Source: Stegostoma tigrinum (Eukaryota). From it: a stretch of DNA of 64,000 nt. The notes beneath the pieces were generated by a model. The model was given only the letters and a program-made list of their open reading frames with translations. It was not told the origin of the DNA and made no database searches. A program made the translations under genes and the position numbers. The stretch covers positions 79,090,804-79,154,803 of the forward strand of contig NC_081359.1 of the NCBI RefSeq assembly GCF_030684315.1, written 5' to 3'. How positions within the stretch are numbered: the stretch's first letter is position 1; every line of letters starts with the position of its first letter. Positions 1-64,000 of this stretch are shown piece after piece.

Positions 1-2123
1 AAAATTAATGTTGCCCGGTGCTGAATGAAGCTGAATAATTTTGGCATGGATTATTCTACAATCTGAACCAATTTAGTTCTAGTAAAATTTTGATCCACAT
101 TTTTTCTCAAATTCAGCATTATTAATCCATCTAGTAAGCAAATTATGCTTCTCCACGATCAAAGTTTGTCTTTACTGCCTAATATTTAGCTATGTAACCG
201 CATGTTTCAAGGCTGTATCAATTGAATACTCCAGTGTCTATCTACGCAATCTTGCAAATACCTTCATTTACCTTTCTTCTGTCTTTGCACAGGCAGTCAC
301 CTCAACAGCTTAATGATACAACTTGGAAGACAGTACTTTAATCCATGAGAATGAAAACATGGGACTTGCTAAAATGGGGAGTGGGTGAATACATACATTT
401 TAAGGAGAAACGAAACCAACGCAAGAAGGAATAGGGATTGCTAAAGGTTATGGTGGTGAATTGAGATGACAAAAGGATTCTTGTGTGGAGAATAAAGGCT
501 AGCATGGAGATTTGACCTATTTCTGTTCTATATATTCTTTGCAATGATGTTATTACAATATTTAATGGCCAAATGCATGCTGAAAGGCTGTTTTAATAGA
601 AAATATACAAACAGAAGACATTCACATTGAATTTTGATTTTATTAATAATTCTCCTTATTAAAAAGTATTATTCAGTCTGTGATTTCCTATAATTATTAG
701 TGAGCTGTTTGCTGTTTCTTATGTGCAAAGTCTTTGAAACTAGCATAAACTTAGTAGAAGGCTCTCACAGTGCTTCTGATTTTTTTATAAGACCCTGGCA
801 ATCAATTATCTACCCCTGTAGTTTTTACCTTAGTAACTGCACATTCCTCCAAATTGTCAAGCATGTCTATGCACTGAATTTGATCACACACATTACTTGT
901 TCTTCCTATTTAATTATCTGATATTCTATCGATATGTAAATGAATGGGCAGCCAACTCCCATATTTCAATAATTCCATTAAATGAACTGCTTATTATATC
1001 AAAAACACTTTGTGATACTGATCACTTTTGGATGATAGAGTTTAAAAGACCAGAGCACTGTCATAAAAACTTTTTAGATTCTCAATTATTTGAGTAGGTA
1101 CTGCCAAATGAATATTAGCCAAGCATATTTACATTTCTTGGAATTTCAGCTGTCTCTCCATGGAGTTGTCTGAGTGCAATTTCAACTGAATTGTAATAGG
1201 AATCTCTTCATGAATATAACATCCTCAATGGATGCAAAACTCTGTCATACGGATTGATCTTGTAGCCATAGAAAACTCTAATGCCAAAATAAAGGGCCAG
1301 AATCCTGCAGTTCAAAGCCTACCTCCTTGAATACATTGATGAATAACATAATTGTTAGTCCAGTAGGGCATAATTCTATTGATTTTATTTGTTATAATAT
1401 TCTTTAGAATCCCACAAAAATGAGTAAAAGGTCAGGATTTTGTTGCACAGCAGTTACTTCATAGTTACTGGTTTCTACATTGCAACAGTAGCAATGGCTT
1501 CAAGGATGCTAATGTCCATATTTTATTCAATGTTTCTGAAAGAACACTAAAGATTCCGGATTCTTGTTTCAGTTTGGAGTAATATGATTACTTGAATTAT
1601 AAAGGTAGGCTATTTCCTATATTTTGGAATGAGAAGAATCAAATGGTAGGTAATCCAAGTCAGTCTTCATTGCTTTACATTGTGGTAAAATGGTAACTGT
1701 TAGTATTGTGTTTTACCATCACATCTTACAGCATTCATAAGAATAAAATGTTCAAATCACAGATCTTGTGCTATGGAAACAAATAGAGTTGGGAGGTAGC
1801 CAAATTGTAACAATTAGTAGCCAACAAACTGGGATACATACTGAGTGCCAAATAACAGGCTTTTCAAAATTTATAGCAAGTCATTAGCAGTAAGTTCCAG
1901 ACTTCAGGAAAATGCAATCAGAGATGTAGAACTGGGCTTTCATCACAGCATAGGACCGATTCATGCCAGTTAGAAATGTTTTATTGTAAAAGACAATTAC
2001 ACTGAAAAGGTAACAGGGAGGTGATGGTGTGGTATTGATGCAAGCAAAATTTTCCTTCTTGTGAAGATCTTGGAAAAATCACCACTGCAAACCAAGACAA
2101 GAGTGCAAACAGAAGTAATAAGG

Positions 2124-2219
2124 TCTCAGGAAGGCTGTTTGGTTTAAGGAAAATGTTGAGAGAAATATTTAATTCTCTGGAATGACGAGTCACTGAGTTT
2201 AGATCACTCAGTCTGAATT
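2124..2219 (-). repeat. Left copy of a ~95-bp inverted repeat pair (partner 4323-4418)
   Basis: The reverse complement aligns without gaps to 4323-4418, roughly 85-90% identical by eye. Both translate as FRLSDLNSVT..SRE.NISLNIFLKPNSL. Confidence 0.9.
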
Positions 2220-2684
2220 CATGTTTTAGATTTTTTTTAAAAATCTTATTTCTGTATACTCCCTCTGTGCATGTGCACTGGCAGACCTGAGACACAATAG
2301 GGCTCTGGGTTTCATGGTAATAATCATGTCAAATTCTTGTTGCATATTCCTTCCAGCTTTTCCAGCTCAAAAGTAATCTTGCAGTGGTGGGGGTGGTGGT
2401 TGGAGTCAGGGGGTTGCAGATTGCCTGCTAGGTCCAATCACACCTCCAGGGGCGTCTTGTCCATATGGAACATATACTCTGCTTTACAATGAGGGTGTTG
2501 GCAGTGTGGGAAGTTGTGGTGGTGGAGATAGTGAAAATACTGGCTGGAAACAACCTACATTAGTATTGTGGAGCTAGAATATGCTCCTCTGTTCCCTTTG
2601 GGTCCACATAAGACTTGAAGAAATAATTTGCCTGGTGTGATGTCAGCTGATAGGATGGAGTGGAGCAGGCCAGGCCGAGAAAAG

Positions 2685-3075
2685 CAAAGTACCATGGATC
2701 CTGGAAATCTGAAATAAAAATAATAAGTAGTGGAGAAACTCAACAGGTCTGGCAGCATCTGTGGAGAGATAAACAGAGTGAAGGTTACAAGTCCAACATG
2801 ATTCTTTTTCAGAACTGTAAGTCATATCGGATTTGAAACATGAACTCTGTTTCTCTCTTCACTGATGTTGGCAGACCTGCTGAGTTTCTCCAGAACATTC
2901 TGATTCTATTCCAAGTGAATTTTTTTTAGCATCTGCAGCATTTTGTTTTTATTTGAGTGTTTCTTCTTCAGAGCTATTCAAAAGAAGATCATATTGGATC
3001 TGAAATATTAACTCTGTTTGTCACTCCACAGATTTGCCAAACTGTTGTGTATCTCCAGAATTCTCTCTTTTTATT
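2685..3075. mobile_element. Decayed ORF-less Penelope-like hairpin element(s), family B
   Basis: Inverted arms ggagaaactcaacaggtctggcagcatctgtggagag / ctcttcactgatgttggcagacctgctgagtttctcc, a gcatctgcagc tail and a third partial arm at ~2970-3075. Same family as 55334-55558. Confidence 0.7.
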
Positions 3076-3185
3076 AACTACCTTGTAAGCACTAAACAAC
3101 TTCTCCAATGGGCATTTAAATAGCCTTTGGACTTGTTGATATATCGGAGGCCAAACAGTAAAAGCCCTGATGAATTAAGCAATCA

Positions 3186-3263
3186 GCTTGGCCTGCTGTG
3201 TTCATCCAGCTCTTCACCTTGTTATCTCAGATTCTCCAGCATCTGCAATTCCTACCATCTCTG
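3186..3263 (+). mobile_element. Penelope-like family A terminal fragment (arm end plus tail)
   Basis: gcttggcctgctgtgttcatccagc...attctccagcatctgca matches 6774-6849. Confidence 0.8.
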
Positions 3264-3959
3264 AAACAAATATTCAACTTGGACACAGCCAGATTGCAAC
3301 ATTTGTCATTACATGTATTTTGCTCTGTGATACTGATGTAAATTGTTTAAATTTCTGTCCCTTTTCTTTTCTTTGAGAGTGACATGATACAATGTGGAAA
3401 ATCAGTATGAAAGAAACAAGTTGAAAGGAAAATCTAATTTTAGATTTCAGATTGAGCAGATGTGTAGGCCATTGAACACTGGTATTAGATTTTAAATGCA
3501 AATGTAATTCAATTTCAAAAAACTGCCACCACAATATGGGAATTTTGCAAATGGCACATGAAACATTAATAGGATTTTTAAAAAGAACTATATGTTCTAT
3601 TATTGCTATTGGAGTTTTTCTAGGACTTTTCAAAATACAGTCTCTCTCGTACAGGCTAAAAATTGTAGCACTCCCTTCTGGAGGAAACATCTGAAAGATT
3701 TATAATATTTTTATCGACACCAAAAAAAATGGACAAAGGATAATTGTGATATTTTAAATAGATTGTAAAAACATGTTCATAAAAGCATAGCCAAGAACGT
3801 GCTGTTAAATATATAACACAATCTAATTTTGTTCCAATACCAGTTTCTCATGGTACTGTTAAAGGGCATGGCTGTCATAGTAATTTAAACCTTGAAAAAT
3901 ATTTGTCACCATTGTAGTTGTGATGGAATGTTTAGGATTGATTGGGTCTCAAGCACTAA

Positions 3960-4225
3960 TCAGACATTCAGGGGAAGTACATTGCACCACATTTGAAGAG
4001 TGAGAGACAATTGTGCTGCTGGGAATGATGTTGCAGCGGGGGTAGGAAACTAAAACAACAAGAGGAAAGCAGCATATACTGTGATTTTGCACAGGAAACC
4101 AGCAGCACCTTCTGCTAGAGTGAGATAAGAAAACTCCCATGGCCCATGCAGGACAGGGCTCCTGCTATCTGCCTGCCAATGTGTTTAAGCACCACCTCTT
4201 AGCAATGGAACTTGCACAAAGGCTG
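3960..4225. promoter_or_regulatory. Candidate endothelial enhancer in intron 10
   Basis: Apparently non-repetitive cluster of ETS (3973, 4044, 4063, 4091), SOX (acaattgt 4007, acaaag 4216), RBPJ (tgggaa 4020), GATA (agataa 4123, ctatct 4165) and FOX (tgttta 4182) motifs. Motif evidence only. Confidence 0.45.
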
Positions 4226-4322
4226 TCAATTCATATGAACTCCAAAGTAAGACATGATTTTGAATTTCTGAACGGTAAAGGTCTTTATCTGGATTCAAAA
4301 TTCACCCTGAACGTAGAGAACA

Positions 4323-4418
4323 AATTCAGATTGAGTGATCTAAACTCAGTGACTCATCGTTCTAGAGAATTCAATATTTCTCTCAACATTTTCCTGAAGC
4401 CTAACAGCCTTCTTGAGA
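4323..4418 (+). repeat. Right copy of the ~95-bp inverted repeat pair (partner 2124-2219)
   Basis: See partner. This copy has a perfect AP-1 site, tgactca, at ~4350. Confidence 0.9.
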
Positions 4419-5411
4419 ACAAAAGAAATAGCATGAAGTGATTTACATACAAACGATGATGTTGTAGAAGGTTTACCTCCAAACTTTTGTTTGATTTCTG
4501 ATTAAAAGGCTTAGTTCCATTCAATTAACACATACTTCCTTTAATCCATTAGAACTTTTATCTTCAAAAGCTTACTGTTTACACTCAGGCACTGCGTGGC
4601 AGATTTTCAATTATAGCGCACAGCAGTAGTTGGAGCAGTTATACCACCCGTTCTGTAGCAACAGCAAGAGCCTTGAATCCATTTATGCTGGGGCCCCAAT
4701 GAAAATATTTATGAATGGTCCTGCTTGATTCAGTTAGTGCATAGGCCATCCATTTCAAGTACAGCTTACAAATGGATTCAAGTAGGCCAAGTGTGTCCAT
4801 TGAACAGGCAGACTTTAAATATATATTCAGCTGCCTACCTCCGTTTATTTTAACAAAAAAACCCACAATGGGAGGAATTCAAAGAATGTCTTCATTCTGA
4901 CACTTATTAGTGAGACATGAGGGGAATGTCATTTACCTGGGAATCCAGTTCTTTTGATTGCCACACAATGGTTATTACCCTAAAAAAGGTCAGTTTGGTT
5001 TTAACTATGATGCCTCCTTTAGTCAAATAGCCTCTCACCTAGGTTTACAAAATAAGAATTTGAGCAAAACAATAAAATGTGACTAAGACCAATAGAGGCA
5101 ATGTGGATCAATGCCTTCAGAAAAGATCAGATTAGGAAGGTTACTATTTCCTTCCTTGTCAAGCAGTATTAAATTTTCAGAGAGTGCATTTTAGCCGACC
5201 TATATAGAAAATATCTGATAGCCAGATTGATAAAGCATTTGTGTTTTAACTCCCTACAGCAAATGACATGATGAAATTCTGAATTTAAATATATACAATA
5301 ACTTTGATGAATTGAAAGATGACATAAAAGGACAGGAATTGTATCATGATAATAAAATGTGAGGCTGGATGAACACAGCAGGCCAAGCAGCATCTCAGGA
5401 GCACAAAAGCT

Positions 5412-5439
5412 GACATTTCGGGCCTAGACCCTTCATCAG
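5412..5439 (-). ncRNA. Minimal hammerhead ribozyme motif (one C>T in stem III)
   Basis: CTGATGA-A-GGGT CTAG GCCC-GAAA-T-GTC on the minus strand. Confidence 0.55.
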
Positions 5440-5846
5440 AGAGGGGGATGGGGAGAGGGAACTGGAATAAATAGGGAGAGAGGGGGAGGCGGACCGAAGA
5501 TGGAGAGTAAAAAAGATAGGTGGAGAGAGTGTAGGTGGGGAGGTAGGGAGGGGATAGGTCGGTCCAGGGAAGACGGACAGGTCAAGGAGGTGGGATGAGG
5601 TTAGTAGGTAGCTGGGGGTGCGGCTTGGGGTGGGAGGAAGGGATGGGTGAGAGGAAGAACCGGTTAGGGAGGCAGAGACAGGTTGGACTGGTTTTGGGAT
5701 GCAGTGGGTGGGGGGGGGGGGGGGAAGAGCTGGGCTGGTTGTGTGGTGCAGTGGGGGGAGGGGACGAACTGGGCTGGTTTAGGGATGCAGTAGGGGAAGG
5801 GGAGATTTTGAAACTGGTGAAGTCCACATTGATACCATATGGCTGC

Positions 5847-6506
5847 CCCACCACCCAAGACATTTTTCCATCCCCTCCCCTGTCTGCTTTCCGGAGAGAC
5901 CACTCTCTCCGTGACTCCCTTGTTCGCTCCACACTGCCCTCCAACCCCACCACACCCGGCACCTTCCCCTGCAACCGCAGGAAATGCTACACCTGTCCCC
6001 ACACCTCCTCCCTCACCCCCATCCCAGGCCCCAAGATGACATTCCACATTAAGCAGAGGTTCACCTGCACATCTGCCAATGTGGTATACTGCATCCACTG
6101 TACCCGGTGCGGCTTCCTCTACATTGGGGAAACCAAGCGGAGGCTTGGGGACCGCTTTGCAGAACACCTCCGCTCAGTTCGCAACAAACAACTGCACCTC
6201 CCAGTCGCAAACCATTTCCACTCCCCCTCCCATTCTCTAGATGACATGTCCATCATGGGCCTCCTGCATTGCCACAATGATGCCACCCGAAGGTTGCAGG
6301 AACAGCAACTCATATTCCGCCTGGGAACCCTGCAGCCATATGGTATCAATGTGGACTTCACCAGTTTCAAAATCTCCCTTTCCCCTACTGCATCCCTAAA
6401 CCAGCCCAGTTCGTCCCCTCCCCCCACTGTACCACACAACCAGCCCAGCTCTTCCCCCCCACCCACTGCATCCCAAAACCAGTCCAACCTGTCTCTGCCT
6501 CCCTAA
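5847..6506 (+). pseudogene. C-terminal part of the Penelope-like ORF: Zn-knuckle linker and GIY-YIG endonuclease (RT domain missing)
   Basis: CNRRKCYTC linker, then NVVYCIHCTRCGFLYIGETKRRLGDRFAEH...VANHF...EQQLIFRLGTLQPYGIN. The N-terminus of ORF 5595..6506 is read-through of the inverted arm. Confidence 0.9.
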
Positions 6507-6722
6507 CCGGTTCTTCCTCTCACCCATCCCTTCCTCCCACCCCAAGCCGCACCCCCAGCTACCTACTAACCTCATCCCACCTCCTTGACCTGTCCGTCTT
6601 CCCTGGACCGACCTATCCCCTCCCTACCTACACTCTCTCCACCTATCTTCTTTACTCTCCATCTTCGGTCCGCCTCCCCCTCTCTCCCTATTTATTCCAG
6701 TTCCCTCTCCCCATCCCCCTCT

Positions 6723-6750
6723 CTGATGAAGGGTCTAGGCCTGAAACGTC
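6723..6750 (+). ncRNA. Minimal type I hammerhead ribozyme motif
   Basis: CTGATGA-A-GGGT CTAG GCCT-GAAAC-GTC: catalytic core, stem II, palindromic ACGT stem III and GUC cleavage triplet. Stem I is only ~2 bp. Confidence 0.7.
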
Positions 6751-7524
6751 AGCTTTTGTGCTCCTGAGATGCTGCTTGGCCTGCTGTGTTCATCCAGCCT
6801 CACATTTTATTATCTTGGAATTCTCCAGCATCTGCAGTTCCCATTATCTCAGGAATTGTATCATAGCTAGTTAAATGATATCTATATCTTTAAGATCATC
6901 TGAGGTTAGAGTTTGGAATTGGGAATTGTGAAAGCTATTCACATGTGCTTGCTGCTCTTTCATTCTTCCCACTGTTTGAACAGAAAACAATGCCACAAAA
7001 GTAAAATAATAGCTTCCCCTTAAAAGACAATAATTAGATAGTGAATATTTGCAAGTTATGCACCATCAATAATCACCTGTATTTTAAATGTAGAGCGTTA
7101 TCACTGTTCCATCACTGTTCTTGATTTATTAGATTGTCTGCTTACCCTAACCCAAATGGAGTGCGCAGTCTTTCAATTTCTACTGCAGTCTGGCTGTTGT
7201 GTTGAAATAAGCTTGGATCATACAGTATGCATGATGTCCATAGTTCTTTGTTTTTCATGTCAGCAGTTATGTTGAATTAAAACCATATAAACATCAGCCA
7301 GGGAAACAAGCTTGCTTATTTTGTTTCTGAATATATTCAAGGGATGCCAATCAGCTTCTCTAAATCCGAATTCCTTATGACATCACAGACAGACACTTTT
7401 TTTCTGACTGATCCCTGGAGGAATTGAATATATTTTCCTCTTTTGGGTAAATAAGTTATTAATAATCAAGAAAAGTTGCAGTTGGTAGCTGTTGTCCTTC
7501 CATCAATTTTGAGAATCCCAATTT

Positions 7525-7830
7525 GGCACCCCATCTACCACCATTAACGTTCACTTGCTCCACTACCAACATATAGTGGGAGTAATGTGTAGCATCTATA
7601 AGATGCACTACAGTAAATCACCAAGGCTCCTTAGACAGCACCTCCCAAACCCATAATGTCTACCATCTAGAAAGACAAGGGCAGCTGATGCATGGGAACA
7701 GCACTGGGTGTACCTACATCCATGGTGTACAGCAGTTCAAAATGACATCACCTTCTCAAGGGATATAGGGACATCTAATAAATATCAACCAAGCCAGCAA
7801 CACACACATCCTATGAACAAATAATAAAAG
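7525..7830 (+). mobile_element. 3' end of an old L2/CR1-group LINE
   Basis: catctataagatgcact...ccaaggctccttagacagcacctcccaaaccc...caccttctcaaggg...A-rich end. The tail resembles the end of 35205-35570. Confidence 0.6.
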
Positions 7831-8032
7831 AAAACAATAGTGGAAAACTGGTTAATCAGAGCCAAAAAGTTTTAACTTAAATTGGTACATAATTGGGAAA
7901 ACTGACCAAAATACTCTCTAGTTTCTGTTAAGAAAGCACAGAAAAAGATGATTTAATGCTTGATTTCCTAACCCATATTGCTGGCTACCAGCATTGCCAA
8001 CATCAGCAATTATAAGATCACCACTATTAGTA

Positions 8033-11000
8033 CATAAGAACATAAGAACTTGGAGCAGGAGTATGCCATCCAGCCCTTCGAGCCTGCTCTGCCATTTAGT
8101 AAGGGCATGACTGATCTTTTTGTGGACTCAGATTCACTTACTCACGCTCTCACTGTATCCCTTAATTCCATTATTGTTCAAAAAAAAAATCTACCTTAGC
8201 TTTAAAGACATTTACTGAAGTGGCGTCAACTACTTCACTGGGCAAGGAATTCCACAGATTCACAACCCTTTGGGTGAAGAAGTTCCTTCTCAATTCAGTC
8301 CTAAATCTGCTCCCTGTAATCTTGAGGCTATACCCTCTTGTCCTAGCTTCACCTGCAGTGGAAACATCCTCTCTACTTCTATCATATCTATTCCCTTCAT
8401 AATTTAATACATTTCTATAAGATCCCCCCCTCAATCTTCTGAATTCCAATGAATATAATCCCAATCTACTCAGTTTCTCCCCATAAGCCAACCCTCTCAA
8501 CCCCGGAATCAACCTAGTGAAACTCCTCTGCACCCGCTCCAGTGCCAGTCAATCCTTTCTCAAGTAAGGAGGCTAAAACTGCACATAGTACTCCAGGTGT
8601 GGCCTCACCAGCACCTGTATAGCTGCAACATAACCTCGCTGCCTTTAAACTCGATCCCTTTAGCAATGAAGGACAAAATTCCATTTGCCTTCCTAATTAC
8701 TTGTTGTACCTGCAGACCAACCTTCTGTGATTCCTGCACAAGGACACCCAGCCCCTCTGCATAGCAGCGTGCTGCAACTTTTTACCATTGAAGTAGTAAT
8801 CGTTTTTACTATTACTCCTACCGAAATGTATGACTTCACATTTATTTACATTGTATTCCATCTGCCAGACCTTTGCCCACTCACTCAATGTATCTATGTT
8901 CCTCTGCAAAGTTTCACAGTCCTCTGCACATTTTGCTCTGCCACTCATCTTCGTGTCACCTACAAACTTTGACACCCTACATATTGTCCTCAACTCCAAA
9001 TCATCTATATAAATTGTACATAATTGCGGTCCCAACACCGATCCCTGGCACACCACTAGTTACTGATTGCCAGCCAGAATAGCACTCATTTATCCCCACT
9101 CTTTGTTTCCTGTCAGTCAACCAATCCTCTATCCATGCTAATGAATACTTTACGCCTAACGCCATGCATCCTTATCTTATGCAGCCGCCTCTTGTGCGGC
9201 ACCTTGTTGAAGGCCTTTTGGAAATCTAGGCATACCACATCCACTGGGTCCCCATTGTCCACCTTGCTTGTAATGTCTTCATAGAATTCCAAAAGATTTG
9301 TCAAGCATGACCTGCCCTTCATGAATCCATGCTGCGTCTGCCCAATGGGACAATTTCTATCGAGATGCCTTGCTATTTCTTCCTTGATAATAGACTCAAG
9401 CATGTTCCCCACTACGGAAGTTAAGCTAACTGGTCTATAATTCCCCATCTTTTGTCTGCTTCCCTTTTTAAACAGTGGCATCACATTTGCTGTTTTCCAA
9501 TCTGCTCAGAATGCCCCGGAGTCCAGCAAATTTTGGAAAATTACCGCCTGTACACCTGCAATTTCTCCCGCCATCTCTTTTAGTACCCTGGGATGCATTC
9601 CATCAGGGCCAGGAGACTTATCAATCCTTAGCTCCATTAGCTCATCCAACACTATCGCTTCTGTAATAATGATTGTTTACAGATCCTCACCTACCTCCGA
9701 CTCTTTGTCAATTACTGACATGTTATTAGTGTCCTTCACTGAGAAGACCGATACAAAATACCTGTTCAATGCCTCAGCCATTTAATGACATCCCACAACT
9801 AAATTCCCTTTCTCATCCTCCAAAGGGCCAATGTTTACTTTAGCCACTCTTTTGTTTTATATTTTTATAGAAACTTTTGCTATCTGTCTTTATATTCTGT
9901 GCTAGTTTTTTTCTCATGTTCTATCTTACTTTACTTTGTAGCTCTTTTTGTGCCTTTCTGTTGACCTTTAAAGTTTTCCCAATCTTCTTGTTTCATGCTG
10001 TTTTTGGCAACTTTATACGCCTTCTCTTTCAATTTGATAGACTTCCTTATTTCCTTAGACACCCATGGCAGATTACTCCTTTTCTTACAATCCTTCCTTT
10101 TCACTGGAATATACTTCTGCTCAGCACTTTGAAAATCCTCCACTGCTTGTCAACTGTCCCATCATAAAATCTTTGTTTCCAGTTTCCTTTAACCAAGCCC
10201 TCCCTCATTCTATTATAGTCTCCCTTGTTCAAACACAGGGCCCTGATATTGGATTTTATCTTCACACTCTCCATCTGTATTCTAAATTCAAAAATACTGT
10301 GATTGCTCCTTCCAAGAGGATCCCTAACTATGAGGTTATTCATTATTCTTGTCTCATTACACAGGACCAGTTCTAGGATAGCTTGCTCCCTCGTTGGTTG
10401 CATTACATACTGTTCCAGAAAACTATCATGGATACACTCAACAAACTCCTCCTCAAGGCTACCCTGACAGAGCTGGTTCAACCAATCTACATGAGATTAA
10501 AATCCCTCATGACAATTGCCGTACCATTTTTATAGGCATTAGTTATTTCTTTGTTTATTGCCTGCCCCAATGTGATGTTATTATTTGGTGGCCTATAGAC
10601 TACGCCTATCAGTGACATTTTCCTCTTAGAATTTCCAATTTCCACCCAAATGGATTTAACCTCATTCTCCATAGAACCTATATCATCTCTCAGCACCGCC
10701 CTGATGTCGTTCTTGAATTTCAGAGCTACACCACCTCCCTTACCTTCCTTTCTGTCCTTCTGAATAGTCTGGTACCCCTGGATATTTAACTCCCAGTCGT
10801 GACCAGCCTGTAACCGTGTTTCCATAATGGCGACCAAATCATATTCATTCGCGATGATTTGTGCTGTTAACTCATCAACCTTGTTACGAATGCTACGAGC
10901 ATTCAGGTAAAGTGCCTTTATGCTAGTTTTTTTACCCTCATGATTTCCAGCATCTCTAATAATATCTCCTGAGTTATCCTTCCTTTTTGCTTCTTTCACA

Positions 11001-11430
11001 GTCTGCCCTGAACTTTAACCCCCTGCACACGTGCTAACTTGCCGCTTACCTTTTTACTTACCATCACACTCCCTGGTGTTTTTCCTTCCCCCCAACTCAT
11101 TAGTTTAAAGTCCTAGTGACCACCCTATTTATCCTTTCCACTAGAACACTGGCTCCAGATCGGTTCAGGTGGAGACCGTCTCATCGGTACAGATCCCCTG
11201 GTTCCAAAAGTGTTGCCAATGCGCCATGAAATGGAACCCCTCTTTCCCACACCACTCCCTTAGACACGTGTTTACTTCCCTAATTTTCTTATCCCTAAGC
11301 CAATTTGCACGTTGATGGGGCTGTAATCTGGAGATTTTGACCCTTGAGGACCTGTTCCTTAATTTCATTCCTAGTGCTTGATAATCCCCAAACAGGTCCT
11401 CCATCCTAGACTTGACTATGTTGTTAGACA
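8033..11430 (-). mobile_element. CR1 LINE, long decayed copy (ORF1 esterase end, AP endonuclease, RT, (TTCTTATG)n tail)
   Basis: ORF fragments YLNARSIRNK...GGGVAL...MRDFNL, NYRPVSLTSVV, QHGFMKGRSCLTNLLEF, QGSVLGP..YIDDL, FFTQRVVNLWNSLP; cataagaa repeat at 8033-8048. Confidence 0.93.
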
Positions 11431-11619
11431 ATTTCATGGATCAACTTTTATCATAAATAACTAGATCAACATATTGGAATCAAATACTTCCTAGCTCATG
11501 GAAGCAGATGTCTCACCAGATCTATTCTACTTGTCTGCCATGCTAAACATTTTCTGAATCAGCCATTGCTATAGCCTGGTAGTCATATCTTTCTTTAGTT
11601 TCTCTCCTTTCACCCTTCG

Positions 11620-12985
11620 GAGAGTCATACAGCACAGAATCAGACTCTTCAGTCCAACTTCTCCATGCTGACCGAGTTTCTCAAACTAAACATAAGAACA
11701 TAAGAACTAGGAGCAGGAGTAGGCCATCCGGCCCCTCGAGCCTGCCCCACCATTTAATAAGATCATGGCTGCTCTTTTTGAGACTCATCTCCATTTACCC
11801 GCCCACTCACCATAACCCTTAATTCCGTTACTGTTCAAAAATTTGTCTAGCCTTGCCTTAAACACATTCAGTGAGGTAGCTTCAACCACTTCACTGGGCA
11901 GGGAATTCCACAGATTCACAACTCTTTGGGTGAAGAAGTCCCTCCTCACCTCAGTCCTACATCTGCTTCCCCTTATTTTCAGTGATGCACCCTAGTCCTA
12001 GTTTCAGCTGCTAGCGGAAACAGCCTCCCTGCCTCCACCTTATCTATTCCCTTCATAATCCTGTATGTTTCTATAAGATCTCCCCTCGTTCTTCTGAATT
12101 CCAATGAGTATAATCCCAGTCTACTCAGTCTCTCCTCAGAATTCAACCCTTTCAACTCTGGAACCAACTGAGTGAATCTCCTCTGCACCCCCTCCAGTGC
12201 TAGTATACTCCTTCTCAAATAAGGAGACCAAACCTGCACACAGTACTCCACGTGTAGCCTCGCCAGGACCCTATACAGCTGCAGCAGAGCCTCCCTGTTT
12301 TTAAACTCCATCCCTCTAGCAATAGCAGACAAAATTCCATTTGCCTTTTTAATTACCTGTTGCACCTGCAATCCTACTTTTAGCGATTTCATGCACAAGG
12401 ACATCCAAGTCTCTCTGCATAGCAGCATGCTGCAATTTTTTACCATTTAAAACATAGTCCATTTTGCTGTCATTCCTACCAAAATGGATGACCTCACACT
12501 TATCAACATTGTATTTCATCTGCCAGACCTTTGCCCACTCACTTTGACCAGCTATATCCCTCTGCAGACTTTCAGTGCCTTCTGCACACTTTGCTCTATG
12601 ACTCACCTTAGTGTCATCTGCAAATTTTGACACATCACACTTAGTCCCCAACTCCAAATCATCTGTGTAAATTGTAAACACTTGCAGTCCCAACACTGAT
12701 CCCTGAGGCACACCACTAGCCACTGACCGCCAACCAGGAAAACACCCATTTACCCCTACTCTTTGCTTTCTACTGGTCAACCAATAAACCAATAAACAAG
12801 TCCCATTTGGTTACAAAGTGTGGGGCTGGATGAACACAGCAGGCCAAGCAGCATCTTAGGAGCACAAAGGTTACATTTGGCCCACTTCCCGCTTAACCTT
12901 TCCTAGTCATGTACCTGTCCAAATGTCTTTTAAATGTTGTAACTGTATCTGCATCGACCACTTTCTCTGGCAGTTCATTCCATAC
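11620..12985 (-). mobile_element. Older CR1 3'-end fragment interrupted by the 11691-12785 CR1 and a Penelope fragment (~12812-12868)
   Basis: agtcatacagcacagaa...ccatgctgacc resumes after the insertion as agtcccatttg...tggcagttcattccatac. Confidence 0.6.
11691..12785 (-). mobile_element. CR1 LINE, 5'-truncated (RT C-terminus plus tail)
   Basis: SGVPQGSVLG..KFADDTK..; cataagaacataagaa tail at 11691. Highly similar to 29870-30970. Confidence 0.92.
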
Positions 12986-13489
12986 ATACACTTTATGCCC
13001 TTTCCAAGCTCATCTTATCCAAGAGAGCCACTTTCTGTTCTTTCAATTCTATTTTGTCAATTGTTAATCTCCCAATTTCCTTTTCAGGACCCCATGTCAG
13101 TCATTAATGATTGTCTCTCTTCCAATTTTGTCCCCCTTTCCTTTACATCTGCCAACATCATCCTTTTGCAGCATTTCCTGTTTCATTTCAGATTTTCAGA
13201 ACCTTTGCCTATAAAACATATCAAAAAAAAGCACCACACCAAAAATATTAAAGGATATGTGGCAAAAGTAGAAATATATCATTAGGTTAGAGACAATCCT
13301 TAGTTATGTCGAGTGGCAGATCAGATTTGAGGGGCTGTATACCTTTCTGTATACAGGGGAACATCAGTGCCTGGAAGATAGCTGATTGATGCTATCCTGC
13401 CTTAGAAATATAATTCCCATTCCTTCACTACCACTAGGTCAAAATCCTTAAATGTCTGACCTAACAGCACTTTAGGAGTATTGTTGCCA

Positions 13490-14705
13490 CACATTAGAAC
13501 TTAAGATGTATAAATAGGAGCAGGGGTAATCCAATGGCTCGTTGAACCTGATCATTTACCTTTACAACATTCTTCCCCAGTTTCTCCATGTCCACATTTA
13601 TCATGAATATGCTTAATGATTGAGCTTCCACAGCCGTGTGGGGTAGAGAACTCCAAAGATTCACCTGTCTTGGAGTGAAGGAATTCCTCCTTACATTCAT
13701 TTCAAAGGGCCTCGTGCTTATTCTGAGTCTGAATTCCAGTTATAGAATCACCAGACTCGCTTTCAGTCAAATCTTTTTGCTCTTTTCATTCTTAAACTAT
13801 TTAAAATGGTGCCAGACTGTCACAACAGTTGAAGCTTTTTAGTGTATCATTCACTGTAAAATGCAAGTGATAAAAATTCCTATCCACGAATAACTTTTGC
13901 AAATTTCTCTGATATTATTTCTCCTTCTTTGAATTGTTGAAGGAACGGGGTCTGCTTCTTCAATCTTCTTTTATAAGATAAACCTGTCTCCCCAGGGACT
14001 AGTCTACTGAATGTATGTTGCACTCCCTTTATTGCAAGTGCATCCTTCCTTTGATAAGGAATCCAAATATGTTCACAATCCACCAAAGGATCGTTTCATC
14101 AGAGCACTGCACAATTGCATCATTCCTTGTGTACTCAAATCCCTTGCAATGAGGACCAACATATTATTTCCTGCCTTAATCATTTGCTGCACCTGCATGC
14201 TAGCTTTTAGTGACTTATGAACAAAGACACACAGAACGCTTTGGACATCAACATACCTGAATCTCTCACTATTTAATAAATGTTCTGCCTGTGGAAGGCG
14301 GATAACTACACTTACAATATATTCCAACTGCGACATTTTCGTCTTTCAAATCATGTCCAGATCCTTTCAATTCCTACTTCAACCTCCTCATAACTCATAC
14401 TTACATCTAGTTTTGTTTAATTAGCCATTTTGGAAATGCTATATTTGGTTCCCATGTTTAAATCATTTACATAAATTGTAAGATCTGCAGTTCCATCACT
14501 AAGCCTTTGCAATAAGCGTAAGCCTTTAATTCCTTTTCTGTGTTCTCTATTAATCAATTTTCAATCAATATCAGTATATTACTCCCATGTGATCTAATTT
14601 TGCTTATGAACTTCCTATGTGGGACCTTACAAAAAGTCTTCTTAAAATCCAAATACATGGCACTGACATTAGTCCTTTATGATATCAGTAACTTCCTCAA
14701 AAAAT
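13490..14705 (-). mobile_element. Decayed CR1 RT/3' region with a short insertion at ~13760-13880
   Basis: RRNSFTPRQVNLWSSLP, KASMQVQQMIK and gggaccttacaaaaagtcttc remnants. Confidence 0.7.
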
Positions 14706-15030
14706 TCAAACAGGTTCAGTGTGGGTTCAGCATGGGACTAGGTGTCAGCGAGGTGGGCCCAGCGGTGAAGAGGTGGCAATTCCTACATTGATGGGCCCAG
14801 CAGAGACAATAATAAGGCTATAGAGGACGAATGGCACCACAGGTGTTGTTGACAAGGACTCAGGGGTTATAGCAGAGGCAGCGGAGTGAGGATGGGCTCT
14901 CTTTCAGTCAAATCTTTTTACTCTTTTTATTCTTAAACTATTCAAAATGGCGGCAGACTATTGCGACAGTTGAAGCTTTTCACTGTATTTTACTGTATAA
15001 TTCACTGTAAAATGCAAGTGAGAATGAATC
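13760..15030 (+). repeat. Two direct ~120-bp copies of an unclassified repeat (13760-13880 and 14901-15030)
   Basis: ctttcagtcaaatcttttt...ttcttaaactatt.aaaatgg...cagttgaagctttt...ttcactgtaaaatgcaagtga occurs at both sites. Confidence 0.8.
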
Positions 15031-15174
15031 CCTCAAATCTCCCTTCGTATCATACATGATTTCCCTTGAGATAACACGATGTGAAGCTGGATTTCCCTTG
15101 TGTTGGTACCACCCATGCTGAAGGATAGCAATATTTTCAAAGTGTCCAGTAAACACACATTTATAAGACATTTT

Positions 15175-15486
15175 TTAGATTCCCTACAGTGTGGAAACAG
15201 GCCCTTTGGCCCAACAAGTCCACACCGCCCCTTGGAGCATCCCACCCAGACCCATCCCCCTATAACCCACACATCTCTGAACACTACGGGCAATTTAACA
15301 TGGCCTATCCACCTAGCCTGCACATCTTTGGACCGTGGGAGGATACCAGAGCACCCGAAGGAAACCCACGCAGGCACGGGGAGAATGTGCAAATTCCGCA
15401 CAGACAGTTGCCCGAGGCTGGAATTGAACTCAGATCCCTGGTGTTGTGAGGCTGCAGTGCTAACCACTGAGCCACCGTGTTGCCCT
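15175..15486 (-). mobile_element. tRNA-derived SINE, HE1/V-SINE-like
   Basis: Minus strand has A box tggctcagtgg, B box gagttcaattcc, core tttgcacattctccccgtg..tgcgtgggtttc and a CR1-like tail. Confidence 0.88.
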
Positions 15487-15499
15487 AACATTTTCCCTA

Positions 15500-16160
15500 T
15501 TAGTGATGTCAAGTTAACAGGGAACTCAAATGGAACTTTGGCCTTTATTTCAAACAGAGTGGAGTTTAGGAAGGTTTTGCAAAAGCTCTATGAGACACTA
15601 GTCAGACTACAGCTGGAATACTGCAAACAGTTTTGTGCCCCTTATTTCAGGGAAAATATACTGGCAAAGGAGGAAATTCAGAAGAAGGTTCATTAGATTG
15701 ACATCAGCTATGGAGGGACTACCATATGAGGATAGGCTGAGTAGATTGGGCCTATATAATTTGGAAAATAGAGGTTTAAATTTAAAATTTATAAGATTCT
15801 CAGGGATTGGACAGATTAGATGTGGAAAGGTTGTTTGTGGGAGTGTCTAGGGCCACAGGGCATAATCTCAGAATAAGGCATTACACATTTAAGATAAAGA
15901 TGTGGAAGAAATCTTTCTGTTAGAGGGTTGTGAATTTGTGGAATTCTTTATGACAGAGGGCTGCAGAGGTTGGGTCATTAGTGTATTCAAGGCTGCCATA
16001 GACAGATTTGTAATTGGCAAGCAAATTGAGAGTTATAGGGGAAAAGGCAGGAAAGTGGATTTGAGGATTATCAGATCAGCCATGATCTCATTGAATGGCA
16101 GAGCAGACTTGGCGGGTTAAATAGCCTATTTCTACTCCTACATCTTCTAATCTTATGTGG
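15500..16160 (+). mobile_element. CR1 3' fragment
   Basis: LYETLVRLQLEYCKQF, YEDRLSRLGLY; 3' UTR gatcagccatgatc...tcttatg. Confidence 0.8.
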
Positions 16161-16242
16161 TTTATCTGGTTCAGGAGTTTGATCAACCTTCAATCCAATA
16201 AGTTTTGAATTCTATCACTTTATTAATACTAATTTATTTTAG

Positions 16243-16560
16243 ATCATAGAATCCCTACAGTGTGGAAAGAGGCCCTTCAGCCCATCAAGTCCACACCAAA
16301 CCTCACAGCATCCCACCCAGACCCATCACCCATAACCCACCTAACCTGCACATCCCTGAACACTACGGGCAATTTATCATGGCTAATCCACCTGACCTGC
16401 ACATATTTGGATTGTGGGAGAAAACCAGAACATCTGAAGGAAACCCTTGCAGATACAGGGAGAATGTGCAAACTCTACACAGACAGTTGCCCGAGGGTAG
16501 AATTGAACCTGGGTCCCTGGTGCTGTGAAGTGGCAGCGCTAACCACTGAGCCATTGTACC
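16243..16560 (-). mobile_element. HE1/V-SINE-like SINE
   Basis: Same A/B boxes and core as 15175-15486. Confidence 0.88.
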
Positions 16561-16564
16561 GCTT

Positions 16565-18075
16565 CATTTTCACAAGACACTTGTTGGGGCTGGGGGCGTG
16601 TGGTTTCTGTACCTTTCCTGTGACAACAGACACAAAGAAGTTGTTTCACTTCTCTTTCATTTCCTTACTCATTATAATTTTTCCTGTTTTCACCTATAAT
16701 GGACTAATCTTTGTCCTTCCAAACTTTCCTTTTATATACCTAAAGCAGTTTTTGCAGTCTGCCGTATGTTACATTCTAGCTTACGTTCATATTCTCTTTA
16801 CCATTTCTTTATAAGTTTCTTGATCATCCTTTGCTGGGTTCCAAATTGTAGCCAATCGTCAGGCTTACCAATTCTGCGACAAATTTATAAGCGACAACCT
16901 TGGACCTACTCTAACTTGTATTTCCAATTATGATTGATTCTCCTCACATGTCAGGATTTCATATCTTGGGGAAAATGTATTTTTTTTGTAGACCTAAAAT
17001 ACTTCCTTAAATTTTAGCCATAGCCTACCTTTCAATGTATTTTCCCAATCAACCATAGTCAACTCACCCCTCATATATTCATAGTTTGCTTTGTTCAGAT
17101 TTAGAATCCTAGTTTCATAAAGAACAATATCATTTTCAAACTTAAGGATCACTAGTTCATAATGGCTCCTTTCCAGCAAAGTTGATAAGCCCTTTCTTAT
17201 CAAATAATGCTCCGTCTAAAAAATCTTGATCTCTAATTAGCTCTTTAACATACTGCTGAGAAATCCATAAATACTGCAAGAATTCCTTTTTCCAGCATTG
17301 GAATTAATCAGGTTTAGCCTGTTTATATGTATATTCATGTTGCACCTTATTACTGTGTTCCCCATGTTGCATGCAGCTTTAATTTCCTTACTTATATATG
17401 CACAAGAATGCCATTCCACTTTCATGGCCTATAAACAGCCCATGTAAAGTTATATTACTCCATCTTGTTTCTTACCAACACAGAAACTGATTGATGGATC
17501 AAGATGTCCAATCTAAAATTCGCTCACTATGTACCAAGGGTCTCCTTTATTAATAATACCACTCCACCACTTTTACCTCTCTGCCACTTGTTCCTAAATG
17601 ACAAACATCCTGGAATATTCAGTTCCCACTTTGAGTCACCTTGTAAAGACATCTCAAAAATGGCGATTAAATTGTACATATTTACTTCTATTTGCACCCT
17701 CAAATCATTTACATCATTATGGATGTTGCACGTATTCCAATGATGTTCTCTGAACTTTTGACTTTTTAAACTTTATTCAACATTCTGCACCTATTTGATG
17801 CTGAACTTCATTTTATCTGTCTTCCTATTTCACTTACTACTTTTCTACAAATGATTTTGCTTTCTCCCAAATTGAACTCCCTCTCAGGTTCCCAATCCCA
17901 GTCTAGTTTAAACTCACCCAAACAGCAATAGCAAATCTCACTGCAAGGGCATTAGTCCTTGTCCTGTTAAGATCCATCTCATCTTGCTTGTAGGAGTCCC
18001 CCAGGTTAGAATGCCTCAGAGCTGTCCTGAAAGCCTCAGAAATCTGATAGCCTCTCTCCTGCTCTAATTGTCCTG
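16565..18075 (-). mobile_element. Highly decayed CR1 endonuclease/linker region
   Basis: ILNLNKANYE.MRGEL..VDW remnant; cctggaatattcagttccca (WELNIPG). Confidence 0.6.
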
Positions 18076-18079
18076 CCAC

Positions 18080-18433
18080 ATAGAATCCCTACAACCTGGA
18101 AGGAGATCATTCAGCTCATTGAGTCTGCACCGACCTTTGAAGACCATCCAACCTAGACCCAGCCCCTCACCCCCATCCCCATAGCCCCACATTTACCATG
18201 ACTAATCCACCTAACCTATATCTCTCTGGACATTACAGTGCAATTTAGCATGATCAATCCACCTTACCTGTACATCTTCGGACCGTGGGAGGAAACTGGA
18301 ACACTTGGCAGAAACCCACAAACATAGGGAGAACATGCAAACTCCACATAGACAGTTGCCCAAGGCTGCAATTGAACCCAAGCTCCTGGTGCTGTGAGGC
18401 AGTATTGCTAACCACTGAGCCACTATGCCACCC
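18080..18433 (-). mobile_element. HE1/V-SINE-like SINE
   Basis: tggctcagtggttagc, gggttcaattgc and V-type core on the minus strand. Confidence 0.85.
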
Positions 18434-21400
18434 TAATGTTTGATCACTCAATCCTCCTATTCCTATCCGTTTTCCTATGCTTACTAGTATGTGGCCCTAG
18501 GCGTACATTACTACTCTAAAGATCCAGGGTTTTAAACTTTTTTTCTTAACTCCCTAAAATCTGCTTTCAGAGCTCACCCCTTTTCTATCTATGTCATTGA
18601 TGCAAAAATGGATCATGGTCTCTGGCTTATTCATCTTCCCTCCTCTCCATCACCCGATCTGGGGGGGCAATAGACTGCAGCTTAACAATATCTTAACAGT
18701 AAATTCAGATGAGCAGTAATGTTGGCCTTTTTAATAAAGCCAGATCATGTGAATGAAGAAAAAAGATCTGCAATTGCTGCTATGAGCAACTTTTTGAGTT
18801 AGTTAGAAATATAAAGTAAATGCCTGCAAGTTCAATTTCTATTTAGATGAATTGGAACTCCAAATGGCTCGTAAGATCGAGGTCTGATATGAGTCAGAAA
18901 CATAATAGGTCTTATATTGTTCTATCCCAAAAGAGTTCAAGTATTGATTGTTACAAGGTAAAATCCATATATTTCAGCCAGGCAATGATAATTTCCAAAA
19001 CGCAACCAACCAAATGTTGGGTAACTATATATTTTCTGAGTTGGAACCTTACAGCACCTATACATTTACTTCCCATACAGTAACTTTAAAATTTTGTAAC
19101 TGTAATTGGAAAAACCCTGTCTTGTTCCAGTAGCATTAAAAATGGATGAAAATCATATTATAATTGAATGCTGCTTTTGTTTGGGCTCAAACAAGGAAAG
19201 CTGGAGAAATTCTTTTCCGTTCTGAATGGAGTTAAAAATGGAGCAGCCAGAAAACTCTCTCACAGCCAGTACATAATCTGAAGATCTGACTGAGAATCTA
19301 AATACAAAAATCACTGCCTAGATATTTATCTGAAACTAAAGCTATTTAAATCATTATGTTAAAGTATAAGTGAAGTTTGCACTTAGCAAAGTGTGAATGG
19401 AAAAAATAAAATTCAGACTCAGCACGCTTCCCCCCCCGCTCAATGTGTCTTAAATTGTATCTCAAGATCAAGTAATTATTCATTTTCTCCTCAAAATGAT
19501 TGCTCTGTCTTCCTTGTATGAGGCTACAGGCAGAATTTTTCTGAGAAATCATGCCACCAGTCAGCCCTCACGCACACAGTGGGTGGATATTCAGAAAAAA
19601 AAACATTGATGTGTCATGCATGGTCCCCTGAGACATGATCTGTGCCATTCAAAGATTCAGTTCTCAAAGAAATTTAACTTATTCCTTCCCTGCATGAAGC
19701 CCCATACAGGATGATCTGTGAGCCATCCATTGCTGCGACGTCACTTTCAGTAATAATTTGCTGCTTTAAATAACCACTTTATAGCCAGGTGGGAACACTA
19801 CGCTTAATTGCAGATCATACAGATGAAAATATTCTTAACGCTGCTGTGCCTCCCTACACCACTCGAACTAGTAAACCTCTGTTTGTGCAAAGTCAGATGT
19901 AGCACAAAGCCTTGTTCAACACAAAAGTGATAGGAAGCTGCACTGTTCAGCATCAGGTGCACATTGGGAAAATATTCCAATTTGTTAGGAGTGCTAACAC
20001 TGAAATTAGCATAACACATTGAATTCAAATGGATTACAAGACTCTTTATTTAAATTAAGTAATAAACAGCTTAATAAAGTGGCAAAAACAGCAGATATAC
20101 ATCAAAGCTCTCTTTATCATTGGACAATAATTATGCGAAATCTTTACACAAAGGGGAGATTAAGCATGTTAAAAAACAGAAAGCCAGCAAAATTCATTTT
20201 TAACACTTTCTTCAAATGTGTCATAAATCCTCCCACAAAATGTCCTATTAACTAATGGACTTAATTCCTTTGTAGACTTGAAAATAGACGCAGTACATCT
20301 GCAATAGATGATTTGTTTGGGATTTTAATAATATTATGAAGCAGAACTAGAAAAACACCTTTCCTCTGCTTTTCTAGCAATGGCTCTGGAATAAACCAAC
20401 AATTTCTAACGACAAATGTCTCTATGATTAGTTCAAGATATTTTGTCATAATCCTCAAAGGGTTACTTTCTGCTTTCTTCATCGTCCATTCAGGGAGTAT
20501 CATTAAAAATGACTTTGTACAGATGCGTCATTACTTTTGTATGTTGTTTTTATTTATTGTAAGTCAACTGACAGGTCAGAGAATTAGCAAAAATAATGTA
20601 GATTAAATTTCAGCATTTATAGATAAGCATATGTCCATAATTAAGCTGGTTAAATACATAGGGCAGGGGTTTCAGCTACTGGGGTGCGTAGCTAAAGTCA
20701 GGACATTTCCTGGCTCACCAGACCGGCCGGTTTAAAAGGGCCCTGATACACTAATTTTGCCCAGCGGGGCCAGATGTCGAATGGAGTCGGGCCTGCCGAC
20801 TGCAGAGAATCGGCGGCCAAGATGGTAGTTGCGTGCCGAGCTGAGCTAGTGAGAAGGTTCATCTTGGTTTCTGGGACCACTTCCATTGTACTAGAAGATT
20901 TCAGGCCATCTACCCCTCATGATCCCACCCAGTCCCCATGGCCCCTTATATTTCCATTCCGACTTCTGCCCAAGCTTGAGCCCTTATGGTCTCCATGACA
21001 TCTCAATTCTAATGCACGCCTCCAAGCCTCTATTATTGGCTCTTTAATGATCTGTCTGATTGACACTGTATAGGGTTGTATGGACAACATTTGTTTTTTA
21101 AGGAAACAGATTTGCAAACAGATGATTTTTTTTGTCTCAGTAGTTCCACACTTGCCATTGATATTATATCACCGATTACATAAATATTGCAGATACTGTT
21201 TAAATAAAATGGAACGGGTACAAGCCAATTTGAGTTAGGAAGGATGCTATTAGGAGCTATGCTATTGTCTGGAGGGCAAGCGTGGGTACTGTGTTGAAAT
21301 GGACACAGCACTGAAAGGCATGAGTTAGACCTTTTGAATTTACCTTCCAAAATGTTCTCAAAACCAGACTACGGTTCATGGCTCTTCTGAGGGACCATGA

Positions 21401-22436
21401 ATCACAAGGCACAGGGAAGCCTGCACACTTCCATTAAAATTGCAGAGGACTTCCTACCCTCACAATGGAGTCAGCCAGGTCAGGATTGCAGTATGAGGGC
21501 ACATGACCCACACCATTGGATAGTGGGGGCAATGAAAATGAAGGCAGGAATTCTAGAATTGGGTCCCAGGCACATTATTAAATTGCTTCAGAGTTGTTCC
21601 ATCTCTGCATAAATCTGGGCCACAGTAAAAAATTTCTAAATAAGGCACTATATGTTTCTTGCATCAATAATAAAACACTGTGTCATTGAAAATGAAAAGA
21701 TACACAAAAATCAAAAACTTCATAAATGTTAAACCATGATTAACTCTACATAAAGAGATTCACATTAATTTTTGACTACTTAAATACATGCCTCCTGAAA
21801 ATACCATAAGTGCAAACAGAAAGTGCTTATCATAGGCAGTTTGCCAACAGCTTCCAAATGTGAAACATTGTCTATTTGAAATCCCAGTCAAACACATTTG
21901 TGTGCAATTCCTACCATTAATCTGTTGTATAGACTTTTCCAACCAGTGGGCAAAAATGAGTTCAAAGGTAAAAGGTGGGGAGCAGCTTTGAGAAAAGAAG
22001 AACCAGCCTCTAAACAGATTTAAATACACTTTGTATTGCAGAATCTTTAAAGGATGCTCAATGGAAGTCTCTGAATAAAATGATACTCGAAGTCAATTCC
22101 ATTTGTGATAATTTAATGCAATGAAAAAGCCTATTTAGGTAAACAAAATAACTAAGCTATTAAAATGCTGACTGCCCTGAGGATTTTATTTATAGTTAAC
22201 ACTGTTTCATTTCTTTTTATTTTGTGTTTGGTATACATGCATTTATAAAAATATTCATTTCAATTTGTAGCTAGCCACAATTATAAAGTATGAGAAATTA
22301 CTATAATGAAGTATATATTAAACATGTTGACATTTTTATTAAATAAATGTAAGTAAACCCAAAGCCTGCACTTAACCCATATTGTTAATAGCACTTAACA
22401 ATGTAAATAAATGAAAAGTCAAACAAATCTACTTAC

Positions 22437-22593
22437 TGTGCTTTTGAACTACTTTGGGCACAAGGTTGCCATCCCCATAGAATTCTAGGAATAGGGATGC
22501 CATAGGCAGTGCATGACAGAATCTGTTTGCTGCCCAATGAGAAGAGATCAAAGTTCTGATTGGACACTGCCTTTTCACATATATGTGGTTTTA
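22437..22593 (-). CDS. FLT1: FLT1 exon 10 equivalent (Ig domain 5 start), 157 bp
   Basis: ttttgcag|TA...GCACA|gtaagt. VKPHICEKAVSNQNFDLFSLGSKQILSCTAYGIPIPRILWGWQPCAQSSSKA. Confidence 0.94.
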
Positions 22594-22841
22594 CTGCAAA
22601 AACAAATTAATTAGAAAACTAAAAGCCAAATAAAAAAATGAAATAAAAAAAGACACAATTCATCTCTTTACACACTAAGGCCTTATTCACATATTCAAAG
22701 GCTAACTGAAGACAGTACCATCCTTGCAGTGTGATATATTCATGCTTCTCCTGTTTGTCTAATCACAATTCAGTTTTATGTATGAGAGAAAAATAGAACT
22801 TTTCACAGTTATCTGTGAAGATGCAATCTCAAGAAAAAAAA

Positions 22842-23732
22842 TGCTGCCCTACAAAAAGTGTTTGAACAATCCTTAGAAGAGATATTACAGCATTAAAACA
22901 AATGAATGGTTGTACGAACAACAAGTGTGTGACCTATGTCCCAATTAGTTCAGCTTTTTGTGGTGAATTGTCCACTCTTGGTGAAGATCGGATCTCCTCA
23001 ACCAACGATTTTGCAAGTTCTCCATTCATAATAAAAATGTTTATCTTCTGATTTTAGCATTGTCACAAGTTTGTTAAGATTGTTAAATTGCTGGAAGAAA
23101 AGCAAAAGTATGTGATGCATACTTTTAGACTGTGTTCAGGCTCCGTCCATAGTGGTTGCTGGATTCAGTTCTGCACTTCTGTGGTACCCACTTGAGCAGC
23201 TGAACATTTTTTTTGTTTCAAAGCAGAATCTCACAGTTTTAGCAAAGTTACAAATAGCAAGGTCCTGCTGTTATGTTGCAGGTGTCTGAACAGCAGACTG
23301 CACTCACATGCCCCTGCTGAACCTTAAAAAGCTTTTACGGTTGATTTTTCTGTTTTGTTTGTCCTTTTTCCTCAAGGAATCATGGGCTTCGCCATGGATC
23401 TTCTTTGCTTTCTCTGGGCAGGATTTATTGTCTACATTGCTTCTCTTCCTGTACTTGTTGATAATGAAGTTCACAGACGACTTTGGTATCCCAGTCCTTC
23501 TGGATATTTCGTTTGCAGACTTTTTACACAAGTGATAGTCAATAATGATAGCTTTTTGAAACTCTGAGAGTTGCTTCAGTTTTTCCATTCTGGGTAAAGC
23601 TGAGGCACCTAGGATGCAAGAATGTGTTTTTTTTTAGCGTCCACAGTTGCTCTAGAACATTCCCTACAATGGCATTATGTCACTGGCTGCTAACTATAAA
23701 GGGATTGTCCAAATACATTTTGTAGGGCAGTA
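22842..23732 (-). mobile_element. Internally deleted Tc1/mariner DNA transposon (~890 bp)
   Basis: ~32-bp TIRs tgctgccctacaaaaagtgtttgaacaatcc (22842) and ggattgtccaaatacattttgtagggcagta (ends 23732, followed by TA). ORF 23304..23588 is a paired-like HTH: KQLSEFQKAIII...EISRRTGIPKSSVNFIINKYR. Confidence 0.88.
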
Positions 23733-24934
23733 TATAATATTACACTTAAAACATGGAATATTATACTAAGATTTAAATTCAAAATATTGTTTTTAATACA
23801 TGACTGTGGTAAACTGGTATTTACCAAGTAGTTTGCTAATATCTGAAAAGATTTAAGAACTTTGTGCTCCTGATCTCTCTCAGAATTCTGCTTACTTGTG
23901 TTTTTGTTGCTATTTTGAATTTTGCCTGACTAGAGTAATAACGTCATGCAGTGAAACCTGAAACAGCAACCATCCATGCTTTCCTAAACAACTCCATGTT
24001 CATAGTTTGTCTTCTCATACAGTTAAGAAACTGCTCTTCTGGTACAATATACTCAACAATCGCCTGTCCCTTTGTCAACAAATGGGTGTTATGTTCACAC
24101 TTGTTCTCTGATCCATCTTTTTCCATGCTTTTCAGTTACTTTTATTCTATAATCCACATCAAAAGACTAGTATCATTGGGAACTTGAGTGCACGTTTTTG
24201 AAAGGATATATAGTCAGCACTATCTGCCAAGTTGGATTCCCATGAAAACCAGTGACGAAGCTTCAAATACATGGTGACAATTACGTCTCATGCCATCACT
24301 ATTAATGGTTTTCGACAATGAAAGTAAACGGACATTTTACTGCTCTCGAAGTTTTGTAATCATTTTATTGACAGGCAGTCATTGCTCATAGATGGTTGCT
24401 GATGCTGATTTCACTGTATGAAGCAAAGTTATCAGCTAGTCTACACTGATTTTCTTTTATATGCAGTAAGTTTCAAAGATGCTAGTATTGACATGCTAAA
24501 TCTGAATTGCTTAAGAAAACAATTCTATATGCTGCGGATCACTAAAAGCAACTAACCACATGCCACACCAATTTTTACAAAATACCATTCTTAACTTTAA
24601 CTTTGTTTTTTAAAACCCCTTATATTAGTTGTTTATTTATGATTATGACAAGTGTTGTGAAATTCCACTCCACACTCAGAACACATAAAATACAAGTGTA
24701 GACTGGGGAATCATGCCCCTGTTTCAGAAGGACCTGAATTTTCCAGGAACTAGATTTAGTCACTGGAAAATCAGGAGTTCTACAGATTGAGCATGGATGT
24801 CAGAACACCTATTTCTCTGGTGTGTTGTCTCATTAAATGAGAATTATTGCCAGAAATAGATGCTTACAAAATTTTTCATACTAAACTATAATGAAATAAG
24901 TATAATTAATTCATATAATTATTAATTAACAGTG

Positions 24935-25682
24935 AAACAACTGGATCATCACCGTGCAACTTAGATTCTCTCTAGAAAATGTGAGAGTAGGAATTAAATA
25001 AAGATTGCTATGGTCCCATTTTGATGGGATATTCAAGGAGTTATGGCACCATGGAATCATACTTTACAAAAATCACTGCCTTAACAAGGACCCAGGAAAT
25101 GGGGTCCATCAAATACTCAATTCCAAAGCCATTTGCAAAATTGCTTTAATTGACCAGATGGTGATTAACTTAGTATTGGAATTGGGTGTATTGATCCGGA
25201 AGGTGGCTGGCACATTGTACGTTCCTTATACGGGTTCTTCCAGGATGCAGAAAGAAAATGTCCTTCATCCGGCAGTGACACTTGGATAGACAGAATCTGG
25301 AAGATGGCACTGGCATCTAGCACAAAAGAATGGGTATGCATACATCTAGAGTTCAATGGTTATCATGCTTGGATACTGAACCTCAACATCTCTGCCCATT
25401 TCAGCACTAATTAGTACGATGGTTCTATCTATACAACTAGCAAAAGCCTACCAGTATGCCATATGAGAAAAACTGAAATTACCTGCATAAATTTCTCAAT
25501 AGCTTTGTTTGGACACATATTTTGGACACAGTGCTGGAGCCCCAAGGTAGGACTTCTGCACAATCCAGTTTCAATCTTGGAATCCCCTGCACCATCCCTG
25601 AGCTTGCCTGGCCTAAATTGAAAGGAATATCCCCACTTCTGGGTCAGGAGATGTCCACAGTCTGCATTCCTAGCCTAGCAGC
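24935..25682 (-). mobile_element. Decayed L2/CR1-group LINE fragment running into the gap
   Basis: Weak antisense resemblance to the 61170-61990 LINE region. Confidence 0.4.
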
Positions 25683-25852
25683 NNNNNNNNNNNNNNNNNN
25701 NNNNNNNNNNNNNNNNNNNNNNNNNNNNNNNNNNNNNNNNNNNNNNNNNNNNNNNNNNNNNNNNNNNNNNNNNNNNNNNNNNNNNNNNNNNNNNNNNNNN
25801 NNNNNNNNNNNNNNNNNNNNNNNNNNNNNNNNNNNNNNNNNNNNNNNNNNNN
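25683..25852. other. Assembly gap, 170 N
   Basis: Run of n characters. Confidence 1.
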
Positions 25853-26722
25853 ACCTTCACAAAGGCCAAGGAAGTGTTTATTTTAAATCAAATACCTGGG
25901 TTAATTTAACTTGCTATTTTATTGAGGTGACTAAAAGGTTTTTCTTCATGTTTGCATCACCTGCAAAATCTTCACCTAGTAAAAACAGTGAAATTCCAAC
26001 AGCCATCTCCTTGCATGCACAGATCACCCATTAGACGAACATCACATTTGCTTTCCCTGTGAATTTATAATCTTGCTTTTGTTATGTATTCCATCCAATG
26101 TTGGCTTTACCTTATTTCTACAATTGCCAGGACCCAATCTTAAAGATTGGACTGTTCGGAATTATTCTTTCCTATATAGTTAACTGTGATTTCTTGCATA
26201 TGAGCACATCTGATCCTCTAGCCACAATAATTGGAGGAATGTTGGATCAGGAAAATGGCAGCCCTCATAAGGAGACCATCGATTTTGTGTCTATGTCAAT
26301 TTCTAGATGGTGTATTGAACAGACTCCCTTGCAGGAAGACATTCCTCTTCACCGCTAAATTTGCTCAAGTGAACCTAGAATACTTGGATCAATTTGTTTA
26401 CAGGAATTATGCTGGTACTTTAGTGACACCATTTACTGAAAGGGCAGGAAGTTTATCGTTATTGCGTCTTAAATGTGAAAGAGAGCATAACACAAAAACT
26501 GACAGCTCTATTAAGGTATATAATACAATGTACCAGCCAAATCAATCCAACACATTGAAAAATATCTGGTTTAAACTGATGCTTTAACTATTTTCATTTC
26601 TGAAACCAATGAAATAACATCCTGTATCAATTTGTTCCAAAGTGTAGGATTTTTAATGAGATGGATTCTGGAGTCTTTGTTCAGAATGAGAATGCAGGAA
26701 TTTATGGCCTTCATTTACTCAC

Positions 26723-26892
26723 CATTTACATTAAGAGAGAATGTGATGTTCTTGTAAAGGTTCCATTGTTTGAGCTCCAGTATAATACTATAACTGCCAG
26801 CATCTTCTTCTGAAATATCTCTTATTGTCAGTGCGTAGCCAGTGATCTTATAGCGAGTAGATCTTTCAGCAATAGGTTGCCCATTCTTTAAC
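26723..26892 (-). CDS. FLT1: FLT1 exon 9 equivalent (Ig domain 4, C-half), 170 bp
   Basis: tcaacag|G...AAATG|gtgagt. LKNGQPIAERSTRYKITGYALTIRDISEEDAGSYSIILELKQWNLYKNITFSLNVN (inside ORF 26715..26915). Confidence 0.95.
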
Positions 26893-27949
26893 CTGTTGAC
26901 AGAATGAGATTTCATTGCACTACACTGAGTAACATTGAGGCAACTATGTAAGTCTGTAATGTATGCTCAGTGGTAAAACAAAAGCATTTTCCACTGATCT
27001 CAAAGGAAGCTGCCTGAAAAGTTCTAGCAATGGCTGTGGCATGAACTCCCTTTACTGATATGAATCTGTGGCCAAGCCAATGTTCCAGATGTCTACCAAC
27101 CGTGATGTCATCAATAAAACAATTAGACGCATTGAAGATTTCTCAAAGACAATGAGTCAGGAAGTATAGAATCTCAGACATTTCTTCACACAATAATATC
27201 ATTTTGCAGACAGCAAAACAAAAATTGGAACCAACATCATCTCAGGGGCATCAGGGTTGAACAAAAAATGGGGGCTGTGCTCGTGATGCTCAAATCACAC
27301 TAAAGGATAGAAGTTGAAATTAAAGAAATGCTAAAATAATTCTGAAATATTCAGAGATTTTTAAAAAAATACGAACTATATATACCTCAAGGAATGGCTA
27401 CCACACTGAAGGAAGCCACTTGGCTCATCATGTTTATGCTGGTTCCCTAAAACAGCAACTAAGCCATTCCTATTCTATCACCTTTTTCCAACAGCCTCAC
27501 AATTTTTTTGTTCTATGTTCAGATAATTAACAAAATCCTCTTTGAAAGCCATGATGGAATCTGTTTTCGCTGCACTCTCAGACAATAGCAATGATATGCT
27601 AATCACTGATGACACGAAGAAGATTTGTGCTTCTATTGCTTTTGGATCTTTTGCAACTAATCCGTAATCAGTGCCCTCTGTTTCTGGACTCTTTACCAAT
27701 TTGAACAGTTCCTCCCATTCTACAACACCCCCTCCTCTGGGCAGTCCGCCATTGGTGTGAGAAAACTGTTTTCCTCATTTTTAATTATTGAGCCACCACA
27801 AATTTGCAGTGCATTCAGGGGCAATGGGCATCAATTTGTTAGTTAAGGCACTTAACTGATATAAGTAGGGCGGAAGGGAGAAGTGAGCGTAGAGGAATAA
27901 TAACAATTAATGTAAGGCAAAGCATCAGGTTAGTAGGTGTCAAGGAAGC

Positions 27950-30900
27950 TTCAACTCTGTTGAAAATTAGGAAAAAAAGTTAAAGAGAAGGAGAACTCAA
28001 GAGCTGTTAATAATGGAGATAATAGGACCCAAAAAAAGGTGCAAAAACTGGTATAAGGGCACTTTATCTGAATGCTCAGAGCATTCGAAACAAGGTGGAT
28101 GAGTTGACGGTGCAAATCATGGCAAATGGGTATGATTTAGTGGCCATTACAGAGATGTGGTTACAGGATGGTCATGACTGGGAGTTAAATATCCAGGGGT
28201 ATCAAACTGTTCGGAAGGGCAGACAGGAAGGTAAGGGAGGTGGTATTGCTCTGATTGTTAAGGATGATATCAGGGCGGTAGTGAGGGATGATAGAGGTTC
28301 TACTGAACAGAAGGTTGAATCCATTTGGGTGGAAATTAGGAATAGCAGGGAGAAGAAGTCACTGGTAGGTGTGGTCTATCGGCCATCAAATAATGATATT
28401 GTGGTGGGGCAGGCAATAAACATAGAAATAGCTAATGCATGTAAAAATGGTTCAGCAATTATCATGGGGGATTTTAATCTACATATTGATTGGTCAAACC
28501 AGATCAGTCATGGCAGCCTTGAGGAAGGGTTCAAAGAATGCATCCGCGATAATTTCCTTGAACAATATGTAATGGAACCTATAAGGAAGCAAGCTATCCT
28601 AGATCTAGTCCTGTGTAATGAGACAGGAATAATTAATGATCTCACAGTTAGGGATCCTTGCGGAAGGAGCAATCACAATATGGTCGAAATTAAAACAACG
28701 ATGGAGCGTGAGAAGGTTAAATCCAGTACCTATGCTCTGTGCTTAAACAAAGGAGACCACGAAGAAATGAGGGAGGAGTTAGCTAAGGTAGAGTGGGAGC
28801 AAAAGCTTTATGTTGGCCAATTGAGTAACCGTGGAAGACTTTCAAAACAATTTTTCACAGTGCTCAGCAGAAGTATATTCCCGTGATAAGGAAGAACTAT
28901 AGGAAAAGAGAGAGCCAGCCATGGATGTCTAAGGAAATAAAGGAAAGTATCAGATTGAAAAAAAACCACATACAAAAAAGAAAAGAGTAGTGGGAAACAA
29001 GTCGACTGGGAAATCTTTAAAGGCCAACGGAAAGTCACCAAAAAAGTTATAAAGAAAAGTAAAATAGATTATGAGACTAAATTAGCTCAGAATATAAAAA
29101 CAGGCAGCAAAGGTTTCTATAAATATGTAAATCATAAAAGAGTGGTGAAGGTAAACATTGGTCCTTTAGAGGATGAGAAGGCCAATTTAATAACTGGGAA
29201 TGAGGGAAGAGCCAAGACATTAAACAATTATTTTGTGTCGATCTTCACTGTGGAAGACACAAATAACATGCCGAAAGTTAATGGGAAGAAGGTTATAGCA
29301 GGTGAGGAACTAGAAACTATTGTCATTACTAAGGAGGCAGTGCTGGGCAAACTAATGGGGCTAAAGGTAAACAAGTCTCCTGGCCCTGATGAAATGCATC
29401 CGAGGGTACTAAAAGAGGTGATGGGGGAAAATAGCAAATGCACTAGTAATTAATTACCAAAATTCACTGGACTCTGGGGTGATTCCTGCAGATTGGAAAA
29501 CAGCCAATGTGACACCACTGTTTAAAAAAGGAAGTAGACAAAAAGCAGGTAACTATAGGCCAGTTAGCTTAACTTCGGTGGTGGGGAAAATGCTTGAATC
29601 TATCGTTAAGGAAGAAATAGCAAGACATCTGGATATAAATTGTCCCATTGGGAACACCCAGCATGGGTTCATGAAGGGTAGATCATGTTTAACTAATTTG
29701 GTGGAATTCTTTGAGGACATTACTTGCATGGTGGACAATGGGGAACCTGTGGATGTGGTGTATCTGGGTTTCCAGAAGGCATTTGACAAGGTGCCACACC
29801 AAAGGCTACTACATAAGATAAAGTTGCATGGTATTACAGGTAATGTATTAGCATAGATAGAGGATTGGTCGACCAGTAGAAAGCAAAGAGTAGGGGTAAA
29901 TGTGTGTTTTTTTGGTTGGCGGTCAGTGGCTAGTGGCGTGCCTCAGGGATCAGTGTTGGGACCACAATTGTTTACAATTTACATAGACGATTTGGAGTTG
30001 AGAACTGTGGTATGTCAAAAGTGTGATATGTCAAAATTTGCAGATGACACTAAGGTGAGTCGTAGAGCAAAGTGTGCAGAAGGCACTGAAAGTCTGCAGA
30101 GGGAGATAGCTGGTCAAAGTGAGTGGGCAAAGGTCTGGCAGATGAAATACAATGTTGATAAATGTGAGGTCATCCATTTTGGTAGGAATAACAGCAAAAT
30201 GGACTATGTTTTAAATGGTAAAAAATTGCAGTACACTGCTGTGCAGAGAGACTTGGATGTCCTTGTGCATGAAATCGCTAAAAGTAGGATTGCAGGTGCA
30301 ACAGGTGATTAAAAAGGCAAATGGAATTTTGTCTGCTATTGCTAGAGGGATGGAGTTTAAAAACAGGGAGGCTATGCTGCAGCTGTATAGGGTCCTGGTG
30401 AGGCCATATCTGGAGGACTGTGTGCAGTTTTGGTCTCCTCACTTGAGAAGCAATATATGAGCACCGGAGGAGGTGCAGAGGAGATTCATTCGGTTGATTC
30501 CAGAGTTGAGAGGGTTGGATTATGAGGAAAGACTAAGTAGACTGGGATTATACTCATTGGAGTTCAGAAGAACAAGGGGAGATCTTATAGAAACATATAA
30601 GATTATGAAGGGAATAGATAAGGTGGAGGCAGGGAGGTTGTTTCCGCTAGCAGGTGAAACTAGGACTAGAGGGCATCGCCTGAAAATAAAGGGAAAGCAG
30701 ATGTAGGACTGAGGTGAGGAGAACTTCTTCACCCAAAGGGTTGTGAATCTGTGGAATTCCCTGCCCAATGAAGTGGTTGAAGCTACCTCGCTGAATGTGT
30801 TTAAGGCATGGCTAGATAAATTTTTGCACAGGAAAGGAATTAAGGGTTATGGTGAGTGGGTGGGTAAGTGGAGCAGAGTCTCAAAAAGATCAGCCATGAT

Positions 30901-30970
30901 CTTACTAAATGGTGGGGCAGGCTCAAGGGGCCGGATGGTCTACTCCTGCTCCTAGTTCGTATGTTCTTAT
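27950..30970 (+). mobile_element. CR1 LINE, nearly complete frameshifted ORF2 (AP endonuclease plus RT) with 3' tail
   Basis: ORFs 28095..28886 (EN: GGGIAL, GVVYRP, IMGDFN, LDLVL), 29479..29856 and 29902..30312 (RT: QGSVLGP, FADD); 3' end ttcgtatgttcttat. Confidence 0.95.
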
Positions 30971-31669
30971 TCAAGAACTGGTAATCAGGAATCCTGGATC
31001 AGCCTGTTCTTCCCCCATGTCCTCCACGAAATCATGGTAGGACAGTTTGGGGGAGTTGGCTGTTGCCAGGAGTTTGGTGCTGTTCATCCCCAATGGATGC
31101 AGCTGCCACACTTCCTTGACAACTGCATTGAATTTAGCTCAGTGTGTCAGGATACAAAGGGGCTTCTTTGACCTGCAGCATCTTTGTCACAAACAAAGCT
31201 CCACACCATGCAAACTCCAGCTCATTTAGGAATCTATTCCCTGTTTCTGTTCTCATTGTACATCCAGTTGACCAATTTGCAGGACTCAGTGAGTGAGATG
31301 AGGACCCTAACTCAGTAGACAGTATCACCTGGAGTAGAAAATAAGAAAAGAATTTAAGACAGACAATCAAAGACAGAGCTGTATACATTAGAGCCAGTTG
31401 GTGAGGAATTGTACTAACTGCTTTCGCAACTCCAGTTTAAATTAAATAGTCTGAAAGCAGCTTTAAGGTATAGCAGCGCAGCTTGGGTGCATGAAATGCT
31501 AATTCTATGCCATGTGGATGCTTTCTACGGTCTAGATGATGTTTCTAGCTGCAAAAGCATGAGCATCAGATTTTAGAATTTGAGCGTCACAATGCTGCAT
31601 CTTCAAAGTTTAAAAATACAATGATAACACATTTAATAAAGCAATCACTCCACAAATTAAAATCCTGTA

Positions 31670-33316
31670 GGCATAGAGGGAATGGGTGACCACTAGGCAG
31701 TCTAGAGAGACAGTGCAGAATTCCCGGAGTCTCTCTCATTCATTAGTTGGCTTTCCATTTTGGAGACTGGCGAGGGTGATGGTTCTTCAGAGTAATGTAA
31801 TGAAAGCCAAGCATCTGGTATCGCAGGTGGCTCAACTGCAGAGCTGGGATGAAGAAGAGTGGAATGGCAAAAGTAGTGGGTACTTTGATAGTTAGGGGAA
31901 CAGACAGGAGCTTTTGTGGTCATATCTCCACAACAACATGGTGCTTCTCTCTGTTGCAAGTGTCAATGATCTCAAAGAGTGGCTGTAAAATATTCTTTCA
32001 GGGGAGAGTAAAGCTCTTGTAACCATGGTCCACACTGGCACCAATGACATAGGTAGAAAGACAGATGTGATCCTGAAAACAGAATTTTGGGTGTTAAGCA
32101 AGAGGCTGAAAAGTTGGACCTCACTAATTCTCCCCGTGCCATGTGAGAATTGAAGTGGGAAATTGAGGAAACGAACATGAAGCTGGGAAAAGGATTGTGC
32201 AAGAATGGCTTAAGATTGCTGGGTAAAGTGAGGTATGTCCAAGCAAACCAATGTGTTTGGGCCCCTGCTGTAAACAATCTGCGTCAATAATTTGGATGTG
32301 CAGACCAACTGTAATCTTTACAAGTTTACAGGCGATATAAAATTTGGTGAGAAGGTGAGTTGTGAGGAGAATGCAAAAAAGCATCAAAGAAATCGAGACA
32401 GGCTGAGTGAATGAGCAGATGGAATGTATTGTAGATAAGTGTGAGGTTATATGAACAGAAAAACAGAAGACAGGAGCAGGAATGGTTAATTCGCCAATCA
32501 AGCCTGCTCTGCCATTTTTAATCCAATTTGGCAGGATGAACAGAAAAGCAGAATGATTCTTAAGTGGTGAGAGATTGGAATGTGTTAAAATCTAAGGGAA
32601 ACCAGGTGGCCTTGTTCAAAAGTCACTGAAAACTGGTTCGCAGATGCAGCAACCAATTCAGAATAAAAATGGTATGTTAGTGATTACTGTAAAATGATTT
32701 GAATACAGGAGCAAAGTAGTCTTGCTTCATTTGCATGGAACTTTAGTTTGACTATATCTAGAGTGCTGTGAGCAGTTCTTCACTGCTTGCCAAAAGAAAG
32801 ATATAGATGCTTTAGGGGGATTGTAGACAAGGATCACCAAACTAATTTCTGTGATGATGGAACTGTCTCATGAGGAGAGTTGAAAACCCGAGCCTATGTT
32901 TTCTGAAGTTCAGCCAAATGAGGGTTGAATTCATGGAAATACGCAGAATTCTCTGAAGGAACAGGCAGAGTACATGTAGAAAAGATGCTTTCCTTGGTCG
33001 GTGGAGGGCGGGGGGGTGGTCTAGAACAGGGCATACAGTCTCAAAATAAAAGGCAAGCCATTTAGGATTGGGATGAGCAGGCACCTCTGCACTCAAATGG
33101 TTGTGGGTCTTTGAAATACTTACTTTAGAGGGTGGTGAAAGCTCAGGCATTAAGTTAAACTCAAGAAAGACATTGTTAGATTTCTAGTTGCAAATGACAT
33201 CAAGAAATATGAGGATAGCACAGGAATCTGACGTTGAGGTAGATGTTCAGCCATTATCTAGAATGGTAAAGAAGGCAAGAGGGGTGGGATGGTATACTTC
33301 TGCTTGTATGTTCCTA
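31670..33316 (+). mobile_element. Old decayed CR1 (ORF1 esterase and RT pieces, 3' UTR)
   Basis: gtccacactggcaccaatgacataggtag (VH.GTNDIG), caagtttacaggcgatataaaatttggtg (FADD region), tatgttccta tail. Confidence 0.7.
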
Positions 33317-33814
33317 CTGACCAAGCCTCACTAATCTAGACAAACTCCACATATTAAATTCACAATCTTTGCTCTTTTTTTGGATTCACTCTCCTGCTTC
33401 ATGTTACCCTGTTTAGAAACCTCAGATCCTGAATCACAGCTCCAATTTCCTGCCTCTGGAGTTCTGTTATTCTTTACTCTGATGTAGTAAAGCCGGGGGT
33501 ACCATCTGCAATTTTTCATCCACTTTGGTAGATGCTTAATTTACAAAATTATTACAGGCCAGGAGGGCTAATCAGTTTTACTTCGTTCACCTGTATAGAG
33601 ATCCTAACTCACAGCAAGTGAAGCATCAAATTGTTGCTTAAACGGTTCTAGGGTACTTGAAGTTGATTCTACAACTTGATCACTCTGCTTAAAGTCATTT
33701 TTCCTTCTTTTAAACAATGATTTACTTGTCTGAATCTTTCATTCATCCCAGTTCTAAATTTTTAATTTAATTTCATTTCATTTATATAGGTAAATAAATT
33801 AATATAAAATATTC

Positions 33815-34102
33815 CATAGAATCTCTACAATGTGGAAGCAGACCATTTGCCCCATCAAGTCACACCAACCCACTGAAGAAAATCCCACCCAGATCCACCC
33901 CATCCCTGTAATCCTGTACTTCTCATGGCCAATCCACCTAACCTGTACAACTTTGGACTGCAAGAGAAGACCAGGGCGCCTAGAAGAAATGCACACAGAC
34001 ACAGGGACATTGTGCAAACTCCACACAAACAGCCACGTGAGGGCAAAATTGAACCCAGGTCTCCTAGGCATTGTGAAGCAGCAGTGCTAACCACTGTGCC
34101 AC
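33815..34102 (-). mobile_element. HE1/V-SINE-like SINE
   Basis: ggcacagtggttagcactgctgc, gggttcaatt and V-type core. Confidence 0.85.
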
Positions 34103-34604
34103 TCAGGCTAATCATTTTTCTAAAATTCTGAATAACATATTACTTTCATATGATCAAATCTTAGACTGTTGTTTCTAGATTTAAAAGCACTGGTTTCTCC
34201 AGTCTTCTTTCAGAAGTCTGTTTCTTAATACTGCACTCTTCTCTGCACTGTTTCTAGTGCTTGAATGTCTGCTTCTTGATGGTAAAAAACAGGATACAAT
34301 GTTCAACTAGCAGTCTAAGCAGAACCTATCAACTTTGTTCACTGTTTCCTCTAATTTGTGTTCTACTGCTTTGTTGAAATAGTTAAACTTCTCTCTGCCT
34401 TTTTTTTAATTACAGATGAGCATTGGTTAGATATTTTTCAAGTCTACTATGACTCAGAGGCTTCTTTTAATTTTTTGAAAAATCCATTCATGGAATGTGG
34501 GCTTTACTCACTGGCCCATCAATTACTGCCTGCCCTTAGTTGCCACTGAAAAGGTAATGGTAGACCCACACTGCCACAGCACATGGACTTCATTAACTAA
34601 CTTG

Positions 34605-34712
34605 GAGCAAATTGCTGCAGATGCTGGAATCTGTACTAAAAATAAAAAGTGCTGGAAATCATAACGGGTGAGGCAGCAGTGGAGAGAAGGGAAGCTAACA
34701 TTTCGAGTCTTG
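34605..34712 (-). mobile_element. Penelope-like family B terminal fragment
   Basis: ctgcagatgctggaatctgtactaaaaa...gctggaaat...ggcagca...aacatttcgagtc. Confidence 0.65.
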
Positions 34713-35204
34713 CTTTCATTATTAACTATTCTTAACTAACTGTTCAGATACCAGTCACAAAGATTGCACGTCATCTAATTTTTCCTCCTATTTGTAACAC
34801 GTCACAGTTTCTGCATTAAATTTTGTCACCTATTGTTCTAATGACTGGTATATTTAGATTGAATACTCACAAGTAAAGCAATAGGATCACATGATTAACA
34901 AATTGTGAGATTTGCTTGAAAAATCATTATTATTCAGTAATTTCTAGATATCTCTAAAGCATTTCAGAGTTTGATATCATAAGAAAATTCAACTATTTTA
35001 AATCTACCTCACTTCTATATATTGCAAACAGTACTGATCGTAACACAAAACCTTCAATAATCCTGTTCAGTACTTTCCCACAGTCTGATATTAAAACTTT
35101 AATCCAAATTTCTGACTAACTTTCCCAATTTCAAACCCACTCCCAGCATTTAACACAAATTCATATGGTTTAACTGGTAGAATTCCAGGTGAAATGTTAT
35201 TGAC

Positions 35205-35570
35205 ATTGCAGTACTAAACTGAACTAGTAATCCAGAGGCCCTGGGTAATTCTCAAGGGAAACTGGTTCAAATCCCACATGGCAGCTGGTGGAATTTAGAC
35301 TCAATTAATAAATCTGAAATCGAAAGCTAATCTCAGTAATGCTGATTGTTGTAAATCCCACTTGGTTCACTAACGTTCTTCACAGAGGGCAACCTGTCAT
35401 CCTTCCTGGTCTGACCTACATGTGATTCCAGATCTACAGCAATATGATTGGCTCATAAATGTTCTCTGAATTAGCCTACTAAACCATTCAACTCAAGGGC
35501 AATTAGCAATGGGAAACAAAAACTGGCCTTGCCAGAAATGTCCATTTCCCAATAAAGAACAACAAAAAAC
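35205..35570 (+). mobile_element. tRNA-headed SINE or internally deleted LINE derivative
   Basis: B box ggttcaaatccc. Body matches 60865-61110; tail caagggcaattag...ggccttgccag...A-rich resembles 7755-7830. Confidence 0.75.
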
Positions 35571-36084
35571 ACCAAACCCAAATAAAAATGAATTTCATTA
35601 AAATGTGTAAAATTCTTACTGGTTTGGCAGGAGCTGATTCTTCTATCTGGAACATCATGAGCTAGGGATCACAGACTCTGAATAAGAAATTGGCCATTTG
35701 AGAATGAGATGAGTATAAACAATCAGAGAAAATGTTGGTAATCTTTGGAATTACCTATCCTGGAGAGTTGCAGATGCTGAAGTGTTGACTATATTAAAAA
35801 AACAATAGATTTTGGGCGCTAGTGGAATCAAGGGATATGGGGATTGTGGTGATATTGCTTCTTAACACAAATAAATGTACCAAGAATGACTGATAAACTA
35901 AATAAAGGCTTCTTCATTGAATAATAACAGAGTTGCAGGACAGCCCTTTGTATATGTGTTAGTTGTAGATGAACAGTGTTTCAACTAGTATATCACATCT
36001 TAACTTACATTGTTTCCTGATAATGTGTAACAAAGTGTGTACATATTCAGTAGTACACTAATCAGTATGTTAAACCACATGTAG

Positions 36085-36340
36085 GATCATAGAATCTCCA
36101 TAGTTCACAGTGAGGCCATTCAGCCCATTGGTTCCACTTCAATTCTCCAAAGGGTGTCCCACCCAGACCTGTTACTGCACCCCAACACCATGACACAGCG
36201 TGGGTTTTTTCCCATGGCTAATCCACCTAACCTGGATATCCTTTGGATACTACTGGGCAATTTTTAGCATGGCCAATTCATCTAACCTGTACTTCTTTGG
36301 ACTGTGGAAGGAAACTGGTGCATCTGGTGGAAAGCTACGC
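36085..36340 (-). mobile_element. HE1/V-SINE-like SINE, 5'-truncated
   Basis: ggctaatccacctaacctg...tactgggcaattt..agcatggccaat...ctttggactgtgga as in the other copies. Confidence 0.75.
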
Positions 36341-37122
36341 AGACAAGAGAGCATTTTGTTGCAGAAAATTGAGATTAAAACATTTCAAGGGTCTTCTGGC
36401 ATATTTTCCTCAGCTCCAATATAGTAAATACAATACACTGTACTCTTTCAACACATCTTTCCCTATTTTTGGTACGGTATCTTAATTTAATCTTAGTTTC
36501 AGCAGATATTAAAGACTAATTAGATTCTGACAACAATAAAACAAATTTTGTTTGTATTTAAGTACTCATAATTTTGTCCACTTCCCTCAAACACTTTTCT
36601 TGTGTCTTCTCAAAATGATTCAAAATATTAAAATATTAGGCAGTAATATGAAGAAGCAGAGGGTAACACTCTTTCTTTCAGAGCCAGGAGGATTGGGTTT
36701 GAGACCCAGCCCAGGGATATTCATAACATGGCCTGGTCATTTGTGTGATGGAGCCTCCACTATCATTACTCACAGCTTCAGAGAACAAGATGAATGTACA
36801 ATGCGTGTTGTCAGAGCAACATTGACTGTAACTGAACTGTAACACACCACCACCAAAACAAGAATGCAAAGCACAGACCCTGTATTTAGCTGTCAGAAAT
36901 TTCCCACCCACGCCTGGCATGAGTAAGTTTAAGATTTTGCATTGCAATCCACTATATGAATAGTTATCCATTGTGAATTACAGGCCTTCAATTCTTACAA
37001 ACTGTTTTGCCCCCATTCCCCATTCCTGATTCATTGGTGAAGTCATGTAAAGACAGATAGCTCTCTTTAAGCAATATTTCTTGTGGTTAGTTTCCAAATT
37101 AGTTTGTTAACTTTAACCTTAC

Positions 37123-37240
37123 CATAAAATCTCTGGTGGTGGAAAAGCTTTGACTTTTACTGGAAAACGATAGGCTCCCTGCCCAGCAAGGACATCCGCA
37201 ATACATGATTTCCGGCATCTGGCATTAATAAATGGTTTTG
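37123..37240 (-). CDS. FLT1: FLT1 exon 8 equivalent (Ig domain 4, N-half), 118 bp
   Basis: caaatag|CA...TTATG|gtaagg. AKPFINARCRKSCIADVLAGQGAYRFPVKVKAFPPPEILW. Confidence 0.94.
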
Positions 37241-38639
37241 CTATTTGGAAAAGAATAAACAAAGAATGCAAACAGTTTTAGTGATAGTAATAGTTTCTTT
37301 TTGAAGTAATTTACATGATTTATGATGTGTAATGATGACAATCCTATATTCATGTATTACAAAATGCTGGTAACATGGATTTCAGATTCTCCTGCAATCA
37401 ATTTAATACAAAAATGCAAGCAAAGAAATGGTGGGTTTATGTGTACATTGAAATTATGGGGCAGGATATCTGTAAACCTTGAAGTATACTTGAGAATTTG
37501 TTACTTCAAATCAGAGTCTAGAACCATGTGAATTTGTTAAGGTAACTGTCTCATAAAATAATGATAAAATAGTAGTATGGTTTGTTAATTAAATAGGAAT
37601 TGTTATCTGTACCAAAAATGCAAAGTCTACATTTTTAAATACATCAAAAATATTTACCAGTTGTAATATTGCATTAACATAAATTATCTCACATCATATG
37701 AGTGGTATCATGTCAAAAATAGTAGTACAGTTCCTTCAGCTCTTCCTACTATTTAAACTTCTTTTCTGGAATATAGAATGCCTAAAAAAAACTTACTTTT
37801 GAATGAGAGCCCCATTTCCTGATACATCACCTTTTGGATGTGCCATGAATCAGAAAAGTTGTCTGTTTGTCCAGGCAACAGTACAGACACATGATGCCAT
37901 CCAAATAAGAGGTGAGTGTTTCTCTTAGCAACTTGAATAGCTTTTATTCTTCAACAAGCACAAGCCAAAATAGATTGACTGCACATTTTTATGAATGATA
38001 TTTGCAGAACCTTGTGGTCTACAAATTGGCTGCTCTACAAAATCATAGTAATTATACTGACTGTGAAGATCTGTGAGGTATTTCAATATCATAAGTCACA
38101 TTATTAAATAAAAGCAAATAAAACCTATTCATATCAAACTAATATAGAACTTTGTCATTGTTTAATTGTAAATCATCATCTTTACATTATAGGTTCTTAA
38201 AGGTTTTAGAAATTCATGCCATCAGGGAGCAGAATTTCACATCCATTTATTTTGACGGAAAATTTGCTTGTTTTCTGTTACATTAAAAATTGCCTTAATA
38301 ATGTGAAGTGAATAATTAGCATATGTGACTTTGAAGTATATAATATTCAATCAGGCTAAATCTAATCTAAATAGTCTCTAAAATTAACTTAAAACCACAA
38401 AATGGAAAGGTTTCCTCCAAAAAGCTCTTGGAATTGAACGTTACACTGTCTTGTGTACATCAAACATCAGCAAGAAAACATACCCGGCAGGTTTGCAAAC
38501 ATCTTGTTTTCTGGCCTGAATAACACCTTTACTTGCATATGGCATTTAGAATACAAGAGGATGCAGGAAAAATTTCTTTGACTAATGGTTAAATGAATAT
38601 TTTTCCATAGAATGCTGATTTTATTTCACTATTTCTTAC

Positions 38640-38814
38640 CATAAACATTAACTGTTGCTTTCCTTTTTTTCATAGTTTCCCCACTTTTCACTTGACAGAT
38701 GTAGTTTCCCTTGTCTGTTGTAAACACGTTTTCTATAACAAATGTGCTGTAAAATGTATTTATTCTAGGGTCTGTCTGGTCAATTCTAGTGGTTATAGAT
38801 GCATTTCTATTTTC
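38640..38814 (-). CDS. FLT1: FLT1 exon 7 equivalent (Ig domain 3, C-half), 175 bp
   Basis: tttcag|GAA...TATG|gtaaga. ENRNASITTRIDQTDPRINTFYSTFVIENVFTTDKGNYICQVKSGETMKKRKATVNVY. Confidence 0.94.
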
Positions 38815-39149
38815 CTGAAAGAAACAGAAGTAATTAAAATTGTAATTTCGGTCAGAGATGTCAATTCATTTATCTTTTACAATAACTGTCAATGGGGCTA
38901 AGCATAAGTGATGGCCCAATTACTCCATCATACTTGTTAATGCTATTTGGAATGCTGACTGGTTAGGGTTCAGAATTAATAAGTTGGACTTTTCACTGTC
39001 TTAATTTGAGTTGAAGATAACTGCAATATTTTCATTATTGCTTGCCTGAGGACAGATAACTGAGCATTTTCCATTGATCTAACATACAGTTTGGTCTTGT
39101 ACTTTGCCAAACATTTCTGAACTGAGTCATCAAGTAAGGCTATGTAGAT

Positions 39150-42100
39150 TTTGTATTTTTCCAGTCATGGAAAACGAATGTCACTGACATGATCAGCACT
39201 GACTATTCATCCTGAATTGCACTTGATAGATCATTCTGGTGAACTTGCTTAGATTGTTGCAGTGTGCTGTGTATATACTAGGGAGCTATTTGAGAAGGAT
39301 TTCAAAGATTTTAACCTAGTGCGAATGAGAGAACTGTAATCTAATTCCAATTTAGGATAGTGAGTGACTTGCAGGGGAATATGCATGGACAATCCCATAC
39401 TAAGGAGTAGAGGTCACAGATTTGGAAACTTGCGATTTGCTACAATCTGACTTATTGATGATACTTTGCTGCCACTGCGCTCCTTTGTTGAATGCAGCAA
39501 TCATTTCAGATGCAAAAAGAAAGTGTTGCCTGCCCAGAGCCAAGGTTTAGGACATTTGCTCAGAGATGGCAAAAATCTTATGATGTGTATAAAGTCATTG
39601 TGGTATATGTAGGTACCAATAATGTGGACAGGACAAAGAGAGAGTCTATAGAGTTAATATGAGGAGCCATGCAACAAATTGAGAAGCAGAATCTCAAAGG
39701 CAATAATCCTGAGATTATCCAGAGCTGTATACAACTTGGCATTGGTCAAATAAGACTAGAGAAATGAATGTATCAGTAAAAGACTGGTATGGTAGAAGTG
39801 GGTTTTGGTTCAAGGGGTGATGGCACCATACTAGTTAAGTTAGGATCCGTACCATAGTATTGGTTTGCTCCAGAACCACGTGGAGGCCAGTGTTCTGACG
39901 AGTCACATGGCTAAGAAAGTAGAGAATTTTAAATGAAATAGCGGTAGCAAGGGAACAAATTTGGGAAGGTGTATCTTATCATAGAATAGAAACATGGCAA
40001 GATTGAAATGCACTACTATGGAAAATGATTAATAGACTGTAAGAGAAGTGATAGCACATAAATTAAAGAGCAGACCAACAGGTAATGATAGAGGTTACAA
40101 AAATAATAAAAGGAAAAAACTAAAGGTTCTGTACATGAATGTACGTAACATTTGAAACAGATGAATTAATTGTACAAATAGAAAAGATATAATCCGACAG
40201 CTATTAGGCAGACATGGTTGCAGGATGATACAAGATTAGGTCCTGAATATTGAAAAGATACATGACATTTAGGAAGGTTTGGAAGTGAGGAAAACATACA
40301 GAAATGACTGTATTAATTAAATTATTGTATTAGTACAATATTGTGGGATGAGTCAAGTTCAGGAAACCAGAATGTGTAATGATTGGGGTAGAGATGTGAA
40401 ACAACAAAGGCAAGAAGTCACTTGTGGAAGGGATTTACAGGCCCTCCAGCAGTAATTACACGGTAGAATGGGGTACAAAAAAAGAATAATGGGATCTTTA
40501 TTTCAAAGGGAATGGAATGTATAAACAAGGAAATCAAACCATACCAGGCACTGTACAGACCACAGTTGGAAACCTGTGAACAGTTTTGGGCCCGTTATCT
40601 AAGGTATTGGACGAAGTTCAGCAAAGGTTTATTAGGCTGATATTGGGTATGCAGGGTACTGTCTTATGAGGAGGAGTAGGGTAGGGCCTGTGCTCATTGG
40701 AGTTTAGAAGAATGAGAGGTGGCTTTATTGAACCATACCAGATTTTTAGAGCACTTGACAATGTAGATGCTGGGAGAGTGTTAACCCTTGCGGCAGAGTC
40801 TAGGACTGGACAACCTAATCCAAGAGTAAAGGATTACCCATTTAAGACAGATTTGAGGAGGCACTCAGAGGGTAGTGATCCTGTGGAATTCTTTACTGCA
40901 GAGGACTGTAGAAGTTGGGTTGTTAGATATAATTAGGGCTGAGGCAGACAGATTTTTAATCAGTAAGAGAGTCAAGGGTTATGGGGAAAAAGCAAGAAAG
41001 TGGAGTTAAGGATTACAAATTCAGCAAATTTATCATTGAATGGTGGAATAGATTCAATGGGCCAAATGGCCCACATTTGCTCTTACATCTTATGGTAAAT
41101 GAATGGTAATAATCATGATGGGCTATATTCAACACATGAACTGGAAGCATCAGATGGGCAAAAGGAATCTAGATGAGAAATTCATAGAAAGTTTTCAGGA
41201 TACTTTCTGAACACACCACTTTGTATAGTAAACCAGAGAGCAGGCATTGTGATGTCTGGTAGTATTCGACGAGAGAGGTTTAATTCATTATCCCGTTAGG
41301 AAAGCACCCCTAGGTAGTAGCATAATGTGATTGAAATCTGCATTAAATCTGAGGGAGAGAGGGTGGGTCTAAGACTAGTGTTTTAAACAAATTAGGGTAA
41401 TTATGAGGAGATGAAAACAGAGATAGCTAAAATGAAGTGGCAAATTAGGGTAAGGCGTGGTCAACAGAGATGCAGTGCCAGTATAAATGGAGTATTATGT
41501 GGAAAAGGTGAAATTTTCCATTTTGGTAAAAAAGAATTTAAAAAGTGCATTTAATCCGAATGGTGGGAGACTTCAGAGCTCAAACATGAAGAGGGATCTG
41601 AGTGTTCTTATGCACGAATCACAAAAGGTCAGGATACAGATACACCAAGTAATTAGGAAAGCCAACAGAATGCTATTATTGGTTGCAAGCGGAGTTGAAT
41701 ACAGAAGTATGGGAATTATGCTTCAGCTATACAGGGCATTGGTGATACTGAGATAAGAGTGCTGTGTATGGTATTAGTCAGCTTATTTAACTGTTGGAAA
41801 CAGTTTAGAAAAGTTTACCAGTCTACCTTTCCAAGGAAGGGTCACCGGACCTGAAATATTAAGTCTGATTTTTCTTCACAGATGCTGCCAGACCTGCTGG
41901 GCTTTTCCAATAACTTCTGTTTTTGTTTTTTTTAAAACCAGTCTAATACTTGGTAAATATACATGAAATAGGTAGGTTATTTGATGAGGAAAAGTTAGAA
42001 TGAAGGAGTTTGTATCCTTTGGACTTTAGAAATGTAAGCAGCAACCTGACTGAAACATATCAAATCCTTAAAGGTCTCGACAGGGCAGATGTAGAGAGGA

Positions 42101-42800
42101 TAATTCCTGTTCTGGGAGAATCTGAAATTAGGGCTCACTGTCAGGGTTAGCCCATTTAAGACAGAGACAAGGAGAAGTTTCCTTGAAGAGTTTTTGGAAT
42201 TTTCTTGTTTAGAAGATAGTGGAAGCAAGAGTTTGGGTATTTTTAAGGTAGAGGTATTTAGATTCTTGGTTAGCAACGTGCAAGTAGATGGGAAGGTGGA
42301 GGGTTCAGATCACACATGGTCTTATTGAACGGTGAAGTAGGCTCTGAATGAACTGCTCCTGCTCCTGCTCCTAATTCTTATGTTAGCAAGGATTGGGATG
42401 GGGTGCTGATAAAGTGGACAGCCTTGTCTGAGATGGGATGAAGCTTCATGAGTTTTACTGAAGCTGCCTGCATCAAAACAAATCAAAGTATTTCATCACA
42501 CTCCTTGGTTGTGCCTTGCAGATGATGGAGTGACATGGGGAGTCAAACGAAGAGGTATTCACTGCAGAGCTTCTAAACACTAGCTTGCTCTTGTTGCCAC
42601 AGCATTTATGTAGCTGATCTTAACAGGTTTCTGGATAAAGATAATCATCACAATGTTGATGGTAGGAATTTAACTGTGAAAATGTAGTTAAGCATCAAGT
42701 AAGGATGTTAGATTCTTTCCTGTTGAAGATGGTCATTGTTCGGGACTGCTGTGACGGAAATCTTATTTGCTGTTTATCAGCCAAAGGTTGAATGCCCAGA
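39150..42800. mobile_element. Nested LINE cluster: minus-strand L2/CR1-group relic (39150-39490, 42390-42800) interrupted by a plus-strand CR1 (39500-42385), itself carrying a CR1 3' fragment (~40495-41095) and a Penelope fragment (41826-41936)
   Basis: gtaggtaccaataatgtgg (ORF1), tacatgaatgtacgtaacat (EN), EFRRMRGGFIE, ANRML..VASGVEYRS, cttatg tails at ~41092 and ~42380. Confidence 0.7.
41826..41936 (+). mobile_element. Penelope-like family B single-arm insertion
   Basis: aggaagggtcaccggacctgaaatatta...cagatgctgccagacctgctg, flanked by the direct repeat accagtcta (41817-41825, 41937-41945). Confidence 0.75.
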
Positions 42801-43226
42801 TCCCATAATGAAAAGAACAATCAATGAGTAATCCTATTTTCCCTAAACTAATTGCACTTTAAAGAGAATAATTGCAACGATATGTGAACAGATGTTGTAG
42901 AATCTAGATTATAACTGTCAATTCCCATTGTAACAAAATGTTAATTATCAGATGAGATGCAACCAGTACTATTTCCCAGAAACGTCATTATTACTACAGA
43001 TCAGACACAATTGTTATCTAGCAGCATTAAAGACAACAATAGATTTATTGCAAACAGAGGACCAAGCAACAAACTAAAGGAATGTAGCATCGTTCCTAAA
43101 GAACTAAAAGATCTTTTTCAAATTACTTGCATATTTGAAGGGACATTTCCTTTGTAATACAGGGTAATGTAGTGTAGTGCTTTTGATCTAACACAGACTT
43201 TGTTTGATTAAATATACATTTCATGA

Positions 43227-43332
43227 GCTGCAGGTTTTTCCAGAGCACAAAAAATGCAAATTGCTACATGCAGGGGTACATAACACGAAACGTTTTTCCT
43301 GCGGAGTATTTCAAAATGTTCTGCATGTCAAT
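43227..43332 (+). repeat. Source of the 106-bp segment duplicated at 44322-44427
   Basis: Ungapped match, 9 mismatches by my count. Confidence 0.93.
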
Positions 43333-44242
43333 ATGAGCCGGAAGGAAAAAGAGAAAATGTGAATTTCACATTTGAATTAGGCAATTTGTGATGATTTGCA
43401 CACAAACTAATTGCTAAAACGAAAACAAAATTAGAAAAATATTTCCTGAACCATGTTTTATACACAATTAACCAGAAAATCTATTTGTGATGTCGACTAT
43501 TCGTTATGCAGCTTTTCATTTCAGTAATAAATGTATGAATAATTCTTCCCTAATTTTTTAAAGCAAAAATATGTACTTTCTTGACATTTCATCAAGTAGA
43601 AGGTAATTAATGACACCTTAATAACTTCCCTAAAATGCGTCCAGTGTTGGACTTTGTTTACCTAAGGATCATTACAAAATAATGTGCTCAATGCCAAGTA
43701 CAAGGTAGATTTTCAGCGATTGGTTAGGTATTTATTCTAAAGCAAGGACTATGAAGCACAATTTAAAATTCCTAAACATTTACATATATTCTGATTGTGT
43801 GCCTGGAAATTGAACTCAGTTTTAAAAGTTTACACTTAATGTAATAAGTTTCCTATTGAATAGGATAAGAATAAAGCATTTCTAGTTTACACTAAATAAT
43901 AATAGTATGATGATGTGTCTTTAAGATGGATTTGTCTGTCCTGGCTCTCTTGAAGAGAGGCATTGAGAATCTGATGCCAAGGTGTATGCTCAGTGGAAAG
44001 CAGAGTAAATAGCTTTAACGTTTTTGAAAAGTAGACAAAAAAAGTATGAATGGGTGGAGTTGGGCTCACACAAAGCCAGGTTTTATGTTTTGCTTTTAAC
44101 TGTAGAAGTTGGCGTTTTGGATTTGAATCTGCTAGTTACAGCTCTATCTCTATTGCTGCAAAAGCTTGTGATCTCTCTCTGCTGCCAGATTCTTTCTGTC
44201 GGTGTTTCTTCCCCTGGACTGAAGAAGGCAGCAAGTGAGGGA

Positions 44243-44556
44243 TAACAAGGTGTAGAACTGGATGAACACAGCAGGCCAAGCAACATCAGGGGAGCAGGAA
44301 GGCTGACGTTTCGGGCCTAGGGCTGCAGATTTTTCCAGAGCACAAAAAATGCAATTTGCTACACACAAGGGTACATAACATGAAACGTTTTTCCTGTGGA
44401 GTGTTTCATAATGTTCTGCATGTCAATTTCAGAAGGGTCTAGGCCCAGAACGTTAGCCTTCCTGCTCCTCTGATGCTGCTTGGCCTGCTCTGCTCATCCA
44501 GCTCTACACCTTGTAATCTCAGATTCTCCAGCATCTGCAGTTCCTGCTATCTCTAA
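44243..44556 (+). mobile_element. ORF-less Penelope-like family A hairpin element with captured host DNA (44322-44427)
   Basis: Inverted arms ~44241-44320 and 44428-44518, tail to 44556; target duplication agcaagtgaggga at 44230-44242 and 44557-44569. Confidence 0.9.
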
Positions 44557-45207
44557 AGCAAGTGAGGGAAATCTGATTTACTTGTTTTGCCTTTGCCAAG
44601 GTTTATGCCATGCTGATTTATTGGAGCAGTTGTTGAGTAATAGTTAAATAATTCTTAAATATTTCAATAGAGTTAAACATATGCCAATTCTTTTTTTGTT
44701 TGTATTTTATCTCTTGTGGAAGAAATAAAGTGTTTTGTTTAAAGCCTAATAATTTGACAAATCAAATCACATCTGGAAATCAGTGCCTTACACTTTCCTC
44801 TAAATGAGAGAATGTAAGGATCTAGGCTATCTCCTTGAGGTTTTGAGGAGATTGGTCTGGTTCATAACAACAGAGATGTGCAAACATTGATCTTTCTTTC
44901 TCTTCATTTAAGTGCATCAAAAGTTATTTTATATATGTTGGTTAAGTTTTTTTTTAAAGCTGTGGAGAATTGTCTCTGTGTAAAATTTGTAAAAGTGAAA
45001 TTAAAGGGATTGCAATATCTTTTCAGTTTCATGGCGCTCTGCCAATCTAAATTATTCAATCATACTTTGATCTTTAAGTACAACGTCTTTCAACATTTCC
45101 TGGTAATTCTGATGGGCAAAAGAGACATCCAAAAACAAAGGCTGAATTATCAACTAGACTGTTTCTTTCAATGCTTTTGAAGTATATATCCTGCTCAAGA
45201 AACTTAC

Positions 45208-45344
45208 TTTGCCAGGGAAATCCCAAACAATTTCAACTCTTGAATTCAGTTTTGCTGTCACTGTGCACTTGATTACAAGTGTTTTTCCACTCAGCATCTT
45301 GACTGGACTGGTCACATTGAGCTGTACATTCTTGATGCTATTGA
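45208..45344 (-). CDS. FLT1: FLT1 exon 6 equivalent (Ig domain 3, N-half), 137 bp
   Basis: aatacag|TC...GGCAAA|gtaagt. VNSIKNVQLNVTSPVKMLSGKTLVIKCTVTAKLNSRVEIVWDFPGK. Confidence 0.94.
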
Positions 45345-45794
45345 CTGTATTTTAACAAAGATAAAATATGATTAATGTAGCAACATTGTAAAACAAGCTT
45401 TGACATTAGACGCTACACAAAGTTCATGTATCACTTCATATTCCTCTGTATAAAAACAAATCTTGTTTTATCATTCTATAAAAAAACTGAATGCTACTCC
45501 AGTAACTAGTAAGTACAGCATGATTCCACATAATGACATGCAGCAATTTTCACTTTCTACTAAATTGCAGATTTATCTTCTTATTGACAGCAGAGCTTGT
45601 GTTGCCAAATCCTAAAATCCCTTTGCATCTCCTCCATTGCACATTATGTAGAATGAACTTTTTCTGCATAACTGAACATTGCACTGGGCCCCATAAGGGA
45701 AGAAATGTTAATTGAAGTAAAGCAACAGAATAGCTCTTCTGCTATGCATTTTAAACAAAATAAGACTTTTTCAAATGTATCACATCATAAATTA

Positions 45795-46100
45795 TAGGAA
45801 CATAGAACAATAAGAACAGGAGTCGGATATTTAGCCACTCAAGCATGGTCCACCATTCAATAAAACCATTGCTGATCTGGTACTAGTCTCAACTCCATTC
45901 TTCTGACTGCACCCCATAACATCCAACTCCTTTCCTGTCAAAATTTGTCAGAGTAAGGCTTGAATAAATTTTAAAATCCAGCCTCTATTTTCTTCTGTGG
46001 AAGAGAATTTCACACTCTTGTGACCCTCGGAGAAAAAGGAATTCTCCTAATCTGTGACAGAAAGATCTCTTATTCACCAACTACATCCTAGTTTTATTCA
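45795..46100 (-). mobile_element. CR1 3' end
   Basis: aacatagaacaataagaacaggagt tail; agagaatttcacactcttgtgaccctc. Confidence 0.7.
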
Positions 46101-46249
46101 CCTTAGAAGTGTATTATTGATTGAATTGTGGGTTTTCCCCAAAACTATAACCCTAATTTCCCAGGAACGATTTCATTTCTAAAATTAACCTATTCCAAAA
46201 TGTTGTGCATAGCAGAGATGGCAAAGCAATCAGCAGTGACTATCATTGC

Positions 46250-46805
46250 AGTCACAGGTAGACAGGATGGTTAAGAAGGCATTTAGTATGACTGGCTTCA
46301 TCGCTCAGACCTTTGAGTATAGGAGTTAGGACGTTATATTGAGGTTGTACAAGAAATTAGAGAGACGTTTTCTGGAGCACTGTGTCCAGTTCTGGTCACC
46401 CTGTTTTAGGAAGGACATTATTAAGCTGGAAATGGTTCAGAAAAGATTCACCAGGATGTTGCCAGGAATGGAGGATTTGAGTTATCAGGAGAGGCTGGAT
46501 AGACTGGTACTATTTTCACTGGAGCGTACGAGGTTGAGTGGTGACCTTATAGAGGTTTGTAAAACCATGACGGGTATAGAAAGGGAGAATGCAGGTGTCT
46601 TTTCCATAGAGTGGGCGATATCAAGACTAGGGAGTAATTTGTAAGGGAAGAGGAGAAAGATTTTAAAAAGGCATGACCAGCAAATATATGAATAATAAAT
46701 GTTTGGAGGGATATGGGCCAAGAGCAGGCAGGTGAAACTCGTTTAGTTTGGAACTATGTTTGGTATGGTTTGGTTGGACCGAAGGGTCATGCAGTATGAA
46801 TCTAT
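46250..46805 (+). mobile_element. CR1 3' fragment
   Basis: LEHCVQFWSPCFRKDIIKLEMVQKRFTRMLPG..ERLDRL.LFSLE. Confidence 0.85.
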
Positions 46806-48519
46806 GACCCTCTGACATTGACGATGAAGTTGGCAGAAACCTCAGATATCCCATGAGCAGTTAAATTGGAAATCCAGAAACTGATACTAACGATGCCTTG
46901 ATATTCTGCAGAATACATAGTTTAAATCCTCACTGACATATATCTTTAAAAATTTCTTGAGTTAGTCTGAACTTCTATATTTTTAACACTGTAATCTTGC
47001 TGTAAATCCAGTCTCCCAAAAGAAGTCACGGCTCTTTGAATCATGTTCAATTAGGATTTTGGCAGTGCACTAAGCCATAATTACTGCTGAGTGATTGTTC
47101 CCTTAAAAACGGATTTGGTATTTATAGAATATGAATTTCTCCACTATTATAAATATTTGCAAGCATTATATTGAAATTGGCTTAAAAGCCTGGGCTATTT
47201 ATTTTACTGAAACTATTGAAGGCTATCAAACATGCTTATTGTGGACAATTCTTTTAACACACAGTAGTAAAGATTAATTCACCAAGAAACTCCAGGTAAT
47301 TACATCTGTGCTGGCATCACAAACACAATCTGGACTCAGTTTTCTTTTATCCCCCAAACAAATGCAGTTATTAGCATTCACTATTTAAATTAAAGCATTC
47401 TGAGGAGATTGACAAAATAGACAAAAAATACTTTTATAAATTATCTTTGAGAAGAGAATCATTCTTTTAAAAATGAGATTTCTGCTTTAAATATAAATTC
47501 AAAAAGATACAGTTTTTTTCAGTCTAGTTATACAGCTATCTCACACACTGATAAATACATATGTACTGGTCCACTTGAAAATGAAACATGTACCTCTTTA
47601 ATCTTCTATTTATATACAAATGCAAAGATTTATAATTACCACATATCTAAGTAAAATCAATTTGGGAACATACTGGACAATTTTCCTATTTAACACTTTT
47701 TCTTGACAGGAATGAATTGCAGAAGACAAGCAATAATGTAGAATTACAGTAAACTGCAAACGTCATGCTTGAGAATAAGTCACTGGCATAAGGATAAAAC
47801 ACAAAAAAGGAAGGGTAGAAACAGGAGAAAAGCATCAACACATTGAAAAGCAGGTAATAAAACAGTGTCCATGATAATATTCAGAAGATTATAAAATTAT
47901 TCAGAAACATTTACAATACATGGGAATCATTAAAACTTAAGGTGAGAGTACTACTATCTGTCTGTGAAAACTAATATTTATGTAACACATTTGACAGATA
48001 AATAACTTGACAAGCAAGTCAGGTGCACTTTAAGAAATTTATGAATTTTACAATCATACTTTCTAAAAACACAGTACTGAAATGTTTAAAAATTTCTTTT
48101 TTAGCGTTGTCCTGCCCAGCAGACAATTGCTTCAAATTTTAGCACTTGGAATGTTATGTGATACAACCTTTCAAATTAAATTGGATGTCAGTGTACATTG
48201 AAGGGGCCAAATAGCCTACTCCTGTTCCTGTTTCTTTTGATCTTATGATCTTAATCATCAAGTCGTCCACTCTAACTTTACCTACTGCACAATTCACGAG
48301 CAGTACAGCGGAAATGAAGAATAAAACTTATCAGCTATTAGGTTGCATGAGGGAAGGAGGATGAGGAAGGGAGAAAGATCATAAAGGAGAGACTTGTTGA
48401 TGTTTCAAAAGTCATAGATGTATGGGTATGAATACGTAGGATGAATCTTAAAAATTTGCTCAAACATGGAAGAGAGACAAATAATAAGGATCATATGAAT
48501 CCACTGCCGCGATGAAAAA

Positions 48520-49450
48520 GCATGCTATCAGAATGGACAGACAAATAGCAAATGAAATGTAACACAGAGAAGTGTGAGATTATGTATTTTGGCATAAGGG
48601 ATAGGGAGAGGCAATATATACTTAATTACATAGCTCCAAAGAGTGTGCATGATGGGCACGGGGGGTTTGTGGGCATTGACCTTTGAAGGATACATTGACT
48701 GATTGAGTAGCAAAGGACTTTAGATCTCAGGCTTCATATATAGACCCTTTAAATTAAAAAGCAGGGAAGTTTCACCTAATTCTTTTAAATCTGTTATTAG
48801 GCCACAACTACAGTGTTGCATTAAATTCTTGTCAACAATTTTAGAATGGTTGAGAAGATGCTTAGCAATTTGCAGAGATTTTCCAGAACGAGGAATACTA
48901 ACTACAAAGTTAAATTGGAGAAGCTAGGACTGTTCTCCTTGACACAAAGGAGATTGGGGAGATTTGACAGAGATGTATAAGATTATTACAGATTTGTACA
49001 AAAGCAAATAAAGAAGAAATGTTTCCATTATTTAATGGTACAGGCTAAGGGGACATTAATTCAAGGAAAAATTAAACAGAGAATTGCAGATGCTGGAAAT
49101 CTGCAATAGAAACAGAAATTACTGGAGAAACGCAGCAGGTCTAAGCATCTGTGGAGAAAAAGCAAGCTTAATGTTTCAGGTCCAGTGACTCTTCTTCAGA
49201 ATTGGATTCAAAGTTTTGGGAAAGATATGCAGGGAAATGTGAAGAAGAATTTTTTCATGCAGACAACAATAATGATTTTGAATTTTTTATCCATAGAATT
49301 GCTAGAAGCAGAGAAAATTGGATAGACACTTGGAAAGAAATTTTTCAGACTGCAGTGATAGAGCAGGGGAATGAGACTGACTGGAATCCTCCAATGAAGA
49401 GCTGAGAGAGATTTGGCTGGCAGAATGCCTCTTTCTGGGCTATATATTAC
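48520..49450 (+). mobile_element. Decayed CR1 RT/3' fragment with a Penelope family B arm inserted at ~49070-49203
   Basis: agcaaatgaaatgtaacacagagaagtgtgag and ggagaagctaggactgttctcctt remnants. The insert reads CTGAAGA-A-GAGTC ACTG GACCT-GAAAC on the minus strand (49169-49199). Confidence 0.7.
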
Positions 49451-49601
49451 TCAACAACGTCACCACTAATTACCTAGCCACAATATTTGTGGCTAAGTCA
49501 TCAGCAAAGATCTGTCTTGTGGATATTAAAGGACAATACAATGAATATACATAGACCAGTTATAATAATAGCAAATTACAAAAGGAAGTGCAGCTACTAA
49601 C

Positions 49602-49761
49602 CCTGTCTGTGTGTTAAATAAATAGACCGAAACGTGCTGCCATTCACACTAGTTTCACATGTCAGCAGACCAATAAATTTGTATGTAGGTCTGGAAATAA
49701 CAAAGCCTTGTTTGCTGTCCCATATAACTTCCTTTCCATCAATGGTAAAGGACAAGGAATT
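49602..49761 (-). CDS. FLT1: FLT1 exon 5 equivalent (Ig domain 2, C-half), 160 bp
   Basis: cttttag|AAT...CAGG|gttagt. NSLSFTIDGKEVIWDSKQGFVISRPTYKFIGLLTCETSVNGSTFRSIYLTHRQ. Confidence 0.95.
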
Positions 49762-49954
49762 CTAAAAGTAAAAGACAGAAGTTATATTATTACTATGACT
49801 TATCTTGGGGTAGGAAGAAATTGATATGCACATTTCTGTGGTAAAAGGAAAAGCAACTAAAATATAGCCTCAAATTTCATTAATTCCTGTGGAGACAAAA
49901 GCAATAATTTTCAAATAGTATAACAGTTCGATAGCATGAAAATGAAAATCACCA

Positions 49955-50140
49955 CAGTCCCAATGAGTCACTGCCTGTTCTGTCATCAGAGAGAGATAAT
50001 AAGGTGGTGGGTTTAACCTGGGGGGCACCACTCTTCAGGCAAGGTTGAGAGAACCTTCATGGTCACCCCAGCCAGTATACGAGTTGAACCAACGCTGTTT
50101 GCATTGTAAAGCAGCCAACTAGCTAACTAGTCTAACCAAA
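49955..50140 (-). mobile_element. Probable second tRNA-derived SINE family, decayed
   Basis: Minus strand ggttagactagttagctagttgg...ggttcaactc resembles A and B boxes. Confidence 0.45.
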
Positions 50141-50387
50141 CACCAGAAAGCCTATTTATATAAATGTGCACTTCTTTACAGATGCCTGCTAGTACAATGT
50201 GAAAGTTAGCCACAAGGGATATAGTTACTCTTTGAAAAGAAAGCTATACAGTGTTCAGCAATCACACATAGGCAAACATTTATCTAAAGTGATAATACGA
50301 ACTGCAGATGCTGGAGAATCCAAGATAATGAAATGTGAGGCTGGATGAACACAGCAGGCCCAGCAGCATCTCAGGAGCACAAAAGCT

Positions 50388-50415
50388 GACGTTTCGGGCC
50401 TAGACCCTTCATCAG
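50388..50415 (-). ncRNA. Intact minimal hammerhead ribozyme motif, in sense within FLT1 intron 4
   Basis: CTGATGA-A-GGGT CTAG GCCC-GAAAC-GTC. Confidence 0.7.
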
Positions 50416-50824
50416 AGAGGGGGATGGGGTGAGGGTTCTGGAATAAATAGGGAGAGAGGGGGAGGCGGACCGAAGATGGAGAGAAAAGAAGATAGGTGGA
50501 GAGGAGAGTATAGGTGGGGAGGTAGGGAGGGGATAGGTCAGTCCAGGGAAGACGGACAGGTCAAGGAGGTGGGATGAGGTTAGTAGGTAAGAGATGGAGG
50601 TGCGGCTTGGGGTGGGAGGAGGGGATGGGTGAGAGGAAGAACAGGTTAGGGAGGCAGGGACAGGTTGGACTGGTTTTGGGATGCAGTAGGGGAAGGGGAG
50701 ATTTGGAAGCTGGTGAAGTCCACATTGATACCATTGGGCTGCAGGGTTTTTCTTTTCTCTCCATCTTCAGTCCGCCTCCCCCTCTCTCCCTATTTATTCC
50801 AGAACCCTCACCCCATCCCCCTCT

Positions 50825-50852
50825 CTGATGAAGGATCTAGGCCCGAAACGTC
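50825..50852 (+). ncRNA. Minimal hammerhead ribozyme motif (one stem II mismatch)
   Basis: CTGATGA-A-GGAT CTAG GCCC-GAAAC-GTC. Confidence 0.6.
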
Positions 50853-52249
50853 AGCTTTTGTGCTCCTGAGATGCTGCTGGGCCTGCTGTGTTCATCCAGC
50901 CTCACATTTCATTTATCTAAAGTGAACTTCTGTGTGATCCTTTTCCCTGATGTCTTCAATCTTAGGTTGTACCTCATAAAACAACTTACAAGATGTTTAT
51001 TTTATGGGAGGTTTATTTATTATGCTGCAATTTTTTAGGCATATTAATGTACAATAATATTTTGAGGAAGAATTAGCAAAAAAATACAAAATTATCATTT
51101 TGTTGTTTATGGCCTGTTTCAAATGCACTAGAATTGCAACTTTGTTTCCTGTGAGATTGTTGTTTTTGATTGTTTGTAATAGAGCCAGTCTAATTCTACA
51201 AGTGAATAAAAAATTGCTGAACTTCTTTAAGTAGCACAAATAAGCCTTTTGATTAATTTGAATTATTTCAAGCCATTTCTTTTGAATCTACTTGTCCTAT
51301 CTGAGCTTTCAGTTATCCAACATTTGCATCTAAAATATTATGTCTCGCATGATTCAATGTTATCCAATCTTATATACGTCTTCGTTTTTCTCTTCCACGT
51401 ATCATACAACTATTTTCCTTATCCAGCTAAATTTTTAGTACAAGTGGATTTACCCTAATAAAGGCAGAAAAATTGATAAATCATACAGTCAATTCATTTT
51501 CTCAAGAGTATTGAAACAGGTATTTCTCTGTAATATTCCCTGAATATAACGTGAAATTTAGATCGTTTGTAAACTTTGTTTACTGAAACGTAAGCTGTGC
51601 TCTATGTGGCTAAGATGATCTTGACTTTGCTCCAGATTTCATTCCAGTTGACAGGAATCAAAGCTTAAGCTGGCAACTTGGAACTTTACATATTCTGCTT
51701 CTTTAAGTCAACACATAATGTATTAAAATATTCTCGTGTTCTTTAACATGATTGATGACACATAAAAAGCCTGCCTAAAATTCTAAGTTAATAATTTTAA
51801 CAGTGAGTGCAATAGAAGTTTTATTTTAAATAACCAATATTTAAATGAAAGCTTTTTTAAGCTCCATGGCAAAATTCATAAAAGAACTTTCTTCTTTGCA
51901 CAATAAGCATTAAATGCTTTGTTAATTAATTCTAAAACGAACCAGTCTCTCACATGAATCAGACTAAAGGGAAGATACTTTTTCAAGAACACTTGCTTGG
52001 CCTCATTTATCATATTTAATTTGTGCGATAAGCAGCTATAGGATCTGAGCCTTTATTGATCACACTCATTCAGCACACCATACCTTCTCCCACAAAACTA
52101 GATGCACTACCATTAAAAAAAATGCTCCCCTGAGGATTTTTGATGACTTGATCAGACACTTCTACGTGGACAGCTATACTACAGTAAATAGCAGGAGCTG
52201 GCATGAAAGAAAGTCAAAGAAAATTTTACGTCATGGAGAATTCCACCTT

Positions 52250-52505
52250 CTCAGCGGAAAGCAGTTTCATTGTGGTGAGGCACTCTCATGGGAAGAGAGG
52301 GGTAAAAAAAAAGTCCCATAAAGTTGACTTTGCCAACTAAGTGCTTTGATGCAAGAGGAAAAACAATATGAAACAAATGTTATTGCATAGACTTGTCTCA
52401 TGTTAAGAGGTCTACAGGGTGGGACAGGAGGGATGCTTCGAGTAGGATGTAATAAATGAGACTATGGCTCTATCTCACTCACTTCCTGTCAACACAGGAT
52501 ACAGA
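52250..52505. promoter_or_regulatory. Candidate endothelial enhancer in intron 4
   Basis: ETS cggaaa 52255, aggaaa 52356, aggatgt 52444, acttcctgt 52481; SOX cattgt 52268, aacaat 52362; RBPJ tgggaa 52289; GATA ctatct 52470; TCF ctttgat 52344. Confidence 0.35.
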
Positions 52506-54375
52506 CCTACTGTCTCTGTTTTGTGCTGCCAACTTGGGCATTATATGGGTACTCCTCCTTGTGGATTATGCTCCTTAGTAGGAGATACTTTCAACCTATT
52601 ACCAAGATTTTAACATATCTTTCTGAAACATATAATTATCCTTAAATCTACAAAGTAGATACTGATTTAAATGTACTTTAAGATTGTTGCAGTTTAAGTT
52701 ACTTGCAATAAAGTGATGTTAATTGGAGGGTACATTATAAATTTACATACGCCTGGCAAACTGTACATTTTTAATTTGGTTTAAATAATACTAGTATGGA
52801 GATTATTCAAACTACTTAAATTAGAAATGTTTAAGATTACTGATGAATGCAAAACATTTTTCACTCAATATTGCTTAATACAGCCAGGTCTAAATAACTG
52901 CATCAAAAATATGACTTCATTTCTATTGAATCACAATTTTTCTAAATTTAAAATTTATATAAATTTTACGCCTGCTTTCTACTTAGTTATGCATTTTTCT
53001 TTTCAACTATACCTACTGTTTCTCTGGTAATCTTACATTTCCTACTTCCATCATTGTAAAAATATTTGGAAAGTTGACAAGCAAAACAATTCACTACATG
53101 AGAAGCACTGCAAGGATGTGTTGAAATGTATTGCAAATTCAAATTTTGCTTCGAGTTTCTTCATCTGATTTTTTAACTTTTTTAATATTTACTTTCATTA
53201 TTTTGCTTTAAATCCTAGATGACAATAAGACGATTGAATTAAAGGTGATGGATGATGGGAAAATAACAGAAAGAGTGAGAAAAAAGAGGAACATTAATGT
53301 AATGTTTATATTGATGCAGGTCAGATCCCTGTTTAACATGTTGCACTGTGTCACAAACACTGCATAGCCTCTGTATTCTCTACTTATTCCAAATCTTCTA
53401 AGATTTGATACTAATTGTAGTTAGCACAGAAGAATGAATGACAGAGAACCTTGCCAGAATTTGAACTCAAGATCTTTTGGCACCAGTACAATACTCACAT
53501 CATTGACTTAGCTAATCTAGAAGAGAATCACATGTCAAGGCTATTGGCAAATAAGAGAAGATTGGAAAGACAGCAGAAGAAATTTCTGCCTAACAGGAAT
53601 GGAGATGGAAGATCCATTTTAAAAAGTCTGAGGAGAAATCTTAGAGCTACAATATTCCAAGTGGTCGGATATTCGACCCAATGCCCGTACTTAGTTTATT
53701 ACATTTTACTGTGACACTTTTAATGCATAGGCACATCTGTCTATAATTACATGCACTGCATTTGCTCATAACTGATTAAAGCGACAAAATGCTCTCATGA
53801 GGAGTCATAATGACCAGTGCTTGCACATGTATGCAAACATTAACACATTCCTTAACTAAAATACACTTCTTAAATCTTGAAGACAATGCATTTAGGGACA
53901 AAAATACATTTGCAATTGATCAAAGACTAATAATAATTAACTTACAATTTACTGCATAACCTATTTTTAAAACATTCCTAAAACAGTAAATTGTTGAATC
54001 CAAATTTTAAAAGATGCATAGACAAAACAGTACCCAATGATAGTAAATAATCATTCAAAAATCAAGAACCGATTTCTAAATTGAATTGAAGTTGGTAGGC
54101 CGACATGATTGAGGTACAAAGCTGAAAATAACCCAACCAAATGACTGAAATTTGTTAAAATTTTCAGCTTTGTTTTGATACTTCTTAATTTGACTTTCAG
54201 CCAATTGCGCCACTTGTTCTGATCTCTTCACAAGCCAAACCATTTAAACAACTTAATAAATAAATTATAATAAGCACCAATACAGATTCTGAAAATAATT
54301 CATGAAATAAGTGCTTGAGGTAGTGATATACTTCTAGTTGTTAACTATACTATATAAATACTGCATTCAACCTAC

Positions 54376-54500
54376 TGTTTTCAAAGTGACGGTGAGATCT
54401 GGGGCTGTGACCCTGCATGGTATAATTAGCGTCTTTCCTTCTGTCATGTACACGACTTTGGGAACATCTGTGTATTGCTCAACAAAGGGACTGTGTTTGT
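54376..54500 (-). CDS. FLT1: FLT1 exon 4 equivalent (Ig domain 2, N-half), 125 bp
   Basis: tttcag|AC...AAAACA|gtaggt. DKHSPFVEQYTDVPKVVYMTEGKTLIIPCRVTAPDLTVTLKT (inside ORF 54367..54555). Confidence 0.95.
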
Positions 54501-55333
54501 CTGAAACAAAATCAACATTTTTATTCAGCTGAAACTTAAGGAAATGGTTTTGCAATGCAGAAAATTGCTAGCCCAAAGACAGACTCGTTAAGAGTTCACT
54601 TATGTTTACATGGAAGCATATATAACCTGAAGTAACAGAATTGCACAGGCATTTTTCCAAAGATCTATTAGAATAAAAGCCGAAGTTTGCTTCAGTGTCA
54701 ATTTTTTCACTAAAAATGGCACTTGTCTTTAAAACAATCCACACCTGCAACATATTCATTTTGTAGATAAATAGTATGAGTGAAGAACATCATTAAAGTA
54801 GTTTTTCAGGCATACCATTTATAGCAAATTCTCACAGGCTTTACTCTTGCCATGTTTGTGAATCTCATTGACAACGACACCTTTTTCATTGCCAGTTTCA
54901 ATAATTCACTGTTACTGAAAATATCCACTAGGTATCACATTTGACCTGTACAGTAGCTACAATTAGAACATTTGACAGGAAAGAAAATGCTACAGTACAT
55001 TCATTGGTATAATGGGGCGTATACATGAAACTATTTTGATGAACTATTTGTTTCTTTGTAACAGGAGTAATCGTATAATTGCTTTGCCCAACATAACTGG
55101 GTACTACTGGAGAATTATTAGGTTGTTAAATGTGCACAAAAACATAAGTAGTCCTATGATATGGTTGTTCTGGCATGGATGGTCTGAAATGTAGCACCCA
55201 ATATATGCCTTGTATCTTTGAATACAGTGATTCTACAATTATAGCTCATAGCAATGTGAAAATATTAGCTCTTAATTGTATTGTTGGGTCCAAATTGTTG
55301 CCAATCAAGAAAAACAAGCTCTGTACAACAGTA

Positions 55334-55558
55334 ACAAAGACAGAAGTTTCTGAAAAAGCTCAGCAGGTCTGGCAGCATCTGTGAAGAAAAATCAAGAGTA
55401 AACGTTTTGGGTCCAGTGACCCGTTCTGCGGAATAGTCACTGGGCCCAAAATGTTAACTCTGATTTTTCTTCACAGATGCTGCCAGACGTGTTGAATTTC
55501 TCCTGAAATTGTTGTTTTTGTTTCTGATTTACAGTATCTGCAGCTCTTTTGGTTTTTA
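55334..55558 (+). mobile_element. ORF-less Penelope-like family B hairpin element (~225 bp)
   Basis: Arms tctggcagcatctgtgaagaaaaatca...ttttgggtccagtgac / gtcactgggcccaaaa...tgatttttcttcacagatgctgccaga plus tail. Diverged 15-bp target duplication ctctgtacaacagta (55319) / ctttgtgcaacagta (55559). Confidence 0.85.
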
Positions 55559-57094
55559 CTTTGTGCAACAGTACATGATAACTTGTGCAGACATTTGCTC
55601 ATTGTCATATATATATTGGTTAAAGTTTAAGAATCACCTGTAAGCTCTCAGCCAAACACTCAGGACCTCTGCTGTGTTACTCTGTTCCCTTCCACCTTCA
55701 GAAACCACTTTCAAATGTTTTTGCTTTGTACAGCTTTTTCCACTTTATGCCTTACCTAGAGAAGAGTGTCCATTTGCACTCAAAGTCTTGGAAAATTGTC
55801 CAAAAAGTTTCTTTGTGATAACCTCTCTAAGAATAGAAGCTGTTAGAAAATTGTTTCATACAGCAGCTTTACATGCAAGTTATAAACTCATGTAAAGCTA
55901 AAATCACTCTTCAGCAAGGCAAAGAACTCCAGTTAATTGGACATTGGTTGATTTTATAATTCTCAAAAAAACTAGGATCACATCATACCACAATTATGGC
56001 AATTTAAGCTACGGGATGCCAATACTGTTCAAAGCTACAGGTCTGTCTAATCTTGCTTTCTATGGAATATGCTGTTCATGTTCTCATCAGACAGTTCCCA
56101 AATTTGTCTGACAGATTTTCTCACAACTTTTTAGTGTACTTTGAGTAAGGCATTTCCATTGATGTGATCCCACACAAAGAAGAAAGTCAAAAGGAAAAAG
56201 ATGCCCTGAGAACCTCTTAATTAGATGAAGGGCTGGAGTTTTCCTTTTGTTTGAGGAATGTTGTATTCTTGAAATATTTTTTAACATGTTGTTTTGTGAC
56301 ATAATACACACCCTCAAATGACTTTAACCAGGGAGTAAAAATAATTGCTCCCTTGTGGACTATTCAGAAATGGTATGGGATGAAGAAAAGAGCTACTTCC
56401 ATGCATAAAGATTATTGCCATGTGGCTTCCTGAAACTCACCATGCCATTGTGGAGATCATGAGAAATATTAGGAAGAGTTGCTGGATATTGCTGCATGCA
56501 GACATTGTGTCACCAGCAACTGAAGCTATGGGACTGCTACTTACATTAAATTCAAAGCCATTAGTGCTGACAACTGGAACAGGAATAGATAGCCATATGC
56601 TGCCATTAATTCAGTGCACACAGTAAACTAGTCAAAGTATGCAAATTAATGTGAAACTGAAAATATCTAATGCAGGTATATGTCATTCTTAATTTTGTGT
56701 AATTCATAAACTCACTATTAATGGTGTACTGAAATGGAAGAGGTTATTTTGTTTTAATTCATGTTGAGGCTGGTTTAAATTCAAATAACTTGCAACCTTG
56801 TGAGGTAGGCATGAGCAACTGTCCAGCTTTTTACCCTGTGGATTATGGATCTCAAATAAGGAAGCAATGGAGTCATTGTAATTGTCTTCAATATTTCTGA
56901 ACTATGGCAAAATCAGCGTGGTCTGTTAGAAATACATATGCGGAACAATAAGTGAAGGTAGGGCTGGGTTTTACTGTACTGTTTCCTGTGGCTAAAATTA
57001 TTAACACAATACTACTTGTTGCATTGCTCTGGGAAAATTCCTGTGTCCCCAAAGATAGTAATTCAAATAAGTCACAACAACTTGCATTTTCCAG

Positions 57095-57410
57095 CACCTA
57101 TAACATGTTTCAACATGCATCACATGAGATTAATCAGACAAAAATTCTCAGAAGCTTGCTCAAAGAGGGATGTTTTAAAGATGACTTTGAAGGAGGAGAA
57201 AGAGGTGCAGAGACAAAGGGGTTTAACAAAGGGAATTGTAGGTTGAGGGTAGATGGGTAAAGACATTGCCACAATGTGTTGGATGTAGAAAAGAGCTGAG
57301 CTGAAGTAAAACTGAATTCTTGGAGGGTTGTTGGAATGGAAGAGATTGCAGAGTTAGAGGAGGGTCTAGACCTTGGGAAAGATTTAAACAGGAGGATGAG
57401 AATATTCAGT
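57095..57410 (-). mobile_element. Old L2-like 3' fragment
   Basis: atgttttaaag...tttgaaggaggagaaagaggtgcagaga...gatttaaacaggaggatgagaat resembles antisense L2 3' regions. Confidence 0.45.
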
Positions 57411-60207
57411 ATTGGTCATTACTTTAATTACCAAAACAGCTTTGTTTAAAACAAAATAAACAGTCCCCAGTTACTGAAAATTTTTAATCAGTCAATAGTT
57501 GATACTTGAAGACTCTGAAAATCCTGGATCTAATTATCAGTCTGCAGTAAATTAATTGATTTCCACCAAGGTGCTTATTAGGGTATTACAACTGACTTGG
57601 TGTCATGGAGGTAAGGAGAGGAATATTGGTAAAGATTTCAGCTTATTGTCACATTCCAGCAGACTGCATGGAGGTGCAAATATATGGACATACAGTGATG
57701 GTAGGATCAGGAATAGCTGAAGTGTTTGCTACAATCAATGGGATACCATCATTCAGCAGCAAGATTCATACGTTTGTAGTAGACAATTGAACACATGTGG
57801 AACCATAGTCCAGCAAAGATCATTCAGGAAAGATTTGGAATAAAGGACAGAATATCATTTTCTTTTTATTTAAAAATGAAAACCCTATGCTGGTCCTGTA
57901 GGCAATTTAGATCAGATTCAGTATGAAGGAGGAAATGTGTTAACCACATTGAAAATATGGTTTCACCTAATCAACAATGTAGTTGAAACAAAGTCCAGCA
58001 TTGATTAAATATAAATAAACATTAAAGTGATTGCAAATTATACAGAAGCACAGAATTTTTCATTACTTTAATACTAGTAAGTGCATAATACTACAATAAA
58101 AACTTCACATGCTGATAAGAACACCAATTTTTAAAGGCATGCATGACACTTTCTCAATAAACTGAAGGCACCTTTGGTGTGGTTTATGTACTTCCAAACA
58201 ACGCAAACTCAGAATTTGCACTTTAAATCTGGGAAAACAGCAGATCAGTGACCCTCATGGAGCTAATTTGGGAAGTTGAATAAACAATGTCCTGCCACAG
58301 GAAACAATAGAGAACTACTACTGAATCTAATTCTACTTGCTTCACTTTCCCAAGCACTATTAAAAACCCTGGAGGGATTATTTTTAATTGAAATCAACAT
58401 TGAATGCATTGCTATTTATCAAGCCTAAGATCTGCTGGTTACACTGTAATATTCATCAATTAGGTGTCTCATAAGACCCTTGTCAGAAATAGTCAAGTGT
58501 ATTTTCTTTTCATTTTTCACTTTCAGGATAAGGAGTCACCAGTCACAAACTGATGTGTCCTTGTAAAGGATATGGTAATCTTCTTTTTGATCCTATAAGT
58601 GCCTTTGCATGAGTGTACCCCCACCAGAAACCCTCAAGCAATCCTAACTGGATTTGCTATTCACACTTCCTGAATGCCTGGAAAATGTAGTGCTCCTCCC
58701 CAATGGTGGGGGACCAACTGATCCAACAGTAGGGGCTACACTGTATTCCCATCTCAGCCCCAATTTAGTCCAGAATAGGAAAGCTAATGGAAAACATTCC
58801 TACATGATTTCTAATTAAGGCCTATTTAAATGCCTCATCCCATTGCTAATAGCCCTCCCAACAAGCTAAGTGTTGAAATTTTCAGTAAGGCTGTCACATT
58901 TTCGTAACTGCCTGACTTCAAACTGGCTGTACGGTGGTGTGGATCATAGACTTGAGGCTGGAAGAGTTTAGGAGACAAGTAAGTATAATTTTAAAAATTT
59001 ACATGGCTTATTTGCTTGTATTTAAAAGTTCATGGCACTACATTTTACCAGGCATTCAAGAAGTGTGAATAGCAAATCTGGTTGGTATTGCTTGTTCATG
59101 GCTCACTGGAAGAGCATCAAGAAATTGTAAAATTAGAGGGTCCTCTGTAGCATCTCACAAGTGGCTCACCCAAGAAACATTTTTGCTCATAGATGCTGTG
59201 CAAATCAAAATTGTGACAAATGTGCTTACAGGATTGGAAGACACCCATAAACAGATCAAGAAGAAAAGGGCACAGCTTTAAATTTTTTGCAAAAGAAAGG
59301 AATGTGAGGTGATTAAAAAAAATCTTTCAGATAGCAAATAATTAATGTTTGGATTGCACTGCATGGAGGTATCATGCAGGCAGTTTCAATTGAGGCATTC
59401 AAGAGAGCATTAGATAATTGCACATTATTTAAATAAAACAAAAGGTACAAGAAAAAGCCAGGAGATTGGCACAATTTTGTGATTCTGTGAATTCAACAGG
59501 GTCACAAATGATCAGGCATCACAGCACAGAGGGAGCAGAGTTCAGTACCAAGACAAATCAGGTGGTGCCCGGCATACCCCTTCAGCCCAAGAGAGATGAT
59601 CATGAAGATAGCAATTCCATTGCTGCCAATAAGGTGGTTGGTCCTGGCACACTCCAGAGGAGGACCACCTTCCTTTCTCTCCTACTGCAGGACCTCCAGT
59701 TCCCCTGTGCCATCTGGGCTCCGAGTAGCGCAGTGGTAAGCACTGGTAGAAACCCTACCCCTTAGGCCAAGTAGCAGCCACTGTGATAATCTATATGAGT
59801 GATGGCATTCCCATGACAGTTAATTGGCTGGGAAACCCACATCCATGTGAATTAAGGGCTCGGTCCTGGTAAAATCTCAGAAGTAGGTAACATTTCTGGT
59901 GGACATGTTTCTAGGCCCCCTAAAAAAGTCTATCTCCTGTTCCCTGCCTGAAGTGACAAATCTTTCCCAATTGCCTCAATGTTCTTCTGTTGATTTTTAT
60001 GATTGCATTTACCCACTGCATAGCTCCACTTGTCAGGTGTTATTCAAAATTTGGTGTAATTCTGACCTGCTTCCTTGTTTCTCCTAGTGACTGTTTAAAC
60101 ATTTTATTTCTAACAGAATAAATATACATTGAATGTAAAGTATTCTAAACTTAACAGAAACAAAAGAGACCTTCATAAGACAAAAACAACTACAATGTTG
60201 GTCTTAC

Positions 60208-60425
60208 CCTTAACAAATATATAGAGCGCAGTCTTTCTTTGTCGGGCATTTGAAGATGAGCTATTGCAGTAATAGTATCCTGTGTCTTTAGCCTGCGTTT
60301 TGCTTAAAGTCAGGTTACTCCAGAAAGGTCTATTGCTGACCCCACTGTTAAAATTAATTATACTCAGTCTTTCAGTTCCATTAATTACATGATTTGGCCA
60401 GGACCATGATACATGTGATGATCCC
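60208..60425 (-). CDS. FLT1: FLT1 exon 3 equivalent (Ig domain 1), 218 bp
   Basis: ttttcacag|G...GTTAAGG|gtaaga. Translates GSSHVSWSWPNHVINGTERLSIINFNSGVSNRPFWSNLTLSKTQAKDTGYYYCNSSSSNARQRKTALYIFVK, with the Ig DTGxYxC motif. Absent from the ORF track. Confidence 0.92.
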
Positions 60426-60864
60426 CTGTGAAAATAAAAAGGTAAAACATTGCAGAATCCAGTTCATCTTTTTCACTGAAGTAAAATCAGATTACTTAGA
60501 AATATCATCGGTACGTTAAGCTTCAATGTTACCACTTTATTGGCTTGTGCCATCTTAAAGAAAAAGAGTGCAAGTGGTGAAATAAAACCAGAGAATGTTT
60601 AAAATAAACATTAGGTTAGTCAACAACTGTAAACAGAAAATGCTAATCTGAAAACCTCTTAGCTTCTTTTAATCCCCTGCTACCAATGAAAGGAAGTTTG
60701 GGAAGTCACAATAACAGCATCGTGGTACTCGCTGAGCTGGAATTTGCAGATCCTACTGCAGTGGAAAAGTTAGCAAGTGGGCCTGGAGATTTGCATAGGA
60801 GGGCAGGAAGCAGGCCCATGGCAGCGGGAAAACTGTAAACAATTATGGGAAACTATTGACAAAT

Positions 60865-63800
60865 TGGTAATGTCGCAAGACTAGTCATCCAGAGCCCCAA
60901 GCTAATGTTCTATAAATTCAATTGAAGTCAATTTTTTAAAAATTGGAATTGTAAGCTAGTTTAATGGTGATTGTCAATTATCATAAAATCCATCTGGTTC
61001 ACTAATGTCTTTCAAGGAAAGAAATCTGCTGGCCTTGATCGTTGGTCTATACTCAACTCCAGACCCACAGCAACGAAGCTGACTCTTAAGTACCTCTGAA
61101 ATGGCCTCACAAACTACTATAAAATCTGTAGAAAGGAAACAACTAGATAGACCAAGTGGCATCAACCTAGACACCATCAATGGAAGCATCAAAACTGCAA
61201 ACTTCTCAACAACATCTGAAATCTGTGCCAAAATTGAGAAAGCTGTACCTCAGATTAGACAGGCACCAGAGGTATATAGTCACACTCATGGAATCATACC
61301 TAATAGCCAATATTCTAGATGCTACCATGACCATCCTTGGATTTGTCCTGTTCTACTGCCAGTACAGGCCGACCAGAGGTGGTGGCATAGCTGTACACAG
61401 TTAGGAATGAGTTGCATGGGAGTCCTCAACATGGAGCTTGGACTCCATGAAGTCTCATGGCATTAGATCAAACCTGGGCCAAGAAGCCTTCTGTTCATTA
61501 CCACTTATTGCCCCACCTTGGCTGATGAATCATCACTCCTGTAAGTTGAACAACACTTGGAGGGAACATTGAAGGTTTCTTTGGGTGGGTGACTTCAATG
61601 TCCACCACAACATGTGGTTCAGTAACACCACTCCTGACCAAGGTAGTCAAGTCTTCAAGGACAAAACAGCTAGACTGAGATGTGACAGGTGGTGAGGGAA
61701 CCAACAAAAAGGAAAAATCTACTTAACCTCATCCTTAGCAATCTATCTGTAGCTAACCCTAAACCTAACCTTCATCTTTCCATAGCAGTATTTGTAGAAC
61801 TGATCACCGTACAGTCCTTGCGGAGGCAAAGTTCTATCTTCACATTGGAGATACTCTCCATTGTGTTTTGTAACATGACTGTGCTAAACGGGACAAGCTT
61901 CAAAAGATCAAGCAAGTAAAAACTGGCATCCAAGAAATGCTGTGGGCTATCAATAGTAGCAGAATTTCAAATCACAACCACAAACTGGAATTTCATGTTC
62001 CTAAGAGATGCAGCGTGGAGCTGGAGGATCACAGCAGGTGAGAGGAGCAGGAAAGTCGACTTTTCGGGTAAGGATTGAGGAGGGGAAAGGGAAGCTCAGA
62101 AATAAATAGAGGGGCAGGATGGAGCTGAGGAAAGGTAGGTGGAGTGGTGTTAAGTGGATGCAGGTAGGGGTTTGTGGAGATTGGTCAATGGGATGGGTGG
62201 GGTGGATAGGTGAGAAGGATGATGGACATCTTGTTTTAGATCAAGGAAGCGGGGATGAGAGGGAGGGCTGCACATACGATGAGGCTGAGGGTAGGGGGAG
62301 TTTGAAGCTAGTGAATTCTATGTTGAGTCCATTGGGTTGTAAGCTCCCAAGGCAGAATATAAGGCGTTGTTCCTCCAATTTTCATGTGTCCTCATTGTGA
62401 CATTGGAGGAGGCCCGGGTTGGTCATGTCACCAAGGGAGTGGGAAGAGGGGTTAAAATGGTTGGCAACCAGAAGATGATGTTGATTGGAGCATACAGAGC
62501 ACAGATGCTCCATAAATCTGTCATCGAAACTGTGCTTGATCTCTCAGATGTAGAGGGACCATAACTTCCCCTCTCCTGTGATTTATAATGCCCTCAATTG
62601 CATCTCGTGCATTTCCTACACTTCTGCCCTCAAATCCCCTCCCCCACTAACAACAATAAGGGTAGAGTTTCCTGATCCTTACCTAACACCCCACCAACTT
62701 CTGAATTCAATGCATCATCCTCCGCCACCTGCAGTCATACCCCACCACCAAACAGATATTCCCGTCTCCGCCCCATCTACTTTCCATAGGGATCTGTCTC
62801 TCCATGACTCTCGTCTGCTTCACACTCCCCACCAATCCCACCACACGTGGCACCTTTCCCTGCAACCACAAGAAGTGCTAGCCCTGCCCCTACATCTCCC
62901 TCCTCATCTCCATCCAAGGCTCCAAACAATCATTCTATATCTAACGGGGATTCACCTCCCCATCCCCAGCCTCATCCCATTTCCAACCTGGTATACTGCC
63001 TCTGTTGTTCCTGATGTGGTCTCCTCGACACCAGAGTGCCCAAGCACAGACTTGATAACAAATTCGCGGAACATCTGCACTCTGTACACTCCAGCCTTCC
63101 TGTTGCCAGCCATTTCAACTCCGCTTCCCACTCCCTTGGCGACATGTCTCTCCTGGGCCTCCCCCAAAGTCACAATAATGCCACATGAAAATTGGAGGAA
63201 CAACACCTTATATTTCACGTTGGAAGCTTAGAGCCCAATGGCCTCAATGTAGAATTCACTGGCTTCAAAATCTCCTTATGCCCAGCTTCATCCCATGCCC
63301 AGCCCTCCTTCTCATCCTCACCTCCTTGATCTGACACAACCTGCCCATCATCCTTCTCACCTGTCCACCCCACCCTTCCCATTGACCAATCTCAACAAAA
63401 CCCTACCTGCATCCACCTAACACCACTCCACCTACCTTTGCTCAGCTCCATCTTCCCACTTTATTTATTTCTGAGCTCCCTTTTCCTCTCCCCAGTACTG
63501 ACCTGAAAAGTCAACTTTCCTGCTCCTTTGATTCTGCCTGACCTGCTGTGTTCCTCATTTCATGTTCCTACTTGCTCACTATGTCCAGTTTGGCTTCAGC
63601 CATGGTTGCTAAGCTCTTGAAGTCACTACAGCAATAGTCCAAACATGAACAATAAAGATAATGTTGTAAGGCAAAGATAAAGATAATGTGGTAGTGAGAC
63701 TCCCTAGTATAACTGTAATCAATGGGAGTCTGGGACAAAGCACTCTGTTTGTTTGAATCATATCAAGCACAAAGGATGATGGTTGTGGTTGTCAGCAGTT

Positions 63801-64000
63801 AAACATCGTAACTCCAGGACATCTCTGCAGGAATTCCTTAAGATACTGTTCTAGATTCAGACATCTTTAGATACTTCACAAATGAACTTCCCTCCATAAC
63901 AAGGTCAGAGTGGGGTGTTCGTGATGAATGCAGAATGTTCAGCATCATTCACAATTCCTCTGATTCTGAAGGAGTCAATGTCCAAATGTATATGACTCGG
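60865..64000 (+). mobile_element. Decayed L2/CR1-group LINE (5' region, endonuclease, RT) split by the Penelope insertion at 62004-63556
   Basis: RPTRGGGIAV, gggtgacttcaatgtccacc (GDFNVH), VREPTKRKNLLNLIL; after the insertion, gcaggaattccttaagatactgttctag (GVPQGSVL-like) and an FADD-like remnant at ~63917. Confidence 0.75.
62004..63556 (+). mobile_element. Older palindromic Penelope-like element with a GIY-YIG remnant
   Basis: Left arm ~62020-62560 is the reverse complement of ~63030-63553. Core has tgcaaccacaagaagtgc (Zn knuckle) and gccagccatttcaac. Perfect 14-bp target duplication atttcatgttccta at 61990-62003 and 63557-63570. Confidence 0.88.

Follow-up and report, generated by a model that had tools for sequence, protein, structure and literature searches.

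What are the short, hammerhead-bearing palindromes that recur through this stretch of 64,000 nucleotides of the Stegostoma tigrinum genome (hereafter the window), and how do they come about? A sequence-only reading had arranged them in a size series of two families and had seen in them MITE look-alikes of retroelement origin, whose minimal mobile unit would be a ribozyme plus a tail and which might form a non-autonomous, retrozyme-like system. We propose instead that they are the 3' ends of Penelope-like elements (PLEs) joined head to head, each palindrome being made from two cDNAs, with many arms running off an RNA that would begin 4 nt upstream of the hammerhead core (-4) and others off RNA that may have been cut by the ribozyme at +28; we give this explanation as a whole a probability of roughly 0.7.

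Penelope-derived pieces of the window

A combination of self-BLAST, inverted-repeat search, sequence reading, and arm search recovered all the pieces that had been listed previously, along with one extra arm at about 2989-3060. The palindromes and their internal features are the following (no strand is given for head-to-head structures):

5335..6864, young family A head-to-head palindrome (5345-6850, 1.5 kb) with its 14-bp target duplication at 5335/6851; the tail is on the right arm (5847-6850) and missing from the left (5345-5846) (self-BLAST, sequence)
5847..6350, + strand, GIY-YIG endonuclease fragment with a CX4CxxC linker, in the palindrome loop (Pfam PF01541, E=2.9e-4, under the curated cut-off)
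6689..6695, + strand, TATA-like box TATTTAT of putative function, 30 nt upstream of the candidate transcription start at 6719
6723..6750, + strand, minimal hammerhead of type I with its core C3 at 6723; cleavage is predicted after 6750 (sequence and descriptor)
5412-5439, - strand, mirror copy of this hammerhead (sequence and descriptor)
6816..6850, + strand, unpaired tail of about 35 nt
50277..50925, family A palindrome (50288-50918) with its duplication; the left arm is long and tailed, the right arm 169 nt and tailless, with one hammerhead on each strand, at 50415 (-) and 50825 (+)
44231..44569, older family A hairpin (44241-44554) with its 13-bp target duplication at 44231/44557
61990..63570, old family A-like palindrome (62004-63556, 1.55 kb) with its 14-bp target duplication at 61990/63557
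55321..55560, family B hairpin, tail at right, fold-back between about +8 and -3 of the core
2692..2938, family B/C hairpin, fold-back between -5 and +6 of the core

The single arms are:

2989..3060 (about), + strand, family B/C, absent from the previous list (arm search)
3186..3262, + strand, older family A, with tail, starting downstream of the hammerhead
12811..12873, - strand, family A, without tail
34605..34712, - strand, family B/C, with tail, ending within stem II
41829..41930, + strand, family B, without tail, starting 2 nt upstream of the core, 9-bp target duplication
49070..49210, - strand, family B/C, with tail, readable hammerhead core at 49199

Target duplications of 14, 16, 13, 14, 9, 15 (2 mismatches, at the 55334 hairpin), and about 10 bp (at the 34605 arm) were read at seven pieces, matching the 9-16 bp originally reported; that at 50277/50910 extends up to 16 bp and overlaps the element end, and no clear duplication could be read off the sequence at 2685, 3186, 12812, and 49070. 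The two smallest hairpins, at 55321 and 2692, do fold back near the core, as had been noticed. The GIY-YIG fragment is identical (100%) in 150/150 scored genome matches. The 61990..63570 palindrome contains decayed RT-thumb/endonuclease remnants. The 44243 element consists of two short arms flanking a 107-nt filler (44321-44427), whose only match in the fetched DNA is to window positions 43227-43332 (91.5%); this local segment (43227..43332, + strand) is its likely template.

The parent element and the architecture of its palindromes

The random sample comprised 1.38 Mb of fetched genomic DNA, with 281 family A arms and 67 family A palindromes. The parent of these pieces is a young and very abundant element coding for an RT fused to a GIY-YIG endonuclease, with open frames of up to ~1,100 aa; in the 935-aa frame of one locus (L146) the RT was recognized by PF00078 with E=6e-5, under the curated cut-off. 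The ORF shows DKG and YIDD motifs, a CxxC between the GIY and YIG positions, and a CX4CxxC linker between RT and endonuclease that falls within the CX2-5CxxC definition given for the Neptune/Nematis clade in the available text of Craig et al., 2021 (PMC8557442). Partial tandems (pseudo-LTRs), in which a 3' end continues by way of the tail into the 5' UTR, occur in 11/30 near-full-length loci, and the first in-frame ATG lies past the tail. For family B, endonuclease remnants are found upstream of 6/10 long arms. An exact 30-mer from the young core has 71,315 copies in the 3.2-Gb assembly (genome-wide copy counts are exact-pattern matches). Judged by their sequence, the pieces are 3' ends of Neptune/Nematis-type PLEs joined head to head. 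EN+ PLEs of this type, as portrayed in the available text of Craig et al., 2021 and Arkhipova et al., 2013 (PMC3846280), likewise have a single RT plus C-terminal GIY-YIG ORF with this linker, partial tandems, an inverted 5'-truncated copy at the 5' end, a 30-40 bp tail at one end, target duplications, and palindromes at the inverted junction; the shark element does not differ from them in kind, but its copy number lets the stops be counted per base.

The palindromes grade in size without a break up to copies of 5.2 kb that contain RT and endonuclease; hairpins of 113-300 bp make up 50/67 family A pairs and all 30 family B/C pairs found, the search for the latter having permitted short gaps only. 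The one-sided tail noted in the window is general: exactly one tail of ~35 nt is present in 51/53 clearly scored pairs of the random sample and in 23/27 clear pairs of family B/C, although the 2685 element of the window seems to bear tail sequence on both arms. Among those 51 pairs the longer arm is the tailed one in 15 and the tailless one in 17, with 19 equal; simple copying of the tailed arm is thereby excluded in about a third. Arm lengths within a pair are correlated (21 short-short, 13 long-long, and 1 mixed of 35; Fisher p=9e-9). Target duplications of 13-16 bp flank 40/55 young pairs and are of unrelated sequence between copies. The junctions are all distinct in 67/67 family A palindromes. 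Both arms carried the same subfamily haplotype in 13/13 and 8/8 scorable perfect hairpins (20 and 15 examined), a pattern which could also stem from gene conversion; identical perfect junctions are present on three or four subfamily haplotypes. In long pairs the arm-to-arm distance was below the median in 15/16 and the smallest of all loci in only 3/16 (6 ties).

These observations bear on two accounts of the hairpins as mobile units in their own right. That they are MITEs mobilized by a DNA transposase would fit the short inverted-repeat shape and high copy number; yet short fixed target duplications and symmetric terminal repeats were not seen, the duplications being 13-16 bp of unrelated sequence, the ends asymmetric owing to the one-sided tail, and the size series unbroken to copies containing RT and endonuclease, so that we give this account practically no weight and the claim of retro-products stands. 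The retrozyme-like alternative, in which the ~230-bp hairpins are transcribed, self-cleaved, and copied as a unit, draws on the predominance of 113-300 bp hairpins in the above pairs, on one exact junction being common to hundreds of them, and on the derivation of non-LTR retrozymes from PLE ends in other vertebrates, as stated in the available text of a recent preprint (bioRxiv 10.64898/2026.07.22.740005). Non-LTR retrozymes are similarly short, ORF-less, hammerhead-bearing, and PLE-related (Cervera and de la Peña, 2020, PMC7229834; Li et al., 2026, bioRxiv; both from their available text), but are head-to-tail tandem units, whereas the pieces here are head-to-head and single with unique junctions: none of the 281 family A arms had a tandem neighbor. 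Identical junctions were not seen among the 67 sampled family A palindromes; exact junctions recur on several haplotypes, the outer ends both lie at the two start sites of the abundant parent, the +28 hairpins lack the ribozyme core, and short copies lack the TATA-like box. A self-copying family is thereby largely refuted for family A, and we consider it very improbable overall. Separately, two isolated tandem restarts were seen among the targeted loci (L170, L287).

The hammerhead and the two preferred arm ends

A hammerhead descriptor gave 74 hits in the 1.38 Mb sample against 0, 0, and 0 in three Markov copies, placing the minimal motif in the pseudo-LTR as in other EN+ PLEs. The stem II sequences read from the window hold: GGGT-CTAG-GCCC in 50/74 hits for family A, and GGGTC-ACT(G/A)-GACCC as the column majority over 188 family B/C arms, with C-type arms pooled with B because only 3 copies of the 'family C' motif were found. 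The stems covary between lineages, as had been anticipated; within family B/C, covariation of the 10.2-11.2 pair (GC 102, AT 22, GT 18, AC 12; p=4e-8, against p=0.41 and 0.18 for non-partner columns) probably reflects one inherited change. Helix I pairing beyond 2 bp found no support among the 74 descriptor hits (74, 69, then 10-17 paired). The motif otherwise resembles metazoan PLE type I hammerheads (Cervera and de la Peña, 2014, PMC4209133), which, in the available text, have the extra nucleotide between A9 and 10.1, G10.1-C11.1, a palindromic 15.2-16.2 with no loop 3, opposite-strand pairs 100-700 bp apart, and many solo copies; the helix I of only 2 bp sets ours apart from these, except for that of D. 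virilis. An Rfam scan of the window matched no hammerhead family; it gave only a sub-threshold match of a miRNA precursor to the 2727-2896 hairpin. That the series is ribozyme-bearing is borne out in general, but at 62004 neither arm retains a whole hammerhead, ~12 nt of core/stem II sequence being missing from each. The ribozyme, often cut through or missing in arms, is better read as a passenger, and the short unit as 'RNA 5' end to tail' rather than ribozyme plus tail.

The breakpoints are far from uniform: of 130 arms, 36 start in the 11-nt interval spanning -8 to +2 (relative to core C3) and 2 in the preceding 31 nt, with arm 5' ends stopping sharply at -4. A TATA-like box lies ~30 nt above this stop in three lineages, its first T being at -34 in 55/86 young A long arms, at -35 in 17/37 old A long arms, and at -32 to -34 in 8/10 family B long arms, the last being drawn from a family in which only 10/148 arms that reach the core keep upstream sequence. 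The -4 base is A in CCATTT (old A), A in TCAGTT (B), and C within a pyrimidine run (young A). Genome-wide, the base preceding -4 is C in 63,872 copies, G in 5,035, and A or T in 2,408; the extra G compares with ~175 copies at the control position (A+G at control -12, 383), and perfect hairpins account for only 9 among the first 100 G arms listed. In family B this base is G 46, A 35, and T 19 times among the first 100 of 160 (p=2e-5), where pure fold-back predicts T. As an extra G marks capped full-length L1 insertions (available text of PMC11702581), the sharp stop, the box, and the extra G together suggest a capped transcription start at -4, which we favor with some reserve. Against it stand the older A subfamily, where no G excess was seen at -5 (C 1,392, G 132, A/T 385), the fact that in young A a fold-back remnant would also yield the G (A precedes G in 15/21 G junctions), and the internal, TATA-less promoter described for D. 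virilis Penelope in the available text of PMC2377424. Further, in none of the 11 partial tandems among near-full-length copies does the 5' end fall at -4 (the closest are at -11 and +17, and three extend past -299), indicating that other or longer templates must exist. A splice acceptor as the source of the stop was dropped, as no AG precedes -4 in long copies.

The second preferred end, at +28, coincides with the predicted cleavage product. Perfect hairpins centered on its AGCT number 682 loci, against 123, 47, and 21 for three further 4-nt palindromes (CTAG, ACGT, and GGCC, respectively), and transversion-type flanks number 3,252 at +28 against about 850 (+29), 840 (+30), and 986 (+31). The peak is weak in old A (25 vs 11) and not visible in the random sample (3/130 arms at +27..+29); in family B, where the cut end cannot self-anneal, the cleavage-site hairpin is absent (1 vs 20). 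Among the first 100 matches listed for +28, ~42 are perfect hairpins; with AGC also recurring among partner arms, microhomology may inflate the peak. We regard it as evenly balanced whether this class reflects predicted ribozyme cleavage.

A proposed origin from two cDNAs of one RNA

We consider it very probable that the hairpins are PLE products built anew at each landing site, and probable that two cDNAs from one RNA make each palindrome. In the scheme we propose, the endonuclease would nick both target strands ~14-15 bp apart, and reverse transcription primed at each nick would begin at one or the other of two sites separated by 35 nt, which would leave a tail on one arm only. The two cDNA 3' ends would then be joined via short complementarity or repair filler, with arm length set by the stop point of copying; long arms end at scattered places. 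RNA may start at -4 from a TATA-initiator promoter that the element carries in its 3' end. Arms of ~130 nt would then be copies run off to the RNA 5' end, with the extra G copied from the cap, and those of ~100 nt, which are fewer, would come from run-off on RNA cut by the ribozyme; short copies have no TATA-like box and would be dead ends. The closest biochemical parallel is the Anolis Poseidon PAc (Frangieh et al., 2024, PMC11167929), for which in vitro work found two internal RT start sites bounding the tail and both strands cut and extended, with a predicted dimer; its insertion does not require the ribozyme, no RNA reads started or ended at the cleavage site, and the cDNA 3' stops were unmapped. 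The shark element differs from it in that the first in-frame ATG lies past the tail and the linker has an extra zinc finger. L1 twin priming, as the available text of PMC11702581 describes it, also joins two primed cDNAs by microhomology, with 12-18 bp target duplications and an extra G at the capped 5' end; there the second primer lies inside the RNA and the inverted parts barely overlap, whereas here both cDNAs would start at the 3' end to give a palindrome.

Two other explanations keep the PLE origin. The stops might be RT pauses, one at the edge of a C-run (-4) and the other at the foot of a stable hairpin in the RNA (C0 to G29), self-complementary ends then choosing the junctions, with neither start nor cleavage recorded: a C-run directly precedes -4 in both A subfamilies, the hammerhead monomer is predicted to fold into a rod of -9.5 kcal/mol based at +29, a palindromic remnant could account for the G before -4, and full-length tandems read past -4. 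However, family B stops at the same place without a C-run and with G rather than T before -4, the TATA-like spacing is kept between A and B though the surrounding sequence differs, and the +29 and +30 counts are not elevated, leaving this explanation unlikely. Less likely still is that a single cDNA folds back and self-primes (or an antisense template does so), the endonuclease trimming the copy to a one-sided tail. The haplotypes common to both arms, the frequent perfect palindromic centers (888 and 682 loci), and the self-priming proposed for rotifer Penelopes in the available text of PMC3846280 are consistent with it, but tailless arms are the longer ones in 17/51 pairs, some by hundreds of bases, the perfect centers have no loop, and local genomic DNA occurs among the junction fillers. 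Two cDNAs from one RNA remains the reading that the young-family copies argue for.

PLEs are already known to have inverted arms, a one-sided tail of ~35 nt, and minimal hammerheads; new here are the sharp -4 stops with TATA-like spacing and extra G, and the hairpins centered at +28. The same breakpoint pattern was not found in a literature search, whose reach excluded subscription journals, Repbase reports, and supplements. The formation of inverted copies and hammerhead cutting in vivo are posed as open questions in PMC11167929 and in the available text of PMC8557442 and PMC4209133, the last giving no in vivo evidence of cleavage. With its tens of thousands of near-identical copies, the young family offers two exact coordinates, a candidate start at -4 and a candidate cut at +28. 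Taken jointly, the genome may preserve, though we hold this only tentatively, a fossil record of the Penelope cycle at base resolution, with a TATA-initiator promoter conserved across PLE lineages, capped RNA from -4, germ-line ribozyme cutting, and a dimeric enzyme copying one RNA twice from two start sites; the ~130-nt arm would correspond to a strong-stop-like cDNA, with insertions in the hundreds of thousands, and full-length tandems would pass -4 on a longer or circular template. At ~340 arms per Mb in the sample, there would be roughly a million genome-wide if the sample is typical, and these abundant short hairpins are stubs of PLEs, open to confusion with MITEs or miRNA precursors.

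Penelope-like palindromes in the window and their parent element

Self-comparison and direct reading recover the palindrome series put forward by the sequence-only reading: six palindromes joined head to head, five single arms and, in addition to these, a further single arm near 2989. Target duplications of 9-16 bp flank seven of the pieces, where that reading had counted six. The 2685 element, one of the palindromes, apparently has a tail on both sides. Between the arms of the 44243 palindrome lies a 107-nt filler (44321-44427) that copies unique DNA 1.1 kb upstream (43227-43332), pointing to a local template probably captured during insertion. Other repeats in the window include:

8032-11014, 11690-12810 and 27973-30970: disrupted LINE copies whose frames resemble endonuclease and RT, 77-92% alike and presumably CR1-like
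15162-15475, 16245-16553, 18079-18436, 33803-34103 and 36208-36333: a dispersed repeat of ~310 bp, 69-82% alike, which we take to be SINE-like
22841-23733: 32-nt inverted repeats enclosing a minus-strand frame (23304-23633) of helix-turn-helix-like type, together perhaps a Tc1-like remnant
58635-59094: an inverted-repeat pair, 60 nt at 90%, unrelated to the PLE arms
2124-2219/4323-4418: an inverted-repeat pair, 96 nt at 91%, likewise unrelated to them

The loop of the 5348 palindrome is a GIY-YIG fragment, for which all 150 scored genome matches are 100% identical, with open frames of up to 1,093 aa; an N-terminal probe yields 150 more matches at 95-100% identity. The parent frame contains RT motifs and a CX4CxxC linker, and a linker of CX2-5CxxC type marks the Neptune and Nematis PLEs (PMC8557442, excerpt). 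Partial tandems make up 11 of 30 near-full-length copies. Family B is a PLE too: endonuclease remnants (39-59% identity) lie upstream of six of its ten long arms. Elsewhere in the genome the head-to-head structure reaches elements of 3-5 kb whose arms are 99-100% alike, and the family has therefore been active very recently.

Origin of the palindromes

A random sample of the genome supplied 281 family A and 190 family B/C arms, in sets that overlap slightly. Its 67 family A pairs range from 113 to 3,930 bp, 50 of them measuring at most 300 bp. The sequence-only reading had suggested that the short hairpins possibly form a non-autonomous, retrozyme-like system; we reject this, since all 67 junctions differ, no tandem neighbours occur among the family A arms of the sample (tail-to-tail neighbours number three), and the exact perfect hairpins do recur, yet on several subfamily haplotypes. 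A single tail is present in 51 of the 53 pairs with clear ends, 14 further pairs being unscorable, and in 18 of 20 perfect hairpins. Target duplications of 13-16 bp flank 40 of 55 young pairs, with none found in four. Arm lengths correlate among pairs with a gap <200 nt (21 short-short, 13 long-long, one mixed), and the longer arm is tailless in 17 pairs and tailed in 15.

We propose that each palindrome is built anew: a single RNA would be copied into two cDNAs, one from each target nick, beginning at two different start sites. The anole element is consistent with this, since two start sites bounding the tail and extension of both strands are described for it in vitro (PMC11167929). Both arms of perfect hairpins are alike in 13/13 and 8/8 scorable cases; gene conversion between the arms could also produce such likeness, a point on which the long-arm comparison is decisive only in part.

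Two preferred stops

Positions are numbered with hammerhead C3 as 0, the predicted cut falling after +27 and the tail ending at about +126. The first stop is at -4. Among the starts of 130 arms at >=88% identity, 36 lie at -8 to +2 and two at -39 to -9; another 43 are upstream of this range and 49 downstream of it. In the young core genome-wide, the base before -4 is C at 63,872 loci, G at 5,035, and A or T at 2,408; at the control position -12, A plus G amount to 383, about half of them G. Inspection of 30 loci gave 26 true junctions, 21 of which had G; these differed in partner and filler, and some belonged to single arms. A TATA-like box stands 30-31 nt above -4 in 55/86 young and 17/37 old A 'long' arms, sets that include some hairpins, and 28-30 nt above it in eight of ten long arms of family B; in that family -4 falls on the A of TCAGTT. 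We take this spacing and these motifs to match a polymerase II TATA-initiator promoter. Only 10 of the 148 family B arms reaching the core keep upstream sequence, and the foreign base before -4 is most often G (46 among the first 100).

In L1, copying of the cap leaves an extra G as its mark (PMC11702581, excerpt), and TATA and initiator-like motifs are noted in a rotifer pLTR (PMC3846280, excerpt). However, a fold-back remnant rather than a copied cap would also give G in young A, and against -4 as the RNA start stand the lack of a G excess in old A, the count of 0/11 tandem 5' ends at -4, and the D. virilis promoter, which is TATA-less and internal, though likewise in the pseudo-LTR (PMC2377424, excerpt).

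The second stop is at +28. At 682 loci a perfect hairpin has its centre on the four bases with which the predicted 3' cleavage product begins. Three other 4-nt palindromes reach 123, 47 and 21, and -4 reaches 888; all were counted with patterns of 26-30 nt that tolerated CpG decay where this applied. At +28 there are 3,252 transversion-type flanks, vs about 850 at +29 and 840 at +30, both estimated by hand from the first 100 rows, and 986 at +31; with perfect hairpins removed, +28 still has ~2x the count of its neighbours. That ribozyme cleavage causes this peak has about even odds. Against it, only 3 of the 130 randomly sampled arms start at +27 to +29, the hairpin comparison gives 25 vs 11 in old A and 1 vs 20 in family B, and folding prediction makes the monomer an inactive rod ending at +29.

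At two loci a tandem restart lies within the insertion: in L287 the second unit starts precisely at +28, and in L170 at G plus -4. Such restarts would be expected of an enzyme that switches template on reaching an RNA 5' end.

The hammerhead and annotation of the hairpins

A sequence-agnostic minimal-hammerhead descriptor has 74 matches in 1.38 Mb (the window and 132 scattered 10-kb stretches of the same genome) and none in each of three Markov controls; an Rfam scan of the window did not recognise the hammerhead motifs of the PLE arms. The matches have a Helix I of 2 bp and resemble minimal PLE hammerheads (PMC4209133) in the core, the extra base after A9, G10.1-C11.1 and the palindromic 15.2-16.2. 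The suggestion that stem sequence differs while pairing is kept stands insofar as pairs switch between lineages (at 2.2-1.2, young A has C-G, old A has T-G and B has mostly T-A; at 2.1-1.1, a third family has A-T; at 10.2-11.2, both G-C and A-T occur within B/C), but the independent events are few. The 62004 element, listed as a ribozyme bearer, is indeed a palindrome, but each of its arms lacks ~12 nt of the ribozyme; because the damage is alike in both, it suggests that insertion needs no intact ribozyme, as likewise found for the anole element in vitro (PMC11167929). The third family, seen at twelve loci, has a 6-bp stem II and the 2.1-1.1 pair A-T; upstream sequence is retained, with no TATA-like box at -34, in 15 of 20 copies, so the -4 stop may be absent from this family.

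PLE insertion anatomy of this kind has already been described (PMC8557442 and PMC3846280, excerpts). The pair of sharp stops and the promoter geometry, both deduced from DNA alone, go further than the papers found; our literature search, covering the searchable library, listed no report of them. The hairpin at 2727-2896 of the window matches an Rfam miRNA precursor model at E=2e-5, a score well short of the threshold for that family, and PLE hairpins such as this could receive wrong miRNA annotation.

Follow-up and report, generated by a model that had tools for sequence, protein, structure and literature searches.

A short Penelope hairpin lying in an intron of FLT1 carries, between its two inverted arms, a copy of neighboring chromosomal DNA, and comparable local copies recur at the centers of sister hairpins elsewhere in the genome. 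On the strength of sequence comparison, the capture is confirmed as real and local, with host DNA copied into the hairpin and the insert being the derived copy. The mechanism that we favor, with a probability of roughly 0.6, is one in which each of the two DNA ends is extended on pLTR RNA, after which one free cDNA end briefly takes chromosomal DNA of the vicinity, probably exposed by resection, as its template, and the ends are then joined. The features of the window, i.e., the whole 64,000-nt stretch of DNA analyzed here, are collected in Table 1.

Table 1. Features of the FLT1-intron hairpin and its surroundings (window positions)
Feature	Position	Strand	Remark
Younger copy of the same family, GIY-YIG fragment and same pLTR	5345..6852	+	family reference
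FLT1/VEGFR1 exon, 3' side of the host intron region	38641..38814	-	top match VEGFR1, E 1.1e-10
Donor, unique intronic FLT1 DNA	43227..43337	+	908 bp left of the element
Target-site duplication, left copy, 13 bp	44230..44242	+	last 2 nt common with the arm
Left arm, inverted pLTR copy without tail	44241..44320	-	ends in hammerhead loop II
Junction base G	44321..44321	.	A in both donor and element
Captured direct copy of the donor, 111 nt, 11 differences	44322..44432	+	
Right arm, sense pLTR without the CUGA core	44431..44554	+	
Tail of ~36 nt, on the right arm alone	44519..44554	+	tail as described in PMC11167929 and PMC8557442
Target-site duplication, right copy	44557..44569	+	2 extra A before the right copy
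FLT1/VEGFR1 exon, 5' side	60209..60424	-	top match VEGFR1, E 1.2e-13

The insert is placed between two inverted Penelope pLTR arms, which are complementary at 71 of 80 positions (44241-44320 versus 44439-44518), and the whole is enclosed by a single 13-bp target duplication (AGCAAGTGAGGGA). Its core, 44322-44427, is an ungapped direct copy of 43227-43332 (106 nt, nine mismatches, offset 1095), and the chance of such a copy arising in the window is ~1e-39. A DNA search of the 3.2-Gb genome of the species with the 106-mer matches the donor and the insert only, counts of this kind being lower bounds. The initial annotation is thus borne out in its central points, namely a Penelope hairpin within a target duplication, which captured local host DNA and for which exactly two genomic matches had been predicted. 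The copy is in fact somewhat longer than it had proposed. Public sequencing runs cover the stretch in the same species and one relative, and since the donor of the relative carries the insert letters at 43333 and 43335, the copy extends to at least 111 nt. The donor allele of the relative also has the insert letters at 43234, 43260 and 43302, and it aligns to the insert over 44322-44436, as far as the equivalent of 43341. At the right junction, the element and this allele overlap over 44431-44436 (5/6 nt). The G at 44321 is either an added base or a later change within a 2-nt overlap. Both arms of this copy are cut back, with the left one stopping about 15 nt short of the usual family 5' end, and the hammerhead is broken. 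The left arm, which the initial annotation had stopping in stem II, ends in loop II, and the CUGA core, near which the right arm was said to resume, is missing from both arms. No Rfam hammerhead match was obtained at the gathering score in the window, nor by E-value at the element. The copy encodes nothing and is probably neutral.

The host gene is FLT1 on the minus strand, as two minus-strand exons flanking the region match VEGFR1 best; in the direction of transcription, the donor is thus placed downstream of the insertion. The donor gives no signal of conservation: 7 of its 111 sites are changed in the relative, compared with 79 of 1236 (6.4%) for the whole stretch aligned, and the suggested duplication of regulatory DNA finds no support. 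An empty site in related species had also been anticipated, but none is seen in the relative: its contigs, which come from two studies, start at 44536 in the tail and run on into the right flank. Hence, the insertion appears to predate the species split and to be common to both.

The window holds several further matches to the arms, one of them with a GIY-YIG fragment. A search with this fragment gave 150 scored copies among 273,879 candidates, all of them 99-100% identical, and the family therefore looks recently active. One locus, L231, has an open frame of 716 aa with an RVT_1 match (E 2.3e-5) followed by a GIY-YIG match (E 0.0025), both scoring below the Pfam curated cut-offs, and the frame is succeeded by the same pLTR, at 86% identity to the arm of the FLT1-intron copy. 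The EN+ Penelope-like combination of a reverse transcriptase (RT) and GIY-YIG in one ORF is thus found in L231, and the inverted 5'-truncated pLTR, the one-sided tail of 30-40 nt and the target duplication are found in the FLT1-intron copy. In sister copies, CUGANGA, stem II and GAAAC-GUC can be recognized by eye, with no Rfam match, in a form that fits the description in PMC4209133. As described in PMC3846280, PMC8557442 and PMC11167929, the EN+ elements of the Penelope/Poseidon type share with this family the RT with a C-terminal GIY-YIG, the pLTR with a minimal hammerhead motif (putative in this family), the inverted truncated copy, the 30-40-nt tail at one end and the target duplication. 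Two younger Penelope insertions with long inverted arms also lie in FLT1 (5345-6852 and 50288-50918).

Exact-anchor patterns recover 14,106 short hairpins in the genome, and three such patterns for hairpins with longer centers recover 699, 592 and 544, over ranges that partly overlap. Among the matches listed, the near-perfect palindrome is the commonest form, and the center junctions vary from copy to copy; each insertion would therefore form its hairpin anew. A MITE-like hairpin copied as a unit was rejected on these grounds, namely the unique spacer and the variable junctions. The 29 next-best copies of the arm include 16 hairpins, none with a foreign spacer of at least 30 nt. Most arms stop 2-4 nt 5' of the hammerhead CUGA core, away from the predicted cleavage site, and this stop may mark where a short pLTR transcript begins.

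The survey of hairpin spacers that the initial annotation had called for reveals that the event recurs. From five pattern listings (20 of 50, 20 of 50 listed, 20 of 100, 20 of 100 and 40 of 95), 120 sister loci were chosen by eye without sight of the flanks, mostly for foreign-looking centers; each was taken as 10 kb, and donors were sought over 4.75 kb on each side. One of the 120 has no hairpin by our script and 23 have no foreign run of 20 nt. Foreign spacers of at least 30 nt have a donor in their own locus in 35 of 93 cases, whereas the cross-locus rate predicts 1.07. A looser threshold gives 40 local matches, 14 of which were removed before distances were counted, leaving 26 curated events. 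Those dropped are five fold-backs of the immediate flank (L074, L123, L125, L172 and L219), five whose donor adjoins another Penelope copy (L076, L118, L132, L173 and L180) and four dispersed or simple repeats matching elsewhere about as well or better (L119, L183, L184 and L203). Four of the 14 lie at 2.0-4.6 kb, and without this filter 36 of the 40 still fall within 2 kb. Among 75 consecutive, unpicked long-center hairpins, seven have a donor at 1.5 kb or less (one counted twice and one a fold-back), from which we extrapolate to about 100-200 local captures in the genome, or ~1% of hairpins. Both spacers searched genome-wide have distant donors in plain DNA: that of L048 (4958-5069) on contig C25 at 96%, the best of a repeat family, and that of L057 (4952-5095) 13.6 Mb away on C1 at 99%. 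Proximity is therefore not required for capture.

The 26 curated donors are 40-139 nt long and lie 57-1955 bp from their elements, with a median of 566 bp. A uniform spread over 4.75 kb is rejected (KS p 3.5e-10), and an exponential with a mean of 678 is not rejected. For 10 of the 26, a better donor was sought out to 15 kb and none was found. With the FLT1-intron copy added, the 27 events comprise 15 direct and 12 inverted copies. By side, 11 donors lie at the tailed and 15 at the tail-less end, and one hairpin has tails on both arms; the combinations are tail-less direct (9), tail inverted (6), tail-less inverted (6), tail direct (5) and two-tailed (1). The tail is one-sided in 26 of the 27, and a target duplication of at least 11 nt is found by script in 18 of them. 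The captured pieces are not AT-enriched (59.5 versus 58.8%).

These observations can be assembled into a sequence of steps. A staggered cut would generate the 13-bp duplication, which is seen in the sequence. Each 3' end would then prime reverse transcription, one at the start of the tail and the other at an inner start; two start sites are suggested by the one-sided tail. This agrees with in vitro work on the Penelope protein of a lizard, in which both strands were cut and extended from two start sites that bound the tail (PMC11167929). As a rule, both cDNAs run up to one fixed position immediately 5' of the hammerhead core, which would be the 5' end of the RNA, and most pairs are seen to be joined directly or with a few extra bases. 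In an extrapolated ~1% of cases, one end would anneal to flank DNA within ~2 kb, copy 40-140 nt, be released and join the other cDNA; the copy, its length and its distance are observed directly, and a DNA template exposed by resection is the probable source. The polymerase for the capture could be the element RT or a host repair enzyme. The two inverted arms represent one and the same stretch of the RNA, so that two cDNAs were probably joined, and a single polymerase switching from the element RNA to the neighboring template and back, as first suggested, becomes unlikely. Captures are both direct and inverted, as would be expected if either the opposite end or the same end can serve as the template (PMC7165422). 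We infer two separately primed cDNAs, an open break, a template of resection-exposed DNA and a capture during integration.

An alternative is that the template was RNA, with the Penelope RT jumping from the end of the element RNA to a nascent pre-mRNA near the break, in this case that of FLT1. Such behavior has parallels in the L1 RT, whose products include chimeras with cellular RNAs, some of them at inversion junctions (PMC13174262, PMC11702581), and the distant donors of L048 and L057 could likewise be RNAs. For the sister loci, scanning 299 of 367 exon candidates against Pfam placed the host strand for five events, a second batch giving none; ZCCHC3-type matches, which are probably repeat-derived, were set aside. 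Together with the FLT1-intron copy, the six events with a host strand split evenly, with no bias seen: the donor is upstream in host transcription in L079, L052 and L068 and downstream in L073, L050 and the FLT1-intron copy, the strand for L068, L073 and L050 coming from exons on one side only. A transcript whose polymerase had halted at the break would offer upstream DNA alone, and the donor directions contradict it; other RNA models are not affected by this. Strand bias was itself rejected as a way of telling DNA from RNA templates, since either arm can prime and a sense RNA template is formally possible in every event. In the FLT1-intron copy, indeed, the longer overlap fits priming by the left arm on the FLT1 sense strand. 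The pre-mRNA of a long intron would, however, have no obvious 2-kb limit on both sides. Thus, where chromosomal DNA and FLT1 pre-mRNA had been offered as equal candidates, DNA is favored, and the parity of pre-mRNA is not supported, given a donor downstream of the cut, the three-to-three split and the confinement of donors to ~2 kb. We regard an RNA template as unlikely.

The overlaps at the junctions bear on the same question. If the 3'-ended flank strand is assumed as the template, each event has a predicted priming and a predicted rejoining junction. Overlaps of at least 2 nt occur at 10 of 26 rejoining and 2 of 26 priming junctions (Fisher p 0.019), and those of at least 3 nt at 7 versus 2 (p 0.14); a mismatch-tolerant definition of the ends gave 9 versus 0 at 3 nt or more, and the stricter recount is preferred. 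Extra bases are found at 22 predicted priming and 13 predicted rejoining junctions. The asymmetry points the same way as that described for polymerase theta (PMC7165422). The support that this asymmetry lends to a resected-strand template is modest, because labeling by tail gives a similar split (tail-less arm 6, tailed arm 2) and the FLT1-intron copy runs against the trend, having its longer overlap (5/6 nt, with the allele of the relative) at the predicted priming junction.

A further possibility is that a near-perfect palindrome was integrated first and that its center broke soon after and was patched with a copy of nearby DNA. Palindromes are fragile. The near-perfect palindrome is the commonest form among the hairpins listed (14,106 matches in all), the FLT1-intron copy has both arms cut back, and the same sides, orientations and distance scale would be predicted. 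Yet the age of the inserts tracks that of the arms: the mean divergences are close, at 6.1% between donor and insert and 7.0% between arms, and are correlated (Spearman 0.57, p 0.002). The inserts are thus about as old as their arms, the corresponding values for the FLT1-intron copy being 8.5% and 11%, and the capture probably dates from integration. Moreover, in 34 of the 54 arms the end still lies no more than 6 nt 5' of the hammerhead core, at the fixed point that a break at the center would often erode. Later repair is accordingly an unlikely account of the captures.

It is very improbable that the 111-mer traveled within an element transcript or is a fixed spacer of the family. In rotifers, Penelope elements do hold host sequences between their pLTRs and mobilize them in trans (PMC3846280). 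However, the 106-mer has just its two genomic matches (at a lower-bound count), no Penelope sequence adjoins the donor in this genome, the contigs of the relative pass straight through the donor, and the junctions differ between copies. An assembly artefact, which the initial annotation had judged unlikely, can finally be set aside: of the 11 differences between donor and insert, the relative sides with the donor at 6 and with the insert at 5, so that the insert retains older letters and misassembly is excluded, and both junctions between flank and arm recur without any difference in a second sample of the species, while the lack of an assembled contig of the insert itself in 4/4 runs proves nothing.

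Returning to the joining of two primed cDNAs, we hold a stronger version of it only tentatively, in which integration proceeds via a true double-strand break with ends primed separately, at times on different RNAs, and staying open for kilobase-scale resection. The number of variable columns separating the two arms of one hairpin is 2.2, versus 5.9 for random pairs (69 hairpins), a count contaminated by truncations and indels. In L058 (4837-5137), and also in L060, L105, L177 and L186, the linked subfamily variants differ from one arm to the other, which suggests two RNA templates in one insertion. The captured piece of L058 is 100% identical to its donor.

Several known systems resemble these hairpins in part. 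Copies of rotifer EN+ elements likewise hold host DNA between pLTRs (PMC3846280), but here the host piece is at the inversion junction of a solo-pLTR hairpin, its donor lies within 2 kb and the event is recurrent; the accessible parts of the papers on EN+ elements (PMC3846280, PMC8557442, PMC11167929) report no local donor or distance scale. Self-priming is favored for inverted junctions in PMC3846280, whereas the junctions described here fit two separately primed ends better. In L1 twin priming, too, cDNAs from opposite ends are joined at an inversion junction, and short (<250 bp) nearby genomic templates are copied, for which an SDSA-like explanation is given (10.1101/2024.08.27.596794; PMC11702581). 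In these sources, the L1 templates are placed within 15 bp of the site (22 instances in ~3,600 somatic insertions), and three further cases are called "near"; their supplementary figures may give distances nearer to those found here. The captures here differ in having a median distance of 566 bp and in being inherited. The structure of the FLT1-intron copy fits two opposite-end cDNAs meeting at an inversion junction in one target duplication, where both would have been primed from their own ends. The L1 form of twin priming, with a poly(T) primer and cDNAs from non-overlapping parts of one RNA, was rejected for it, as its two arms span an identical 80-nt segment and poly(A) is absent. The hairpins hence work like twin priming but differ from its L1 form.

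The templated insertions of polymerase theta (TINS; PMC7165422) share direct and inverted copies of the flank, a longer overlap at the second junction and extra bases. They are 3-30 bp long, stem from the immediate flank and are AT-enriched, whereas the captures here measure 40-139 bp, reach out to 2 kb and lack AT enrichment; the TINS class was therefore rejected on length, median distance (566 bp) and AT content. The greater length and distance of the captures relative to polymerase-theta insertions count against our preferred reading. In L1-RNA chimeras (PMC13174262), foreign sequence similarly enters with the element inside one target duplication, but the partners described there are abundant RNAs or distant mRNAs and not adjacent intron DNA. 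In the literature covered, which takes in subscription papers poorly, we found no report of nearby DNA being copied into the inversion junctions of Penelope elements. It is known that Penelope can capture host DNA and that L1 junctions can hold templated insertions; a two-sided capture on a ~0.6-kb scale at Penelope hairpin centers was not found in print.

The formation of inverted Penelope structures has been called undefined (PMC8557442) and the steps after priming unvalidated (PMC11167929). As had been expected of it, the FLT1-intron copy does inform on how these structures form, but its value is that of one entry in a genome-wide record: the center junctions of more than 14,000 exact-anchor hairpins record the joining step, and each captured piece yields a side, an orientation, a length, a distance and an age. 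Two-ended versus self-priming, and DNA versus RNA templates, thereby become testable from an annotated assembly alone. If integration does proceed via a double-strand break, the hundreds of captured flank pieces would serve as a natural ruler of germline resection length and would steadily supply short local duplications, and the formation of inverted Penelope structures would be settled.

Some other hairpin centers have distinct structures. In L073, L078, L079 and L188 (older subfamily; centers near 5000), A runs extend the arm ends flanking the captured piece, and in L053, L062, L063 and L066 (centers near 5000) the spacers are the element's own sequence from beyond the tail. In L074, L123, L125, L172 and L219 (centers near 5000), the spacer is an inverted copy of the flank adjoining the element. 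The 90-nt foreign spacer of L054 (4951-5040) forms a near-perfect hairpin of its own, and no donor for it lies within 5 kb. At L076, the whole hairpin is repeated with its spacer and flank 2.7 kb away at ~90% identity (4840-5200 and 7500-7890). The window itself also contains palindromic repeats of a different family (55321-55534 and 2731-2892) and decayed LINE-like copies with endonuclease- and RT-like frames (8034-12785 and 27973-30970), which may be of the CR1 type.
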